Source of the DNA: an uncultured Clostridia bacterium
Lineage (GTDB): Bacteria; Bacillota; Clostridia; UBA1381
DNA length: 64,000 bases
Reading direction: 5' to 3'
Assembly: GCA_934501535.1 (NCBI GenBank)
Contig: CAKSUM010000007.1
Coordinates: 47,578-111,577 of the forward strand
A program made the position numbers and the translations under genes. The notes under the pieces were generated by a model that had not been told where the DNA came from, ran no database searches, and saw only the letters and a program-made list of their open reading frames with translations. Below are positions 1 to 64,000 of the stretch, one piece after another; the stretch's first letter is position 1; every line of letters begins with the position of its first letter.

Positions 1-2
1 AA

Positions 3-98
3 TTCAACGAGAAAACAAAACGTGCCGTATGCCTGGTTCTGGCAGTCGCCATGATGATTCCGATTGCAATTGGAATAGTGTCAATGTTTTTATCGTAA
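3..98 (+). CDS. C-terminal tail of an upstream membrane protein (partial, runs off the left edge)
   Basis: Frame 3 is open from the window edge to TAA at 96-98. The translated tail FNEKTKRAVCLVLAVAMMIPIAIGIVSMFLS looks like a terminal TM helix. Confidence 0.3.
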   Translation, partial: FNEKTKRAVCLVLAVAMMIPIAIGIVSMFLS

Positions 99-122
99 AT
101 ATATTTTGAACGGAGTGAAATC

Positions 123-776
123 ATGTCTGAAAAGAAAAGTGTACGGCAGATATTGCTTGCTGTTCTTGCAGCAATACTTGCCTTTATAATCATTGTCGCG
201 GCAGCAGGCTTTTGCTATTATCGGTTTTACATAATGCCGAAATACAATGAGGCTGTGCAGCAAAGCGGAGATGACCGCAAAGAGCTTACAAACGAAGATA
301 TTTTTTCTTTTGCGAAGCTGTTTTCCAATCCGCATTTTCTCGAAAATCTGAAAAATTTTGACAAGGAATCCGCACCCGAGGTTCTTAACATTCTCGAAGA
401 GCTTGAACAGGAAAATCCGGCTCCTGAATCCTCACCGCAAGCCGGTGAAAATTCCGTGCCCGATTCACCTGCTGTGTCCTCCGGGAAAAATACACACATT
501 TCCGACCAACAGCTGCACGAAACAACCGATAAAGTCGGCAAAACCGCAGAATCTGTAAACAAAAAAAGCGCGTATGACCGCATAATGGCAGCGGCGGATA
601 AAGATGAAATAATGGAAGGAATGGCTATAATCTCGAAGGTGGATATGTCTACGGTAAACAAACTCAGAAGCGAGGGAAATTCCGCAGGACTTAAAGCATA
701 CATCAAAAGCGTGCTCACATCATCGGAGATTTCCGCAAGCCTCAGGCTGTACAACAAATACAAACATTTGCTTTAA
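123..776 (+). CDS. hypothetical membrane-anchored protein (single N-terminal TM helix, polar low-complexity tail)
   Basis: 217 aa ORF. The N-terminus ILLAVLAAILAFIIIVAAAGFCYY is a TM anchor. The rest is hydrophilic and I recognise no family motif. Confidence 0.6.
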   Translation: MSEKKSVRQILLAVLAAILAFIIIVAAAGFCYYRFYIMPKYNEAVQQSGDDRKELTNEDIFSFAKLFSNPHFLENLKNFDKESAPEVLNILEELEQENPAPESSPQAGENSVPDSPAVSSGKNTHISDQQLHETTDKVGKTAESVNKKSAYDRIMAAADKDEIMEGMAIISKVDMSTVNKLRSEGNSAGLKAYIKSVLTSSEISASLRLYNKYKHLL

Positions 777-926
777 TTTTTGAATAACCGTTCCCCGTTC
801 TGTACATAATAAATTACAGAGAAACGCACGCAATTCCATCCGGGCGTTTTTCCGTTTACGTCTTGTCTGCCCACAACATGTACGTATACGTTTATTATGT
901 GGGCGGAAAGGCTATGGGGAAACATT

Positions 927-1097
927 ATGAGTTGTAGTTGCAAACCTAACGAAAGCATTAAATGTACCGTAACAGAATGTAAAAATCATTGTAAGTCAAA
1001 GGATTTTTGTTCCCTGGACTGCATAACGGTCGGCACTCACGAGCCGAATCCGACAATGACGGAATGTACGGATTGCAAATCTTTTGAATTATCATAA
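927..1097 (+). CDS. small Cys-rich protein, DUF1540-like
   Basis: I trimmed the ORF 897..1097 to the ATG at 927, which has GGGGAA upstream. Repeated C-x-V-x-x-C ... C pattern (KCTVTECKNHCKSKDFCSLDCITVG, MTECTDCKSF) is typical of the about 60 aa DUF1540 proteins of endospore formers. Confidence 0.5.
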   Translation: MSCSCKPNESIKCTVTECKNHCKSKDFCSLDCITVGTHEPNPTMTECTDCKSFELS

Positions 1098-1111
1098 GAA
1101 TTGCGGAATAA

Positions 1112-1136
1112 GGGCAGGTTATCCTGCCTTTTTTCT
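1112..1136 (+). terminator. intrinsic terminator after the DUF1540-like gene
   Basis: GGCAGG-TTAT-CCTGCC hairpin followed by a T-run (ttttttc). Confidence 0.6.
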
Positions 1137-1153
1137 TTTATAAGGAGAAAAAA

Positions 1154-2089
1154 ATGGAAAACAAATTTAAATACACATTAGACAACAAAAGGTATCATAC
1201 CTGGAATTATTTTTTGAAACAAAAATTCGGCTGCAAAGTATTCAAGGTTGCCCTAAACGGTGGTTTTACATGTCCGAACATCGACGGAACAAAAGGCAGC
1301 GGCGGCTGTACCTATTGTCTTTCCGGCAGCGGTGAATTTGCCGGCAATCCCGAACATTCAATCTCATCTCAATTCGAAGAAGTGAAAGAAAAAATGCTAA
1401 AAAAATGGCCTGAGGCGAAATACATTCCGTATTTTCAGGCAAATACGAACACCTATGCGCCGGCAGAAATTCTGCGTGAGCGCTTTGAACCCGTACTTGC
1501 AAAAAAAGATGTTGTGGGTATTGATATATCTACGCGTCCCGACTGTCTTGCCGAAGATGTTCTTTCCTACCTTGACGAATTAAACACAAGGACATTTCTT
1601 TTGGTTGAACTCGGATTGCAGACAATTTTTGATGAAACAGGCAGTCGGATAAACCGCTGTCATACATATGCCGACTTTCTTGACGGATACGATAAACTTA
1701 AATCACGAAATATACGCACCTGTGTGCATTTGATTTTAGGACTGCCCGGCGAAACGCACGAAATGATGCTTGAGAGTGCAAAAGCAGTAGCCGCTCTGCG
1801 CCCCGATTGCGTAAAGCTCCACCTTTTGCACATTTTAAAGGGAACGAAAATGGCGAAACAATATGAAGCCGGCGAATTTGAGGTAATGACGTTAAACAAT
1901 TACGTAAATACGATTGTTGACTGCCTTGAGGTTGTTCATGAAGATACCATAATACAGCGGCTTACCGGTGACGGCGGCAGAGATGTTTTGATTGCGCCGT
2001 TATGGAGCCTGAAAAAATTTGTTGTTCTAAATGAAATCGATAAGGAAATGGTGCGCCGTAATACGTATCAGGGAGCTAAATTCAACTAA
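1154..2089 (+). CDS. radical SAM protein, TIGR01212 (YtqA/YhcC-like) family
   Basis: 311 aa. The N-terminal FGCKVFKVALNGGFTCPNIDGTKGSGGCTYC is the characteristic Cys cluster region of this family. AAGGAG RBS upstream. Confidence 0.85.
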   Translation: MENKFKYTLDNKRYHTWNYFLKQKFGCKVFKVALNGGFTCPNIDGTKGSGGCTYCLSGSGEFAGNPEHSISSQFEEVKEKMLKKWPEAKYIPYFQANTNTYAPAEILRERFEPVLAKKDVVGIDISTRPDCLAEDVLSYLDELNTRTFLLVELGLQTIFDETGSRINRCHTYADFLDGYDKLKSRNIRTCVHLILGLPGETHEMMLESAKAVAALRPDCVKLHLLHILKGTKMAKQYEAGEFEVMTLNNYVNTIVDCLEVVHEDTIIQRLTGDGGRDVLIAPLWSLKKFVVLNEIDKEMVRRNTYQGAKFN

Positions 2090-2110
2090 TAATCCGATTT
2101 AATACACAGA

Positions 2111-2144
2111 ATACGGGTATGTGCTCTGCCTCACATACCCGTAT
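2111..2144. terminator. bidirectional hairpin between convergent genes
   Basis: 13-bp perfect inverted repeat ATACGGGTATGTG / CACATACCCGTAT between the radical SAM gene (+) and the GH4 gene (-). Confidence 0.6.
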
Positions 2145-2149
2145 TTATA

Positions 2150-3535
2150 TCAATAGTCGGTCAAATATGCCTTTGTATTTTCAACCATTTCATCAAACAG
2201 CTTTTTAGCATCTGACAGTGTGATTGTAACAAGCGGGTCATTTGAAAAAGCGGTAAATGCCAAATCAAGATTTCTTGTCAGTGCCGCCTCGGTGATTATC
2301 TGCTGCTCGCCGCTGACGCGTGAAATGAGCGGATAAATTGTTTCCGGTATTTCACCTGCAAACACGGGCGTAACCGTATTTGCCGCAAAACGCGCATTTG
2401 TTTCCACCACTGCACCGAGCGGAAGATTGGGTATTTGTCCCCTATTCGGAAGATTTACATTGGTTACAAAACTTCCAAGTCCGAGCAGCGCACGGATTTG
2501 ATTTACGCCGTCCTCGCCGGTATCGTTCATTTTGAATTTTTCTTCTCCGCTGACCAGTCTTGCACTCTTTTCAAGTCTTTCTTTTAAATCATTCTTGCGC
2601 CATGCAACGGTTGTCAGTCCGAATTTCCATTCCTTTACACATTCCGGGCTTGCAAGATACCATTTTCCGGGGCAAAATTCCGCCAGATGCCTGTCGCCTG
2701 CGGCAGCAATGTATCCGAATCTCTTAAACAAATCAAATTTTACACGCTGTGCACAGGCAAACGAATTATTCATCCAGTTTTGGTCGCCGCCTTTTTCATA
2801 GCCGTTTTCATAATATTTATCAACGAGTTTGCGATATATCGGGAATAAATCTATGCCCTTGTACTGCGCTTTTGTAATCCATGTGAAGTGGTTCACGCCG
2901 ACAACATTTATATCAATATCAGCTCTTCCCGGCTTTTCGGTACCGGTCAGCTCGGCAACAGCCTCAGCAAGCAGCTTTTGTGTGCCGAAAACTTCATGGC
3001 AGCAGCCGAATGCTTTTATCTCCGGGAAAACACGGTAAAGCGTATTTACGCAAACCGTCATGGGATTTGTGTAATTAATAACCCATGCTTCCGGACAATT
3101 ATCGTGGATTGCGCGTGCAATTACCTCATACATCGGCACCGTACGCAATGCGCGTATAATTCCGCCCGGGCCCGAAGTATCTCCTACCGACTGATAAATT
3201 CCGTATTTTTCCGGCGTATGAACGTCAGATTCCATTTCGTCAAAGGTGGCAGGAAGAATTGAAATTACAACAAAATCCGCACCTTTCAGCGCCTCATCAA
3301 TCGTTTGGCAAGCCTTGTAGTTCCATACGGATTTGCAGCCATCAACATCTTTTATTGAGTTACCGATAATCTCATTATGTTTTGCCGCCTCATAATCAAT
3401 GTCATAAAGATACACGCTGCCCGATATATCGTCGGCCTGCGCCAAATCGGACATCAGCCCCCATGCCCAGCCGCGCGAGCCTCCTCCTATGTATGCGATT
3501 TTGAGCTCCTCAACGCTTGTGATATTGTGTTTCAT
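2150..3535 (-). CDS. glycoside hydrolase family 4, LplD-like alpha-galacturonidase/alpha-glycosidase (NAD and metal dependent)
   Basis: 461 aa. The N-terminal KIAYIGGGSRGWAW Rossmann motif and overall GH4-like sequence match. It is the last gene of the uxa operon. Confidence 0.8.
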   Translation of the reverse strand: MKHNITSVEELKIAYIGGGSRGWAWGLMSDLAQADDISGSVYLYDIDYEAAKHNEIIGNSIKDVDGCKSVWNYKACQTIDEALKGADFVVISILPATFDEMESDVHTPEKYGIYQSVGDTSGPGGIIRALRTVPMYEVIARAIHDNCPEAWVINYTNPMTVCVNTLYRVFPEIKAFGCCHEVFGTQKLLAEAVAELTGTEKPGRADIDINVVGVNHFTWITKAQYKGIDLFPIYRKLVDKYYENGYEKGGDQNWMNNSFACAQRVKFDLFKRFGYIAAAGDRHLAEFCPGKWYLASPECVKEWKFGLTTVAWRKNDLKERLEKSARLVSGEEKFKMNDTGEDGVNQIRALLGLGSFVTNVNLPNRGQIPNLPLGAVVETNARFAANTVTPVFAGEIPETIYPLISRVSGEQQIITEAALTRNLDLAFTAFSNDPLVTITLSDAKKLFDEMVENTKAYLTDY

Positions 3536-3552
3536 GTTATCTTTCTCCCTTC

Positions 3553-4785
3553 TTAAAATTTAAAATATTCTTTAGCGTTATTATAACAAATATCTTCGAT
3601 TATTTTTCCGAGCATTTTCATGTCGCCGGGATATTCGCCGTCCTCAACCCATTTTCCGATAAGACTGCACAAAATCCGGCGGAAATACTCATGGCGCGTA
3701 TATGATACAAAGCTTCTGCTGTCGGTGAGCATGCCGACAAATTTTGACAAAAGACCCAGATTTGCCAGTGATTTCATTTGACTTTCCATGCCGTCGCGCT
3801 GATCATTGAACCACCAGCCCGAGCCAAACTGAATTTTTCCCGCAGTCGGTGCTTTCTGAAAATTCCCGAGCATGGTCGCAAGTACGTAATTATCTTTGGG
3901 ATTGAGCGTGTACAGAATGGTTTTCGGCAGCAAATCTTCTTTTTCAAGCGTATCCATAAGCTTTGAAAGCCCCTCCGCCACTCTGAAATCATTGACCGAA
4001 TCAAATCCCGTATCCGCACCGAGCTTTTCAAACATTCTTGTGTTGTTATTGCGCAGAGCGCCTATGTGCAGTTGCATTACCCAGCCGCGTTTCGCATACT
4101 CTCTGCCGAGAAATACAAGCTTTTCTGTAATTTCATCATTCATTTCATCGACGGCATGGTCGGAAAGACGGCAGCCGTTTTCATGAAAATAATCCATTCT
4201 GTCGGTAATATCGCCTTTTATATCGTCCAAATCCGGGCGGAATGCCGGCAAAACCTTGGTCTTAAAACCATCAAGTTCCTTGATTTTTTTATGGTATTCG
4301 AGCGTATCATAGGGCTTGTCGGTAGTGCAGATTGTGTCAACGTTTGACATTGCAATGAGTCCGCGCACACGGTATTCGTCCTTTTCAAGACAGCCGTTTA
4401 CCTTATCCCATACTTCCTTTGCCGTTTCTGCGCAGAGTTGTGTATCGACGCCGAAATATCTTTTAAGCTCCAAATGCGTCCAATGGTACATCGGGTTGCC
4501 TATCATCATGGGAACACAGGCTGCAAACGCTTTCCACTTCTCAAAATCGTCCGCATCGCCGGTTATCAGTTCTTCACTGATACCTGCCGAACGCATCAGC
4601 CGCCATTTGTAGTGGTCACCGCTCAAAAAAAGGTCATATGCATTTTTGAATTTGTAGTTTTCCGCAATCTGTTTCGGCGAAATATGGCAGTGATAATCGA
4701 TTATCGGCATTTTTTCCGCATATTCGTGATACAGCTTTTTTGCGGTTTCATTTTTCAGCATAAAATCCTCGGTAATAAAAGTCAT
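3553..4785 (-). CDS. uxaC: glucuronate/galacturonate isomerase
   Basis: 410 aa. [31 protein letters not shown] and [10 protein letters not shown] are hallmark UxaC motifs. 4-nt overlap with uxaA. Confidence 0.9.
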
Positions 4786-6149
4786 AATACTACACCGTCC
4801 TTAAAAATTGAAATTTCTTCATATCCGTTTTCTTCATTTTTTGCCGGTCTGCCCTCCGCAACCTCTTTTACGAATGCAGTCAGCTCATCTGTCAGAGACT
4901 GTCCCGAAAGACATCCTCCGGCGTTAAAATCAATCCATGCTTTTTTTCTTTCGGCAAGCTCGCTCCCCGTCGAAATTTTTATTGTCGGAACCGCCGTGCC
5001 GAGCGGTGTTCCGCGTCCTGTCGTAAACAAAATCATATGTGCTCCGGCTGCCGTAAGATTTGTGACCGCAACCATATCGTTTCCGGGACCGTACAGCAAA
5101 TTCAGACCGCGCTTTTCTGCCGTATCGCCATACCCGAGCACATCGGTAACAACAGATTTTCCGCCTTTTTGCACACAACCGAGCGATTTTTCTTCAAGAG
5201 TGGTAATTCCCCCCTCTTTATTCCCCGGCGACGGATTTTCGTATATTTCCTGTCCGTGCCTGATAAAATAATCCTTAAAGTCATTTATCATCTTTACCGT
5301 TTTGTCAAAAACAGTTCTGTCAGTGCAACGAGCCATTAAAATTCTTTCTGCGCCGAACATTTCGGGCACTTCGGTAAGGATACATGTTCCGCCGGACGAT
5401 GTATGTCTGTCACAAAATCTCCCGACAAGCGGATTTGCGGTGATGCCGGAAAGTCCGTCGCTTCCGCCGCATTTCAGTCCTATTTTAAGCTCCGAAAAAG
5501 GTATTGCCGTTCGTTTTTCTTTATTCGCCGATTCCTGCAATGCCTTTACAATGCGGGTGCCCTCCGAAATCTCGTCCTCGACATCTTGCGCATTTAAAAA
5601 TTTTACACGTTCACCGTCCCATGTTCCGAGAACCTTTTTAAACACGTCGATATTGTTGTTTTCGCACCCCAACCCGAGTACCAAAACGCCGCCGGCATTA
5701 GGGTGATTTATAATTCCGCGCAAAATTTTTTGAGTTATTTCCAAATCTCCGCCGAGCTGTGAACAGCCGAACGGGTGCGGGAAGTATTTTGCGCCGCTTT
5801 TTTCGGCAATTTTCTGTGCCGACTTATTGATGCAGCCGACGGTATTTACAATCCAAACATCATTGCGAATGCCGACTTTTCCGTCTTTGCGCCGATAGCC
5901 CATAAAGGTCCGTTCATTTTTTATCGGGCGGTATTCCGCCGCACCGGTAAATTCATATTCAAGCTTTCCTGAAAGATTTGTTTTAAGGTTATGAGTATGC
6001 ACATGTTCGCCCTTTTCAATATCACTGAGTGCATGACCTATCGGAAAACCGTATTTTATCACATTTTCACCCTTTTTTATAGGGCAGACGGCATATTTAT
6101 GTCCGTTCTCCGGATTAACTTCAACATTGTCACTTTTATTAATCAGCAT
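4782..6149 (-). CDS. uxaA: altronate dehydratase
   Basis: 455 aa. SAF-like N-terminus, then [24 protein letters not shown] and [23 protein letters not shown], which closely parallel E. coli UxaA. Confidence 0.9.
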
Positions 6150-7395
6150 ATTTTATGACCTCATCAAACAGAAAACTCAAATCGGTTCCCCACAGCTTTT
6201 CGTTTGACAAAATATCGCTGACTGCCGCGGTTTTCATAAATTTTGCGATTTCTTTGTCATCATTCACTATATCGGTACGGTAAAAATTAATGAGCTGCGC
6301 AAACGAGAAAATCAGGTTTTCCGGCATCTTATCAAACCGTTTTATGTACTCCAAAATCGATGGCAGAACGCGCACGCGGAACTTGCTTACGGAGTTGAGC
6401 GCAATCGATGAAAGATAATGCTTTATATACGGATTGGAAAAACGTATCATTACATTGTCGGCATATTCCGTAAGCTCAGCCTCGGGCAAATCAAGCGTCG
6501 GAATTATCTCGTCATACACGCATTTTCTGATAAATCCGTTCATCTTTTCATCATCAAGACATTGCTTTACCGTTTCAAATCCCGACAGCAGCGCATACGG
6601 AACAAATGATGTGTGCGCACCGTTCAAAATGCGGACTTTTCGCGTGCGGTACCGCTCAAGATTATCTGTCAGAATTACATTTAAGCCGCATTTGTCAAAA
6701 GGCAGCTCGGTGAACAGCCCGTTGCAGCCCTCAATCACCCACAAATGAAAATATTCCGATGTGTTCAGCATTTTATCATCGTATCCGAGGTTTTCATCTT
6801 TCGGATACCCCGTATTTATGCGGTCAACCAGCGTATTGCAGAATATATTCTCATTTTCTGCCCATTTTTCAAAATCTTTGCCGAAATTCCAAAGCTGCGC
6901 ATATTTCAAAATGCATTCTTTTAAATTCTCACCGTTTTTATCTATAAGTTCGCACGGCAGGAATATAAACCCCGTCAGTCCCAAATCGAACCGCCGCTTC
7001 AAAAGCATGGTCACCTTTGCCGGAAAGCTTACGCGTGCACCGTTTTCAGGTCTGTCATTTTCATTAAAGCAAATTCCCGCCTCGGTTGTGTTGGAAATTA
7101 CAAATCTGAAATCCGGGTTTTCTGCCAATGCCATATATCCGCCAAAATCTTCATACGGATTTACGCACCGTGAAATTACGCTGATTTTTTTGGTTTCAAC
7201 GCCCTCCGCACCGCGGCATATGTGCGTGTATTCGCACCCCTGCGCCGTCAGAACATCACACATTCCCTTTTCAATCGGCTGCACAATGACAACACTTCCG
7301 CCAAAATCGTTTTTTTCATTCACAATCTGCAGCATCCAGTCCGCAAATCCGCGTAAAAAGCCGCCCTCTCCGAATTGTATAACCTTTTCCTTCAT
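6139..7395 (-). CDS. uxaB: tagaturonate reductase (altronate oxidoreductase), mannitol dehydrogenase family
   Basis: 418 aa. VIQFGEGGFLRGFADW, FVISNTTEAGI, PCELIDKNG and ILNGAHT parallel UxaB. First gene of the operon. Confidence 0.85.
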   Translation of the reverse strand: MKEKVIQFGEGGFLRGFADWMLQIVNEKNDFGGSVVIVQPIEKGMCDVLTAQGCEYTHICRGAEGVETKKISVISRCVNPYEDFGGYMALAENPDFRFVISNTTEAGICFNENDRPENGARVSFPAKVTMLLKRRFDLGLTGFIFLPCELIDKNGENLKECILKYAQLWNFGKDFEKWAENENIFCNTLVDRINTGYPKDENLGYDDKMLNTSEYFHLWVIEGCNGLFTELPFDKCGLNVILTDNLERYRTRKVRILNGAHTSFVPYALLSGFETVKQCLDDEKMNGFIRKCVYDEIIPTLDLPEAELTEYADNVMIRFSNPYIKHYLSSIALNSVSKFRVRVLPSILEYIKRFDKMPENLIFSFAQLINFYRTDIVNDDKEIAKFMKTAAVSDILSNEKLWGTDLSFLFDEVIKYAD

Positions 7396-7477
7396 GAAAA
7401 TTCTCCGTTCCTCCGCTTATCGCGGCACCTTATTTACCTTTTATATTGTTATTGTATATCAATTATTTTATATTTAC

Positions 7478-7522
7478 CTTGATTTTTTTGACTAAATTTC
7501 AATTTTTTCTTGATTTTTTTGA
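7478..7522. repeat. 14-nt perfect direct repeat CTTGATTTTTTTGA (7478-7491 and 7509-7522) in the uxaB / araC-type divergent promoter region
   Basis: Read directly from the sequence. The spacing is 31 nt. TATTTACCTT also occurs twice (7431-7440 and 7471-7480). Candidate operator sites. Confidence 0.35.
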
Positions 7523-7557
7523 TATAGTATGTTATAGTCCTTTTATGGAGGTATGCA

Positions 7558-8346
7558 GTGATGGACTATATTGGATTTGAAGCGGACAAGACTTTTCATT
7601 TCGGTTCACAGACGGTAAAAGATGCAATTCACGGCAATCGTCATTATCATAACCTGTTCGAGCTGTATTATCTGGAAAGCGGACGGTGCAGCTATTTTAT
7701 TGAAGATAAAATTTATGAAATGCTGCCGCGTGATATTGTTTTGATACCGGCAGGAATTATACACAATGCCGTATATCCTCCCGAGCCGCATACAAGAATG
7801 CTTATAAACTGCTCAAACGATTATATTCCGAAGGGAATTTCTTTTGATAATTTACGGTTTTACCGCTGCCGTGACACGGTAAAGCAGATATATACGCTGC
7901 TGAAACAAATAGAAAAGGAATATTTGCAGTGTGATAAATTTTCGGACACACTGCTGCGGTGCTATACGAATGAGCTGTTTATTCTTATTGCACGCAGCAA
8001 CGTACCTGAGAGCCGGCTTCACGCCAAAAATTCCTTTATTGAGGAAGTAATAAAATTTATACAGACTAATTTTCGCCGCGATATTTCCCTTACGGAAATT
8101 GCCGATGAGTTTGCGGTAAGCCCCGAGCATTTATCACGCTGTTTTAAAAAACAAACCGGATTTGGTTTAAATGAATATATAAACTTAATCCGCTTGCGTG
8201 AAGCGGAATTTCTGCTGAAGAACGAAACAAGCAAAAGTATTCTTGAAATTGCGTTTTTATGCGGCTTTAATGACAGCAATTATTTTTCATTGAAATTCAG
8301 AAAAACGTACGGCGTAACTCCTTCGGATTTCAGAAAACATTTATAA
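7558..8346 (+). CDS. AraC/XylS family transcriptional regulator (cupin sensor plus HTH), likely hexuronate operon regulator
   Basis: 262 aa. N-terminal cupin-like region. C-terminal ISLTEIADEFAVSPEHLSRCFKK ... ILEIAFLCGFNDSNYFSLKFRKTYGVTPSDFR is a double AraC HTH. GGAGG sits upstream of the GTG/ATG start. Confidence 0.85.
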   Translation: MMDYIGFEADKTFHFGSQTVKDAIHGNRHYHNLFELYYLESGRCSYFIEDKIYEMLPRDIVLIPAGIIHNAVYPPEPHTRMLINCSNDYIPKGISFDNLRFYRCRDTVKQIYTLLKQIEKEYLQCDKFSDTLLRCYTNELFILIARSNVPESRLHAKNSFIEEVIKFIQTNFRRDISLTEIADEFAVSPEHLSRCFKKQTGFGLNEYINLIRLREAEFLLKNETSKSILEIAFLCGFNDSNYFSLKFRKTYGVTPSDFRKHL

Positions 8347-8354
8347 AACATACA

Positions 8355-8385
8355 AAAAAGTGTGACAGGAAAAGTCACACTTTTT
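8355..8385. terminator. bidirectional intrinsic terminator
   Basis: AAAAAGTGTGAC / GTCACACTTTTT perfect stem flanked by A and T runs, between convergent genes. Confidence 0.65.
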
Positions 8386-8401
8386 AATTACCGATAAAAA
8401 A

Positions 8402-9319
8402 TCAATGAATTTCTTCAATATCATACGGCGTTGCCTGATATACAAAATAGTTGAGCCAATTTGAATAAAGCAAATTTGCATGACTCCGCCATGAAACAAT
8501 CGGCGGCATGGAATCGTCATTACCGGGGAAATAATTTTCCGGCACATCTATATCGAGTCCGGCATTTTTGTCACGCATGTATTCGTTCTTCAGCGTATCG
8601 GCATCATATTCGGAATGTCCGGTAACAAAAATTTGTCTGCCCTTATCGGTGGATATCACATAAACTCCGGCAACCGGCGAGGATGCAAGGATTTTCAGTT
8701 CCGGGACTTTTTCTATATCCTCTCTCCGAACCGTTGTATGCCGCGAATGAGGCACCATAAATGTATCGTCAAATCCGCGGAAAAGTATCGAATTTTTATA
8801 TTCAACATGATGCGGATAAACGCCGAAAAGCTTTTTGGAAAGCGGTTTTTTCTCAATACCGAAGTGATAATACAATCCTGCCTGTGCCGCCCAGCAAATA
8901 TGGAATGTACTCGTCACATGAGTTTTGCTCCACTCCATAATTTCGCAAAGCTCGCTCCAGTAATTTACCTCCTCAAAATCAAGCTGTTCAACCGGCGCGC
9001 CCGTAATCACCATACCGTCATATTTATTGTTTTTAACTTCATCGAAAGTTTTGTAAAAATCTATCATATGCTGCTCATCGGTATGCGTCGCTTTATGCGT
9101 TGCCGTCTGCAAAAAGTCCAGTTTAACCTGCAGCGGCGTATTTCCGAGAAGTCTGGCAAACTGAGTTTCGGTAGCAATCTTCGTCGGCATAAGGTTTAAA
9201 AGTAAAATCTTAAGCGGACGTATATCCTGCGTCAGCGCACGCGTTTCTGTTATAACAAATATATTTTCGTTATTCAAAACCTCCGTAGCCGGAAGGTCAT
9301 TCGGAATTTTTATAGGCAT
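8402..9319 (-). CDS. metA: homoserine O-acyltransferase (MetA type)
   Basis: 305 aa. [11 protein letters not shown] ... [11 protein letters not shown] ... [10 protein letters not shown] are typical MetA motifs. Its start overlaps the metY stop (TAATG). Confidence 0.9.
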
Positions 9320-10596
9320 TATTTCACCTCGTCGAGCGCTTGCTGAATATCCGCAATTAAATCGTCAACATTTTCAATTCCGACCGACATACGTATCATA
9401 TCCGCACCGATTCCGGCGTCCGCAAGCTGTTCGTCGGTAAGCTGACGGTGCGTTGTTGACGCCGGGTGAAGAACACACGTTCTCGTGTCGGCAACATGGA
9501 CGACAATCGCTGCAAGCTTCAAGCTGTCCATAAATTTGACCGCCGCTTGTCTTCCGCCCTTAATTCCGAAAGATATAACGCCGCAGGCACCCTTTGGCAG
9601 ATATTTTTCTGCCAGCGCATAGAACTTGCCCGACGGCAGTTTAGGATAATTAACCCATGCAATTTTATCGTTGTTTTCAAGATATTCCACTATCTTAAGG
9701 GCATTGCTGCTGTGTCTTTCCATGCGCAGATGCAGCGTTTCAAGTCCCAGATTAAGCAAAAATGCATTTATTGCGCTCGGTGCAACACCAAAATCACGTA
9801 TGAGCTGTACGCGCAGCTTTGTAATATATGCCGCATCGCCGAAAGCTTCGGTATATATAAGTCCGTGATAGGAGTCATCAGGCTCGGTAAGCTCGGGGTA
9901 CTTTCCGTTATTCCAGTTAAATCTGCCGCTGTCAACTACACAGCCGCCGACAACCGAGGCATGTCCGTCCATGTACTTTGTGGTTGAATGAATTACCACG
10001 TCTGCACCGTATTCAATCGGGCGGCACAAAATCGGCGTTGCAAAAGTGTTGTCAACCAGCAGCGGAACATTATGCTTATGCGCAATATCCGCATATTTTT
10101 CAATATCAAGCACGTCCAAAGCCGGGTTTGCAATAGTTTCACCGAATACCAGTCTTGTGTTTTCGTCAAACAGACCGTCAATCTCTTCCTCCGTCATTTC
10201 GGGAGTAACAAAACGCACTTCAATACCCATGCGTTTCAATGTCACCGCAAACAAATTTATCGTTCCGCCGTAAATCGACGAAAGGCTCACAAAATTCTGA
10301 CCGCATGACGTAATATTCAGGATTGCAAGCAGGTTTGCTGCCTGTCCCGAGGTTGTAAGGGCAGCGCCTATTCCCCCCTCCATGTCGGAAATTTTTGCTT
10401 CCACACATTCAAGCGTAGGATTTGAAATTCGCGAATACATATGCCCCGGAGCTTTTAAATCAAACAGATCACCCAAATGCTCCGATGAGTCATATTTAAA
10501 CGTCGTACTCTGATATATAGGCAATACTCGCGGCCCGCCGTTTTTCGGCGTGTAACCGCTCTGAACACATTTTGTTTCAATATTATATTTCTTCAT
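9319..10596 (-). CDS. metY: O-acetylhomoserine sulfhydrylase (PLP dependent)
   Basis: I trimmed the ORF 9319..10692 to the ATG at 10596 ([15 protein letters not shown]), which has AAAGGATGA upstream. The STTKYMDGH lysine motif and the Cys/Met metabolism PLP enzyme fold pattern are present. Confidence 0.85.
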
Positions 10597-10770
10597 AAAA
10601 TCATCCTTTATATTTATTTCAAGCTGATTGCTTTTGGAATTTCGGCTGTATCTCCGTTCTATAAAGTCCGGCGGCACATTCGGTTCAGACACCTATTTGC
10701 CCATGAAACAACTGTCATAGCACATACCTCCCGATTTTACGTCTTAAACTTATGCCGATTTTATGCAATT

Positions 10771-10800
10771 ATTATATCACCGCAAGGCTCATCTGTCCAA
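10771..10800 (-). promoter_or_regulatory. candidate sigma-A promoter for metY-metA
   Basis: On the minus strand, TTGGAC - 18 nt - TATAAT with an extended -10 (TGATATAAT). It leaves a leader of about 170 nt. Confidence 0.4.
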
Positions 10801-10919
10801 TACGTAATAACTATGTTTTGCTATAGGTTTAAACTATACGTTATTTCGCCCGCAAATGACATTTTTCCGTCGGTTTCGGCGTATATATACACCTTTCACC
10901 GCTGTTTCACGAAAAACAT

Positions 10920-13900
10920 TTATATAGTTGAAATTTTAATTGTCATTTCCTCCAGTACGTCCAGCAGCACACGGACGGTATCGAGCGATGTAAACATCGT
11001 AACATTGTTTTCCACAGCACAGCGACGTATTCTGTACCCGTCGGTTTCTTCGCCGGCAGAATTTAACTCACGCGTATTGATAACGTAATTAACATATCCT
11101 TTTCGTATTGCGGTGAGAATTTCATTATCTTCCTCGGAATTTTTCGTAACCGTATGCGTTTTTATACCGTTTTCCTTTAAAAAGCCCGCAGTACCTGCAG
11201 TAGCCTCAATGTTAAAGCCCAGTTCGTAAAATCTTCTCACAAGCGGCAGCGCCTCTGCCTTATCCGCGTCTGCAACCGCCACAAACACCGTACCGTAATT
11301 CACAACATTCATTCCCGACGCTTTAAGAGATTTATACAGCGCTCTCGTAAGACTGTCATCATATCCGATTGCCTCGCCCGTTGATTTCATTTCCGGTGAG
11401 AGATACGCGTCAAGACCGCGTATTTTTGAGAATGAGAATGCCGGTGTTTTTACATACCAGCGTTTGCTTTCTTCGGGATATAGCATATCATATCCCTGTT
11501 CCGCCAGCGAGTGCCCGAGCATTACAAGCGTGGCAATATCCGCAATCGGATACCCTGTTGCTTTTGACAAAAACGGCACCGTGCGCGACGAACGCGGATT
11601 TACTTCAATTACATACACGTCCTCATTTTTATCTACAATAAACTGTATGTTAAACAGTCCGTTTATCCCAATGCCCAGACCGAGCTTTTTGGTGTACTCA
11701 AGTATCGTATTTTTGACTTTGTCCGAAACGCTGAACGTCGGATAAACGCTTATGCTGTCACCGGAATGTATGCCGGTGCGCTCCACATGCTCCATAATTC
11801 CCGGCACAAAGACGTTCTCTCCGTCACAAACGGCGTCAACTTCAAGCTCTTTTCCTATAATGTATTTGTCAACGAGAACCGGTCTGTCCTCATCGATTTC
11901 AACCGCCGTTTTGAGATACTGGCGCAGTCCCTGTTCATCTGCAACAATCTGCATTGCCCGTCCGCCGAGAACATAGCTCGGACGCACCAAAACGGGATAT
12001 CCGATATTCTCCGCCGCCGCTACTCCATCCTCGATATTTGTTACCGCCTGACCTTTAGGCTGCGGAATTTCAAGCTTTTCCATTATCTTTTCAAAGCTGT
12101 CGCGGTTTTCAGCATTGTCAATTGCCTTGCAGTCGGTTCCTATTATTTTTACTCCGTGTTCCGCAAGCGGGCCCGCAAGATTTATTGCCGTCTGTCCGCC
12201 CAGCGACGCAACTACACCTATCGGCTTTTCAAGCTCGATTATATTCATAACGTCCTCAACCGTAAGCGGCTCAAAGTACAGCTTATCGCTGCAGGTATAA
12301 TCTGTCGACACCGTTTCGGGGTTGTTATTTATAATTATCGCTTCGCAGCCGGACTTTTTAATAGTCTGAACGGCGTGAACGGTAGAATAATCAAATTCTA
12401 CGCCCTGCCCTATTCTTATCGGACCCGAGCCGAGCACTATTATTTTCTTTTTATCGCTTACCTCCGACTCGTTTTCTTCCTCGTATGTTGAGTAAAAATA
12501 CGGTATATAGCTGTCAAATTCAGCCGCACAGGTATCAATCATTTTGTATACCGGGAAGATTTTATTTTCTCTTCGGATATTGTAGATTTCTTCCTCGGGC
12601 ATCTTCCAGAGCTTTCCTATATATTTATCGCAAAAACCCATCTTTTTTGCCTTATACAGTATACCTATATCGCCGATATTTTCCTCAAGCACTTTTTCAA
12701 AATCAACAATATTTTTGATTTTATCAAGGAAGAACATATCAATCTGCGTAATGTTGCATATTGTCGAATGGTCTACGCCGAGCCACATGAGCTGAGCTAT
12801 TGCATAAATTCTGTCATCTGTACCTTCCTTTATATATGCCAGCAAATCGTCTACCGACATTTTATCCTTGTCAAATTTTGACTTATACAGATGACAAATT
12901 CCTATTTCAAGCGAGCGTATCGCTTTTAAAAGGCTTTCTTCCAGCGTTCTGCCCACCGCCATAACTTCACCGGTTGCTTTCATCTGAGTTGACAGCTTAT
13001 TCGAGGCGGAAGTAAATTTATCAAACGGGAACCGCGGCATTTTCGTCACAACATAATCAAGCGCCGGCTCGAATGACGCCGGTGTGTTGGCAATTTGGAT
13101 TTCATCAAGGGTCATGCCCACCGCAATCTTTGCCGACACTCTTGCTATCGGGTATCCGCTCGCCTTTGAGGCAAGTGCCGATGAACGCGAAACACGCGGA
13201 TTTACCTCAATCACATAATAGCTGAACGATTGCGGGTCAAGTGCAAACTGCACATTGCAGCCGCCCTCGATTTTCAGCGCGCGGATAATCTTCAGCGCAC
13301 TGTCGCGGAGCAGCTGATATTCTTTATTGGTCAGGGTCTGGCTCGGGCACACAACAATCGAATCGCCCGTGTGAATACCCACCGGGTCAAGATTTTCCAT
13401 GTTACAAACCGTAATAGCGGTATCGTTTTTATCCCTTATAACCTCGTATTCAATTTCCTTATATCCTTTTATGCTCTTTTCGACAAGCACCTGCGATACC
13501 GGCGAAAGCTGCAGGGCATTTTTCATTATTTCGCAGAGTTCCTCTTCATTATCCGCAAAACCGCCGCCCGTACCTCCGAGCGTGAAGGCAGGACGCAGCA
13601 CTACGGGGTAGCCGATTTCCTCAGCCGCAGTTTTTGCTTCTTCGATAGAATGTGTTATAACGGACGGCAAAACAGGTTCGCCAAGTTCTTCGCAGAGTTT
13701 CTTAAACAGCTCTCTGTCCTCCGCCCTTTCTATACTTTCTGCCGTTGTGCCCAAAAGCTCAACGTTACACTCGTTTAAAACTCCTTTTTTCGCAAGCTGC
13801 ATGGCAAGGTTAAGCCCCGTCTGACCGCCTATTCCCGGCACAATCGCGTCAGGGCGCTCATAGCGCAGAATTTTTGCCACATATTCAAGATTTAACGGCT

Positions 13901-14099
13901 CCATATACACTTTATCCGCAACTGTTTTATCCGTCATTATCGTAGCCGGGTTGGAATTGGCAAGAATTACTTCATAGCCCTCCTCACGCAGAGCAAGACA
14001 TGCCTGTGTTCCGGCATAATCAAATTCCGCTGCCTGACCGATAACGATAGGCCCCGAGCCGATTACCATAACTTTTTTTAAATCCGTTCTCTTAGGCAT
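10920..14099 (-). CDS. carB: carbamoyl-phosphate synthase large subunit
   Basis: 1059 aa. Duplicated ATP-grasp halves and a C-terminal MGS-like domain, with canonical CarB sequence throughout. Confidence 0.95.
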
Positions 14100-15195
14100 T
14101 GTCTTTCGCCTCCTTCATGATGCTTATGAATTTATCAAACAAGTACGCGCTGTCCTGCGGCCCCGGCGCACTTTCCGGGTGATACTGCACCGAGAATATT
14201 TTATCCGCTTTATTTTCAACTCCCTCAACAGTATTGTCAAGAAGATTCATATGCGTAATTTCAAGAGCCGTTTTGCCTACGGACTCTGCATCAACCGCGT
14301 AGCTGTGATTTTGGCTTGTAATTTCGATTTTGCCGGTGGACATATTCCGCACCGGGTGGTTTCCGCCGCGGTGACCGAACTTCAGCTTAAATGTTTTCGC
14401 GCCGTAAGCAAGCGAAATAATCTGATGACCGAGGCATATTCCGAAGATTGGCAGCTCACCTTTCAGCTGTCTGACTGTTTCTATAACCTCCGGCGCGTCC
14501 TCGGGGTTTCCGGGGCCGTTTGATAAAAATACTCCGTCCGGCTTCATGAACCGGATTTCATCAGCCGTAGTATCGTGCGGCACAACCGTTACGTTGCAGC
14601 CGCGCTTATTAAGACTTCTTATAATATTCAGCTTTATACCGCAGTCGATTGCAACAACATTGTACTTATGATTGGAGGTTCTCGAGTACCACTTCTTTTT
14701 GCAGCTGACGCGCGCTACCGCATCTTTTGCAATGTCCCTTGATTTAAGCACCTCGAGCGCGTCATCAAGACCGGTATCGGCGTCGGTAATCAGAACCTTT
14801 CCGCTGCCCAAATCCCGTATGCTGCGTGTAAGTTTTCGCGTGTCGATACCGTAAATACCCGGAATATTATTTTCTGCCAACAGCTCATCGAGTGTTTTTG
14901 TATAACGAAAATTGCTCGGCATGTCATTGTAATCCCTTACCGCAAGTCCTCCTATTGTCGGTGTTTTGGTTTCAAAATCATCATCTGTAATTCCGTAATT
15001 TCCTATCAGCGGATACGTCATTACTACCATCTGATATGTATATGACGGGTCGGATACAATTTCCTGATAACCGACCATAGAAGTGTTGAATACAAGCTCG
15101 CAAACACGTTCGCTCCGCGACCCGAATCCGTAGCCGTAGTACACATCACCGTTTTCCAAAACCAATTTTCTGTCAAAACGCTTGTCCATAACCAA
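14092..15195 (-). CDS. carA: carbamoyl-phosphate synthase small (glutaminase) subunit
   Basis: 367 aa. Contains the GICLGHQ glutamine amidotransferase nucleophile motif and HPE near the C-terminus. 8-nt overlap with carB. Confidence 0.95.
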
Positions 15196-15313
15196 TCTCC
15201 TTCCTGCAACTCCCGCGCATCATGAACTGTATATAAATTCACCATATTCAGGTATCATTTATTGCGGTTTTATATGCAAAACGCCCAATACGTCCGCATT
15301 TTTTCTTCATAAT

Positions 15314-15342
15314 ATCTTACCACTTTTTAACGATTTTGTCAA
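15314..15342 (-). promoter_or_regulatory. candidate sigma-A promoter for carAB
   Basis: On the minus strand, TTGACA - 17 nt - TAAGAT, about 110 nt upstream of carA. Confidence 0.45.
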
Positions 15343-15444
15343 GGCTTTATTTATATAAATATACTTTTTTCTGTATTTTTATGCAAAGCATAAATAAAGA
15401 AAAACGGTATATACTATTATAAACTGAAAAAGGAGTGACCGACA

Positions 15445-15978
15445 TTGAATTACAGTGGAACAAAAACCGAAAAAAATCTGATGGCGGCGTTTGCCGGAGA
15501 GTCGCAGGCGCGCAACAAATACACCTTTTTTGCGTCAAAAGCACGCAAGGAAGGATTTGAACAAATTGCCGATATTTTTGAAGAAACGGCAAGCAACGAA
15601 AAAGCACATGCAAAGCTTTGGTTTGAGGAGCTCGGCGGTATATCCGACACGCTGAAAAATCTTCAGGCCGCAGCCGACGGCGAAAACTACGAATGGACGC
15701 AAATGTATGACGATTTTGCACAAGATGCGGAAGCTGAAGGCTTTACCGCGCTTGCGGAACGTTTTCGGGAAGTCGGCAAGATAGAAAAGGAGCATGAAGA
15801 ACGTTACAAGCGGTTAATAAACAACGTTGAAATGAAAAAAGTGTTTGAAAAGACAGGTGAAAGCATGTGGATATGCCGTAACTGCGGTCATGTTACCGTC
15901 GGCAAAACCGCGCCGCTCGTCTGTCCGGTATGCAGCCACCCGCAAGCGTTCTTTGAACTCAAAGCGAATAATTATTGA
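15445..15978 (+). CDS. rbr: rubrerythrin
   Basis: 177 aa. TTG start with AAGGAG upstream. An N-terminal ferritin-like diiron domain ([22 protein letters not shown]) and a C-terminal rubredoxin CxxC...CxxC (CRNCGH, CPVCSH). Confidence 0.9.
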
Positions 15979-15982
15979 TATA

Positions 15983-16047
15983 AAAAATTGCAGACTCAAT
16001 TTCCTGCCGGCTTAATCGGCACGCACAAGAGTGAGTCTGCAATTTTT
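15983..16047. terminator. long-stem bidirectional hairpin between convergent genes
   Basis: AAAAATTGCAGACTCA / TGAGTCTGCAATTTTT 16-bp perfect arms around an inner GCCG/CGGC stem. Confidence 0.55.
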
Positions 16048-16057
16048 ATTTTCTCTC

Positions 16058-16744
16058 TCAGTGAAGAATTTGTCCGTCTGTGGATATCGTCACAACCTGC
16101 CACGGAATGAACTTTCCGCTCGCCAGCAAGGCATTCTTTGCAGCATTTTCAATTCCTCCGCAGCACGGCACCTCCATACGGCAAACCGTGAGACTTTTTA
16201 TATTATTATTTCTGATAATCTCGGTTAATTTTTCCGTGTAATCCCCTTCATCGAGCTTGGGACAGCCTATAAGCGTGATTTTTCCGCGCATAAATTCATC
16301 ATGAAAGCTGCCGTATGCATAAGCCGTACAGTCCGCTGCCACAAGCAAATCAGCCCCGTCAAAATACGGTGCGTTTACCGGAACAAGCTTAATCTGCACC
16401 GGCCACTGCGAAAGCATACTCTCGGATTTTTCCATTTTTACCGAGCCCCCTGCACGGTCAAACGATTTTACGTTAGTCCCGGCGCAGCCGCAAGGCATCG
16501 GCTTGTTTTCCTGCTGTTTCGCCGCAACCGCGGCTTCGTCAAACGCTGCCGCCTCGCGTTCCTCAAAGCTTATTGCCCCCGTCGGGCAAACCGGCAGACA
16601 ATTCCCCAGTCCGTCGCAGTAATCGTCACGCAAGAGCTTCGCCTTGCCGTCCGTAATCCCTATCGCGCCCTCATGGCACGCCTTTGCACAAAGACCGCAG
16701 CCGTTGCATTTATCTTCATCTATTTTTATAATTTGTCTTATCAT
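16058..16744 (-). CDS. 4Fe-4S dicluster domain protein with an uncharacterised Cys-containing C-terminal domain
   Basis: 228 aa. Contains CNGCGLCAKACHEG and CDGLGNCLPVCPTG ferredoxin motifs. Confidence 0.7.
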   Translation of the reverse strand: MIRQIIKIDEDKCNGCGLCAKACHEGAIGITDGKAKLLRDDYCDGLGNCLPVCPTGAISFEEREAAAFDEAAVAAKQQENKPMPCGCAGTNVKSFDRAGGSVKMEKSESMLSQWPVQIKLVPVNAPYFDGADLLVAADCTAYAYGSFHDEFMRGKITLIGCPKLDEGDYTEKLTEIIRNNNIKSLTVCRMEVPCCGGIENAAKNALLASGKFIPWQVVTISTDGQILH

Positions 16745-16867
16745 TTTTTACTCCCTTCTCACCATACCTCAAAACTACAAAATGATTGTATCATGACCGG
16801 AGAGTAATTTCAACAGGAATTTTCAGAAAAATTTTTAAAATAATTCCTGTTATAGTATCGCTTTCCG

Positions 16868-18304
16868 TCATTTCCTCCATGCATGAGGCGAAAACAGCAC
16901 CAGTATCGGGAAAATCTCCAGTCTGCCGATGAGCATATCAAGCGTCATTACCGCTTTAGGTAGCAAAGAAAAGCTCCCGAAATTACATGTCGGCCCGACT
17001 CCGCCGAATCCCGGTCCGACATTGCTTAAGGTAGTCGCCACCGCCGTGAAATTCGTTACGAAATCACGTTCGTCAATTGAAACTACCAGCAGTGAAACCA
17101 CAAATATAAGAGCATATGCTGCCATATACACATTAATTGCACGGAGGACGTCGTGATCAACGGTGCGTCCGTTCATTGTTATTTTGTAGGTACGTTTCGG
17201 GTGCGAAACCGTTTTTACTTCCTTAAATATGCTTTTTGCCCATATAACTACACGTGAAATCTTTATTCCTCCCGCGGTACTTCCGGCGCATGCGCCCATA
17301 AACATCAGCACAATGAGCACCGTTTTGGAAAGCTCCGGCCATTTATCAAAATCAGCAGTCGAATATCCCGTGGTTGTTGTAATGGACGCAACCTGAAATG
17401 CCGCATGCCGCAGCGTTGTTGCAAGACTGTCAAACAGTCCGCGGCAGTTCAGCGTTATTACAGCTGTCGCCGCAATAAGGATTCCTATATAAGCACGTAG
17501 CTCGTCCGAGCGCGCAACATCGCGTATGTTGCCCAAAAGCAGCATATAATACAGCGAAAAATCCACACCGAACAAAATCATAAATACCGTAATTACATTT
17601 TGTACATACGGCGTATATTCAGCAAGTCCGCTGTTTTTTATGGCAAATCCGCCCGTACCGGCAGTGCCGAATGTGAGCGTAAGCGCAGAAAAGAAATCCA
17701 GTCCTCCGGCGCACAGAAAAATTACCTGAACCGCAGTCAGCACAAAATACATTCTGTACAATATATTTGCAGTTGTTTTTACTTTTGGTACCAGCTTGCT
17801 GACAGACGGCCCCGGGCTTTCCGCCTTAATCAGAAACAGATTATCGCCTCCTGCAAGCGGCAGCACCGCAACAAGAAATACCAGCACGCCCATACCGCCT
17901 ATCCAGTGTGTAAAACTGCGCCAGAAAAGCAGGCACTTCGGCAGTGCCTCCACATCGGACAGTATTGACGCACCAGTTGTTGTAAAGCCCGAAACGGTTT
18001 CAAACAGCGCGTCGGCAAAATTCGGAATAAAGCCGGAAATAAAGAACGGCAGCGCTCCGAAAAAACTCATTACAATCCAGGCAAACGCTACGGTAACAAA
18101 TCCTTCCTTTGAATACATTCTTTTATTTTTCGGCGAACGTATTGTAAGCGAAACGCCCAAAACGGCACAAATGGCTATACAAACGGCAAACAGCGGAATA
18201 TACGGTTCACCGGTAACCGCCGCGCAGATGAGCGGCAGCGTTAACGCAAGGGCCTCCAGATTAAGCACCCAGCCCAAAGTGTGCAGTATTATTCTGTAAT
18301 TCAT
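16868..18304 (-). CDS. trkH: Trk/Ktr-type potassium uptake membrane subunit
   Basis: 478 aa polytopic protein with repeated selectivity-filter-like TTTG/TAGTGG/TTGYS/NVGPG segments. Confidence 0.85.
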   Translation of the reverse strand: MNYRIILHTLGWVLNLEALALTLPLICAAVTGEPYIPLFAVCIAICAVLGVSLTIRSPKNKRMYSKEGFVTVAFAWIVMSFFGALPFFISGFIPNFADALFETVSGFTTTGASILSDVEALPKCLLFWRSFTHWIGGMGVLVFLVAVLPLAGGDNLFLIKAESPGPSVSKLVPKVKTTANILYRMYFVLTAVQVIFLCAGGLDFFSALTLTFGTAGTGGFAIKNSGLAEYTPYVQNVITVFMILFGVDFSLYYMLLLGNIRDVARSDELRAYIGILIAATAVITLNCRGLFDSLATTLRHAAFQVASITTTTGYSTADFDKWPELSKTVLIVLMFMGACAGSTAGGIKISRVVIWAKSIFKEVKTVSHPKRTYKITMNGRTVDHDVLRAINVYMAAYALIFVVSLLVVSIDERDFVTNFTAVATTLSNVGPGFGGVGPTCNFGSFSLLPKAVMTLDMLIGRLEIFPILVLFSPHAWRK

Positions 18305-18317
18305 GATTTTACTTCCT

Positions 18318-19676
18318 CTATGCTAAAATATCCTTAATATCCTTAAATCCTATATGCGTTGTCACAACAATTACCGTATCCTCCGGCATAATGACATCTT
18401 TTCCTCGCGGCATGATGACCTTTCCGCGGCGGATTATGCAGGTTATCAAAGTGTTATCCCTGAGATTAAGCTCCTCAAGCGTAATGCCGGTTACCGGCGA
18501 AGCCTCATTAACGCGAAATTCTATTGCTTCCGCCTTTCCGTCGAGTATCATGTGCATGGTTTCGATATTGCTGCCTATGGAGTTCTTCTTTGCACGCACA
18601 AACCTCACGATATACTCAGCCGTTATGTTTTTGGGATATACGGTTGTATCCAAATCCAGTCCGCTTATGACGTCATCATATGCAATTCTGTTGATTTTTG
18701 TTATAAGTTTACCTTTCATTTTGCTTTTTGCAAACAGTGACAGCAGTATATTTTCCTCATCAATGTTTGTGAGCGAAACAAACGAATCCGCATATTCAAG
18801 TCCTTCTTCAAGCAATACGCGGTTATCGGTGCCGTCTGCGTTTATAATCGACGCTTTCGGCAAAAGACCGCAAAGCTCCTCGCAGCGTTCGGGATTTTGC
18901 TCGATAATTTTCACTTTAATTCCCGTAGCAATAAGCTGTTTCGCAAGATAATATGCCGTCGCACCGCCGCCGACAATCATTGTGTCCTTTACGCGGTTCG
19001 TCTTAATACCTATCTGCCGGAAAAACTGCGCGCCGTTGCTGATTGACGCAATTATGCTTATATCATCGCCGCTTTTCAGCTCAAAATCACCGCCCGGAAT
19101 AAATGCGCCTTCCTCCCTCTCTACGCCGCAGACGAGAATATCGCAGTCAAATTTCTTATGTATATCCTTGATATACATACCGTCAAGCGGAGAATTTTGA
19201 GGAATTCGGAATTTTAAAATTTCCGCTCTTCCCTTGGCAAATGTGTCAATCTGAATTGCCGACGGAAAACGCAGCACCCGTGCCATTTCCGTCGCAGCGG
19301 TAAATTCCGGATTTATAATCAGAGCCAGACCCAAATCCTCCTTAAAAAGATGCAGCTCTTTCGCATAATCGGGTTTACGCACACGCGCAACCGTCTGACA
19401 GCCGCCCGCTTTTTTTGCTATAAGGCAGGTCAGCAAATTCACTTCGTCCGAGCCTGTAACCGCAATCAGTATGTCTGCGTCTTTCACACCCGCCTCCGTC
19501 AGCGTATCAAGGCTTGAACAGCTTCCGCATACACCCATGATATCATACTGATTTATCAAATCCTGGACTACATTTCTCCGTAAATCAATGACGGTGATGT
19601 CATTTTCCTTTTCCTGGCTGAGCTTTTCGGCAAGCTTTTGACCTACCTTGCCGCAGCCTACAATTATAATATTCAT
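18318..19676 (-). CDS. trkA: Trk system NAD-binding peripheral subunit (two RCK modules)
   Basis: I trimmed the ORF 18318..19766 to the ATG at 19676 (MNIIIVGCGKVGQKL) with GAAGGAAAGG upstream. A second Rossmann motif, MIVGGGATAYYLAK, is present. Confidence 0.85.
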   Translation of the reverse strand: MNIIIVGCGKVGQKLAEKLSQEKENDITVIDLRRNVVQDLINQYDIMGVCGSCSSLDTLTEAGVKDADILIAVTGSDEVNLLTCLIAKKAGGCQTVARVRKPDYAKELHLFKEDLGLALIINPEFTAATEMARVLRFPSAIQIDTFAKGRAEILKFRIPQNSPLDGMYIKDIHKKFDCDILVCGVEREEGAFIPGGDFELKSGDDISIIASISNGAQFFRQIGIKTNRVKDTMIVGGGATAYYLAKQLIATGIKVKIIEQNPERCEELCGLLPKASIINADGTDNRVLLEEGLEYADSFVSLTNIDEENILLSLFAKSKMKGKLITKINRIAYDDVISGLDLDTTVYPKNITAEYIVRFVRAKKNSIGSNIETMHMILDGKAEAIEFRVNEASPVTGITLEELNLRDNTLITCIIRRGKVIMPRGKDVIMPEDTVIVVTTHIGFKDIKDILA

Positions 19677-19698
19677 ATACCTTTCCTTCTTTCCGCTG

Positions 19699-21417
19699 TT
19701 ATTCGTCAGCTCTGAACTGCGCACGGTACAGTGCGGCATACTCTCCGTTTTCTTCCAAAAGCGCATCGTGCGTCCCTATCTCTTTTATACGTCCGTCCGA
19801 CACCACTGCAATTTCGTCGACATTCTTTATTGTAGAAAGCCTGTGCGCTACAACGATTGTTGTCCGTCCCCGGCACAGCTCGTCAAGTGCCGCCTGTATC
19901 AGTATTTCGGTGGCATTATCAAGCGCGCTTGTTGCTTCGTCTAAAATAAGTATCGGCGGATTTTTCAAAAATATCCGCGCAATCGAAAGCCGCTGTCTTT
20001 GTCCTCCCGACAGCCGCACTCCGCGTTCGCCTATCTGCGTATCGTATCCGTCCGGCAGCGATATGATATAATCATGAATGTTTGCCCTTTTCGCAGCCTC
20101 CATTACTTCGTCATCGGTCGCATCTGGTCTGCCGTACAGTATATTTTCTTTAACCGTCGAATTAAACAGGTATATATCCTGCTGGACAATACCTATATTT
20201 TTGCGGAGCGAGTCAAGCGTGATATTATGAATTTCCCTGCCGTCAATGTATATTCCGCCGTCGGTTACGTCATAGAAATGCGGTATGAGATGGCATATCG
20301 TAGTTTTTCCTCCGCCCGATTCACCGACAAGCGCAAGCTTGCGTCCCGCCGGAATATCAAGATTGATGTCATGAAGAACCTCATCACTGCCGGCATATGC
20401 ATAAGAAACATTTTTAAATTCGATATGACCTTGCGCACGTCCGACAGCAACTGCATTTTCACTGTCTTTTTCCGGCTCCTGATCCATGACTTCAAGAAAA
20501 CGTTCAAATCCGCTTACGCCGTCCTGAAACTGCTCCATAAAGTTAATAAGCGTTGTTACCGGCGTCAGAAACAGGTTTACGGAAACAATAAACGCCGAAT
20601 AATCACCGAAATTAATTTTCCCGGCATACAGGAAAATTCCGCCTGCAATCAGTACAATTACATTAAATATATCGGTTATGAAAGATGTGGTCGAATGAAA
20701 AAGCCCCATTGCCTTATATGCGTCACGTCTTGCAGCCACAAATCTGCGGTTGCCTTCCTCAAACTTTTCCTTTTCCTTCTCGGCGTTTGTAAACGCCTTT
20801 GTTACGCGTATTCCGGAAATACTGCCCTCAATGGCTGCGTTTATCTGAGCAATAGCCTTTCTTGTATCACGGAAAGCGCGCCGCATTTTCATGCGCATTA
20901 CTGACGCAATCCACACCAAAAACGGTACGCAGATAAATATAATCAGCGTCAGCGGCAGATTTATTGTCGCAAGATATATAAATGACGTCAAAACGGTTAT
21001 TGTGGAAATTATCAGATTTTCAGGACCGTGATGCGCAAGCTCGCTGACGTCCATCAGGTCTGTGGTAAGGCGCGACATAAGCTTTCCGGTTTCATGCTTA
21101 TCATAAAAGCTGTACGAAAGCCGTTCCAGCTGCGCAAACATATCGCTGCGCATCTGCGCCTGCATTTTAACGCCCATCATGTGTCCGCGGTACTGTATAT
21201 AATATCGCAACAGCATACGCACAATATACAAAAGCGCAAGAAGAATACCGGCATAAATTATCAGCCGGTACCTTCTCTCGGGTATCAGCTTATTTAGCAT
21301 ACTTCTCGTGACTATCGGATAAACAACGCCTATTACCGACACAAAAAAAGACGCAAGCATATCGCATAAAAAGACCCGCCGGTGGGGTCTGTAATATTTC
21401 AAAAATCTTCTCAGCAT
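19699..21417 (-). CDS. ABC transporter, fused permease/ATPase (type I exporter)
   Basis: 572 aa. N-terminal 6-TM domain, Walker A GESGGGKTT, signature LSGGQRQR and Walker B ILILDEATSALD. Confidence 0.85.
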   Translation of the reverse strand: MLRRFLKYYRPHRRVFLCDMLASFFVSVIGVVYPIVTRSMLNKLIPERRYRLIIYAGILLALLYIVRMLLRYYIQYRGHMMGVKMQAQMRSDMFAQLERLSYSFYDKHETGKLMSRLTTDLMDVSELAHHGPENLIISTITVLTSFIYLATINLPLTLIIFICVPFLVWIASVMRMKMRRAFRDTRKAIAQINAAIEGSISGIRVTKAFTNAEKEKEKFEEGNRRFVAARRDAYKAMGLFHSTTSFITDIFNVIVLIAGGIFLYAGKINFGDYSAFIVSVNLFLTPVTTLINFMEQFQDGVSGFERFLEVMDQEPEKDSENAVAVGRAQGHIEFKNVSYAYAGSDEVLHDINLDIPAGRKLALVGESGGGKTTICHLIPHFYDVTDGGIYIDGREIHNITLDSLRKNIGIVQQDIYLFNSTVKENILYGRPDATDDEVMEAAKRANIHDYIISLPDGYDTQIGERGVRLSGGQRQRLSIARIFLKNPPILILDEATSALDNATEILIQAALDELCRGRTTIVVAHRLSTIKNVDEIAVVSDGRIKEIGTHDALLEENGEYAALYRAQFRADE

Positions 21418-21591
21418 TTTTTTAATCCTTATCCATATAAACTTACTATATGTATTTTACCACATTCTGTAAAAAAATCAAGCATTTTTTTGCAGAAATT
21501 CCGACCATAAAAGTGTTTTTTCGACCAAAGCCGTATATAATGCTCGCTTAGCGGTATAAAACCTGCCTTTTCGGGTCAGCTGCCGTCTCGT

Positions 21592-22106
21592 TTATCGGTA
21601 CTCGGACGGCTTATATCCCATTATTTTTCTGAATTGAAACGAAAAATGATGGGCGTCGGAAAAATTCAGTCTGTTCGCTATTTCCGCAATCGAGTAATCG
21701 GTAGTATCCGGCTCAGTATGTCAAAAGTATCGGTATTTTTGAAAACTACGGCATCATTCAATTTATAAACGTCAATCAGTTTTTGCGCAAGCACGCCTTT
21801 AAAGTTAAGCCATATTCTTTCAAACCGGTTATCGGGGTTTGAGTAATATATCTGATCGCTGCCCTCCGGCAGAAGAAACGTATCTCCGCCGCGTACCGTG
21901 TACATTCTGTCATTGCTTATAATTACGCCTGCTCCCGATATTACATATTGCACGCATGCTATGTTTGAATTAAGGCGCAGCTGATAGCATGGCGTATCCC
22001 GAAATGTTTTTCCGCATTCGGTGACGTAAAAAGGATATTCGTCATCTGTTTTCGGAGCAAAATATTTTTCCGCATTAACGGGCGTTTCCAACTCTGTGAT
22101 ATTCAT
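21592..22106 (-). pseudogene. decayed AraC-family regulator (cupin domain ORF plus out-of-frame HTH remnant)
   Basis: The 142 aa ORF 21678..22106 is only the cupin half. Immediately downstream, in another frame (about 21693 down to the TAA at 21592-21594), I read DYSIAEIANRLNFSDAHHFSFQFRKIMGYKPSEYR, the last AraC HTH helix pair. The first HTH and the linker are missing. Confidence 0.6.
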
Positions 22107-22182
22107 GTTTTTTCGCCTCCGTTTTATAAAAGTATACCATTCAGAAAAGAAAATGTCAATTTTTTTAACCTTTTTCTCATCA

Positions 22183-22228
22183 AACAGTCATTATTTTGTA
22201 TTTAACAGTCAATTTTCTTTGATATAAT
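22183..22228 (+). promoter_or_regulatory. direct-repeat operator plus promoter of the GH gene
   Basis: AACAGTCA occurs at 22183-22190 and 22204-22211 (exactly 21 nt apart). The second copy sits where a -35 would be, and an extended -10 TGATATAAT ends at 22228. Confidence 0.45.
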
Positions 22229-22256
22229 AAATATAAAACGGCATAAGGAGTGTATA

Positions 22257-23378
22257 TTGATGGGAACAAAATGGAGCAAGACAAAAGCGTGGAGCTGGTA
22301 TAATTCAAGACCGTGGATAAGAGGCTGTAACTTTATGAGCAGCGACTGCGCAAACCGATTAGATCAGTGGCAGGAATATGAATTTGAGAAAAAATTGCAT
22401 ACAGCCGAAAAAGAACTTGCACTGGAGGCAGAAACAGGCTATAATTCAATAAGAATTATACCGGAATTTATAGTGTGGTTAAAAGAGCATGACGGTTTTA
22501 TGAAACGTTTTGAAAGATATATAGATACGGCTTACAAAAACGGAATTTCATGTATGGTTGTCCTCGACAATGATTGCGTGCCGCCAAAGGAGGAGGCATT
22601 AAAACGCATGAAATTCGGGGCACAGGAGGTTGATTGGGGCTATCACGGAGGCAGAAAGGTATCGCAGCATGGTTCATTCAGCGAGATTGGCTACTCCCTG
22701 CTTGATGACACGGCATATGCCGAAAAGTATTACGAATTCGTCGGCGAAACAGTGTCTGCATACAAAAACGATGAAAGAATTATAATTTGGGACGTGTTTA
22801 ATGAACCCGGTAATTCCAACCGTCAATCGCTGTCGCTGCCGCATATAAAAAAATCGTTTGAGATTATACGCAAAATCAATCCCATTCAGCCGCTCACCGC
22901 CGGATTATGGACTTTTCCCGGCGATACTGGCCGTTTGCCCGAAATCGAGCGATTTTGCCTTGAAAATTCCGATGTTATTTCTTATCATAACTACGGTTCG
23001 TACAGTGAAAATACAGAAATAATCAATCATCTTAAAAAATTCGGCAGACCCCTGCTTAATACTGAATGGCTGAACCGATGCGGCGGAAACACCGTTGAGG
23101 AAATGTTTCCGCTGTTCTTCCTTGAAAAAATCGGCTGCTATAACTGGGGATTTGTCGCGGGCAAATATCAGACATATGAGCCGTGGAACAATGTATGGGA
23201 CGGATATAAGAGCAATCCCGAAAAATACGGTACATTTGATTTTACGAAATGGTTTCATGACCTGTGCCGTCCGAGTCTGAACCCATACAATCCCAAAGAA
23301 ATTGAACTGATAAAAAAATTCTGCCGCCTTTCGGATAAGGATTTTGCATGCTTTATCGGTCGAAAAAATCAAGTGTGA
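22257..23378 (+). CDS. cytoplasmic clan GH-A (GH5-like TIM barrel) glycoside hydrolase
   Basis: 373 aa with no signal peptide. It has WDVFNEPGN (an acid/base NEP motif) and LLNTEW (a nucleophile-type motif). AAGGAG is upstream of the TTG/ATG at 22257/22260. I cannot resolve the exact family by eye. Confidence 0.7.
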   Translation: MMGTKWSKTKAWSWYNSRPWIRGCNFMSSDCANRLDQWQEYEFEKKLHTAEKELALEAETGYNSIRIIPEFIVWLKEHDGFMKRFERYIDTAYKNGISCMVVLDNDCVPPKEEALKRMKFGAQEVDWGYHGGRKVSQHGSFSEIGYSLLDDTAYAEKYYEFVGETVSAYKNDERIIIWDVFNEPGNSNRQSLSLPHIKKSFEIIRKINPIQPLTAGLWTFPGDTGRLPEIERFCLENSDVISYHNYGSYSENTEIINHLKKFGRPLLNTEWLNRCGGNTVEEMFPLFFLEKIGCYNWGFVAGKYQTYEPWNNVWDGYKSNPEKYGTFDFTKWFHDLCRPSLNPYNPKEIELIKKFCRLSDKDFACFIGRKNQV

Positions 23379-23395
23379 TTACAAAATAAACAGCG

Positions 23396-23431
23396 AAAAA
23401 CCTCGTAGTTTATATTAAATGCGAGGTTTTT
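23396..23431. terminator. bidirectional intrinsic terminator
   Basis: AAAAACCTCG / CGAGGTTTTT stem between convergent genes. Confidence 0.6.
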
Positions 23432-23455
23432 CGCCATGCCGTGATTCGTCTTTTT

Positions 23456-24436
23456 TTATTCACCGACCGTCAAAACAACTTTGCCGACGTTCTCGCCGCG
23501 CTGCAAAATCGCATGTGCTTCCTCTGCTTCGGTTATCGGCAGTACTTTATAAATTGTCGGCTTTACAAGTCCCTGTTCAATCTTCGGGAATACGTTTTTA
23601 ACAAGCTCCGCCAATATCTGCGCCTTTACCTCCGGTGTGCGCGAACGCAGCGTACTTCCTATTATGCGCACATTGCGCACATAGATGTTCTTTAAATCGA
23701 TTTCCGTTTTTGTTCCTGCAAGCGCCGCAATCATTATCCATCTTGCGCCGTGCGTCAGATACGACAGACACTCGCCCATATGCTCGCCGCCCAGGCAGTC
23801 AATCGCCACATCAACGCTTCTTCCCGATTCAAGTTCCGTCTTTAACACATCGGCGGTTTTTTGCTTTGATGTATTTATTACAACATCAGCGCCCAGATGT
23901 TCGATTTCCTTTGCTTTTTCATCACTCAGAACCGACGTGATTACACGAACGCCGAACGCTTTTGCCATCGGGATAACCACGCTTGCAAGACCGGACGCAC
24001 CGGCATGCATCAAAAGTGTATTTCCCTCTTTGATTTTACCCTCTATAAACAGATTGAGGTAAGCCGTTGCAAAAGCCTCCGGGATTGCCGCCGCCTCAAT
24101 CAGCGAGCAGTTTTTCGGAACCGGCATGCACATGTCATACTTGACCGCCGCATATTCCGCATATCCGCCGCCGCCCAAAAGCGCGCAAACCTTATCTCCG
24201 ATTTTCCAATGCTTTTTTGCTTCTTCACCAAGCTCAACTATTTCGCCCGCAATCTCCAGTCCCATCCATTCCGGACAGCCCGGAGGCGGCGGATAATCGC
24301 CCTCACGCTGCATCAAATCCGCACGGTTAAGCGCCGCTGCGCCTATTTTCACCAACACCTCGTCCGATTTTATCACCGGATTCGGTACCTCTCTCCATGA
24401 CAGTGATTTGTCATCATTTATTAAAATTGCTTTCAT
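23456..24436 (-). CDS. NAD(P)H:quinone oxidoreductase, PIG3/zeta-crystallin type (MDR superfamily)
   Basis: 326 aa. Contains ALNRADLMQREGDYPPPPG and HAGASGLAS motifs. Confidence 0.8.
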   Translation of the reverse strand: MKAILINDDKSLSWREVPNPVIKSDEVLVKIGAAALNRADLMQREGDYPPPPGCPEWMGLEIAGEIVELGEEAKKHWKIGDKVCALLGGGGYAEYAAVKYDMCMPVPKNCSLIEAAAIPEAFATAYLNLFIEGKIKEGNTLLMHAGASGLASVVIPMAKAFGVRVITSVLSDEKAKEIEHLGADVVINTSKQKTADVLKTELESGRSVDVAIDCLGGEHMGECLSYLTHGARWIMIAALAGTKTEIDLKNIYVRNVRIIGSTLRSRTPEVKAQILAELVKNVFPKIEQGLVKPTIYKVLPITEAEEAHAILQRGENVGKVVLTVGE

Positions 24437-25454
24437 CTGTTTTCCCTTTCTGTTTACCGCAGGCTTTTAATATCGCCTTATAAAGCTGCAGTTCATATTC
24501 GTACGTGTACGGATTTTCCTTATCTTTGCACACTATTTCCACGAACTCGCGCATCATATCGTCATAACGTCCCTTGGTTGCGGTTCTTTCAAACGGTAAA
24601 TCTATATCCCAAAATTCCTTATCCTTCGGTGTAAATTTCATCATGCTGAAAACACCCTCGGCAACAGCTTCATCATTCGCTTCGAGCGGGCGAATTTCAA
24701 CAGTGCCCTTCGTTCCGCATACAACAAGCTGACGGCGCATAAATCCGCCTGTTTCATTGTCACAGCTTTTTGCAAAAGATATCCCGTTTTTGTACTTGAA
24801 CACCGCCATACCGAAATCGTCCGCATTGATTTTTCCGGGTTCCGTCATACGGTTCAGTGGAATTATTTCCTCCGGCATACCCTGAATTTGCAGTATCAGG
24901 TCAACCAGGTGACAGCCTAAAAAGAACATTTCTCCTCCCGGAAATCTGTCGAGCCATTGGCGTTTTTCATCGGGGTGCTGACAATTCATCTGTGCTTCAA
25001 CACAAAATATTTCACCCAGCTCACCGTTTTTTATTTTTCTGAGCGCCTCTTTTACCGCTGTGTTATACCGATACATATATCCCATATGAAACGGCAAATT
25101 TTTTGATTTTGCCGCGGCCGTTGTTTTTTCAAATTCCGTCAAATCCAATCCGCCGGGCTTGTCCATATGCACCGGATAGCCTGCCTCAAAGGCTTTTAAA
25201 GCGTATTTATTCAGATTTCGCTCCTCGGTTTCAACTATCACCGCGTCCAAATCGGGGATTGCAAAAGCCTGTTCAAGCGTAAGCTTCGGAATATCCTCAA
25301 ACTGCTTTACAAAATTTGCATAATCCTGTGCTTCGTTTTCCGGCAACACCAGTCCCGCCACCTCATATACGTCAGACATTCTGAGCAGGGTTTCGAGCGT
25401 TCCCGGAGCATGGTCATGGCCAATTCCTATCTGCACAACTTTTATTTTTCTCAT
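24414..25454 (-). CDS. Gfo/Idh/MocA family oxidoreductase
   Basis: I trimmed the ORF 24414..25580 to the ATG at 25454 (MRKIKVVQIGIGHDH) with GGAGGAAAG upstream. The N-terminal Rossmann fold and overall pattern fit the family. Confidence 0.8.
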   Translation of the reverse strand: MRKIKVVQIGIGHDHAPGTLETLLRMSDVYEVAGLVLPENEAQDYANFVKQFEDIPKLTLEQAFAIPDLDAVIVETEERNLNKYALKAFEAGYPVHMDKPGGLDLTEFEKTTAAAKSKNLPFHMGYMYRYNTAVKEALRKIKNGELGEIFCVEAQMNCQHPDEKRQWLDRFPGGEMFFLGCHLVDLILQIQGMPEEIIPLNRMTEPGKINADDFGMAVFKYKNGISFAKSCDNETGGFMRRQLVVCGTKGTVEIRPLEANDEAVAEGVFSMMKFTPKDKEFWDIDLPFERTATKGRYDDMMREFVEIVCKDKENPYTYEYELQLYKAILKACGKQKGKTDESNFNK

Positions 25455-25470
25455 AATCTTTCCTCCGTTA

Positions 25471-26490
25471 TTATCTGATTTTTTCCCAATCAAACTGCAC
25501 AATCGGAGGGAAGTTTTTGTCGGATACAAGCCTCGAATATACCTCGGTGCATTCTGCCGGAGAATGAGTTTCATCAACAATACTCTTTAAGTCAAGCCGT
25601 TTTCCCGTGCAGAGCTTGACAGCCGCAACCATATCGTCATGGCTCGTAAAAAATCCCGGACGCGATTCAACTTCCGGTCTTGCCTGCGTGTGCGCACCGA
25701 CAAGCGTTATTCCGGGACCGTGAACCTTTCGGTAATAATCCACCGTAAAGTTTTTGTCGCGAGTGCAGCCCAAAAGCGCAACGCGACCGAACATTGCCAT
25801 ACAGTCAAGCGTTTCATTGAGTCCTGCGCCGATGCCTGTTACCTCAATTGCAGTATTTGCTCCGCCGTCCGTCAGTTCCTTTACCTTATCGGCAAATCCT
25901 TCCTCCATAGGGTCAAGTGCATAATCCGCACCCATAGCCAGCGCCTTTTCACGGCGTGCCGAATTCGGGTCTGCCGCAATTACCGGAACAGCCCCTGCTA
26001 TTTTCGCCATTTGTACACCAAAAAGTCCCAAAATGCCCAGTCCCATTATGAGCATTGATTCACCCAGTTCAAGCCGTGTTTTTCTTACAGCCGCCATGGG
26101 AAAAATTGAAATATGACACAGTGCCGCTTCTGCAAATGACATTTCATCAGGAATTTTAACGATATTCTTTACCGGGAGAATGTTGTATTCCTTGTGCTGA
26201 CTCCAAATCATTGCAACACGGTCGCCAACCTCAAAACCGGTCACGTCTGCCCCTTTCTGCACAATAATTCCCGAGCTTGAATATCCGAGAACCTTCGGGA
26301 ACGGCGGTTCTCCCGAATCACCGTCCGGAGAGACATTTTTATCGCCGCTTATGTTCGCTCTTTCGGTGCCCGCGCTCAGGCTGCTGACCATTGTTTTAAC
26401 CAGCACCTCATTTTCCCCCGGCGCACCGTATTCTATCTCCGTCAGTTCTGCCGTATTTGGCTTTGTGAATGTAATCTGTTTGCATTTCAT
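25471..26490 (-). CDS. zinc-type medium-chain alcohol/polyol dehydrogenase
   Basis: 339 aa. GroES-like N-terminal domain and a MGLGILGLFGVQ Rossmann glycine motif. Confidence 0.8.
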   Translation of the reverse strand: MKCKQITFTKPNTAELTEIEYGAPGENEVLVKTMVSSLSAGTERANISGDKNVSPDGDSGEPPFPKVLGYSSSGIIVQKGADVTGFEVGDRVAMIWSQHKEYNILPVKNIVKIPDEMSFAEAALCHISIFPMAAVRKTRLELGESMLIMGLGILGLFGVQMAKIAGAVPVIAADPNSARREKALAMGADYALDPMEEGFADKVKELTDGGANTAIEVTGIGAGLNETLDCMAMFGRVALLGCTRDKNFTVDYYRKVHGPGITLVGAHTQARPEVESRPGFFTSHDDMVAAVKLCTGKRLDLKSIVDETHSPAECTEVYSRLVSDKNFPPIVQFDWEKIR

Positions 26491-26517
26491 AAAAGAAAAC
26501 CTCCAATTTTTGTGATT

Positions 26518-27636
26518 TTATAATATCTCTTTTCCGCCGATTAGTACATTTTTTATTTCAAAATTTTTGTTTAATATAAGTAAATCTGCTCTTTTTCCGA
26601 CAGTTATGCTTCCTCTGTCGGAATAAACACCGGTTGCCTTTGCCGGATTTCTGCTTGCCGCCATGACGGCCGTTTCAAACGGTATCCCAAATTCCACCGC
26701 TTTTTTTACGCACTCTAAAAGCGTTGATGTTCCGCCGGCTATAACGCCGTCCGGCGTATAGGACTTTCCGCCCTTTACCACTATTTCCTGTCCGTCAAAT
26801 TCAACATATTTTCCGTCCGGCATGCCTGCCGAACGTATGGCGTCCGTTATGAAAACAAGTCTTTCCGGGCCGATGACTTTATACAGCAGACGTACAGCGC
26901 ATCCCGAAAGATGAAATCCGTCACATATACATTCACAGTAAATATTGCTGTCAAATGCCGCTCCTATAGCGTTCGGACTTCTGTGCGTAAACGGACGCAT
27001 TGCATTAAACGTGTGAATAAGCCTGTTTGCGCCTGCATTTATTGCAGACATCGCCTCATCATAGTCCGCATCGGTATGACCTACGGTAATATTTACACGC
27101 TCCTTTTCTCTGCGTATAAATTCTATTGCGCCGTCAAGCTCCGGCGCCACTCCGACGGAATTTATAAGGTTTCCGCTCTTTTTATAAAGCTTTTCAAACT
27201 CCTCACACGAAGGATTACGCAGATATTTTTCATCATGAGCGCCCTTATATTTGACCGAAAAATACGGTCCCTCCATATATATTCCGATAATATCCGCACC
27301 GCCGACTCCCTGTTTTTTTGCCTCTTTAATATTTTCGACCGAGCGTTCGAGCCATTCTTTGCTCTGCGTCATAATTGTCGCAAGAAATGATGTGACGCCG
27401 TGCTCCGCAAGGTACCTTGATACGGTGTCGACAGCCTCATACGATAAATCCATACAGTCGCAGCCCATAGCCCCGTGAGTATGAATATCGATAAGTCCAG
27501 GAATTACATAACAGTCCGTACAGTCAACATCAATATTTTCACTGCTCTTTTGGGCGATAAGACCGTTATCGATATGTACATCGTGCACACGAAACTTAAA
27601 ATCATCATCAAGTACGGTTCCGTTTTTCAGATGCAT
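26518..27636 (-). CDS. nagA: N-acetylglucosamine-6-phosphate deacetylase
   Basis: 372 aa. VIPGLIDIHTHGAMG, then EGPY and HTFNAM motifs of the NagA amidohydrolases. Confidence 0.85.
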   Translation of the reverse strand: MHLKNGTVLDDDFKFRVHDVHIDNGLIAQKSSENIDVDCTDCYVIPGLIDIHTHGAMGCDCMDLSYEAVDTVSRYLAEHGVTSFLATIMTQSKEWLERSVENIKEAKKQGVGGADIIGIYMEGPYFSVKYKGAHDEKYLRNPSCEEFEKLYKKSGNLINSVGVAPELDGAIEFIRREKERVNITVGHTDADYDEAMSAINAGANRLIHTFNAMRPFTHRSPNAIGAAFDSNIYCECICDGFHLSGCAVRLLYKVIGPERLVFITDAIRSAGMPDGKYVEFDGQEIVVKGGKSYTPDGVIAGGTSTLLECVKKAVEFGIPFETAVMAASRNPAKATGVYSDRGSITVGKRADLLILNKNFEIKNVLIGGKEIL

Positions 27637-27671
27637 GATTCGTCCCTCCTTTTAATATACGTAATACGGTC

Positions 27672-27705
27672 AATCAGGCTCATTTATTATTAAATGAGCC
27701 TGATT
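27672..27705. terminator. 15-bp perfect hairpin downstream of the giant-protein operon
   Basis: AATCAGGCTCATTTA-ttat-TAAATGAGCCTGATT. The T-run lies on the plus-strand side, although the only gene ending here (27725) is on the minus strand. Confidence 0.5.
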
Positions 27706-27724
27706 TTTATTTTTCCGAAAGAAA

Positions 27725-30700
27725 TCAGAACACTATCATAATATTATAATCGCGCCATACCGATACCGTCACAAAATTCATCGTACCGTTGCCGGTAATA
27801 TCGTTAAGTGTGATTTCCTCGATTTTTTTCGTTGACGTGTCGAACTTGTACATTTTTCCGAAAGCATTGGTTTTGAACAGTTCAACCAGACTGTCACCGT
27901 CGCTGCTTATGACTTTAAGTATTCCACCGTCTATTTTAGCAGCAATTGTTCCAAAAAAGGTTCGCCTTCTCGAGTCAAGATCGGACGAAATAGACGTATA
28001 AGCCTTGTTTCCGTCGCAGCGGTAAACAATTCTCATTTCGCCGGAATTGTCTGTTCCGGAGCGACCCTCATAAATTCTTCCGTCTTTTCTGGTGGTAAAG
28101 GTTACTATATCGCCCTTTTGCAGCTTGACGGAAGTGCTGCCGTTATCCGCCGCAACATGGTCAAGATCAACTTTATTGTCCGCATAGAATGTTTTCTTTC
28201 CGCGTGCATTATAGCATACCAGTTTCGTCAGAACTTCGCCGCTTTCCTCGTCAAATACTTGTTGTATAGCGCCTACGATATATGCGTCAAGTATATCCGC
28301 ATTCTGGATAGGACTGTTTTTCAGTATAAACGCACTTGCTACATAGTCATTATCCGTTGTGGAATAGGCAATCAGTTCATTTGAGCTGTAATTCTTGTTA
28401 TTCAGCATATAATACTGTGCCGGAATGTATCTGTACTGGTACAAATCCAAATCTCCGTCGGTTCCGGAAACAACAAACAACGGTGTTGAGCCGGTAAAGA
28501 AATATTTATTTCCTATTGTAAAAGTATCCGAAAGATAGGTATAGCTTCTGCCGTCCGTGGGAGAAATACGCCGAAATCCGTCATCGCCTGCCGACCATAC
28601 ATCTTTTGCAGTCAGCATTTCTCTGATTTTCCCGTCATCGTCACACTTAATCTGAATTAACTGCGACGGTATCTTTGAGTCTGTTCCGCACAGTATTCTG
28701 TATGCCTCATCGGAATTTTTACTTCTCTTTTCGTTAATTCTGAGCCTGTCAACACTGTCCGTTTTATTTATTGTGCCGTCCTCTCTGAACAGCCAGAAAC
28801 AAATGCTTTCCTCATCGGTATTCATTGCCGCTTTTACAATATATGCAAATTCCCATGCGCCGTTCTGTTTCTTGAATGCGGCTACTCTGCCGAATGCGTC
28901 CAGATAGAGTATGCCGCTTTCGCCCGGGTCAAGACTGTTTATGCCCGCATAGTTCTTTACACATTCCGTTTCGCTTAATATATCCTTGCCGTGGACTTCG
29001 TCGTAGAATACGATATATTTGTATCCGTCATCATCTGTGCGTATGTCATTTGCCCAACCGGAAAAGATGTTTGATGAGCGGTAAATTACGGTGTAATGCT
29101 TGTCCTTGCTCTGCAGTACGCTCAGAACATTATCTGCGGAAATCGAGTCGAGCTTGCCTTTAACACCATTGGAATAAACGATTATTTCCCCTGCCAAATC
29201 CAGGTTCAGCGTTTTGTTTTCGTATTTATCCGTAATTACGCCGTTAGCTTTGTCAACCGATTCAACAACAAATGTTTCATAGTTTATTACCTTTACTATT
29301 TCATACTTACCGTCACGGTTGTTGTCAATAAGTTCAACGCTTCCGTCCTTTGTCAACATGTCCGCATCGGTGTACTCAGACACCGAACGGTTATTGTAAA
29401 TAAGGTATCTGTCACTGCTGAGAACCGCTCTTTTTCGCGAGGAATTTTTACCTGTAGTGTAATTATACGCGCCGCCGGTGTATCCTGTCAGATTTCTTGC
29501 GTCAATTAAAACAATATCGTTCTTTTTATCTATATCCGTGAAGAATATAGCAGCGTCCCCGCCGTCTGTTTCCTTGGTATAAAACTTTACGTTTTTTCCG
29601 AGCAGCTCGGAAACATCATTGTACACAACATATTCACTGCCTGCGATTTTTACTCTGCCCTCGCCGATACCGTTGTAATTTGAAAGTGAAGTAACCGATG
29701 TCGCCTCGACAATTCCCTCTCTTTCGGTCAGTCCCATTTTACATTCAAGAACACGGCTGTCAAGCGCATATCCGGGCTGTCCGTTTACAATTTTGTCGGC
29801 CGTAAGACTGCGGCAGTCAAGAAAATTAACCAAAAGCTTGTTCAGCTGTTCAAATGTCAGCACATTACCCGACGGGATATTCACTCCTTTTGTTATGCCG
29901 AGATTTGCCGCTGCATTCTGCGGCAGTTTTGATTCAAGCTCTGATTTAAACCCAAGCGCCGTTACCAGCGCACGGCACGCCTCGCCGAACGTAATTCCTT
30001 TGTACGGATTGTATGCTCCATTTTCGTCTTTTTTGAGCAAATCCTTTTCAAGCATCAGCTGCGCATAGCCCTCGTAGCCCTCCAGGTCTGCCGCAAGCTC
30101 CGCGCTGCCCTCCGAAACCATTCCTCCGCATCCGAGCATGACTGCAAGATATTTCGAGAATTTCTCGCGTGACACCTGTTCTGACGCATCGGAATATTCA
30201 TTTGCATCATATATTCCGAACGCCTCCAGCATGCTCCGCCGGCTGTCCTCCGATTTGTCAATCACCGTTTTGTTTGCCGTCCCCGAGCTGCCTCCTCCCG
30301 AACCGCTGTCCGGTGCCGGAATATCAAAGCCCTGCTCATAAAACTGCCAGTCATCAATATAGATTTCTTTATTCTGCGTGCCTACAACAATACGAATATC
30401 TCTTGTTTTCGTATAGTCAATAGCCGACGGCATCTGGAAAGTTGCGGTCATATCGCACCATTCGCCCGGCTCAAAGGTATTTTTCGCAGAAAGGTGAATC
30501 CATTCATCACTTCCGGGTTCAACATAGCATATTGAAAACCACACCTCGGTTGTTTCCTTCGCCTTTATGCGTGCCCGTGCCTCATAAATTTTGTTGGGTT
30601 CAAGGTATACTTTCTGCAGTACGGGCGCCTGGTCCCACCCTGCAACGAATTTCATAACTTTGTTGCTGCCGTCCTCAACCTGTACCGGCTGATTTCCGTC

Positions 30701-31156
30701 ACCGACACCAAACATCGACATATCCTCCTGCTCCATGTCGCCGTTTACAATCTGACGGTATTGGGGGAATTCTCCCGTTGTGGTAAATTCCGTTTTTGAC
30801 GGTGACAGCGGTTTTCCCTCGGCGGACAGTATTCCTTTTGTAAAGGATATTTCATACTTCTGCGCCGGGTCAAGCTTGGACATATGGATTCTCATTTTTT
30901 TGCCGCTGAGCATCTCAATATCCTGTATAACATTCGGGCTCATCACCACCGAAGATGATGTTACGGTTTTTTCGTCCATTTCGGTATTAAAATTGACATC
31001 GACCACCGTATTAATAAGTCCGATATTTTCTGCACCGCTTTCGGGCGTGGTTTTAATAACCGCCGGAATTACGTCCGCCGCAAAAGCGGACGGAACTGCG
31101 GAAATAACCATGCACAGTATCAATAATGCGGCAAATGCTTTGTTTTTTATCATCAT
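27725..31156 (-). CDS. giant secreted protein A: signal peptide, one SbsA/Big_5-like Ig domain, CBM4/9-like module, Gly/Ser linker, SLH-like motif(s), about 650 aa of unassigned beta-rich region
   Basis: 1143 aa. Signal peptide ends SAFA-AD. Big_5-like segment VIKTTPESGAENI...NFNTEMDEKTV. Jelly-roll signature IVNGDMEQ ... IYIDDWQFYE. Linker SGSGGGSSG. SLH-like stretch LMLEKDLLKKDENGAYNPYKGITFGEACRALVTAL. I recognise no catalytic motif. Confidence 0.75.
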   Translation of the reverse strand: MMIKNKAFAALLILCMVISAVPSAFAADVIPAVIKTTPESGAENIGLINTVVDVNFNTEMDEKTVTSSSVVMSPNVIQDIEMLSGKKMRIHMSKLDPAQKYEISFTKGILSAEGKPLSPSKTEFTTTGEFPQYRQIVNGDMEQEDMSMFGVGDGNQPVQVEDGSNKVMKFVAGWDQAPVLQKVYLEPNKIYEARARIKAKETTEVWFSICYVEPGSDEWIHLSAKNTFEPGEWCDMTATFQMPSAIDYTKTRDIRIVVGTQNKEIYIDDWQFYEQGFDIPAPDSGSGGGSSGTANKTVIDKSEDSRRSMLEAFGIYDANEYSDASEQVSREKFSKYLAVMLGCGGMVSEGSAELAADLEGYEGYAQLMLEKDLLKKDENGAYNPYKGITFGEACRALVTALGFKSELESKLPQNAAANLGITKGVNIPSGNVLTFEQLNKLLVNFLDCRSLTADKIVNGQPGYALDSRVLECKMGLTEREGIVEATSVTSLSNYNGIGEGRVKIAGSEYVVYNDVSELLGKNVKFYTKETDGGDAAIFFTDIDKKNDIVLIDARNLTGYTGGAYNYTTGKNSSRKRAVLSSDRYLIYNNRSVSEYTDADMLTKDGSVELIDNNRDGKYEIVKVINYETFVVESVDKANGVITDKYENKTLNLDLAGEIIVYSNGVKGKLDSISADNVLSVLQSKDKHYTVIYRSSNIFSGWANDIRTDDDGYKYIVFYDEVHGKDILSETECVKNYAGINSLDPGESGILYLDAFGRVAAFKKQNGAWEFAYIVKAAMNTDEESICFWLFREDGTINKTDSVDRLRINEKRSKNSDEAYRILCGTDSKIPSQLIQIKCDDDGKIREMLTAKDVWSAGDDGFRRISPTDGRSYTYLSDTFTIGNKYFFTGSTPLFVVSGTDGDLDLYQYRYIPAQYYMLNNKNYSSNELIAYSTTDNDYVASAFILKNSPIQNADILDAYIVGAIQQVFDEESGEVLTKLVCYNARGKKTFYADNKVDLDHVAADNGSTSVKLQKGDIVTFTTRKDGRIYEGRSGTDNSGEMRIVYRCDGNKAYTSISSDLDSRRRTFFGTIAAKIDGGILKVISSDGDSLVELFKTNAFGKMYKFDTSTKKIEEITLNDITGNGTMNFVTVSVWRDYNIMIVF

Positions 31157-31163
31157 TTTCCTC

Positions 31164-34100
31164 CTATGCTCCGCATGCTGTCAGCATTTTGTCAATCATA
31201 ACCACCGCTTCCGCCCTTGTTGAGCTTGCAAACGGCCGGAAGTTTCCGTTTTCATCGCCGCTTACAATACCGGCTTCATGCAAAAAAGCAATTGCATCTT
31301 TAGCGTAATCGGCTGCCGTTTCTTCATCGGCAAAACCCGCCGTTTGTGTCATCGGCAAATTTTTATCTTTTAAATATCTGTAAATTATTGCCGCCATGTC
31401 CTCACGGCTGATATTTTCTCCGGCGCCGAATTTATCCTCGCTCACTCCGCTTATAAATCCGCCCGAAACCGCAGATGCAACATATGCTGCACTCCAGTGT
31501 CCGTCAAGGTCGGAAAATTCGTTTTTCGCATCAGGATTGTATTCGTTCACGGCAACAATAAACAGCTTAACAAATTCCTCTCTCGTAATGCTGTCCTTCG
31601 GTGCGAAACCTCCGTTGCCTTTTCCGGAAACAATGCCTTTTTCATACAGCTTTATAATCGCGTCCTTTGCCCATTCCGAGCCGTCAAGATCGTTAAACGG
31701 GCCGTTTGCACCCGGGTCGGGCAGTTCATTAACATCATTGGACGGGATTAAAAGATTTTTCCCCAGATTGCCCAATCCGCCGGAGCTGCCGCCCGAGCCT
31801 CCGCCGCCGGCTGCCGGATTTCCTCCTGCTTGATTTACAACCTCGTTATACGCATTTCTGAACGCCGCTGCGGCATATCCCAAAGATGCAAAAGTCTGCG
31901 ACTGCAGTTTGTTGTATATCAAATAGCCATCTGCGCGCGCATTTGCAGCGGTAATCAGCGAATCGATATTATTTGCTCCGGTAAAAAACGCTCTTCCCTT
32001 GTTAAAAATATTCTTTACGCTTTCCCAGCCGTTTAATTTTGACAAAGCATACAGTATGATTTTTTCGGCACAAACCTCCTTTATATCCTGCGATGCGGAA
32101 TATGTTCCGGAAACAATTAATTCCGCAATCGCCTGTCTGTCATTTTCCGAAAGCATCGTGCCGTAGATATAATACGCGTCGGCGGAGTTCAGCCCGAGTG
32201 TGTTGCTTTCAATCATTTTCCTCACTTCCGCTGCGGTACCGTTATTTGCAATTTCGGAAAGAACCGTATTCTTCACTGCTGCAAATAAATCCTCCGCTCC
32301 CGAAACATTTGTATAAGCCGTCAAATTCCGATATATCGCCGGCAATAAACTGCTTGATGACGCTCTCAGACTGTCATACAAATCGCACGGCATAAGCAAA
32401 TCATCAAATTCATTTTCCATAAATGACTGTTTCTCCGCCGCCGTAGCTGCCGCATTAAAGCTCTCAACAATATCATTTCTGCTTTTGGTTGTAAAGCTCG
32501 ACGTGAATGCAGCACTCATCGGCTTGCCGAGAAGTGATTTAACACCTGTTCCGACCGTTACGGTATATTGCGTACCCTGAGTTACACGTTCATCATCAAA
32601 TACAAGTCTCGCGCCTTTGTCCCCCGGGATAATTTCTTTCAACACATTCGGCGAAACAGTTATGTTTTCGGCGTTAATCGTTGTTTTATCAACGTAATTG
32701 TCAAAAACTATATTTACTGTTCTGTTTTTGGTTCCTACTTTTACGGCACCGTCCGCAGGGTCTATCGACGAAACATTCAGTTCTCCGTCTGACACCGTGA
32801 AGGTTCTAAAACTTAATTCGTACCCGTCGGCATCATCACCGTACATGGTTTTAACGCCGGAAGATACCGTGATTTTGTATTCTGTATTTATATCCAGTGT
32901 GTCAAATTCTATTTCCGCGGTTGTCAGATTTTCGTCCAAAGTAACATTTTTAATTTTACTCGGCACAGATGTAATGTTTGATATTGTCATCGGATCCATT
33001 GCCTTATCAAATTCAAGCGCAATTTTTACATTCTGAACGGGCATCTCCGATGTTCCGTCCGCAACGGACGAGCCTATAACCGCTCCGCTTCCTCGGGGCG
33101 CCGCGTCCCTGTCATAAAGCTGCCAGTTATCGGTAATAATGTTGTAACTTCCCTCCGTCATGGAAACAAGACGCATACTCTTAAGTGCCGGCGAAGCCGG
33201 GTTTCCTGCGCCCATATTTGCAGGAATTGTGAAATTTTCACGCAAGGTTACACTGCTGTTCGCCGCAACGTCCCGGCGTGTAAGATAGTTGTATACTTCA
33301 TCATTGTTTGCGTCCGGATAATGTGGGTCAAAGCACAAAACGCAGTCCTTATCCGGCGTTACATCGACCGAAACTAAGTACCTGTGTCCGGCAGTCCAAT
33401 CGATTGTCTGAAAAATCGGCTGCGATGACCATTGCCCGGTTTTCCATCTCAGAACAAAATTTCCGTTTTCTTCGACCCTCATTTTGGGGTTGGCTTCATC
33501 GCTGGGCGCATTAAATGCGGAAATGTCCTCACTGTCAAGATTTCCGTTAACAAACAGATTTTTCAGGTTTTCTTCCGTAGAAAATCCGAGTGAAGTTTTG
33601 CTGCACGCCGTTCCTGCAACGGATTTTACTCCGTCCCATGAAATCGTGTAATGCGTATCGCGCAAAAAATTTTTTTCAAACGAAATTGTAAATCCCTTTG
33701 CATTCGCCGAAACGCTGTACTGTGTTTCCGGCGAAACGGTAATGTTGTCTTTGTTTACGGTGCCTGCGTCAACGGCAAGGTCAAACTCTGCCGTAAACGT
33801 ACCGGTGCCGGCAGCAACATTTGCCGCCCCGTCCGATATGCTCGAGGATATAAGCCTCATATCCGGATAATTTTCCGATGTACGGAATTTTATACTTTTT
33901 TCCGACGAAAGAGCATATCCCGATGAGGATTTAATACCGCCTGTAAGACTGATTGTATATTCGGTATTATTAACAAGAATTTCATCAAAAACTATTCTTG
34001 CCGCCGTCTTGACAATTCCCAATCCGGAAGAATCGCCGACCTGCTCCGCATGCCACAAAACCGACGGCGTTACGCTTACCGTTTCATCGGTTATTGATGT

Positions 34101-35084
34101 GAAATCAATGTCCTTTGAGAAATTCACGGTAATTCCGCCGAGCGTAGGGCTGACGTCTGCCGTCCCGTCCGCGATGTCAGAGGAAACAAACGCCAGTGAT
34201 GAATCGTATACCGCCGTCACCGTGACGGAATTTTCCGTCATATCGGTATCGGACAAATCAGCTGTTACGCTTTGCGCATCGCGGAATGCGGAACTGTAAT
34301 CCGAATTATCGAACATATACCCCGGCTTTGCCGTCATGCTGACGGTGACGGAATACACACCGCCCGGTTCAAATACGTCCGTCTCTCCCATTGCCGCATT
34401 GTTTTTCTTCCATTCCACCGAATTAATTATGTAGTTTCCGGTAGTTGATGACGGTCTGTCGGGAACATTTCCGAGCGTAACCGCATAAATTTCATTCAGC
34501 TTCGTTATTTTCAGAGAATGGTCATAAAGTCTGTAATCAGCAAAAGTAAATTCTTCGGTTTTCGCATTTGCCGATGCATAAGTATGCACGATTTTAGTGA
34601 TGTACCCTCTGTTTGAGCCGGCGGCGGAATTTGCACACAATGCCATATGCCATGCTCCGTCGCCTTTCAGGCTGTAACTGAATGTAACGGTATCCTCCGA
34701 GCCTGTTCTTGTTATGGTTGTAACATCTATTGTTGATGTTGTGTCGGCTCCGGTGTACTTATACATAAATGCAAAATACTGCGCCATACCAAACGGTGTA
34801 CCGTTTCGTTCCGCCGTTGTGCTGCGCGGATATTCGCTGCTTATTACCGCTTCTCCGGACGAGTCTGCGGTGACGGTTACGGTTTTGCCGAATTTGCCGT
34901 CATTACCCTCCTGCATAGTAACGCCGTTGCCGGCAACTACGCTTTTATCAAGCATGTTATAATATTCGTCGGCTCTTGTACCGAAGTTTACAAATCCGGT
35001 ATTATCTGCCGCCGACACAGCTTGCGGTATCATCGAAACCGCAATTGCCAATACTGAAATCAGCGATATTAATTTATTTTTCAT
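31164..35084 (-). CDS. giant SLH-anchored surface protein B: signal peptide, four SbsA/Big_5-like Ig repeats, CBM4/9-like module, helical region, Gly-rich linker, three C-terminal SLH domains
   Basis: 1306 aa. Signal peptide ends AVSA-AD. Four repeats of the pattern S..(I/V)ADG...V......(I/V).F....D..T(I/V). Jelly-roll signature FVNGNLDSED ... ITDNWQLYD. The last 177 aa (nt 31167-31697) hold three SLH repeats (FNDLDGSEWAKDAI.., FSDLDGHWSAAYV.., FADEETAADYAKDAI..). Confidence 0.8.
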   Translation of the reverse strand: MKNKLISLISVLAIAVSMIPQAVSAADNTGFVNFGTRADEYYNMLDKSVVAGNGVTMQEGNDGKFGKTVTVTADSSGEAVISSEYPRSTTAERNGTPFGMAQYFAFMYKYTGADTTSTIDVTTITRTGSEDTVTFSYSLKGDGAWHMALCANSAAGSNRGYITKIVHTYASANAKTEEFTFADYRLYDHSLKITKLNEIYAVTLGNVPDRPSSTTGNYIINSVEWKKNNAAMGETDVFEPGGVYSVTVSMTAKPGYMFDNSDYSSAFRDAQSVTADLSDTDMTENSVTVTAVYDSSLAFVSSDIADGTADVSPTLGGITVNFSKDIDFTSITDETVSVTPSVLWHAEQVGDSSGLGIVKTAARIVFDEILVNNTEYTISLTGGIKSSSGYALSSEKSIKFRTSENYPDMRLISSSISDGAANVAAGTGTFTAEFDLAVDAGTVNKDNITVSPETQYSVSANAKGFTISFEKNFLRDTHYTISWDGVKSVAGTACSKTSLGFSTEENLKNLFVNGNLDSEDISAFNAPSDEANPKMRVEENGNFVLRWKTGQWSSQPIFQTIDWTAGHRYLVSVDVTPDKDCVLCFDPHYPDANNDEVYNYLTRRDVAANSSVTLRENFTIPANMGAGNPASPALKSMRLVSMTEGSYNIITDNWQLYDRDAAPRGSGAVIGSSVADGTSEMPVQNVKIALEFDKAMDPMTISNITSVPSKIKNVTLDENLTTAEIEFDTLDINTEYKITVSSGVKTMYGDDADGYELSFRTFTVSDGELNVSSIDPADGAVKVGTKNRTVNIVFDNYVDKTTINAENITVSPNVLKEIIPGDKGARLVFDDERVTQGTQYTVTVGTGVKSLLGKPMSAAFTSSFTTKSRNDIVESFNAAATAAEKQSFMENEFDDLLMPCDLYDSLRASSSSLLPAIYRNLTAYTNVSGAEDLFAAVKNTVLSEIANNGTAAEVRKMIESNTLGLNSADAYYIYGTMLSENDRQAIAELIVSGTYSASQDIKEVCAEKIILYALSKLNGWESVKNIFNKGRAFFTGANNIDSLITAANARADGYLIYNKLQSQTFASLGYAAAAFRNAYNEVVNQAGGNPAAGGGGSGGSSGGLGNLGKNLLIPSNDVNELPDPGANGPFNDLDGSEWAKDAIIKLYEKGIVSGKGNGGFAPKDSITREEFVKLFIVAVNEYNPDAKNEFSDLDGHWSAAYVASAVSGGFISGVSEDKFGAGENISREDMAAIIYRYLKDKNLPMTQTAGFADEETAADYAKDAIAFLHEAGIVSGDENGNFRPFASSTRAEAVVMIDKMLTACGA

Positions 35085-35098
35085 TGTGCTGCCTCCTG

Positions 35099-37975
35099 TC
35101 AGTTGTTATCGTACGGCGGCGGGAACTTTGCCCAGCCGGCATTTTGCTGCAGTACCCAAAGTTCGCCGGTTACCGGGTGAACAAGCATTTCATAAGGATT
35201 GTTTCCGCCCGACGGACCTGTCTTTACAATTGATAGGTCTGTATTGATAGTTGTAAGTACCTGGAATGTTTTTCCGCCGTCACAGCTTCGCTGCACTCCG
35301 ATGGGATTTGAAGTTGCGCCTGCATATCCGCCTACATATATAACATTTGGATACCTCGGGTCAAGCGTTACCAGCTGAAAATTGTGAGGATATAACAAAT
35401 CCTCGGGATCATATACCATATTATCCGTTATTTGTGTGGTTACGCCGTTTTCAACCTTATACAAAGCTCTTCCGGTAAAGTAATCGCCGGCAACATAATA
35501 CATTATATTATTAACGCCGTCATATTCCATATCCCAGATTTCTATGCCCTCCGTACCGTGCGCCTGCAGATTTCTCTGACTGCGCCATTCTTCGGCAGGC
35601 GGAACCTCCGCATATTTTTCCCACGTTGCACCGTTATCGTATGAAACCATTATTTCATTGCCCTTGCCGCCGTATATTTCTTTTTTTCCGTACGGATTGT
35701 GCGTATAAACGGCGTCTACTTCCATTTCTTCCCATGTGTATCCGAAATCGGTTGAGCGGTATTCCGACGCAAAAAACGTATTATAGTCAGTGGGTGACTG
35801 GCGAACCATTTCCGACCATTTTTTCGTGCTGTTTCTGTTATGTCTTATACCGGTGTCCGTCCATGTTTCACCTGCGTCGCGTGATACCAAAAGTTCATAT
35901 CCGGCAACGCCGAAACCTCCGGGCGATTTCCAGATAAATATACTTTCGCCGTCAGGAGAATATCCGCCCATGGCATAGCCGGCGTAAACCCCCGAGAATT
36001 TCCATACCCACTTCCAGTTTTTCCCCGCGTCGGTTGTAAGACCGCCGTGGAAGTCAACCGCTCCGAAGTAGAAGATGTCCGGATTATAGATATTGAACAT
36101 ATGACGGCAATCCGATGTTATTGCACTGCCGCCCTCATAGTCCCACACAAAACTTGCACCGGCATTGTCTGAGGACGTTATCCAGTCGCCGCCGAAGCTC
36201 CAGACCTTGTTTGCATCGGTCGGCGACCATACAAACATCGACTCGCGGTTATTCAGTTTCATCCAGTCCTTTGACTCATCCTCAGCAGACTGCGCCCATG
36301 TTTTGCCGCCGTCATTTGAATAAAATTTTGACGCCGTATACGATGTCAGTCCCTCATAATGAGCAATAACCATATTGTCGGGATTAACCGGACTTACCTT
36401 TAAGTTAATATTTGATTTGAACGGGTTTGTCTTATCGATTGTCGGCGGAAAACTTGTTGTTTCAATTCTTTTAAAAGTCTTTCCGCTGTCGGTCGAAATC
36501 AGTACTCCCTTGTAATCGTTGATATACACATTGTCCGGCTGTGTATCTATTACGTCCAGGCTGTAGATGATTGAGCCTTTTAATATATGTTCAAAGGTTT
36601 TGCCGCCGTCGGTTGAGCGGAAAAATCCCTCCAAATTGCCGACATACACGGTGCCGTCACGCGGATTTACCTTTACAACCGAATCTGCCATCTGTTCATT
36701 GACAACAAACCATGTTTCACCGCCGTCCTCCGTTTTCCATAAGCCGAATTTTTCATTCGGGTCATCATAATGCGGAATTTGGTCATCGGGGTAAGGATAC
36801 CAGCCGGTAAACAGTCTGTAGTTTTTCGACCAGTATGCAACGGCGCTGCCGCCGATTTTTTCGTCATAGCTCGAGGCATCATAGCATATCGATTCCCTAA
36901 GCTCCAGCTGATGTCCCGGGCGCAGCTGCGACACCTTCTGTTTCCACGAATAGCCCCTGTCGGTTGACAGGTATATTCCCGTTGCCGGACATTCTACGTT
37001 ATGACTTCCGGCAACGCTTAAAACGCGGTCCATATTGTTCGGGTCGATTGAAAACGCCTCGCCGGATATTGCATAATATCCGCGGTTGCACATCTCCCAC
37101 GTTTTTCCGCCGTCGATAGAGCGATGGAGTGAAGTTGTATCATTGCCGGCAATCAGAAAGCTTCCGTCCTTGGAAATAGCGACGGAATTCATTCGCTGAC
37201 CGCCCTCACCGCCGATTTTGACGCCCTTCGCTCGCAGCTCATCATTTATCATAGGTATGTTCTGCCATTCGCTTTGTTTTTCGTTATAAACATCAAATTG
37301 TTTTGTCGCATAATCTTTCGGTATCTCCAAAGGGTATGTATCCGAAGAAGATGCACCGCTCGCGGCAGCTGTTAATATATTGGCATATGCCCAAAAGTCT
37401 TTTTTTACATCGGTAAACCTGCATACGCCCGTACTCCTGATACTGATTCCGAGAGCACGCTGTATCAGCGCGACAGCTTCGGCACGGGTCACACTGTTTT
37501 CCATACGGTAGCTGCCGTCCTCATATCCGGAGATTATTCCCTCTTTAATAAGCGCTGCCGACATATCCTCCCTGTTCATCGCCGGATTATATCCGTTTTT
37601 CAGAATGTATATAAATTCCGCGATTTCCGCTCTTGATATGTTATTGCCGCCGCAAAATTCGCTGCCGTAGCCGTGGAGCATGTCCGCAGCATTCAGTTTT
37701 TCCAGCGCCTCCGAATACCAGCTGTCCGGCGAAACATCGGAAAATGACACGGCTTTTTTATCATCAGCGTCAATCAGCTTTGAAATCATGGACGCAGCCT
37801 CTGCACGCGTCACAAAATTATTCGGTCGAAAAGTGCCATCATCGTAACCGCTTATAAAAGCCGGTGCCGCAATGTTTTCGGCATGAACCGGAGTCAATGC
37901 CGATATGCACGATAACGCCGTTGCCGCCGCAGTGATAATGCTTAATAGTCTTTTCAAATTCTTTCTTCCTTTCAT
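35099..37975 (-). CDS. SLH-anchored Asp-box (BNR) double beta-propeller protein C, GH74-like/sortilin-like fold
   Basis: 958 aa. Signal peptide ends VHA-EN. N-terminal SLH repeats at aa 36-176 (nt about 37448-37870). Then about 12 S-x-D-x-G-x-T-W/F motifs (SIDGGKTWE, TEDGGETWF, STDGGKTFE, SNDGGKTWA, SRDAGETWT, SCDGGKTFQ and others). Confidence 0.8.
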   Translation of the reverse strand: MKGRKNLKRLLSIITAAATALSCISALTPVHAENIAAPAFISGYDDGTFRPNNFVTRAEAASMISKLIDADDKKAVSFSDVSPDSWYSEALEKLNAADMLHGYGSEFCGGNNISRAEIAEFIYILKNGYNPAMNREDMSAALIKEGIISGYEDGSYRMENSVTRAEAVALIQRALGISIRSTGVCRFTDVKKDFWAYANILTAAASGASSSDTYPLEIPKDYATKQFDVYNEKQSEWQNIPMINDELRAKGVKIGGEGGQRMNSVAISKDGSFLIAGNDTTSLHRSIDGGKTWEMCNRGYYAISGEAFSIDPNNMDRVLSVAGSHNVECPATGIYLSTDRGYSWKQKVSQLRPGHQLELRESICYDASSYDEKIGGSAVAYWSKNYRLFTGWYPYPDDQIPHYDDPNEKFGLWKTEDGGETWFVVNEQMADSVVKVNPRDGTVYVGNLEGFFRSTDGGKTFEHILKGSIIYSLDVIDTQPDNVYINDYKGVLISTDSGKTFKRIETTSFPPTIDKTNPFKSNINLKVSPVNPDNMVIAHYEGLTSYTASKFYSNDGGKTWAQSAEDESKDWMKLNNRESMFVWSPTDANKVWSFGGDWITSSDNAGASFVWDYEGGSAITSDCRHMFNIYNPDIFYFGAVDFHGGLTTDAGKNWKWVWKFSGVYAGYAMGGYSPDGESIFIWKSPGGFGVAGYELLVSRDAGETWTDTGIRHNRNSTKKWSEMVRQSPTDYNTFFASEYRSTDFGYTWEEMEVDAVYTHNPYGKKEIYGGKGNEIMVSYDNGATWEKYAEVPPAEEWRSQRNLQAHGTEGIEIWDMEYDGVNNIMYYVAGDYFTGRALYKVENGVTTQITDNMVYDPEDLLYPHNFQLVTLDPRYPNVIYVGGYAGATSNPIGVQRSCDGGKTFQVLTTINTDLSIVKTGPSGGNNPYEMLVHPVTGELWVLQQNAGWAKFPPPYDNN

Positions 37976-37987
37976 ATTAAAGTCGAT

Positions 37988-40900
37988 TTAATTAAGATAC
38001 GGAGATGGGAATTTCACCCAGCCGTTACAGCTTTGCGAAACCCACAGCTCACTTGTTTCCGGATTTACTATAATATCATACGGATTTATTCCTCCGCATG
38101 TGCCGCCGGTTACAACCGTATCGCTGCCGTTCGTTGTAAGCGTTCGGAAGGTTTTCCCGCCGTCCGTCGAACGCTGGACTCCGTAAGGATTTGACATATT
38201 TCCCATATAACCGCCGACATAAACCACATCGGAATGGTTGGGATCTGCCGCGCAAAGCTGAAAATAGCTGTCCTTTTTCAGATTTCCGGTAAGGTTTGTA
38301 TTGGATTTTCCGCCGTTATACAGCTTGCCGAAATATGTTCCCGTATGATACGGCCCCGTTACATAATACATTATTCCGTTAATTCCGTCATAGGACATAT
38401 CGGTTATCACATTTTCATATGTGAGTCCGCTGCATCGTGCAGACGCATATTTACTCCATGACGCGCCGCTGTCATATGACACAAAAATATTAAGTCCCTT
38501 AAATCCGTAAATTTCCTTTTTTCCGTACGGGTTATGCGTGCAGACCGCGTCAACCTCGGTCATTTGCGTCCACGTTTTTCCAAAGTCTGCGCTGCGCCAG
38601 TTTGCCGCAAACAGGACGTTCCTGTCGGTCGGCGACTGATAGCACATCTCGGCTGACTTATGCGTGCTTGACGGCTCATGACCGGTATCCGTCCAGCTTT
38701 CGCCGCAGTCATACGATACCCATATGCTCCGTACCCCGTCCGTGCTGACAATCGCTATAAGCGTGTTTTCATCTGCGGCGTATGAACCGTAAACATATCC
38801 CGCATATTTTGAGCCGGTTTTCCATATATACTTCCACGTCTTTCCGCCGTCCGCGGTCATTGCTCCGTTAAAATCATGAGAGCCGTAGTAGAACAGGTTC
38901 GGGTCATACACGTTGAATACCGTGCGCTGATCCGCAAATACCTCCCCACCGCCTTCGTAATGCCACGAATAAGTTCTTCCGGCATCTTTGGAAAGGGTTA
39001 TCCAGTCGCCGCCCGTACTCCAGACTTTATTTTCGTCCGTGTTGCTCCATGCGTATATCGGGTGACGGTTGTTGCTGACAAAAAAATCCTTGCTGTCATC
39101 ATATCCCGATAATGCCCATGTTTTTCCGCCGTCTTGAGAGAAATATTTTTCTGAGCGGTAATTGCCTCCGTCATAGCTTCCTACAGCCATGTTATCGGGA
39201 TTTACCGGGCTGACCTTTAAAAACCGTACTATCCTGTCCGCATTGCCGCTTTCGGCATTATGCGGAAATCCGCTCGCGGATATTCGTGTGAAATTCCGTC
39301 CGCAGTCGCCGGACACCAAAACGCCGCTTCCGTCATTTATCCAGACGTAATCCTCATATCCCTTTTTGTCGATTACATCAAGCCCTAAAATCATTTCGCC
39401 GGACAGTATCTGCGTAAAACTCTGTCCGCCGTCCTCCGAACGGAAAAATCCGTCGGGATTTGCCGCATACACATACCCTTTCGTCGGGTGAACTTTAATA
39501 ATGCTGTCCGACATATTCTCATTCACAACAAACCATGATTTTCCGCCGTCCGTTGTTTTCCAAAGTCCCTTTTTATCGGTATCTGTCGCAATAACGCTGT
39601 TTTCTTTCAGCGGAACGTCATATCTCTGAAGCCGCCATATCCTTGACCAGTATGCAGTCCGGCAGCCGCCGGTGCCGTTTTCGGACATAGGGTCAAACGC
39701 AACAGACTCCCTGAAATCAAAGGTAGTTGCCGATGTCGGCTGTGACAGTGTCTGAGTCCATGTTTCGCCGCAATCCTCCGATATGTAAATTCCGTTTTTA
39801 TCCGTAATGTATTCCGAAAATACGTCAAAAGACGGAATTTGCAGACTGCCTGCTGCAATAATTTTATTGCGGTTTGCAGGGTCAATCGCGATTGCCGTTG
39901 CGCCCCACGCGTAAAATCCTCCGAAAATATCCGTCCACGTTTCACCGCCGTCAATCGAGCGGTTCAATCCGCCCGTATCGTTGCCGCAAAACAGCACTCT
40001 GTCATCTTTGGATACCGCCAGACTGAAAATTCTCTGTCCGCCCTCTCCGCCGAGCTTAACGCCGTTTTTTATCTGCTTCTGCGAAATCATGTTTATCGGC
40101 GTCCATTCGCTTTTGCGCCTGTTGTCGGTATCCGGAACGTCCTCAGGAATTATCTCCTGCGTTTCCGCCTGTACAAGCGGAATCAGACTGTCATGACTTT
40201 TCCATAAAAAACATTTTACCTCCGCGGTACCGCTTTTAAGTTTTGTATCGATATTCTGCATCAGCTGCTCTGCATTCTTTGCGGTTTCCGACGTAACCTC
40301 CTGCAATTCAAGCAGATTGCCGCCGTCATCATAATAAGCCATCAGAAAAGAAAAATCCGAATTTGGATTTAAAGTACAATACTTTCGGACAGCATATGAT
40401 ATTTGTGCTGTCTGTTCCCTCGGCAACAGTCTGAATTTCACTGTAATATCCGCATCATTTTCGGGCATTGTGAATATGTATCTGCCGTTTTCATTCACGG
40501 TCTCATCGCCGTTTACGTATACTCCGGCAATGCTGTACCCCTTCCGTTCTTTTACCGTAAAACTAACTTTATCTCCGGCATTGGTCATATTTTTGCCGTT
40601 TATCCGCGCATATGACCCCTCATCAAGGATAACGCGGCTATCGGCGTTAATTTCATATGCGTCCGTAATATCGTAAACCTCTATATCGTCAATATAAAAT
40701 CTCGCTCCCGGCGGCGCCGACGCGCCGTCAAGTATGCCTATCTGATGCAGAAAATGCTTTCCGCTCCAGCCGTCAGCGCTGACAACTGCCGCATATTCTC
40801 CGTTTGATGTCTGCCGCTCCAATATTCCGGAAACTGTTTTAAAATTCGGATACAGTCCTGCGTCAATTGTTTCGTAATTGCTGCGCCAGTCAACTATTCT

Positions 40901-41227
40901 CGTCTGTCCGTCGCCGGCAATTTTATATGAATATGCCGCTTTTGTATTTTTGCCGACATTTATATCTGCGCCGGTCAATATGTTCGCTACCCCTGCGTCC
41001 TCACCGCTGCAGGTATAAACTCCGGCAAATCCGGATTCTACGGCTATGCGCGAAACACTTCCGCGCCGTTCCTCCGCCGTTGTAAAATCTTCCGGCATTC
41101 CGTTTTCAAAGTCGCCGTTTTTAACAAGATTAACAAGCGTGGTTCCGCCTTGCGCATAAGCTGCGCCCGGCGGTATCGCTGCTGCCGTTATTGCGGCTGC
41201 TGTAATAATTGATAAAAGTTTTTTCAT
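37988..41227 (-). CDS. secreted Asp-box (BNR) double beta-propeller protein D with N-terminal CBM-like plus InlB-B-repeat-like module (paralog of C, no SLH)
   Basis: 1079 aa. Signal peptide ends AYA-QG. N-terminal LVNLVKNGDFENGMPEDF ... FYIDDIEVYDIT. About 12 Asp boxes (SIDGGETWT, TTDGGKSWF, SQDGGKTWA, TADGGKTWK, STDGGKTFR and others). Collinear similarity to C, including the C-terminal ELWV..Q...GW.KFP.PY. Confidence 0.8.
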   Translation of the reverse strand: MKKLLSIITAAAITAAAIPPGAAYAQGGTTLVNLVKNGDFENGMPEDFTTAEERRGSVSRIAVESGFAGVYTCSGEDAGVANILTGADINVGKNTKAAYSYKIAGDGQTRIVDWRSNYETIDAGLYPNFKTVSGILERQTSNGEYAAVVSADGWSGKHFLHQIGILDGASAPPGARFYIDDIEVYDITDAYEINADSRVILDEGSYARINGKNMTNAGDKVSFTVKERKGYSIAGVYVNGDETVNENGRYIFTMPENDADITVKFRLLPREQTAQISYAVRKYCTLNPNSDFSFLMAYYDDGGNLLELQEVTSETAKNAEQLMQNIDTKLKSGTAEVKCFLWKSHDSLIPLVQAETQEIIPEDVPDTDNRRKSEWTPINMISQKQIKNGVKLGGEGGQRIFSLAVSKDDRVLFCGNDTGGLNRSIDGGETWTDIFGGFYAWGATAIAIDPANRNKIIAAGSLQIPSFDVFSEYITDKNGIYISEDCGETWTQTLSQPTSATTFDFRESVAFDPMSENGTGGCRTAYWSRIWRLQRYDVPLKENSVIATDTDKKGLWKTTDGGKSWFVVNENMSDSIIKVHPTKGYVYAANPDGFFRSEDGGQSFTQILSGEMILGLDVIDKKGYEDYVWINDGSGVLVSGDCGRNFTRISASGFPHNAESGNADRIVRFLKVSPVNPDNMAVGSYDGGNYRSEKYFSQDGGKTWALSGYDDSKDFFVSNNRHPIYAWSNTDENKVWSTGGDWITLSKDAGRTYSWHYEGGGEVFADQRTVFNVYDPNLFYYGSHDFNGAMTADGGKTWKYIWKTGSKYAGYVYGSYAADENTLIAIVSTDGVRSIWVSYDCGESWTDTGHEPSSTHKSAEMCYQSPTDRNVLFAANWRSADFGKTWTQMTEVDAVCTHNPYGKKEIYGFKGLNIFVSYDSGASWSKYASARCSGLTYENVITDMSYDGINGIMYYVTGPYHTGTYFGKLYNGGKSNTNLTGNLKKDSYFQLCAADPNHSDVVYVGGYMGNMSNPYGVQRSTDGGKTFRTLTTNGSDTVVTGGTCGGINPYDIIVNPETSELWVSQSCNGWVKFPSPYLN

Positions 41228-41391
41228 AAACTACCATTTTCCCGTTTCATGAACTGATTTGAACACCGTACAGCATAGGTCAAGGCAGCCGGCAGCATAA
41301 ACCGGTCGCCCTGACTCACAGCCGTAACATCGTATTTTGCCGTCCGAAATTTTAAATTATCGGACAATAATTTTTACCGCACCGTACATAC

Positions 41392-44300
41392 TTATTTAAT
41401 GTAGTATTTCAGCGTACTGTCTGAATTTTTAATCATATATGCACAGTTTTGCGCAAGCAGATTTGCTCCGTAGTTGTTAATGTGCAAGCCGTCAAATGTG
41501 AATGCATTTTCCGGTATAACCGTGCTGTTTAACGGAATACAGGTCAATCCGAGCTCGTTTGCGGTTTCCTCCGCAGCGTCGGCAAACGCTGTAGACTGTT
41601 CTTTGCATATCAGCACTGTAAGTCCCTTATCCGCATATGCTCTGCACAGTTCTTTCAGCTGTTCTTTGTACGTTTCACTGTCGCCGTTTAATCTTCCTGC
41701 GTCATTAATTCCGAGAGATATTATTACAAAATCCCCCGGCTTTGCATTTTCATAAATTCTGTCCGAATATCCGTTTGCAATGAAATTCTCAACGGTTGCT
41801 CCGCCTATCGCGCAGTTAATCACTTCGGCTCTGCCGTTTAAATAATTCCCGAAATATTCGCCCCAGCCATGCTTTACATCAGAGCCTTCCGTGTAGTTGC
41901 AACAGGTTGAGTCGCCTGCGAGGAATACCTTTGCGCCGTCAACATTTTTGTATACGTCCGCTTCGGGTGTCATTCCGTTCCATACGAAAATCTTGCTGTT
42001 CGAATCCGCATTTATCGGAACTATTTTCTCCGCCTCGGCTGTATCGGCAGCTGTTATATTCAGTGACGCAAGCTTATTTCCCTCATATCCGGCAGCATAA
42101 ACTGTACGTTTGCCTGCATTGCGGAATTTAGCGAACAGTCCGTCCACATCATAGTCAAAGCTTACATTTTCTTCAATATTGAATGCCAGGTCAGCGTCGC
42201 TGTCGCCCACAATGTAAGTATAGGTGCCGTCACCGTTATCGGTTACGCCCTGCGGCAAGTTCATATAAACGCTATCACCCGTCTTTACCGCGTTAAGTGT
42301 AAACGTAATTTCGGTTCCGGGAACTGCGTAAATAGTATCGCCGTCAATTATCGCGTCATTATCCGCGCTCGGGACAACCGTGCAGTAAAGAGTGCTGTAG
42401 TTAACGGTTTTCGCTGCCGTAATATCATAAATGGCAAAGTTATCTATCTGATATTTTGCCGCGGCGCCTGAATATGCTTTATTTTCGCCAAGCATCATCA
42501 TCTGCCAGTTTGCCTGGTCGGCTACGGCAGTAAAGGCATGATGCGGTGACAGCCAGCCGCCCTGGATATACGATATTGTCTTACCTGTTATTTCACCGTC
42601 ATCTTTTATATTTATAGGTACGTTAAGGTACAGACTTCCTCCGTTGACGCCCTCGGACACCGTCATTTTTGCGTCCATTTTAATGAAATATTTATGGTCC
42701 TTGATTACCGGATAGTTCGCCAACATGATTGAATTTGTCCATTGATTGTTCGCATCGGCGTCAAGCCAGCCCAGACAGTCAAGATCCGCATAAGTACGTC
42801 CGTCCTTTGTTTCGACGGTTAAAATGTTGTTGTTTTTTACGTCCTCACGTTCGGCAAACGGATTGACGAGCTTAAGCGTCTCTGCAGACTCAATCGGGTC
42901 TACGACAACCGGTTTGATTTTTGTTGCCGTTTTATCGGCTGTGATGTTCGCGTCTCCGTCCGGCATAACGAACGAATATATTCCGTTTTCGTCCGGCGTA
43001 AGCTCTGTACCGTTCATATACAGCTTGGTTGCCGTGTAGATACTGTCGGAATCGTCAACCGTAAATCTCACCGTATCGCCGGTGTTTGTCATTTTTTCGC
43101 CTTTAGCCTCCGCGTATGACGCGTCTGTCAGCTTAACGAAATCGTCCGCCGCTATCTTGTGTGCGTTTGTCAAGTCATAGACTTTAATATCGTCAATCCA
43201 AATCTTTGCACCGACTACAGGATTTCCGACTCCGCCTCTTTTTGCCAGCTGATGCAGAAAATGCTTTCCGTTCCAGCCCTCTTTACTTACAACAATATAA
43301 TTGCTTCCCTCTTCAGTCTGTCTTATTATGTCATTCGTGTATGTTGTAAAATTCGGGAATATTCCGGCGCCTATTGAGCCGCCCCCGTTACGCCAGTCAC
43401 TCACCCAGCCCGTTTCGTCCTGAGCCACTCTGTATGATATCCATGCTTTTGTGGCATCGGTAACGGTAATGTTTTCACCGGTTAATATCTGCAAAATACC
43501 CATTTGGGTTCCGTCGCATGTGAGAAGCCCGACCTTATTTCCGTCATCAAGCGTTGCGGTTGAGAGCGTTCCGCCGTATACTACCGTAAGATCCTCCGGA
43601 AATCCGTTTTCAAAGTCACCGTTTTTAACAAGGTTAACCAAAGATGAACCGGATACCGTATCGTACGTTATTTCCGTCTCGTATGCGTCCTCCGGCACGG
43701 TAAACGAATAAATTCCGTCAGCGTCCGGAGCAAGCAGCACGCCGTCTGCGTATACGTTTGTGATTTCGGTATTCTCAGGCGCTTTTACCGTAAAGCATAC
43801 CTGACCGCCTTTTTTTGCGTACCAATTTTGCTCGCCGTTTTCATTAATAAGCGTTGCGCTTGTTTTGTCGAATATAATGCCCTCCGGAACATATATCAGT
43901 GCACATTCCTCAAGCAGATTGGTAATGTCATAAACCTCTATATCATCAACATAAAACTTAGAATTGTTTTGCGGATAATCACCGACATTTCCCTTCATTC
44001 CGATTTGGTGCAGAATATGTTTCCCGTTCCAGCCTGCCGCGCTGACTTCGATATAATTGTCACCGGATTCCGTCTGTCTTGACAAAATACCCGAAACGGT
44101 TTTAAAATTGGGGTATGTGCCCGACGTCAAAGCCTTTTGACTGTTGCGCCAGTCCACGATATTCCCCGAGCCGTCGGTTGCAAGCTTATAGGAATATGCC
44201 GCCCTTGTATTATCGGCTACTTCAATGCCGGCACCCGTCAGAATCCCTGCTACACCGACGTTTGTACCGTCGCAGGTAAACACACCCGTATAAGTGCCGT

Positions 44301-44511
44301 CCGCCATAAGCTCACGCGATATATTTCCGGCAAGCGATGCAATAAAATCCTCCGGCATACCGCTTTCAAAATCGCCGTTTGAAACGAGATTGGTAAGCGC
44401 CGCATTTCCTGTTCTTACCGAAGCTTCCTCCGCATGCGCTGCCGGAACCTGCGGCAGTGCGGAAACCATGCAGACTGAAACTATAAGAGCTGATAGTTTG
44501 TTTTTTTTCAT
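41392..44511 (-). CDS. secreted multi-CBM protein E with C-terminal SGNH (CE12-like, rhamnogalacturonan acetylesterase-type) esterase domain
   Basis: 1039 aa. Signal peptide ends AHA-EE. Two tandem copies of the NGDFE(S/N)G.PED ... (V/I)DDI.VYD(I/L)T module, each followed by a B-repeat-like domain, plus a third jelly-roll (QIDNFAIYDIT). The last 180 aa (nt 41395-41934) carry SGNH blocks GDST, AIGGAT, GINDAG and DGLHIN. Confidence 0.8.
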   Translation of the reverse strand: MKKNKLSALIVSVCMVSALPQVPAAHAEEASVRTGNAALTNLVSNGDFESGMPEDFIASLAGNISRELMADGTYTGVFTCDGTNVGVAGILTGAGIEVADNTRAAYSYKLATDGSGNIVDWRNSQKALTSGTYPNFKTVSGILSRQTESGDNYIEVSAAGWNGKHILHQIGMKGNVGDYPQNNSKFYVDDIEVYDITNLLEECALIYVPEGIIFDKTSATLINENGEQNWYAKKGGQVCFTVKAPENTEITNVYADGVLLAPDADGIYSFTVPEDAYETEITYDTVSGSSLVNLVKNGDFENGFPEDLTVVYGGTLSTATLDDGNKVGLLTCDGTQMGILQILTGENITVTDATKAWISYRVAQDETGWVSDWRNGGGSIGAGIFPNFTTYTNDIIRQTEEGSNYIVVSKEGWNGKHFLHQLAKRGGVGNPVVGAKIWIDDIKVYDLTNAHKIAADDFVKLTDASYAEAKGEKMTNTGDTVRFTVDDSDSIYTATKLYMNGTELTPDENGIYSFVMPDGDANITADKTATKIKPVVVDPIESAETLKLVNPFAEREDVKNNNILTVETKDGRTYADLDCLGWLDADANNQWTNSIMLANYPVIKDHKYFIKMDAKMTVSEGVNGGSLYLNVPINIKDDGEITGKTISYIQGGWLSPHHAFTAVADQANWQMMMLGENKAYSGAAAKYQIDNFAIYDITAAKTVNYSTLYCTVVPSADNDAIIDGDTIYAVPGTEITFTLNAVKTGDSVYMNLPQGVTDNGDGTYTYIVGDSDADLAFNIEENVSFDYDVDGLFAKFRNAGKRTVYAAGYEGNKLASLNITAADTAEAEKIVPINADSNSKIFVWNGMTPEADVYKNVDGAKVFLAGDSTCCNYTEGSDVKHGWGEYFGNYLNGRAEVINCAIGGATVENFIANGYSDRIYENAKPGDFVIISLGINDAGRLNGDSETYKEQLKELCRAYADKGLTVLICKEQSTAFADAAEETANELGLTCIPLNSTVIPENAFTFDGLHINNYGANLLAQNCAYMIKNSDSTLKYYIK

Positions 44512-44623
44512 TTTATTAACTCCTCCTCTGAATATTGTACTTACGCCGTTTTACACGGCTATTTCAAAAAAATTCAGAAAGTCTTGTGTATTCCGACTTA
44601 TCTTCATTTTCAGTACCGAAATG

Positions 44624-45991
44624 TCAACGTTTACAGCTTCGTCCCGGAACTATTGCCGCGAGCGGATTATATTCCGGGTGCTGCTTTTCGTATTCAGCCA
44701 TGCCGATGTTATTTTCCCAATCCTGCATTTTCATTATTTCCTTTTCCAAAACCGACATTTTTATCTTCCCTGTCAGAATATCGGAAGCCCACAGTGTTCT
44801 GAGAGGCAGCACTTCTGTTGTTTCCACCTTATGTGCCATCGGACAGGGCTTGCTTATTTCGGATATGTCCACAAAACTCTGCCATTGTTCCATGCCGTCA
44901 TCAAGCGTGACTCCCTTTATCAGGTCGCGTTCCATAGGTATCGAAAGCCCGGCTTTGTACTCCTTAATCGCCAATTTCTCGCCGATTATCCAGTTGTATA
45001 CGGTCATTAACTTATCCGTTCCAAGCCTTTTTACGCCCTTGTTGCTTATCAGCACCGTGCCCTCATTGCCCATATACTGCCAGCCCGGTTCCCAACCGTC
45101 CAAAACAGGAAACGGCGCAACTCCCCAGTCCGCTTTAGCCGGAAACTGGTATTTCAAAACTCCGTAATCATATGCACCGGCTGTTTTCATGCCGATTTTT
45201 CCCTCGCCAAATCGCGCACGCGCCTCGTCATTGTCGAGTTTTTCAGAGCCGGGATAACATGAGCCGTTTTGCTTAATCGTTAGGAGACCTTTCATAACTT
45301 CAATTACAGCCGAATAATCATATTTACCGTCAGCCGGGTTATATCCGTCCATAAATCCGCATGACGCAGACGCAAATTTTAAAACATCATCATTATACAG
45401 CGATTCAAACTGTCCAGGAAAAATAAATCCGTATTCACCTTTTTTCGGGTTTGTGAGAAGCTTTGCATCCTCTATAAATTCCGAAAAAGTTTCCGGAGGT
45501 TTCGCCTCTCCGTTTTCGTCAACAATGCCTGCTGCCTTAAACATTTCCTTGTTATATATCAGACCGTATGTAGTTGTGCTGACCGGTATGGTGTAGGTTT
45601 TTCCGTTATATTTATGTCTGCTTTCATCTATATATGGCTTGAACCGTTCAAGTATCTCCGCGCCGCCGTTTATATCCTCCAAAGCAACCAGTTTATCCGA
45701 AGGCATAAAATCATAAAGCGACGCTCCGAAAATATCAGGGCCTTCGCCTCGCATTACGGCATTTACAATCTCGTCATAGGTTCGTACCGAATAGTCGATA
45801 CGGATACCCTTTTCCTTTCCGACGGTATCATTCCATTTTTCCGTTTCCTCGGTCAGAAAAACCTTGTCATGCCCGTTTGACATCCAATAGCTGACAACCG
45901 TAAGCTCAGTATCATCTGCCGTATTTTTGCCGCACGCAGATGTGCCCAGAAGAATAGATGCGCAAAGAAGAATGTTAATAATTTTATTCAT
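44624..45991 (-). CDS. lipoprotein, ABC-type sugar solute-binding protein family 1 (orphan: no permease or ATPase nearby)
   Basis: I trimmed the ORF 44624..46132 to the ATG at 45991 (MNKIINILLCASILLGTSACGKN, lipobox LGTSAC). The size and sequence pattern are typical of carbohydrate SBPs. Confidence 0.8.
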   Translation of the reverse strand: MNKIINILLCASILLGTSACGKNTADDTELTVVSYWMSNGHDKVFLTEETEKWNDTVGKEKGIRIDYSVRTYDEIVNAVMRGEGPDIFGASLYDFMPSDKLVALEDINGGAEILERFKPYIDESRHKYNGKTYTIPVSTTTYGLIYNKEMFKAAGIVDENGEAKPPETFSEFIEDAKLLTNPKKGEYGFIFPGQFESLYNDDVLKFASASCGFMDGYNPADGKYDYSAVIEVMKGLLTIKQNGSCYPGSEKLDNDEARARFGEGKIGMKTAGAYDYGVLKYQFPAKADWGVAPFPVLDGWEPGWQYMGNEGTVLISNKGVKRLGTDKLMTVYNWIIGEKLAIKEYKAGLSIPMERDLIKGVTLDDGMEQWQSFVDISEISKPCPMAHKVETTEVLPLRTLWASDILTGKIKMSVLEKEIMKMQDWENNIGMAEYEKQHPEYNPLAAIVPGRSCKR

Positions 45992-46028
45992 ATCGTTTCC
46001 CCGTTCTTCCTCAAATACCTTTTGTTTT

Positions 46029-46056
46029 ATTATAACATGAAAACGCGCCGTGTAAA
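46029..46056 (-). promoter_or_regulatory. candidate sigma-A promoter for the SBP/giant-protein operon
   Basis: On the minus strand, TTTACA - 16 nt - TATAAT with an extended -10 (TGTTATAAT), about 40 nt upstream of the SBP start. Confidence 0.45.
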
Positions 46057-46089
46057 GTTGAAAAAACATAACCCACCCCCACTTTTTTA

Positions 46090-46116
46090 TTTGCAAAAAG
46101 CCGTTTTTTTTGCAAA
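46090..46116. promoter_or_regulatory. two copies of the 8-bp palindrome TTTGCAAA, 19 nt apart, upstream of the SBP operon promoter
   Basis: TTTGCAAA at 46090-46097 and 46109-46116, read directly from the sequence. This is a candidate binding site for the adjacent LuxR-type regulator. Confidence 0.3.
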
Positions 46117-46249
46117 CAGCCGGCATCGGCAAACGCTCATGCGTATTTTAATGAAAAACATACCTCGCCGCGATGCGGGTTACAGATTTTCAACTTTACT
46201 TTTTCTTATCAAAACGTTATAATAAAATATAGAAATAATTATTTTGATA

Positions 46250-46278
46250 TTGCAAATATTATTGAATTTTGTTATACT
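46250..46278 (+). promoter_or_regulatory. candidate sigma-A promoter for the histidine kinase / response regulator pair
   Basis: TTGCAA - 17 nt - TATACT, 20 nt upstream of the kinase start codon, whose GGAGGAG RBS lies in between. Confidence 0.45.
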
Positions 46279-46297
46279 AATCACGGAGGAGATCGGT

Positions 46298-47806
46298 ATG
46301 TTTTTATCTGCACTGTTTGTATTGCCGATTATCATTGTATACATCATCGGTAACAGATATAATAAAATTTCATACGTGTTCGGACTGTATTTTATAAGCA
46401 TTGCCGGCATAATGATTGTTTCGGCAATATACATGTCCAAACTTTCCTCTTATTTCTACACTTTCAGGGCCGATTATAAAATATACCTTGCAATGTCAAA
46501 CATGAATATGTCGATTTTTACCATATCGCGGCTGCATAACTGTTTTCAGCTGATGTTTATGTTTTCTTCGGTGCTTTTTGTAAAAATTCTGCACAAAAAT
46601 AAGCTGAAACAGTGTATTTTACTTCTGTTTCCGGCAATGATGTACTTAATAATCTGTGACCCCGATATTTCGTGGGAAATATTCCGACTTTCAAATATGC
46701 CCGACTCCGGCATGGGACGTTTTTTTGCCGTCACGGCGCCGTATATTCTGAAAGCCGAGGACGCAATTGTGGTTTTTTATTCTTTAATGCCGCTTTTTGC
46801 GATTGCGGTGAGCTACAAAAAGACTCAATTCCGGTTTAAAAAAGTGTACTATGTTTTTCTCATGGCATGCATTTTCCTTGTATCGGTATTTGTGTATTTT
46901 CTGATGAACTGCGTTTTCTTCCGCGACCTCGGGAACTCCAATATCGGATTTACAAAATTTCCGCAAAGCAGCATAAACGTTTCCGGCTCGCTGATTTTGC
47001 CGTTCATACTGCTTTTGTCGGTATTTGTGGTAGTTTCGGCAACGCTGTACTTTAAACCGTTTGCCGATATTTCGTTTTACCGCAAGGGCGAGACGGTCAA
47101 CAGTATAAAATTCTCAAACAAAAATCTGAGCATGATTTTGCACGCATATAAAAACGCGTTTCTCAGCGTTGACAGAATATCGGACATAATCGACCGCGGA
47201 ATGAAAAAGAACGATATTGAAACGGTTGCGGAAAGTACTGCGATGCTGAAAAAGCTTGCAAATGAACGGCTGGACGCCATCAACAAAACTCTTACACTGT
47301 TTCGTGACGTGATTATCAGACGCGATACAATCGATGTCATAGCGAGTATTCATGAAGCTGTAACTCTTGCACACATTCCCAAAAGCGTGAAAATAACCTT
47401 TTCATGCACGGCGGAAAATACATATATTACCGGCGATAAGTCATATCTCACCGAAACATTTCTGAACATACTGAATAATGCGTCACAGGCGATTGACTTA
47501 AATCATACGCAAAATCCGGTTATCGATGTTAATGTTTATACGCTTGAAAATTATATTGTAATAAGCATACGCGATAACGGCGGCGGTGTTTCCAAAGAAG
47601 AATTAAAGCATATATTCGCGCCGTTTTATTCAAGCAAATCTCCGCTCAAAAACAGCGGCATAGGCTTAAATTGCGTACAGGATATAGTAAAAGCCCACCG
47701 CGGCTATATAGAAGTAAAAAGTAAAAAAGGCGAATATTTTGATTTTCAGATAATTCTGCCGCTGATAAGAATATCCGAAACGGAGGGGATAAAATGCAGA
47801 CAATAA
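46298..47806 (+). CDS. sensor histidine kinase with about seven N-terminal TM helices and no obvious extracytoplasmic domain
   Basis: I trimmed the ORF 46244..47806 to the ATG at 46298 with GGAGGAG upstream. HATPase N box FLNILNNASQAI, G1 IRDNGGGV and G2 SGIGLNCV are present. The candidate phospho-His is in LHAYKNAF. Confidence 0.8.
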   Translation: MFLSALFVLPIIIVYIIGNRYNKISYVFGLYFISIAGIMIVSAIYMSKLSSYFYTFRADYKIYLAMSNMNMSIFTISRLHNCFQLMFMFSSVLFVKILHKNKLKQCILLLFPAMMYLIICDPDISWEIFRLSNMPDSGMGRFFAVTAPYILKAEDAIVVFYSLMPLFAIAVSYKKTQFRFKKVYYVFLMACIFLVSVFVYFLMNCVFFRDLGNSNIGFTKFPQSSINVSGSLILPFILLLSVFVVVSATLYFKPFADISFYRKGETVNSIKFSNKNLSMILHAYKNAFLSVDRISDIIDRGMKKNDIETVAESTAMLKKLANERLDAINKTLTLFRDVIIRRDTIDVIASIHEAVTLAHIPKSVKITFSCTAENTYITGDKSYLTETFLNILNNASQAIDLNHTQNPVIDVNVYTLENYIVISIRDNGGGVSKEELKHIFAPFYSSKSPLKNSGIGLNCVQDIVKAHRGYIEVKSKKGEYFDFQIILPLIRISETEGIKCRQ

Positions 47807-48468
47807 AATGGGCTATATGTGATGATGCGGAATATATCTGTTTTTCATACAAGATGGAGCTTAAGGAGTATTCGGAATTGGAATTTATGGGCAGCTGCCG
47901 TTCAACCGACGAATGTGCAGTCCTGCTGCAAAATACAAAGGTCGATATTCTGCTTTTGGATATTCAGATGGACACACCTACAAGCGGTATCGACTTTGTA
48001 CCGAAGGTAAAAGAAATCGCGCCCGAAACAAAGATAATTATGCTGACTAATTATAAAGATGAAAATTACATTTTTACCGCATTTGCAAACGGTGCGGACG
48101 ATTATTTTCTGAAAACTTATCCCACTTCCGAATTGACAAAAGTTATGCACGCGGTATATTCCGGGACAAACATGCTTCATTCCGAAATTGCGCAGATACT
48201 GGCAAACAAGACAAAAAATATTCAGAGCGGGCACAAATCCCTGCTCTATACGCTGCACATAATGACGCTGCTTTCGACATCGGAATTTGATGTTTTGAAA
48301 GATATATGCAACGGGTACTCGTACCGCGAAATTGCGGACAGAAGATACGTTACGCTCAATACCGTGAAATCGCAGGCATCGCGCATACTGAAAAAATTTG
48401 ACGCTCATGACATGAAAGAATTATCGGAAAAACTTGATAAACTGAAAGTATTTGAATTATTCCGTTAG
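47794..48468 (+). CDS. response regulator, REC plus LuxR/NarL-type HTH
   Basis: 224 aa. REC motifs are ICDD, ILLLDIQMD, MLT and FLK. The C-terminal LSTSEFDVLKDICNGYSYREIADRRYVTLNTVKSQASRILKKF is a LuxR-type HTH. 13-nt overlap with the kinase gene. Confidence 0.85.
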   Translation: MQTIKWAICDDAEYICFSYKMELKEYSELEFMGSCRSTDECAVLLQNTKVDILLLDIQMDTPTSGIDFVPKVKEIAPETKIIMLTNYKDENYIFTAFANGADDYFLKTYPTSELTKVMHAVYSGTNMLHSEIAQILANKTKNIQSGHKSLLYTLHIMTLLSTSEFDVLKDICNGYSYREIADRRYVTLNTVKSQASRILKKFDAHDMKELSEKLDKLKVFELFR

Positions 48469-48520
48469 AAATCCCCCTTAATAGTGAGGCTGCGGCAAAA
48501 CTTTTTTCCGAAGCCTCAAA

Positions 48521-48559
48521 GGGAGTGCGGCAAAACCTCTTCATTTTGCCGCACTCCCT
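48521..48559. terminator. bidirectional intrinsic terminator between the RR gene and the GH78 gene
   Basis: GGGAGTGCGGCAAAA / TTTTGCCGCACTCCC 15-bp perfect stem followed by a T-rich run. Confidence 0.65.
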
Positions 48560-48564
48560 TGTTT

Positions 48565-50691
48565 TTATACATTAAACATATGTTCGCCCGCATCGGTTTC
48601 ATAAATCTTACCTTTAATTATCACCTTTGCCGGTCTGTCCGTTTTCACGTAAACCTGCCGTTCGTCATACCTGACTTCTATTCCCCTGTGTTTTGCACGC
48701 GCACTGCTTATCCCCGGAATAAAACCCGGTTTTATTACAAGTCCGTCCTCCGACAGCTGAATACCTGCAACATATTTGTAAAACCACATGTCAACATCGC
48801 TGTACATATGATGATTTAATGACGAATCCTCACCGCATTCATCTACGGTTTCCCAGTTTTCACACAATGTTGTCATGCCGAGGTTTATCCAGTGTGCGTA
48901 ACTCGGCGCGGACGGATTGGTGACCATTTTATACACCGTCTCGGCATATCCGTATTTTGAAAGTACATCAAAGCTGTATTTTACGCCGATAATTCCGCAT
49001 GTTGTATGAAATCCGTTTTCTTCAATCATTTTTGCAAGATGTGCGGCTGCTGCCGGGATTTCATCGGCTTCAAAAAAACCTTCTCCTATTGCACAGGCAA
49101 TTGCGGTCTGAGTATCGCTTTCGACAATGCCGTCTTTTATGAACCGCTTTCTGAATGCCTCGCGCACCTTTTTTTCGGCAACAATATATTTATCGGCATT
49201 TTTGCCGAGTTTCTTTGCCATAACAGCCATTTTAACACAATCGTTGTGATAATATGACATATCGGTTATTTCTTTGGGGCATATTACCGCGTCTTTGGGC
49301 GGACACCAGTCCCAAAGGCTGTAGTAATTTATTAAAAGTCCGTCCTCTGACATATTATCAATATAGTCAAAGTACGCATCCATGCAGTCCCACATATCAT
49401 TTGCCGCGGACAGGTCGCCGGTTATATGATAAATGTAATACGGCAGCAGTATTATCGTGCTGTCCCACGCAGGACCGCCCGAGGTAAATCCCCACCCTGC
49501 CGGATTTGGGATTATAGCAGGCAGCTGACCGCTTGCCCTCTGTGCGTCGCGAAAATCGTTGAGCCATTTTTTATACAGCGCCGCCATATCGTAATTCATA
49601 AGGCATTGTTCCGCAGAAATCTGCGCGTCCCCTGTCCAGCCGTTCTGTTCGCGGTGCGGACAATCCGTTGGTATTCCAAAATAATTTGTCAGTGTCGAAA
49701 GCCGCGCCGCCGCATGGATTTTGTTAATCATTTCGTCACTGCACCAAAATTCGCCGACCGTTTGTATATCGGTGTGAACTCTGATAGCGATAACATCAAT
49801 GCTGTCATAAATTCCGCGTACTTCCGCGTACTGAAAACCGTGATACACAAATCTCGGTTTCCATTCTTCTTCACCGTCACCCTTTAAAATGTACGTATCG
49901 GTATGCTTTACATCATTGTTATTAAAGCGATTTACGCAGACCGTGTCGGCTTTACCGTCATCGGTAAGACGGTCTGAGTAAATAATCTCCACTTTATCGC
50001 CGCATTTGCCACGAACCTTTATTTTTACATAGCCGGATATATTTTTTTCAAAATAAAATACTCCGTTTTTTGATTTTACCGGTTTTAGTTCCTCTATCTC
50101 CATAATCGGAGGAATTTTATTTTTCTCTAAAATTCCTCCGGGAGGTGCCGCTATCACCGCCTTTTCCCAAGCGGCATCATTAAAATCAGCCTGCATATAC
50201 CCCGGCTGTTCGAGGCGTGCGTCATATATTTCGCCGCAGCGTGCGTGATTGTAAATAATCGGCGAATCGGAGGTCTTAAACGAACTGTCACTCAGAATTT
50301 TTTCCTCTGCTCCACTTTCATATGTTATATCAAGCTGCATAATAAGCTTCGGCGCATGCCGCCAGGTTGCGCCCGAAAATCCCCAGCCGCCTATATCATT
50401 ATAAAAACCGTTTCCAAGGATTGCGCAGAATACATTGCTGCCGCTTTTCAGCATGCTTGTTACGTCATAAGTATTATAAATAACTCTCTTATCATACGCA
50501 GTGAACGGCGTTGTAAAAACATCACCGTTTACTCTCATGCCGTTCATCGTATAATCTCCGTAACCAAGTCCGCATATGTTTAAAACAGCAGTTTTTACCG
50601 CATCTTTTACCTCGAATACTTTTCGGAGTATAGGAGCATTGTGCTCTCCCCAGTCACGTTCTCTTGCTATCCATTTTGCATTTTCAAACAT
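48565..50691 (-). CDS. alpha-L-rhamnosidase, GH78 (cytoplasmic, no signal peptide)
   Basis: I trimmed the ORF 48565..50754 to the ATG at 50691 (MFENAKWIA). The N-terminal rhamnosidase-N pattern LNICGLGYGDYTMNGMRV and the six-hairpin core motif PTDCPHREQNGWTGDAQ are present. Confidence 0.85.
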   Translation of the reverse strand: MFENAKWIARERDWGEHNAPILRKVFEVKDAVKTAVLNICGLGYGDYTMNGMRVNGDVFTTPFTAYDKRVIYNTYDVTSMLKSGSNVFCAILGNGFYNDIGGWGFSGATWRHAPKLIMQLDITYESGAEEKILSDSSFKTSDSPIIYNHARCGEIYDARLEQPGYMQADFNDAAWEKAVIAAPPGGILEKNKIPPIMEIEELKPVKSKNGVFYFEKNISGYVKIKVRGKCGDKVEIIYSDRLTDDGKADTVCVNRFNNNDVKHTDTYILKGDGEEEWKPRFVYHGFQYAEVRGIYDSIDVIAIRVHTDIQTVGEFWCSDEMINKIHAAARLSTLTNYFGIPTDCPHREQNGWTGDAQISAEQCLMNYDMAALYKKWLNDFRDAQRASGQLPAIIPNPAGWGFTSGGPAWDSTIILLPYYIYHITGDLSAANDMWDCMDAYFDYIDNMSEDGLLINYYSLWDWCPPKDAVICPKEITDMSYYHNDCVKMAVMAKKLGKNADKYIVAEKKVREAFRKRFIKDGIVESDTQTAIACAIGEGFFEADEIPAAAAHLAKMIEENGFHTTCGIIGVKYSFDVLSKYGYAETVYKMVTNPSAPSYAHWINLGMTTLCENWETVDECGEDSSLNHHMYSDVDMWFYKYVAGIQLSEDGLVIKPGFIPGISSARAKHRGIEVRYDERQVYVKTDRPAKVIIKGKIYETDAGEHMFNV

Positions 50692-50838
50692 TACGTTTCC
50701 TCTCTTCACAATTTTTTTCCTTTTCCTATCAGTATGTAAACAATATATAATCACTTATATTATATACCCTTTCAAGGTACGGCTGCAATAATTATTTTGT
50801 TATGTATTAGCACAATTTTGATGTAGCTAAAAATATAT

Positions 50839-50873
50839 AAAAAAAGAAACAGCACAGAATTAACTATGCTGTT
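50839..50873 (-). terminator. intrinsic terminator of ppdK
   Basis: On the minus strand, an AACAGCATAG-ttaatt-CTGTGCTGTT hairpin is followed by a T-run. Confidence 0.6.
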
Positions 50874-50909
50874 CCCATAAAAGCAAACCTGCTTTTTATT
50901 ATATTAAGA

Positions 50910-53540
50910 TTAGTTTTCTTCCTTAATCTTAGCCTGCGCAGCAGCCAAACGAGCGATAGGCACTCTGAACGGTGAGCAGGATACGTAATCAAGACCAATC
51001 TTATGGCAGAATTCTACAGATGAAGGATCTCCGCCGTGCTCGCCGCAGATACCTACGTGCAGTGTCGGACGAACGCCCTTACCGAGCTTAATTGCCATTT
51101 CCATAAGCTTACCTACACCGGTCTGGTCAAGTTTAGCAAACGGATCATTTTCAAAGATTTTTGCATCATAGTAAGCATCAAGGAACTTACCTGCGTCATC
51201 TCTTGAGAAGCCGTATGTCATCTGAGTCAAATCGTTAGTACCGAAGCAGAAGAATTCAGCTTCTTTAGCGATTTCGTCAGCTGTCAATGCAGCACGCGGA
51301 ATTTCAATCATCGTACCAACTTCATATTCCATATCAATGCCGGCATTTTTGATTTCTTCGTCAGCAGCAGCTACAACTACATCTTTAACATACTTCAACT
51401 CTTTAATATCTCCAACAAGCGGAATCATGATTTCCGGCTTGATTGTCCAATCAGCGTGAGCCTTCTTAACATTGATAGCAGCTCTGATAACCGCTCTTGT
51501 CTGCATTCTTGCAATTTCCGGATATGTTACTGCAAGACGGCAGCCGCGGTGACCCATCATCGGGTTAAATTCATGCAGTGAGTTGATAATATTCTTAATT
51601 GTTTCAACTGACTTGCCCTGAGTCTTTGCAAGAGCTTCAATGTCAGCTTCTTCTGTCGGAACGAACTCATGAAGCGGCGGATCCAGGAATCTGATAGTAA
51701 CAGGATTTCCTTCCAGAGCTTCGTAAAGCTTTTCGAAATCGCTCTGCTGCATAGGAAGAATTTTCTCCAAAGCAGCTTCTCTTTCTTCAACAGTATCCGA
51801 ACAAATCATTTCTCTGAATGCGTCAATTCTGTTGCCCTCAAAGAACATATGCTCTGTACGGCACAGACCGATACCTTCAGCGCCAAGCTCTCTTGCCTTC
51901 TTAGCGTCAGCCGGAGTATCAGCGTTTGTTCTTACTTTCAAGCTTCTGTACTTGTCAGCCCAGCCCATGATTCTGCCGAATTCACCTGCAATCGATGCGT
52001 CAACCGTAGGAATAATACCGTCATAGATATTACCTGTTGAACCGTCAATTGAAATGAAGTCGCCTTCATGATATGTCTTGCCTGCAAGCTCAAACTTCTT
52101 GTTGTCTTCGTCCATGTTAATTGCCGAACAGCCGGATACACAGCATGTACCCATACCGCGGGCAACAACGGCTGCGTGCGATGTCATACCGCCGCGAACT
52201 GTCAGTATACCCTGTGAAGCTTTCATACCTTCGATATCTTCAGGTGAAGTTTCAAGACGAACAAGAACAACCTTTTCGCCGCGTGCATTCCATTCTTTTG
52301 CGTCTTCTGCAGTGAATACAACTTTACCGCAAGCAGCTCCCGGTGATGCAGCCAGTGCCTTTGCAACCGGCTCAGCAGCCTTCAGCGCTTTCGGGTCGAA
52401 CTGCGGGTGAAGCAGTGTATCAAGGTTACGAGGATCAATCATAAGAACTGCTTCTTTTTCTGTGATCATGCCTTCGTCAACAAGGTCACAAGCAATCTTC
52501 AAAGCAGCCTGAGCTGTTCTCTTACCGTTTCTTGTCTGAAGCATGTACAGCTTTTTATCTTCAATAGTAAATTCCATATCCTGCATATCACGGTAGTGAT
52601 TTTCAAGAGTATGGCAGATTTCTACAAACTGATTGTAAACTTCCGGCATAACTTCCTTCAGCTGGTCGATGTGCTGCGGAGTTCTTACACCTGCAACAAC
52701 GTCCTCGCCCTGAGCGTTCATGAGGAACTCACCCATAAGCTTCTTCTCGCCTGTAGCCGGGTCACGTGTGAACGCAACGCCTGTACCGGAGGTTTCGCCC
52801 ATGTTACCGAACGCCATCATCTGTACGTTAACGGCTGTACCCCATGAATAAGGAATATCGTTATCTCTTCTGTATACGTTAGCTCTCGGGTTATCCCATG
52901 AACGGAATACTGCCTTGATAGCGCCCATAAGCTGTTCTTTCGGGTCTGTCGGGAAATCTTCGCCGATTTTTGACTTATATTCAGCCTTGAACTGTGATGC
53001 AAGCTCCTGCAAATCTTCTGCAGTCAGCTCAACGTCCTGAGTTACGCCCTTCTTTTCTTTCATTTCGTCGATAAGCTGTTCAAAATACTTCTTGCCGACT
53101 TCCATAACAACGTCAGAATACATCTGAATAAATCTTCTGTAGCAATCCCAAGCCCAACGCGGGTTACCTGACTTTTCTGCCAGAGAATTAACAACAGTTT
53201 CGTTAAGACCGAGGTTCAGGATGGTATCCATCATGCCGGGCATTGATGCTCTTGCACCTGAACGAACCGATACAAGCAGCGGATTTTCAACATCGCCGAA
53301 TTTCTTTCCGCAGATGTCCTCCATCTTTTTGATGTATTCCATGATTTCTGCCTGAATATCATCGTTAATTCTTCTGCCGTCCTCATAATACTGAGTACAA
53401 GCCTCTGTAGAAATTGTGAAACCCTGCGGTACCGGAAGCCCCAAGCCTGTCATTTCAGCCAGGTTTGCTCCCTTTCCGCCGAGCAATTCTCTCATCTTGG
53501 CATTGCCTTCTGAGAATAAGTAAACATATTTTTTACTCAT
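50910..53540 (-). CDS. ppdK: pyruvate, phosphate dikinase
   Basis: I trimmed the ORF to the ATG at 53540 (MSKKYVYLF) with AGGAGGATC upstream. The phospho-His motif GGMTSHAAVVARG and canonical PPDK sequence throughout support the call. Confidence 0.95.
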   Translation of the reverse strand: MSKKYVYLFSEGNAKMRELLGGKGANLAEMTGLGLPVPQGFTISTEACTQYYEDGRRINDDIQAEIMEYIKKMEDICGKKFGDVENPLLVSVRSGARASMPGMMDTILNLGLNETVVNSLAEKSGNPRWAWDCYRRFIQMYSDVVMEVGKKYFEQLIDEMKEKKGVTQDVELTAEDLQELASQFKAEYKSKIGEDFPTDPKEQLMGAIKAVFRSWDNPRANVYRRDNDIPYSWGTAVNVQMMAFGNMGETSGTGVAFTRDPATGEKKLMGEFLMNAQGEDVVAGVRTPQHIDQLKEVMPEVYNQFVEICHTLENHYRDMQDMEFTIEDKKLYMLQTRNGKRTAQAALKIACDLVDEGMITEKEAVLMIDPRNLDTLLHPQFDPKALKAAEPVAKALAASPGAACGKVVFTAEDAKEWNARGEKVVLVRLETSPEDIEGMKASQGILTVRGGMTSHAAVVARGMGTCCVSGCSAINMDEDNKKFELAGKTYHEGDFISIDGSTGNIYDGIIPTVDASIAGEFGRIMGWADKYRSLKVRTNADTPADAKKARELGAEGIGLCRTEHMFFEGNRIDAFREMICSDTVEEREAALEKILPMQQSDFEKLYEALEGNPVTIRFLDPPLHEFVPTEEADIEALAKTQGKSVETIKNIINSLHEFNPMMGHRGCRLAVTYPEIARMQTRAVIRAAINVKKAHADWTIKPEIMIPLVGDIKELKYVKDVVVAAADEEIKNAGIDMEYEVGTMIEIPRAALTADEIAKEAEFFCFGTNDLTQMTYGFSRDDAGKFLDAYYDAKIFENDPFAKLDQTGVGKLMEMAIKLGKGVRPTLHVGICGEHGGDPSSVEFCHKIGLDYVSCSPFRVPIARLAAAQAKIKEEN

Positions 53541-53726
53541 TGGTTGATCCTCCTGTGTTTTAATTTCGGGCATAAAATACCCAAGTTATCTTATCCAACA
53601 TATCTATTATACCACAAATTACTAAAAAGTCCACAACATTTTTTAACTTTGTGTAATTTTTTTATAATATTACCGAAATTTTAAATATTTTTAACAATAT
53701 ATCACAATATTTTTACATATTTTCTG

Positions 53727-53755
53727 TTGAAATAAACCTATAGATATGATATAAT
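53727..53755 (+). promoter_or_regulatory. candidate sigma-A promoter for radA
   Basis: TTGAAA - 17 nt - TATAAT with an extended -10 (TGATATAAT), about 30 nt upstream of radA. Confidence 0.5.
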
Positions 53756-53786
53756 TTCAGTATACATATATATCGGAGAATGAATT

Positions 53787-55145
53787 ATGAAATCAAAAAC
53801 AACATACATCTGCCGCGAGTGCGGTTATCAGACAGCGAAATGGCTCGGAAAATGTCCCGGCTGTGACCAATGGAATACATTGGAGGAAACAATTGTAAAA
53901 GACGAAAAAAAATCGTCTGCTCCGTCGGCAAAATCTATCGGTGCAAGACGGCCGGTTTCAAAGCTGCAGCAGGTTCAGACCGACCTTGAAGTTCGGTATC
54001 CGACCGGCATGCGTGAGCTTGACCGCGTTTTGGGCGGCGGACTCGTCAGGGGTTCGCTCGTACTTGTGGGCGGCGACCCCGGCATAGGCAAATCCACACT
54101 TCTTTTGCAAATATGTCAAACCCTTGCACAAAACAAGAAAGTACTTTACGTATCCGGCGAAGAATCAGAACGTCAGATAAAGCTGCGCGCGGAGCGGCTG
54201 GGGGTTGACTGCGGAAATATCTATCTTGTATCGGAAAATGACGTTGCATCGATAATCGAATATATAAATCAGACGGAACCTGACATAGTGATTATTGACT
54301 CTATCCAGACAATGAACTGTGAGGAAATTGCTTCTGCGTCGGGTAGCGTTCCGCAGGTTCGTGAATCCACGAATGCATTTATGCGCATCGCCAAACAAAA
54401 TGACATATCAATGTTTATCGTCGGACACGTTACCAAAGACGGTTCTCTCGCCGGTCCGCGCGTTATGGAGCATATGGTGGACTGCGTTCTCTATTTCGAG
54501 GGCGACCGTCAGATGAGTTTTCGTATACTGCGCGCCGTAAAAAACAGATTCGGTTCAACGAATGAAATCGGAGTATTTGAAATGGCTGACCGCGGTCTGG
54601 TTGAGGTGGAAAATCCGTCAGCAATGCTGCTTGACGGGCGCAGCGGTATTTCCGGCTCATCAATAGTCTGCACCATGGAGGGCAGCCGCGGCGTTCTTGC
54701 CGAAATTCAGGCGCTTGTCACTCCGACAGGTTTCGGTAATCCGCGCAGAATGTCATCCGGAATTGATTTAAACAGAGTGATTTTAATGATTGCCGTACTG
54801 GAAAAGCGCGCAAAAATAAATCTATCGAATTATGATGTATACATAAATGTTGCCGGAGGGCTGCGGATAGACGAAACGGCGATTGACCTGGGACTTTGCG
54901 CCGCAATAGCAACCGGAAAAAAGGATATAAAAATACCCGATGACATTCTTTTCATCGGTGAGGTCGGCTTGGGCGGCGAGCTGCGGAATGTATCACGCCC
55001 CGAAAAACGAATCAGCGAGGCGTCAAAACTCGGATTTAAAAGAGCAATCATGCCGCAGCAATCGGTAAAAAGCCTCAAAGCCCCGGATGGATTTGAGATA
55101 ATCGGCGTAAGGACCCTATCCGAAGCATTATCTTATCTGAAATAA
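53787..55145 (+). CDS. radA: DNA repair protein RadA/Sms
   Basis: 452 aa. Zinc ribbon CRECGYQ..CPGCDQW, Walker A GDPGIGKST, the KNRFG motif and a Lon-like C-terminal domain. Confidence 0.95.
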   Translation: MKSKTTYICRECGYQTAKWLGKCPGCDQWNTLEETIVKDEKKSSAPSAKSIGARRPVSKLQQVQTDLEVRYPTGMRELDRVLGGGLVRGSLVLVGGDPGIGKSTLLLQICQTLAQNKKVLYVSGEESERQIKLRAERLGVDCGNIYLVSENDVASIIEYINQTEPDIVIIDSIQTMNCEEIASASGSVPQVRESTNAFMRIAKQNDISMFIVGHVTKDGSLAGPRVMEHMVDCVLYFEGDRQMSFRILRAVKNRFGSTNEIGVFEMADRGLVEVENPSAMLLDGRSGISGSSIVCTMEGSRGVLAEIQALVTPTGFGNPRRMSSGIDLNRVILMIAVLEKRAKINLSNYDVYINVAGGLRIDETAIDLGLCAAIATGKKDIKIPDDILFIGEVGLGGELRNVSRPEKRISEASKLGFKRAIMPQQSVKSLKAPDGFEIIGVRTLSEALSYLK

Positions 55146-55339
55146 ACATCCTTCAATGCATTTTTATTGTTGACCGGCAGGTTAATCTTATTATAACACA
55201 CATATGGATATTTTGTTTATCCTTTTTTGAAACACGCGACAGGCAGAATTGTCAAATAAAAGCAGCACACGAAAACCCACTTTGTATCTGCTTTTATTTT
55301 ACTGCTTCAAAAAATAGGCGCGCGGTTTTCTTTATACAA

Positions 55340-55369
55340 AAAAATCCCTGTTTATAAACAGGGATTTTT
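55340..55369. terminator. bidirectional intrinsic terminator downstream of rplT
   Basis: AAAAATCCCTG-tttataaa-CAGGGATTTTT. Confidence 0.65.
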
Positions 55370-55383
55370 ACGTAACAAAACAA

Positions 55384-55743
55384 TTATTTATTAAGCGCTG
55401 CTTTTGCGGTTTCAGCGAGCTGTGCAAATGCTTTTGCATCGGCAATTGCGATTTCCGACAGCATCTTTCTGTTCATTTCAATACCGCTCTTTTTAAGACC
55501 GTTCATGAATGTTGAATAATTCATTCCGTTCATTTTTGCAGCAGCAGAAATTCTTGTAATCCAAAGCTTTCTGAAATCTCTCTTTCTGTGCTTTCTGCCG
55601 ATGTATGCATTCTGCATTGAACGCATTACAGCCTGGTTAGCTACTCTGTAAAGCTTTGATTCTCCGCCTCTGAAGCCCTTTGCAAGCTTCAAAACTTTCT
55701 TATGATGTTTTCTTGTATTTAAAGCACCTTTAACTCTTGCCAT
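55384..55743 (-). CDS. rplT: 50S ribosomal protein L20
   Basis: 119 aa. [26 protein letters not shown] is canonical L20. Confidence 0.95.
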
Positions 55744-55766
55744 CTTATACTACCTCTCTTTCAATC

Positions 55767-55964
55767 CTACTTGTAAGGAATAAGCTTTTTGATAACTGCT
55801 GCGTTTGCCTTTGAGCAGTATGCCTGCTTGCGCAGATGTCTCTTTCTCTTTGTTGTCTTTTTGTTCAGGATGTGACGTCTGAACGCTCTGTTCATCTTTA
55901 CCTTACCTTTTTTAGTAAGATTAAATCTTTTTGCTGCACCTCTATGTGTCTTAATTTTAGGCAT
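55767..55964 (-). CDS. rpmI: 50S ribosomal protein L35
   Basis: 65 aa. [14 protein letters not shown] is canonical L35. Confidence 0.95.
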
Positions 55965-55994
55965 AGTGATTCTCTCCTTCCAGATTTTAAATAA

Positions 55995-56510
55995 TTACTG
56001 TGCTGCCGGCGACAGGAACATAGTCATATTTCTGCCCTCAAGTTTCGGTGGTCTGTCAACATTGCCAACTTCATGAACGCTCTCTGCAAACTTTTTAAGC
56101 AGAGCCTCGCCGATTTCGGAATGGCTTACTTCACGACCGCGGAAACGCACCGTTACCTTAACCTTATCGCCCTTAGACAAGAATTTCATTGCATTTCTGC
56201 ATTTAGTGTTAAAGTCATTGGTATCGATTGAAGGCGACAGCTGAACCTCTTTAATATTAATTATTTTCTGATTCTTTTTGTTTTCCTTCTCGCGTTTTTG
56301 AAGTTCAAATCTGTACTTGCCGAAATCCATAATTTTACATACGGGCGGCTTTGCCGTCGGCGCAATATTAACCAGGTCAAGCCCCTTCGACTGCGCAAGC
56401 TTCATTGCGTCTGCCGATGACATAACGCCGAGCTGCTCTCCCTCCTGATTAACAACGCGAACTTCTTTTTCGCGGATATCCTCGTTTGCTTGCAATTCCT
56501 TGTTAGCTAT
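55995..56510 (-). CDS. infC: translation initiation factor IF-3, with a non-canonical ATA start codon
   Basis: The ORF track starts at an internal TTG (56495). In frame upstream, IANKELQANEDIREKEVRVV aligns with IF-3 N-termini. The ATA at 56508-56510 lies 7 nt after AGGAGGG, and an in-frame TAG five codons further upstream limits the alternatives. Confidence 0.9.
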   Translation of the reverse strand: MANKELQANEDIREKEVRVVNQEGEQLGVMSSADAMKLAQSKGLDLVNIAPTAKPPVCKIMDFGKYRFELQKREKENKKNQKIINIKEVQLSPSIDTNDFNTKCRNAMKFLSKGDKVKVTVRFRGREVSHSEIGEALLKKFAESVHEVGNVDRPPKLEGRNMTMFLSPAAQ

Positions 56511-56519
56511 TGTAAATCC

Positions 56520-56670
56520 CTCCTAAAAATCTTTGTGCCGAAAGCACTAAAAAAGCGGATTGATATATCCGCCGAACTACACACAAAAAACATAACATGC
56601 TTTAAGTCATATTTACCGCAAAGCCTGCGCCGTACGGTGAGAACGGATATATTCTGCTTGTTTTTACTGT
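56520..56670 (-). promoter_or_regulatory. infC-rpmI-rplT leader with internal intrinsic terminator (L20-leader-type attenuator candidate)
   Basis: The leader of about 150 nt lies between a consensus promoter and the infC RBS. It contains GCGGAT-atatca-ATCCGC followed by TTTTTT (plus-strand coordinates 56549-56572). I could not verify the L20-binding fold by eye. Confidence 0.5.
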
Positions 56671-56673
56671 AAT

Positions 56674-56702
56674 ATTATACTATGTTCATTTTAATTTGTC
56701 AA
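56674..56702 (-). promoter_or_regulatory. consensus sigma-A promoter of the infC operon
   Basis: On the minus strand, TTGACA - 17 nt - TATAAT (exact consensus hexamers). Confidence 0.6.
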
Positions 56703-56777
56703 TACTTTTTTCAAAAAAAATATAAAAATATGCAATAACCGCAAAATCGGCTCTGCAAAATGCAGAGCCGACGCGAA

Positions 56778-57707
56778 TTATTCACTGAACATGGGAGTTG
56801 ACAAATATCTGTCCCCCGTATCGGGCAAAAGTGCCACAATAACTTTACCTTTATTTTCCGGACGTTTTGCAAGCTCGGTTGCGGCATATACCGCTGCACC
56901 CGAAGAAATTCCTACCAAAACTCCTTCTTTTCTTGCAATCGTTCTTCCCGTTTCAAATGCGTCCTCATTTTCAACGGCAATGATTTCATCGTAAATTTCT
57001 GTATTCAGTGTTTCCGGCACAAATCCTGCTCCGATACCCTGAATTTTATGCGGTCCCGGCGTGCCTTTCGACAACACGGGCGAGCCTGCCGGTTCAACAG
57101 CTACAACCTTGACATCGGGATTTTGTGATTTAAGGTACTCGCCTACGCCGCTTACCGTTCCTCCCGTTCCGACGCCGGCTACAAAAATGTCAACCTTTCC
57201 GTCGGTATCATTCCATATTTCGGGGCCTGTGGTTTTACGGTGTGCTTCCGGATTTGCCATGTTGGTAAACTGACTCGGAATAAAGCTGCCCGGCGTTTCC
57301 TTTGCAAGCTCCTCGGCTTTTGCAATCGCGCCCTTCATGCCTTTTGCTCCGTCCGTCAAAACAAGCTCCGCTCCATAGGCTTTCAGCAGATTTCTGCGTT
57401 CAACACTCATTGTTTCGGGCATTGTAAGGATTATTTTGTATCCCCTCGACGCAGCCGCAGCAGCAAGACCGATTCCGGTATTTCCGCTTGTAGGCTCAAT
57501 AATAACAGCTCCCGGCTTTAATATGCCTTTTTCTTCCGCATCGTCAAGCATTGCCTTTGCTATTCTGTCTTTTACGCTGCCTGCCGGATTGAAGTATTCG
57601 AGTTTTGCCAGTATTGTTGCCTGAAGATTATTTTCCTTTTCGTAATTTTTCAGTTCCAAAAGCGGTGTACCGCCGATTAAGTCCGTTATTTTTTCATATA
57701 CTTTCAT
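56778..57707 (-). CDS. cysK: cysteine synthase A (O-acetylserine sulfhydrylase)
   Basis: 309 aa. The PLP lysine motif NPAGSVKDR, the TSGNTG loop and GTGGT are present. Confidence 0.9.
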
Positions 57708-57757
57708 GATTTTTACTTCCTTTCAATTTCTAAATATGCACTGCCTTGATTGATCTT

Positions 57758-57793
57758 TCAGCCGCAACATCGCTTTGTCAGTAGCTTTATCAT
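57758..57793 (-). CDS. candidate 11-codon leader peptide MIKLLTKRCCG in the cysK leader
   Basis: On the minus strand, GGAGG - 7 nt - ATG ATA AAG CTA CTG ACA AAG CGA TGT TGC GGC TGA. The uORF ends 50 nt before the cysK ATG and has tandem Cys codons. Whether it is translated is unknown. Confidence 0.35.
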   Translation of the reverse strand: MIKLLTKRCCG

Positions 57794-57841
57794 AATACCG
57801 CCTCCAAAACACCACAATACCTATCTGTTTAATATGTTATT

Positions 57842-57870
57842 ATTATAATACCTTTTACCCGCTTTGTCAA
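57842..57870 (-). promoter_or_regulatory. consensus sigma-A promoter of cysK
   Basis: On the minus strand, TTGACA - 17 nt - TATAAT (exact consensus hexamers), about 135 nt upstream of cysK. Confidence 0.6.
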
Positions 57871-57970
57871 TAGTTTTTTGAAATTTTTTACAACTTTTTT
57901 ATTGTGTGATTAAAAAAATTATGATATAATAAGCAAAAATTACGTATTTAACTACGCGGAGGGAATTTTT

Positions 57971-59965
57971 ATGAAGAATGAAATTTTTAATATTTCGTAT
58001 TACAGCGGAACGGGCTGTGTACGTTCGATAATATTAAATGATGACAGGCACGCGATGAACTGGGCCGGGCAGACGCATCACTGGGGTGAGATATTTACGA
58101 GAAAGCGTCCCGGTGCTTACGCGGAAACACCGGCATGGAATTTCGGCAGCCGTATGCAGCTGCGGCATTTCTGTGAGGACGGCGTACATCAGGAGGCTTT
58201 TTACGGCAACGGCCGCTTAGATGTTCACGTCACCCGATGTTTTACGGAAAAGGGGCGTTTTTGCGAAAGCTACACCTTCACAAACATCGGCAAAAGCGAG
58301 CTTTTCTGCCGCAAAGGCGAGGTCGGAATATATGTTCCGTTATGTGATGAATACACCTCCGCCGCAATAAGCCAGACCGAAAAATGTCATGCGCATGTAT
58401 GGTGCGGTGAAAATGCGTCATGGATTAACGCGCTCAGGCAGGGTATCTCGGATAAAAACTTAGGCTTGATTGTCACCGCCGGTTCAGTAGACTGCTACAG
58501 TATAGACCGTGATAACCAAAAGCTTGCAACCGCAACACGCGGCAACATTATTCTACACCCCCAAATGCCGCCGATGCTCCCCGGGGAAAGCTATACCGTA
58601 TCATGGGAGTTGTTTGAACATGCAGGCAATGACGATTTCGGGCGCATTATTGCACAGCAGGACGGAATATTTGATATATCCGCAGATTTTTATACGATTT
58701 TGGAGGGCGAGAAATTCCGTTTCAGTATTCCCTATTCCGAAAATCTTAAAATAACATGTTTCGGAAACAATGTTCCTTTCACCGAAAAAGACGGCAGAGC
58801 ATACATATCTTATCCGCCGGTAAAGTTCGGCGAGTACAAATTTATAATAGAAAGAAACGGCAAGCGCACTCATATATGCATGTATTATTCCGGTAATTTG
58901 GAAAAGCTGATAAAGACGCGCCTTGATTTTATCGCGGACAATCAGCAATATCACCGCAGCGGCAGTCACTTGGACGGTGCATATCTGATTTATGACACAA
59001 AAGATGACTACCTTTATTTTAATGATGAAAATTCCGACCATAACGCCTCACGCGAACGCCTCGGAATGGGGCTTGCAATGGCGAAGTATCTTCAGTCGCA
59101 CAAAGACGAAAAGCTTGAAAAGAGTCTTGAAAAGTACGTCGAATTTGCGCTGCGTGAGTTTATAGACGCAGAAACCGGTGAGGTTTTCAACACGGTAGGC
59201 AAAAATCCGAACGCAAAACGTCTTTACAACGCGCCGTGGGCAATGACATTTATGGCTGAACTGTACAGGCTTTGGGAGGACGATAAATACCTTGATATTT
59301 TAAACAAAATAATCACGCACTACTACACTCTCGGCGGAGCAAAATTTTATCCGAACGGGTTCAGTCCCAAATTTATAGCGGACACACTAAGCATGGGCGG
59401 AAAGACGGAATATGCCCGTTCCGCAGCGGCATATTTCAAGGAACATTCTGAAAACATGCTGAAAATCGGCTTAAACTATCCTCCGCACGAGGTTATTTAC
59501 GAACAGACCATCGTAACTCCGGCCGTTACGGTCATCAGCGATATGGGCATGATGCTCGGCGATGACAGCTATGTAAGCAAAGTTGACGCACATGTTAAAA
59601 CGCTGGAACGTTTCAGCGGCAACCAGCCCGATTACAGACTGAACGGTATACCTATTCGGTATTGGGACGATTATTGGTTCGGAAAATCCGCACTGTTCGC
59701 CGATACGCTGCATTACTGGAGCTGCCTCAGCGCCCGTTCGGATTATGATTATTATTTGCTGTCCGGAGATGAAGAACGCAGGCATGCTGCTGAAAACTGC
59801 ATGAGAAACTGTCTTTGTCTGTTCACAGAGGACGGCAGAGCGTCATGTGCTTATGTATATCCGTTCTGCGTAGACGAACATGACGGTGAATTTTTTGATG
59901 ACTGGGCAAATGACCAGGATTTTGCACTGTATTTCGCAATGCAGATTTTAAACGGTAATTTTTAA
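57971..59965 (+). CDS. uncharacterised cytoplasmic 664 aa protein (possibly a beta-sandwich plus alpha/alpha-barrel glycosidase/lyase-like fold)
   Basis: Long clean ORF with GGAGGG upstream and no signal peptide. The C-terminal half is helix-hairpin-like and rich in W/Y/D. I recognise no family motif. Confidence 0.6.
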   Translation: MKNEIFNISYYSGTGCVRSIILNDDRHAMNWAGQTHHWGEIFTRKRPGAYAETPAWNFGSRMQLRHFCEDGVHQEAFYGNGRLDVHVTRCFTEKGRFCESYTFTNIGKSELFCRKGEVGIYVPLCDEYTSAAISQTEKCHAHVWCGENASWINALRQGISDKNLGLIVTAGSVDCYSIDRDNQKLATATRGNIILHPQMPPMLPGESYTVSWELFEHAGNDDFGRIIAQQDGIFDISADFYTILEGEKFRFSIPYSENLKITCFGNNVPFTEKDGRAYISYPPVKFGEYKFIIERNGKRTHICMYYSGNLEKLIKTRLDFIADNQQYHRSGSHLDGAYLIYDTKDDYLYFNDENSDHNASRERLGMGLAMAKYLQSHKDEKLEKSLEKYVEFALREFIDAETGEVFNTVGKNPNAKRLYNAPWAMTFMAELYRLWEDDKYLDILNKIITHYYTLGGAKFYPNGFSPKFIADTLSMGGKTEYARSAAAYFKEHSENMLKIGLNYPPHEVIYEQTIVTPAVTVISDMGMMLGDDSYVSKVDAHVKTLERFSGNQPDYRLNGIPIRYWDDYWFGKSALFADTLHYWSCLSARSDYDYYLLSGDEERRHAAENCMRNCLCLFTEDGRASCAYVYPFCVDEHDGEFFDDWANDQDFALYFAMQILNGNF

Positions 59966-59970
59966 TATAA

Positions 59971-60008
59971 AAAAAGCGGCAGTGTATTGTTTTACACCGC
60001 CGCTTTTT
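59971..60008. terminator. bidirectional intrinsic terminator
   Basis: AAAAAGCGGC ... GCCGCTTTTT stem with an inner GTGTA/TACAC pairing, between convergent genes. Confidence 0.65.
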
Positions 60009-60015
60009 ATCGGTA

Positions 60016-61299
60016 TCAGTCGGGCTTAATAACCGACATTACACATAAATCATTGTTGAACTGCTGTCTGAACCGATTTTCTATATCCTCAAAGGTTATC
60101 GTTTCATACTCATCATAGTAATCAAGATAATTAATATCCATAAAAGACATCGTTATAAAAGTATGTGCATAACCTTCTATACTGTTGTACGAACGAATAT
60201 AATCGCCCCAGATTACCTTTTTAATTCTTTCAAAATCATCGCGCGAAAGTCCTGTTTTTAAAAGTTCGTCCACATATTCCGTCACCCTGTCATAAACCGC
60301 CTTGGGATTTTTGCTTTCACCGTCGATTTCCGTGTATGCATAATCCACCTGCGGCGCGTACTCAAATGAAAAATTCTGGGTGATAAGTCCCTCATTGTAA
60401 AGTTCATTGTACAGTTTTGAGCCTTTTCCGAACAGCATTTCGGTCAGGATTTCCATTTCGATTGCCTTTTTTAAAAGCTTTCTTCCGGAATATCCCACAT
60501 CGTTGTCCTTCCAGCCGAGCATAAACATCGGCGTTGCCACGCTGATTTTCTGTTCTTTGTATTTCCCTGCGGTATCAAGCGGTTCATCCGGATAAATTCG
60601 CTTTATTTCTTCGGTAAACGGCTCATTTTTCTTTATGTTTTTCTCTATAACCTCAAGCATTTCTTCCGGGTCGAAATCACCCGTGACAAAAAGCGCCATA
60701 TTGGACAGGTTATAAAATGTATTGTAGCATTTATACAAAAGCTTATAATCTATTTCAGCAATGCTTTCAACCGTTCCCGCAATATCAAGCTTTACGGGAT
60801 TGTTGTGATATAAAAGTCCCAGGAAATTGAAAAACAGCCGCCACGGCGCATTATCGTCATACATGCGTATTTCCTGACCGATTATTCCCTGCTCTTTGCG
60901 AACGCTTTCCTCCGTAAAGTACGGCGACTGAACATAATCCATCAGCGTTTCGAGATTTTCGTTAAAATGTTCCGTTGCAGAAAACAGATACGCGGTCATA
61001 TTAAAGCTCGTAAATGCGTTCGCCTCTCCGCCGTACCGCGAAAACTTGTCAAAAACATTGCTCCCGTCGGGCTGGTCAAACATCTTATGCTCAAGATAAT
61101 GTGCAATTCCGTCCGGCACCTTTGTAACCTTATCTTCTCCCGGAACAACAAACTCGGAATCAACCGAACCGTATTTGGTGCCGAAAATCGCATAGCCCGA
61201 ACGGTATTCCTTGCGCGGCATGATATAAACGGAAAGTCCGCTTTTATGTTTTTTATAGTATATGCTCTCGCCCGTGAGCTTATCTGTCAGTTTTTCCAT
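60016..61299 (-). CDS. M16 (pitrilysin/insulinase) family zinc peptidase, catalytic-type subunit (YmfH-like)
   Basis: 427 aa. Has an intact HxxEH motif (GIAHYLEHKMF). Confidence 0.85.
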   Translation of the reverse strand: MEKLTDKLTGESIYYKKHKSGLSVYIMPRKEYRSGYAIFGTKYGSVDSEFVVPGEDKVTKVPDGIAHYLEHKMFDQPDGSNVFDKFSRYGGEANAFTSFNMTAYLFSATEHFNENLETLMDYVQSPYFTEESVRKEQGIIGQEIRMYDDNAPWRLFFNFLGLLYHNNPVKLDIAGTVESIAEIDYKLLYKCYNTFYNLSNMALFVTGDFDPEEMLEVIEKNIKKNEPFTEEIKRIYPDEPLDTAGKYKEQKISVATPMFMLGWKDNDVGYSGRKLLKKAIEMEILTEMLFGKGSKLYNELYNEGLITQNFSFEYAPQVDYAYTEIDGESKNPKAVYDRVTEYVDELLKTGLSRDDFERIKKVIWGDYIRSYNSIEGYAHTFITMSFMDINYLDYYDEYETITFEDIENRFRQQFNNDLCVMSVIKPD

Positions 61300-62561
61300 T
61301 ATTGTTCCTCCTTTCCGGTCAGAAAATACACCGTATCAAGGCGCACCTTTGTCATCGCCGCCGTAACATCGGCAAGCGTCACGGCACTGACGGCTTTTTT
61401 CTGTTCTTCAATATCCATGCTGCTTGCACTTATTTTCTGATTGAGCCAGTAGCTTATCAGCGATTCCTGACTGTCATAATACGAATCAAGACTGTTTATA
61501 AGAAATCCTTTGCTTGAATTAAATTCCAAATCCGAAATATTGCCTTTTTTCATTTCCTCCAGCTGCGCAAGCGTTTCCTCATACGCTTTTTCGAAGTTTT
61601 TAAACTCAATACCGGCATTAACCATGAGAAAACCCTTGTATTTATCAATGAATGACCCGGCATAATATGCAAGACTCAGTTTTTCGCGGACATTGTTGAA
61701 AAGCTTGCTCTGCGCACCGCCTCCGAATATCGCATTTCCCACAACCAAACCGAAATATTCTTTATCACCGGGTTTTGTGTCGGTTGTAAATCCCATGGAA
61801 AGTTTTCCCTGGGTTACATTCATTTTTTCGGTAATGTTTTTAACCGGCATATTGCTTTGCAGTATGTTGTTTTCCGGCATTTTGACAGGTTCAAAGGTAT
61901 ATGCTTCGGCAGCGCTGCGGATTTGTCCTTCAAGCTCCGCGATGTCTGCCTCACCGCATACGAAAATGTCAATCGGCGAGCTGATAATGATTTTTTTGTA
62001 ATGCTCGTACAGCTCCTCGCGCGTCAGCTTTTTCATTTTTTCGGCATATCCCAGACGAGGAATTTCGTATTTATCTCCCTTTGCCATTTCCTCCTGACAG
62101 CGATAGTTGGCATATATGCGCTTGTCATTTATGATGTTTTCTATTTTTGTAACAGAATTTGAGCGCTCCTGCATAAAGCTGTCGGGGTCAAACTCATCAA
62201 GAGTATCAAATACCACCGACAATATCAGCTTTAATACTCCGGAAACGAGCTTTTCACCGCCCGGCGCATATTTATCGGATATGGTTTCGCCGTCAAAGCA
62301 CAGTATATGGTCATTTCCTCTTTTCGCTATGCCTGCGGAAAAACTCGCACCGTAAAGATTTTCCAGGTAGTGTTCACGTTCCTCCGAAGTTTTGCACATC
62401 CTGCAGCCGCGTTTTAAAACGTGCGGCAGCAATGCGTTTTTTGACGCCTCGTTTCTGTCAAGCTCCCTGTGTATATAGAGGCTTACAGATGTTTTTTTCA
62501 ATTTCTCCATAGGAATATGGGTTAGAGTTATATTATCATTTATCTTTATAACCTTCAGCAT
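61299..62561 (-). CDS. M16 family peptidase-like protein, non-catalytic-type partner (YmfF-like)
   Basis: 420 aa with the M16 fold pattern, but the zinc motif position reads PHVLKRG (no HxxEH). Its stop overlaps the start of the downstream M16 gene. Confidence 0.8.
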   Translation of the reverse strand: MLKVIKINDNITLTHIPMEKLKKTSVSLYIHRELDRNEASKNALLPHVLKRGCRMCKTSEEREHYLENLYGASFSAGIAKRGNDHILCFDGETISDKYAPGGEKLVSGVLKLILSVVFDTLDEFDPDSFMQERSNSVTKIENIINDKRIYANYRCQEEMAKGDKYEIPRLGYAEKMKKLTREELYEHYKKIIISSPIDIFVCGEADIAELEGQIRSAAEAYTFEPVKMPENNILQSNMPVKNITEKMNVTQGKLSMGFTTDTKPGDKEYFGLVVGNAIFGGGAQSKLFNNVREKLSLAYYAGSFIDKYKGFLMVNAGIEFKNFEKAYEETLAQLEEMKKGNISDLEFNSSKGFLINSLDSYYDSQESLISYWLNQKISASSMDIEEQKKAVSAVTLADVTAAMTKVRLDTVYFLTGKEEQ

Positions 62562-62634
62562 ATTTCCGCTCCTTTATTAATCGTAAAAACTTTTCACTTA
62601 ACTATTTTACCGCGAAAAGGCAAAAATGTCAATA

Positions 62635-63582
62635 TTATCCTACATAACTTTCTATATCTTCAAACGTTAAATCCTTGTGCAGGGCAAGATTAATGCCGTT
62701 TGCAACCGTCTTTGCGGCACGTTCTATAACAAGGTCAATATCCTTGGGTGTAACCATCATATTCCCCACGCTCCCCGTAAGAGCTTTATGAATTATTTCG
62801 CGCTTATTTATTTTCGTCAGGCAGCCCGACAGCTCACCGTTTTGGGAAACCGCCATATCAATGCTGTCGGAGGCTATGGTCGCGGCGTCAACAACCGTCG
62901 GAACACCGATTGCAATGACGCGTGTACCCACGCTTTTTTCATCAATTCCGCTGCGCTTGTTTTCAACGCCCGAACCGGGGCTTATGCCGCTGTCGGAAAT
63001 CTGTATTGTTGTGGAAATTCTGTCAATGCTGCGCGACGCAAGCGCGTCAACCGCAATTATAAGCTCAGGTTTTATTTTGTCGGCAACACCCTTTATGATG
63101 TCGGTTGTTTCTATGCCCGTAGTTCCCAAAACTCCCGGAATTATTGCACAGACCGAACTGTAGGAATCATCAAGAAAGTCCGACATATGCGTTTTAATAT
63201 GGTTTGTAACCATAAGCCGCGAAACAACTTCGGGGCCGAGGGCGTCCGGCGTAATAAATTTATTTCCCAGTCCCACAACAAGAGTTTTCGTATTTTCCGA
63301 TATGCTGCAAAGACTGCGAATTTGCTTTGAGATTTCAATACACGCTTTTTCATACGCATCATTCGAGTATTTGAGCTGCGGTGCTTCTATGGTAATGTAC
63401 TTTCCTATCGGCTTGCCGAGAATTTTCTCTCCTTGCTCATCACGCACCCTGATAACCGTAACATATATTCCGTCGGCATCGTATTCTTCAATATCAATCC
63501 CGTCTAAATGATTTTCTTCAGCCGTTTCCTTGCTGCACATTTCATGAGCCTCAATCGCCAAATCCGTTCTTATTTCACTCAT
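62635..63582 (-). CDS. gpr: GPR endopeptidase (spore germination protease)
   Basis: 315 aa. MSEIRTDLAIEAHEM ... VVGLGN..ITPDALGP ... IIAVDALASRS are typical GPR motifs. Confidence 0.9.
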   Translation of the reverse strand: MSEIRTDLAIEAHEMCSKETAEENHLDGIDIEEYDADGIYVTVIRVRDEQGEKILGKPIGKYITIEAPQLKYSNDAYEKACIEISKQIRSLCSISENTKTLVVGLGNKFITPDALGPEVVSRLMVTNHIKTHMSDFLDDSYSSVCAIIPGVLGTTGIETTDIIKGVADKIKPELIIAVDALASRSIDRISTTIQISDSGISPGSGVENKRSGIDEKSVGTRVIAIGVPTVVDAATIASDSIDMAVSQNGELSGCLTKINKREIIHKALTGSVGNMMVTPKDIDLVIERAAKTVANGINLALHKDLTFEDIESYVG

Positions 63583-63752
63583 ATTCTCACTCCTTTTTGT
63601 TATCTTCTGTAATTTATTATGAAACTATTCTTCTATTTTCTCCGACAATTTTTTTATTGCCCTTTTTTCAATCCTCGATACTGTTCGCCGCGGCTGTTGT
63701 AAGTAAAAATCACACAAAATTATATTGTCATTTTTGGCTTAACCGTGCCGTT

Positions 63753-64000
63753 TTACGGCTTTTTTTCAAGTTCTTTAAACCGAAATTTTATGATGATATT
63801 TTTATCCTGTGTAAGTTCGATGCGTTCTATGAGACTCACCAAAATTTCCCGGCTCGCATACTCCGAATTTATAAATTCGCGCACCATTTTTTTCGCCGTT
63901 TCGCCGTGACTTTTTTTGTTGTGTTTTTCTTTTTCAAGCACGTGTAATTTTTCCTCAATAATACTCCTGTCCTCTTTTGCGCGCCGATAAATCCGCTCAA
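63753..64000 (-). CDS. C-terminal end of a probable large serine recombinase (DUF4368-like tail); the N-terminus lies beyond the right edge
   Basis: The frame is open from the window edge to the stop at 63753. The charged coiled-coil-like text ERIYRRAKEDRSIIEEKLHVLEKEKHNKKSHGE is followed by REILVSLIERIELTQDKNIIIKFRF, which resembles the C-terminal tails of clostridial large serine recombinases. This is recognition from memory only. Confidence 0.4.
   Translation of the reverse strand, partial: ERIYRRAKEDRSIIEEKLHVLEKEKHNKKSHGETAKKMVREFINSEYASREILVSLIERIELTQDKNIIIKFRFKELEKKP

Follow-up and report, generated by a model that had tools for sequence, protein, structure and literature searches.

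The stretch of DNA analysed here (the window, 64 kb from a Clostridia bacterium) carries six co-directional minus-strand open reading frames in the order SBP-E-D-C-B-A, and the question raised by this locus is which task a binding protein (SBP) and five very large secreted proteins might share at the cell surface. As suggested by our comparative analysis, the operon is quite probably a Gram-positive polysaccharide-utilisation cassette of the cell surface, in which GH74-like proteins C and D, esterase E, the binders A and B and the SBP would act on an acetylated xyloglucan-like target.

Operon layout and adjacent regulatory genes

27672..27705, strand not assigned: 15-bp-stem hairpin between the A stop codon and nagA (terminator scan and sequence)
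27725..31156, minus strand: gene of protein A, 1143 aa
31164..35084, minus strand: gene of protein B, 1306 aa
35099..37975, minus strand: gene of protein C, 958 aa
37988..41227, minus strand: gene of protein D, 1079 aa
41392..44511, minus strand: gene of protein E, 1039 aa
44624..45991, minus strand: SBP gene, leading the operon
46029..46056, minus strand: sigma-70-like promoter match TTTACA-16-TG-TATAAT, the best upstream of the SBP gene (consensus scan)
46244..47806, plus strand: multi-TM sensor histidine kinase (Pfam HATPase_c / HATPase_c_5; translation)
47794..48468, plus strand: REC-GerE (NarL/LuxR-type) response regulator (Pfam)

The genes are separated by 112 nt (SBP-E), 164 nt (E-D), 12 nt (D-C), 14 nt (C-B) and 7 nt (B-A), so that the tight spacing of the last four genes described in the sequence-only reading holds, as do its gene sizes, signal peptides and nearly all of its named domains (open reading frames, translations and Pfam). 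Signal sequences running from a basic through a hydrophobic to an AxA-type segment were seen by inspection at the N-termini of A, B, C, D and E, and the SBP, read from the ATG at 45991, carries the lipobox LLGTSAC|G. The six genes are presumably co-transcribed. The promoter candidate, as a consensus match alone, agrees at 11 of 12 positions and has an extended -10 TG. The hairpin is likely the 3' boundary of the operon and would terminate the minus-strand transcript, with a T-run on the plus-strand side that is wrong for a classical minus-strand terminator; directly downstream of A lies an ordinary nagA.

The kinase (~6-7 TM, no Pfam match to HisKA) and its LuxR-type regulator are divergent from the operon, as previously read. 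A pair of the same kind was found in one related cassette (L089), where the kinase at the head of the cassette shares 27% identity with the one here across 479 aa (E=1e-60) and the regulators share 39%. Multi-TM, HATPase_c_5-like kinases are not the usual sugar-sensing type. The operon is probably controlled by this adjacent pair. The GH78 gene convergent with the pair was also confirmed and codes for a protein without signal peptide (Pfam and translation).

Propeller proteins C and D and esterase E

35102..37264, minus strand: double propeller of C (residues ~238-958), putatively catalytic; D279 and D641 invariant
37361..37873, minus strand: SLH triplet of C (residues ~35-205; Pfam SLH x3, PDB matches to the Sap SLH domain)
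41464..41928, minus strand: SGNH/CE12-like esterase domain of E (residues 862-1016; Pfam Lipase_GDSL_2, E=2e-12)

Proteins C and D are paralogues that each contain two seven-bladed Asp-box propellers in tandem; they are 45-47% identical in this region and both matched by Pfam BNR and Sortilin-Vps10, in agreement with the two double propellers noted before. C consists of the N-terminal SLH triplet and a GH74-like tandem propeller; D starts with a CBM-like module, an InlB-B-repeat-like Ig domain (Pfam Flg_new_2) and a linker domain ahead of its GH74-like propeller, and no SLH was found in it. The GH74-like character of these propellers is an observation absent from the earlier reading. In a Foldseek search of the PDB with the AlphaFold model of C (pLDDT 90.6, pTM 0.81) all of the best 25 matches were GH74 (TM 0.48-0.65 on target length), and non-GH74 propellers reached at most 0.56 (2ymu), mostly below 0.3. 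GH74 xyloglucanases were the best structural and the sole enzyme matches, at 13-16% identity in the structural alignments. The C/D family profile found GH74 chains at 5e-33 to 1e-14, with sortilin, Ycf48 and sialidases ranking behind. Pairwise searches of PDB sequences barely detect the relationship: the propeller of C alone gave no match to GH74, D alone gave one weak match (7kn8, 4.5e-4), and most of the C-terminal propeller is left unaligned to GH74 by HMMER.

Among glycosidase families, tandem 7+7 Asp-box propellers are known from GH74 alone (PMC2716378). The architecture of C and D is shared with Clostridium thermocellum Xgh74A (2cn2), Geotrichum OXG-RCBH (1sqj/2ebs) and Paenibacillus odorifer PoGH74 (6mgj), enzymes that are likewise extracellular and dockerin-fused or wall-associated; regular Asp-boxes are more numerous here, 6+5 in C and 6+6 in D (12 strict boxes) versus 4+5 in GH74. 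In the N-terminal propeller, D279 of C aligns with the catalytic Asp35 of OXG-RCBH (motif ARTD35IGG). The motif of D641 aligns with a like motif, ARA-D-IGG, when wild-type Xgh74A is used; this alignment is not obtained with the 2cn3 chain, whose sequence differs. The spacing of D641 to the next aligned blade fits a second catalytic Asp. By this indirect placement on the Xgh74A residue numbering, D641 is the candidate second catalytic Asp of C, with D597 and D675 as alternatives. D279 and D641 are invariant in 61/61 family members, including D, where the equivalents are D417 and D785. At least 1,288 homologues of the propeller module were found, with fusions to SLH, dockerin or cohesin modules, which suggests an extracellular, CAZyme-like module. 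The specificity of C and D may differ from xyloglucan.

Translation of E revealed three CBM-like modules of the 'NGDFE...IDDxxVYD' pattern, together with Ig-like spacers and a C-terminal SGNH esterase; the two N-terminal modules share 45-47% identity with the N-terminus of D. The assignment to SGNH/CE12-like esterases stands on Pfam, on PDB sequence matches to B. subtilis YxiM (2o14, 1e-14) and Aspergillus aculeatus rhamnogalacturonan acetylesterase (RGAE; 1deo, 2.6e-10), and on all four blocks of the SGNH signature shared with them (GDS with S868, G904, GIND with N936, D1007/H1010). YxiM, as E, has a jelly-roll module before the esterase; unlike either relative, E has ~860 additional N-terminal residues with the three CBM-like modules, and its similarity to RGAE is confined to the first ~85 residues of the domain.

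SLH-bearing proteins A and B

27728..29812, minus strand: all-beta C-terminal module of A (residues 449-1143), a HMMER family without Pfam model
29816..30259, minus strand: degenerate SLH-like triplet of A (residues ~300-447; family profile, relatives and model)
31185..31700, minus strand: SLH triplet of B (residues 1129-1300; Pfam SLH 5.5e-33, Sap SLH match 2e-14)

Protein B contains a conserved N-terminal domain of unassigned fold, four Ig-like/Big_5 domains, a CBM_4_9 module, a helical region and the SLH triplet, the C-terminal position of which, along with the N-terminal one in C, was confirmed by Pfam. Protein A has one Big_5 Ig domain, a CBM_4_9 jelly roll, a Gly/Ser linker, a degenerate SLH triplet and an all-beta module of ~700 residues. 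Pfam thus bears out the Big_5 repeats (one in A, four in B). Of the CBM4/9-like modules proposed earlier in four proteins, those of A and B were recovered by Pfam (CBM_4_9), whereas those of D and E had no Pfam match and gave 42% probability over 65 columns in profile-profile comparison with the CBMs of A and B.

The degenerate triplet of A had been overlooked. A itself has no match to Pfam SLH, but its family profile finds the Sap and SpaA SLH structures at 2.6e-22, relatives of A have true Pfam SLH matches at the position aligned with residues ~300-447, and the AlphaFold model (pLDDT 86.5) contains three helical repeats there. The all-beta module has no PDB sequence or fold match, and Foldseek matches of the A model span the CBM alone (CBM16/22/4). 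In an exhaustive HMMER scan, the profile of the SLH-like region plus beta module matched 6,652 representative clusters at E<=1e-30, end to end in nearly all of the best 150. No catalytic domain was recognised in A or B by Pfam and PDB sequence search, nor in A by fold search; only Ig, CBM and SLH parts were found, as anticipated. We infer that A and B are non-catalytic binders of glycan. A functional analogy exists with the SGBPs of Bacteroidota PULs, which are likewise non-catalytic and surface-tethered, combine an Ig stalk with a binding domain and are encoded beside enzymes and a transporter; the fold search with A also lists SGBP-B of B. thetaiotaomicron (7kwc). The anchors are non-homologous (lipid there, SLH here), SusC/SusD are lacking here and the envelopes differ.

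The cassette in relatives, its probable substrate and its proposed action

The cassette is conserved among gut Clostridia that have not been cultured, and the locus represents one copy of it. Its gene order, (SBP, two permeases), E, D, C, B, A, was found on at least eight independent contigs of ruminant- and human-gut Clostridia (ruminant-gut and Hadza human-gut metagenomes, Clostridia MAGs). C-like, B-like and A-like genes follow each other in L003, L004, L005/L006, L007, L096 and L097, the middle gene of L097 coding for 1210 aa without BLASTP match to B, and E-like genes occupy the equivalent position in L003, L004, L096 and L089. Full-length B orthologues (26-32% identity) always lie between C-like and A-like genes; A orthologues are 24-33% identical over most or all of their length. 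Accessory glycosidase genes of relatives are GH31, GH39 and MGH1-like, the GH31 being unusually short (~505 aa; 129 bits against an NCBIfam alpha-xylosidase cutoff of 606).

The SBP (Pfam SBP_bac_8 and SBP_bac_1) is of the CUT1 sugar-binding type and 43-45% identical to SBPs preceding two permease genes in L003, L005 and L089. The earlier finding that permease, ATPase, sortase and dockerin are lacking holds for the window, where neither ABC permease nor ATPase was found by Pfam and neighbour annotation. The term 'orphan' is apt for the binding protein here but not in relatives, where two ABC permease genes lie 3' of the SBP orthologue in 5/5 related loci with the next gene visible. Uptake by the locus is therefore a prediction; since the two permease genes are missing, import would proceed via permeases encoded elsewhere, or the SBP would serve mainly as a sensor for the kinase.

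The latter option could mean a degenerating or rewired copy that feeds no importer, its SBP acting as extracellular ligand sensor of the divergent kinase/regulator in a three-component system. Such a state, which we regard as unlikely, would agree with the full-length SBP and its intact lipobox, with permeases following the orthologous SBP in L003, L005, L008 and L089, with an SBP-E gap of only 112 nt in which no gene remnant was found, and with a kinase lacking an obvious extracellular sensor domain. However, 6/6 genes are intact and full length without sign of decay, CUT1 components are often shared from other loci and the view covers 64 kb of the genome, and L089 has the same type of two-component system alongside permeases, so that this system needs no permease-less SBP. 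It is less probable still that A, B and perhaps C are constitutive envelope or adhesion proteins of a structural S-layer/adhesin cluster and the propellers lectin-like binders. The SLH and ~700-residue beta-module of A resemble SLH-type S-layer proteins in size and layout and belong to an enormous family, A and B show no catalytic fold, and some Asp-box propellers, sortilin for one, are not enzymes; yet the cassette is consistently linked with a sugar SBP, permeases, esterase and glycosidases, CBMs are present in A and B, all 61 family sequences keep the Asp residues of the GH74-type catalytic motifs, the same propeller is fused to dockerins, typical of cellulosomal enzymes, and GH88, RhaM and GFO-type genes accompany A-type proteins elsewhere.

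The rhamnogalacturonan/uronate target favoured by the sequence-only reading is not supported. In a pectin locus, E would deacetylate RG-I, the propellers would cut RG-type backbone or side chains, GH78 would remove rhamnose and uxa/GH4 would consume the uronates. Pectin and rhamnogalacturonan are the substrates for which CE12-type esterases are best known, the best characterised sequence relatives of E are the Aspergillus enzyme and YxiM, NCBIfam gives E a weak PaeY pectin acetylesterase match, GH78 adjoins the operon neighbourhood, uxaC, uxaA, uxaB and GH4 are present in the window, and RhaM occurs in a distant A-type locus. Against this, the uxaCAB+GH4 operon (2150-7395) lies 20 kb off, with metA, carAB, trkAH and further housekeeping genes in between; no related cassette has GH78 in its flanks, and relatives carry GH31 and GH39 instead; neither this cassette nor any related one contains or adjoins a PL, GH28 or GH105 gene; and it is GH74 that the propellers match, with no structure of the eight-bladed PL11 rhamnogalacturonan lyases among the best 50 fold matches. 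A pectin target thus appears improbable; an acetylated xyloglucan-like beta-1,4-glucan hemicellulose is the likeliest substrate.

On the reading as a polysaccharide-utilisation cassette, anchoring and division of labour can be proposed as follows. Transcription would start upstream of the SBP gene and run through E, D, C, B and A, and all six products would be exported. B and A would be held on the wall polymer via their SLH triplets, with their CBM_4_9 jelly rolls on Ig-like stalks capturing soluble or fibre-bound glycan. E would strip acetyl esters, and the backbone would be cut by wall-anchored C and by D, free or substrate-bound through its own CBM-like module, both acting as inverting glycosidases of GH74 fold with one Asp per propeller (D279 and D641 in C). 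The lipoprotein SBP would finally hand oligosaccharides to an ABC importer.

In the SLH-anchored multidomain glycoside hydrolases of Caldicellulosiruptor, Thermoanaerobacterium and Paenibacillus, an SLH triplet tethers a CAZyme, CBMs and Ig-like spacers, and tethering to the secondary cell-wall polymer frees products beside the transporter. Those are usually single multidomain enzymes; here the tasks are divided among five proteins in a fixed gene order, two of them without enzyme domain. The closest working precedent may be the xyloglucan system of Ruminiclostridium cellulolyticum, in which xyloglucan oligosaccharides are set free outside the cell by GH74 and other enzymes, a dedicated ABC transporter (SBP and two permeases, as in the cassette of relatives) imports them and cytoplasmic GH31, GH2 and GH3 finish the degradation (PMC4780118). 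As proposed here, its genes form a cluster under the control of a sensor system. Its enzymes, however, are cellulosomal (dockerin-borne) and encoded away from the transporter cluster, whereas those described here are SLH-anchored or free and encoded in a single operon together with an esterase and two large SLH proteins taken to be non-catalytic, and this window has neither permeases nor cytoplasmic glycosidases. No interaction modules were found that would make the locus a 'scaffold' in the cohesin-dockerin sense. The wider proposal of an extracellular, SLH-anchored glycan-processing locus is supported, and literature searches returned no published description of it. Harvesting of glycans at the cell surface is a known strategy, realised here with parts that are almost wholly uncharacterised.

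Layout and domain content of the operon

The operon comprises six minus-strand genes, coding for a lipoprotein solute-binding protein (SBP) followed by five large proteins, E, D, C, B and A, and is transcribed divergently from a two-component system. Our ORF map agrees exactly with the gene positions and sizes proposed in the sequence-only reading of the window.

45991 (likely ATG start), minus strand: SBP, with SBP_bac_1 and SBP_bac_8 matches in Pfam
41392-44511, minus strand: E, esterase, 1039 aa
37988-41227, minus strand: D, propeller protein, 1079 aa
35099-37975, minus strand: C, propeller protein, 958 aa
31164-35084, minus strand: B, 1306 aa
27725-31156, minus strand: A, 1143 aa
27728-29812, minus strand: all-beta module of A, residues 449-1143
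27672-27705: hairpin 3' of A, perfect 15-bp stem

The intergenic gaps from SBP to A measure 112, 164, 12, 14 and 7 nt. By inspection, signal-peptide-like N-termini were found on all five large proteins and a lipobox (LLGTSAC-G) on SBP, in line with the export claimed for them earlier. The public gene call for A begins one codon later than the ORF used here. The best promoter-like site on the operon strand lies just 5' of the SBP gene, and the sole strong hairpin is located between A and the following gene, nagA, whose score exceeds the curated cutoff. The hairpin carries a T-run on its plus-strand side and an A-run on the minus-strand upstream side, an arrangement odd for terminating a minus-strand operon; it may terminate transcription in both directions or act in RNA stability. 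The window is otherwise ordinary chromosome of a spore-forming Firmicute, with the Gpr germination protease encoded at 62635-63582. A 373-aa protein (22257-23378, plus strand), encoded about 4 kb downstream of the operon on the opposite strand and adjoining a truncated AraC-like ORF (21678-22106), gave a weak GH5 (Cellulase) match in Pfam and none in NCBIfam, and ORFs of 664 aa (57971-59965, plus strand) and 217 aa (123-776, plus strand) were blank in Pfam.

Pfam recovered much of the architecture anticipated from sequence: three tandem SLH stretches both at the C-terminus of B and at the N-terminus of C, Big_5 Ig-type repeats in A and B, HATPase_c and REC-GerE domains in the divergent kinase/regulator pair, and GH78 in the neighbouring rhamnosidase, which lacks a signal peptide, as expected of the cytoplasmic enzyme proposed. 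The catalytic domain said to be absent from A and B was likewise found by none of Pfam, NCBIfam, PDB sequence search and a relaxed Pfam scan, which returned nothing for every blank segment. B is made up of a conserved N-terminal domain with unassigned fold, Ig/Big_5 domains around a CBM_4_9 module, a helical region and the SLH triplet; kinship of its N-terminal domain with the CBM-like modules was considered and dropped, since hhalign revealed no relation.

Protein A is built of Big_5, CBM_4_9, a Gly/Ser linker, an SLH-like stretch and the all-beta module of about 700 residues. The stretch adjacent to the linker looks like a degenerate SLH triplet, recognisable in A at the profile and model level only: A itself has no Pfam SLH match, its distant relatives show true SLH matches at the aligned position, the A family profile matches the SLH structures of Sap and SpaA, and the model of A contains three helical repeats there. 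The same model (pLDDT 86.5) is confident at the local level for the all-beta module, for which PDB and viral fold searches gave only CBM or low-TM generic beta matches; the module family lacks a Pfam model, and neither sequence nor fold comparison yielded a PDB relative. A had appeared to be an orphan because of the limited sensitivity of word-index searches, which returned only 2-4 proteins, an impression overturned by locus comparison and by an exhaustive HMMER scan that, at E<=1e-30, recovered the SLH plus beta-module unit in 6,652 clusters (representatives at 50% identity). Among the top 150, almost every protein is 850-1,140 aa long and matches over its whole length; the unit is internal in four much longer ones, and a few members also carry the Big_5-CBM head of A.

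The C-terminal domain of E is an SGNH hydrolase, as had been suggested, with Lipase_GDSL_2 above the Pfam cutoff and SGNH blocks I (GDS, S868), II (G, G904), III (GxND, N936) and V (DxxH, D1007/H1010) all present. It matches YxiM of B. subtilis (2o14; 1e-14, E residues 773-976) and the rhamnogalacturonan acetylesterase RGAE (1deo; 2.6e-10, E residues 862-945), both CE12 members in CAZy. The first ~860 residues of E hold three CBM-like modules with Ig-like domains between them, two of the modules being 45-47% identical to the N-terminus of D. Of the CBM4/9-like modules proposed earlier, those of A and B are borne out by Pfam (CBM_4_9), and those of D and E, blank in Pfam, gave only a weak, marginal profile-profile match (hhalign) to the CBMs of A and B. 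Direct DNA repeats of 76-89% identity within this 'NGDFE' module, present once in D and twice in E, point to a presumed module duplication or exchange of fairly recent date.

41082-41134, 43586-43638, 44342-44394: DNA repeats, set 1
40742-40786, 43249-43293, 44005-44049: DNA repeats, set 2

GH74-like propellers of proteins C and D

The two proteins are paralogous, with propellers 45-47% identical to each other and 11-12 strict Asp-boxes; the Asp-box double propellers ascribed to them are supported by BNR and Sortilin-Vps10 matches in Pfam. A 22-sequence family profile retrieved GH74 enzymes first from the PDB (OXG-RCBH at 5e-33, Xgh74A at 4e-32, others at 1e-14 to 1e-20), the matches, including the best at 5e-33, being several blade-sized fragments, with sortilin, Ycf48 and sialidases far behind. 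Structure prediction and fold search, proposed earlier as a check and run here for C, also pointed to a GH74-like fold. The AlphaFold model of C, based on a 61-sequence alignment (pLDDT 90.6, pTM 0.81), displays tandem seven-bladed Asp-box beta-propellers of GH74 type, and its top 25 PDB matches were all GH74 (TM 0.48-0.65 on target length, identity 13-16%), followed by non-GH74 propellers at TM <=0.56 (2ymu), mostly below 0.3. Among glycosidase families, tandem Asp-box propellers of 7+7 blades are known from GH74 only (PMC2716378). The PL11 rhamnogalacturonan lyases, considered as another identity for the propellers, were rejected, as PL11 structures were absent from the top 50 fold matches.

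C and D are thus probably glycosidases of GH74 fold and are predicted to be active. Judged by sequence similarity, they fall outside the usual within-family range of GH74, since phmmer of C against the PDB found no GH74 and that of D a single match (7kn8 at 4.5e-4). The sole related NCBIfam match, to a model of an uncharacterised GH74-annotated protein, was sub-cutoff (109 vs 175 bits). More speculatively, the C/D clade may form a glycoside hydrolase family that is new, a sister of GH74 with its own specificity, which we regard as possible if rather unlikely. At least 1,288 homologues of C were found fused to SLH triplets, dockerins or cohesins, so that the propeller module is widespread as an extracellular module in Clostridia. 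A genome-collection scan with the C alignment returned two real relatives, both in Clostridia MAGs; its other 78 matches (L009-L086) were generic Asp-box propellers and were set aside. The scan loci were dropped as a source of canonical GH74 sequences, their ORFs of 900-1,200 aa not being canonical GH74. A dockerin-fused C homologue (P0074, L087/L088:10001-13069; 1022 aa, 38% identity), found in 81 contig-collection blocks, is encoded by a gene standing alone and adjoining fatty-acid synthesis genes; cellulosomal enzyme genes frequently sit alone. In cellulosomes the enzymes bear dockerins and the scaffoldin cohesins, whereas A-E match neither in Pfam, as the earlier claim of no dockerin system had it, and the dockerin-fused C homologues belong to other organisms.

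Candidate catalytic residues were identified in the propellers. D279 (motif tDvGG) aligns in HMMER onto D35 of the ARTD35IGG motif of OXG-RCBH (2ebs/1sqj), a residue reported as catalytic by Yaoi et al. D279, D597 and D641 are invariant in 61/61 family sequences, protein D included, and D675 is conserved in 55/61. Around D641 the N-terminal catalytic motif recurs within the C-terminal propeller. HMMER aligned this copy with ARA-D-IGG in wild-type Xgh74A and not with the 2cn3 chain, which differs in sequence, being the D70A mutant. Full, C-terminal-propeller and 95-residue profiles gave no direct HMMER alignment with the Asp465 region of OXG-RCBH. Measured from the aligned blade that follows, D641 lies within ~2 residues of Xgh74A Asp480, assuming a numbering offset of 27 and the residue numbering presumed for Xgh74A. 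We infer that D641 is the candidate second catalytic Asp, which would correspond to Asp465 of OXG-RCBH, with D597 and D675 as alternatives.

The cassette in related genomes

The gene order of the operon is kept on contigs with close C homologues, and the synteny suggested as a check of the locus was observed across the related contigs. The conserved gene groups, referred to here as cassettes, are arranged as follows.

L003: D-like, SBP, permease, permease, E-like, C-like, B-like, A-like; flanked by GH31, a beta-helix protein and GH39
L004, L096: E-like, C-like, B-like, A-like
L005/L006, L007: (GH31, SBP, two permeases, 849-aa protein), D-like, C-like, B-like, A-like, ADH, EamA
L008: SBP, two permeases, propeller, C-like
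L097: two permease-like genes, SLH-propeller, 1210-aa protein, A-like
L089: kinase (HATPase_c_5 type), REC-GerE regulator, SBP, two permeases, two SLH-propellers, 1778-aa GDSL protein, D-like propeller, B-like protein

Identity to the window proteins amounts to 41-54% for C, 47-52% for D and 43-45% for SBP, and to 26-32% for B and 24-33% for A, with matches spanning most or all of the length. A metagenome scan with a narrower A-family alignment yielded two more cassette loci. L089 represents a more distant cassette version from a Hadza human-gut metagenome, and its kinase (1e-60), regulator (2e-49) and SBP (5e-132) are orthologous to those of the window; the cassette is thus repeatedly accompanied by the two-component system. 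The contrary view, drawn from L003-L008, that it stands outside the system was rejected on this evidence, and its earlier assignment to the locus holds. The kinase is unusual for a sugar locus, with ~6-7 TM segments, no HisKA match and a HATPase_c_5 (AgrC-like) match; its partner is a regulator of NarL/LuxR type, a pairing also found at the head of the L089 cassette. The GC content of the kinase/regulator stretch (46244-48468, plus strand) is 0.386 vs 0.44-0.48 in the surroundings.

The permease pair is absent in the window only, among informative cassette copies. Permeases follow SBP in 5/5 related loci where the following gene is visible, three of them directly and L089 after a 126-aa ORF; in L003 and L005 the pair lies between SBP and the E-like gene. 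The corresponding spacer in the window (44512-44623, 112 nt) has no room for a gene remnant, and the pair is a clean loss. No ABC permease was found among the window ORFs scanned with Pfam, as claimed earlier, so that of a CUT1 importer (SBP together with two BPD_transp_1 permeases) the window holds SBP only. The GH31 proteins beside the cassettes (L005:326-1846, L003:1-1288) are unusually short (~505 aa), consist of a TIM barrel and a C-terminal domain only, and score far under the NCBIfam alpha-xylosidase and alpha-glucosidase cutoffs; they may form an uncharacterised subfamily.

Proposed glycan harvesting and the B/A pair

Taken together, the best-supported reading of the window is that of a surface glycan-harvesting operon, for which xyloglucan use in Ruminiclostridium cellulolyticum provides the closest working precedent (PMC4780118). 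In the proposed mechanism, SLH-tethered A and B would bind and hold the polymer, E would take off acetyl groups, and C (tethered) and D (free or substrate-bound) would cleave the backbone; SBP would hand the oligosaccharides to an ABC importer, the operon being under the control of the two-component system. It is also possible that the window copy has been rewired, with SBP serving as a sensor.

A tentative proposal, plausible but short of probable, is that the substrate is an acetylated xyloglucan-like glucan, to which the GH74 fold relationship and the GH31 genes of the relatives are the two pointers. The rhamnogalacturonan-type target favoured by the sequence-only reading draws on the CE12-type relatives of E and the GH78 neighbour, and is disfavoured by all other evidence. 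The hexuronate operon (uxaC, uxaA, uxaB and GH4; 2150-7395), once cited in its support, is separated from the cassette by metA, a PLP enzyme, carAB, trkAH and an ABC exporter, and a genomic link between the two was looked for in the window and not seen. A purely structural S-layer or adhesin role is hard to reconcile with four observations: transport and CAZyme genes are steadily linked to the cassette, CBMs are present, the Asp residues of catalytic type are invariant, and some homologues are fused to dockerins.

Beyond the cassettes, A-type genes adjoin another large secreted protein in five unrelated sugar loci, with a recognisable SLH triplet in 4/5.

L090:6232-10874: A-type pair; GH88, fn3 and GFO genes
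L095:6167-10790: GH88, fn3 and GFO genes; adjacent 605-aa protein with no recorded Pfam match
L091/L092 (L091:4286-10559): GH88 and a beta-helix protein
L093/L094 (L093:1733-15176): RhaM and GFO genes
L002:3357-8157: A-type pair

The A-type partners compared (L002, L090 and L091) have only the C-terminal SLH triplet in common with B, which, along with the differing enzyme sets, suggests a reusable B/A-type pair accompanying varied enzymes; across the five loci and the cassettes this is a lead, not a result. We regard it as possible, if rather unlikely, that the pair is a substrate-independent surface platform marking polysaccharide loci across a large Clostridia clade, a view prompted by the size of the uncharacterised A-type module family (6,652 clusters, no Pfam or PDB relative) and by A-type genes lying beside large secreted proteins in loci with quite different enzymes. 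To this pair B contributes a variable glycan-binding head and a C-terminal SLH triplet, and A an SLH triplet and the ~700-residue all-beta module. Its role in Gram-positive bacteria would then parallel that of SusC/D-SGBP, the hallmark of Bacteroidota loci.

Depolymerisation outside the cell by wall-anchored enzymes, with ABC import of the products, is a strategy already known in Gram-positive bacteria. The earlier statement that the locus is not a characterised system holds for the cassette and not for the strategy: the literature searched contained no description of the fixed five-protein cassette, the GH74-like sister family or the A-type module family. Fibre breakdown is far less mapped in gut Firmicutes than in Bacteroidota, one reason being that no simple marker like SusC/D exists for Gram-positive loci. 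Here, a fixed five-protein surface apparatus occurs in ruminant and human (Hadza) gut metagenomes, the GH74-like clade of >1,000 SLH- or dockerin-fused members, none characterised, is a candidate new enzyme family, and the very large family of SLH-linked beta modules, for which Pfam has no model, recurs inside sugar-utilisation loci. The interest would be greater should C and D turn out to be a new GH family or B/A a general glycan-capture platform; in the latter case the pair would offer a practical means of marking Gram-positive polysaccharide loci in genomes and an entry point to the transfer of oligosaccharides from surface enzymes to membrane transporters in thick-walled bacteria.
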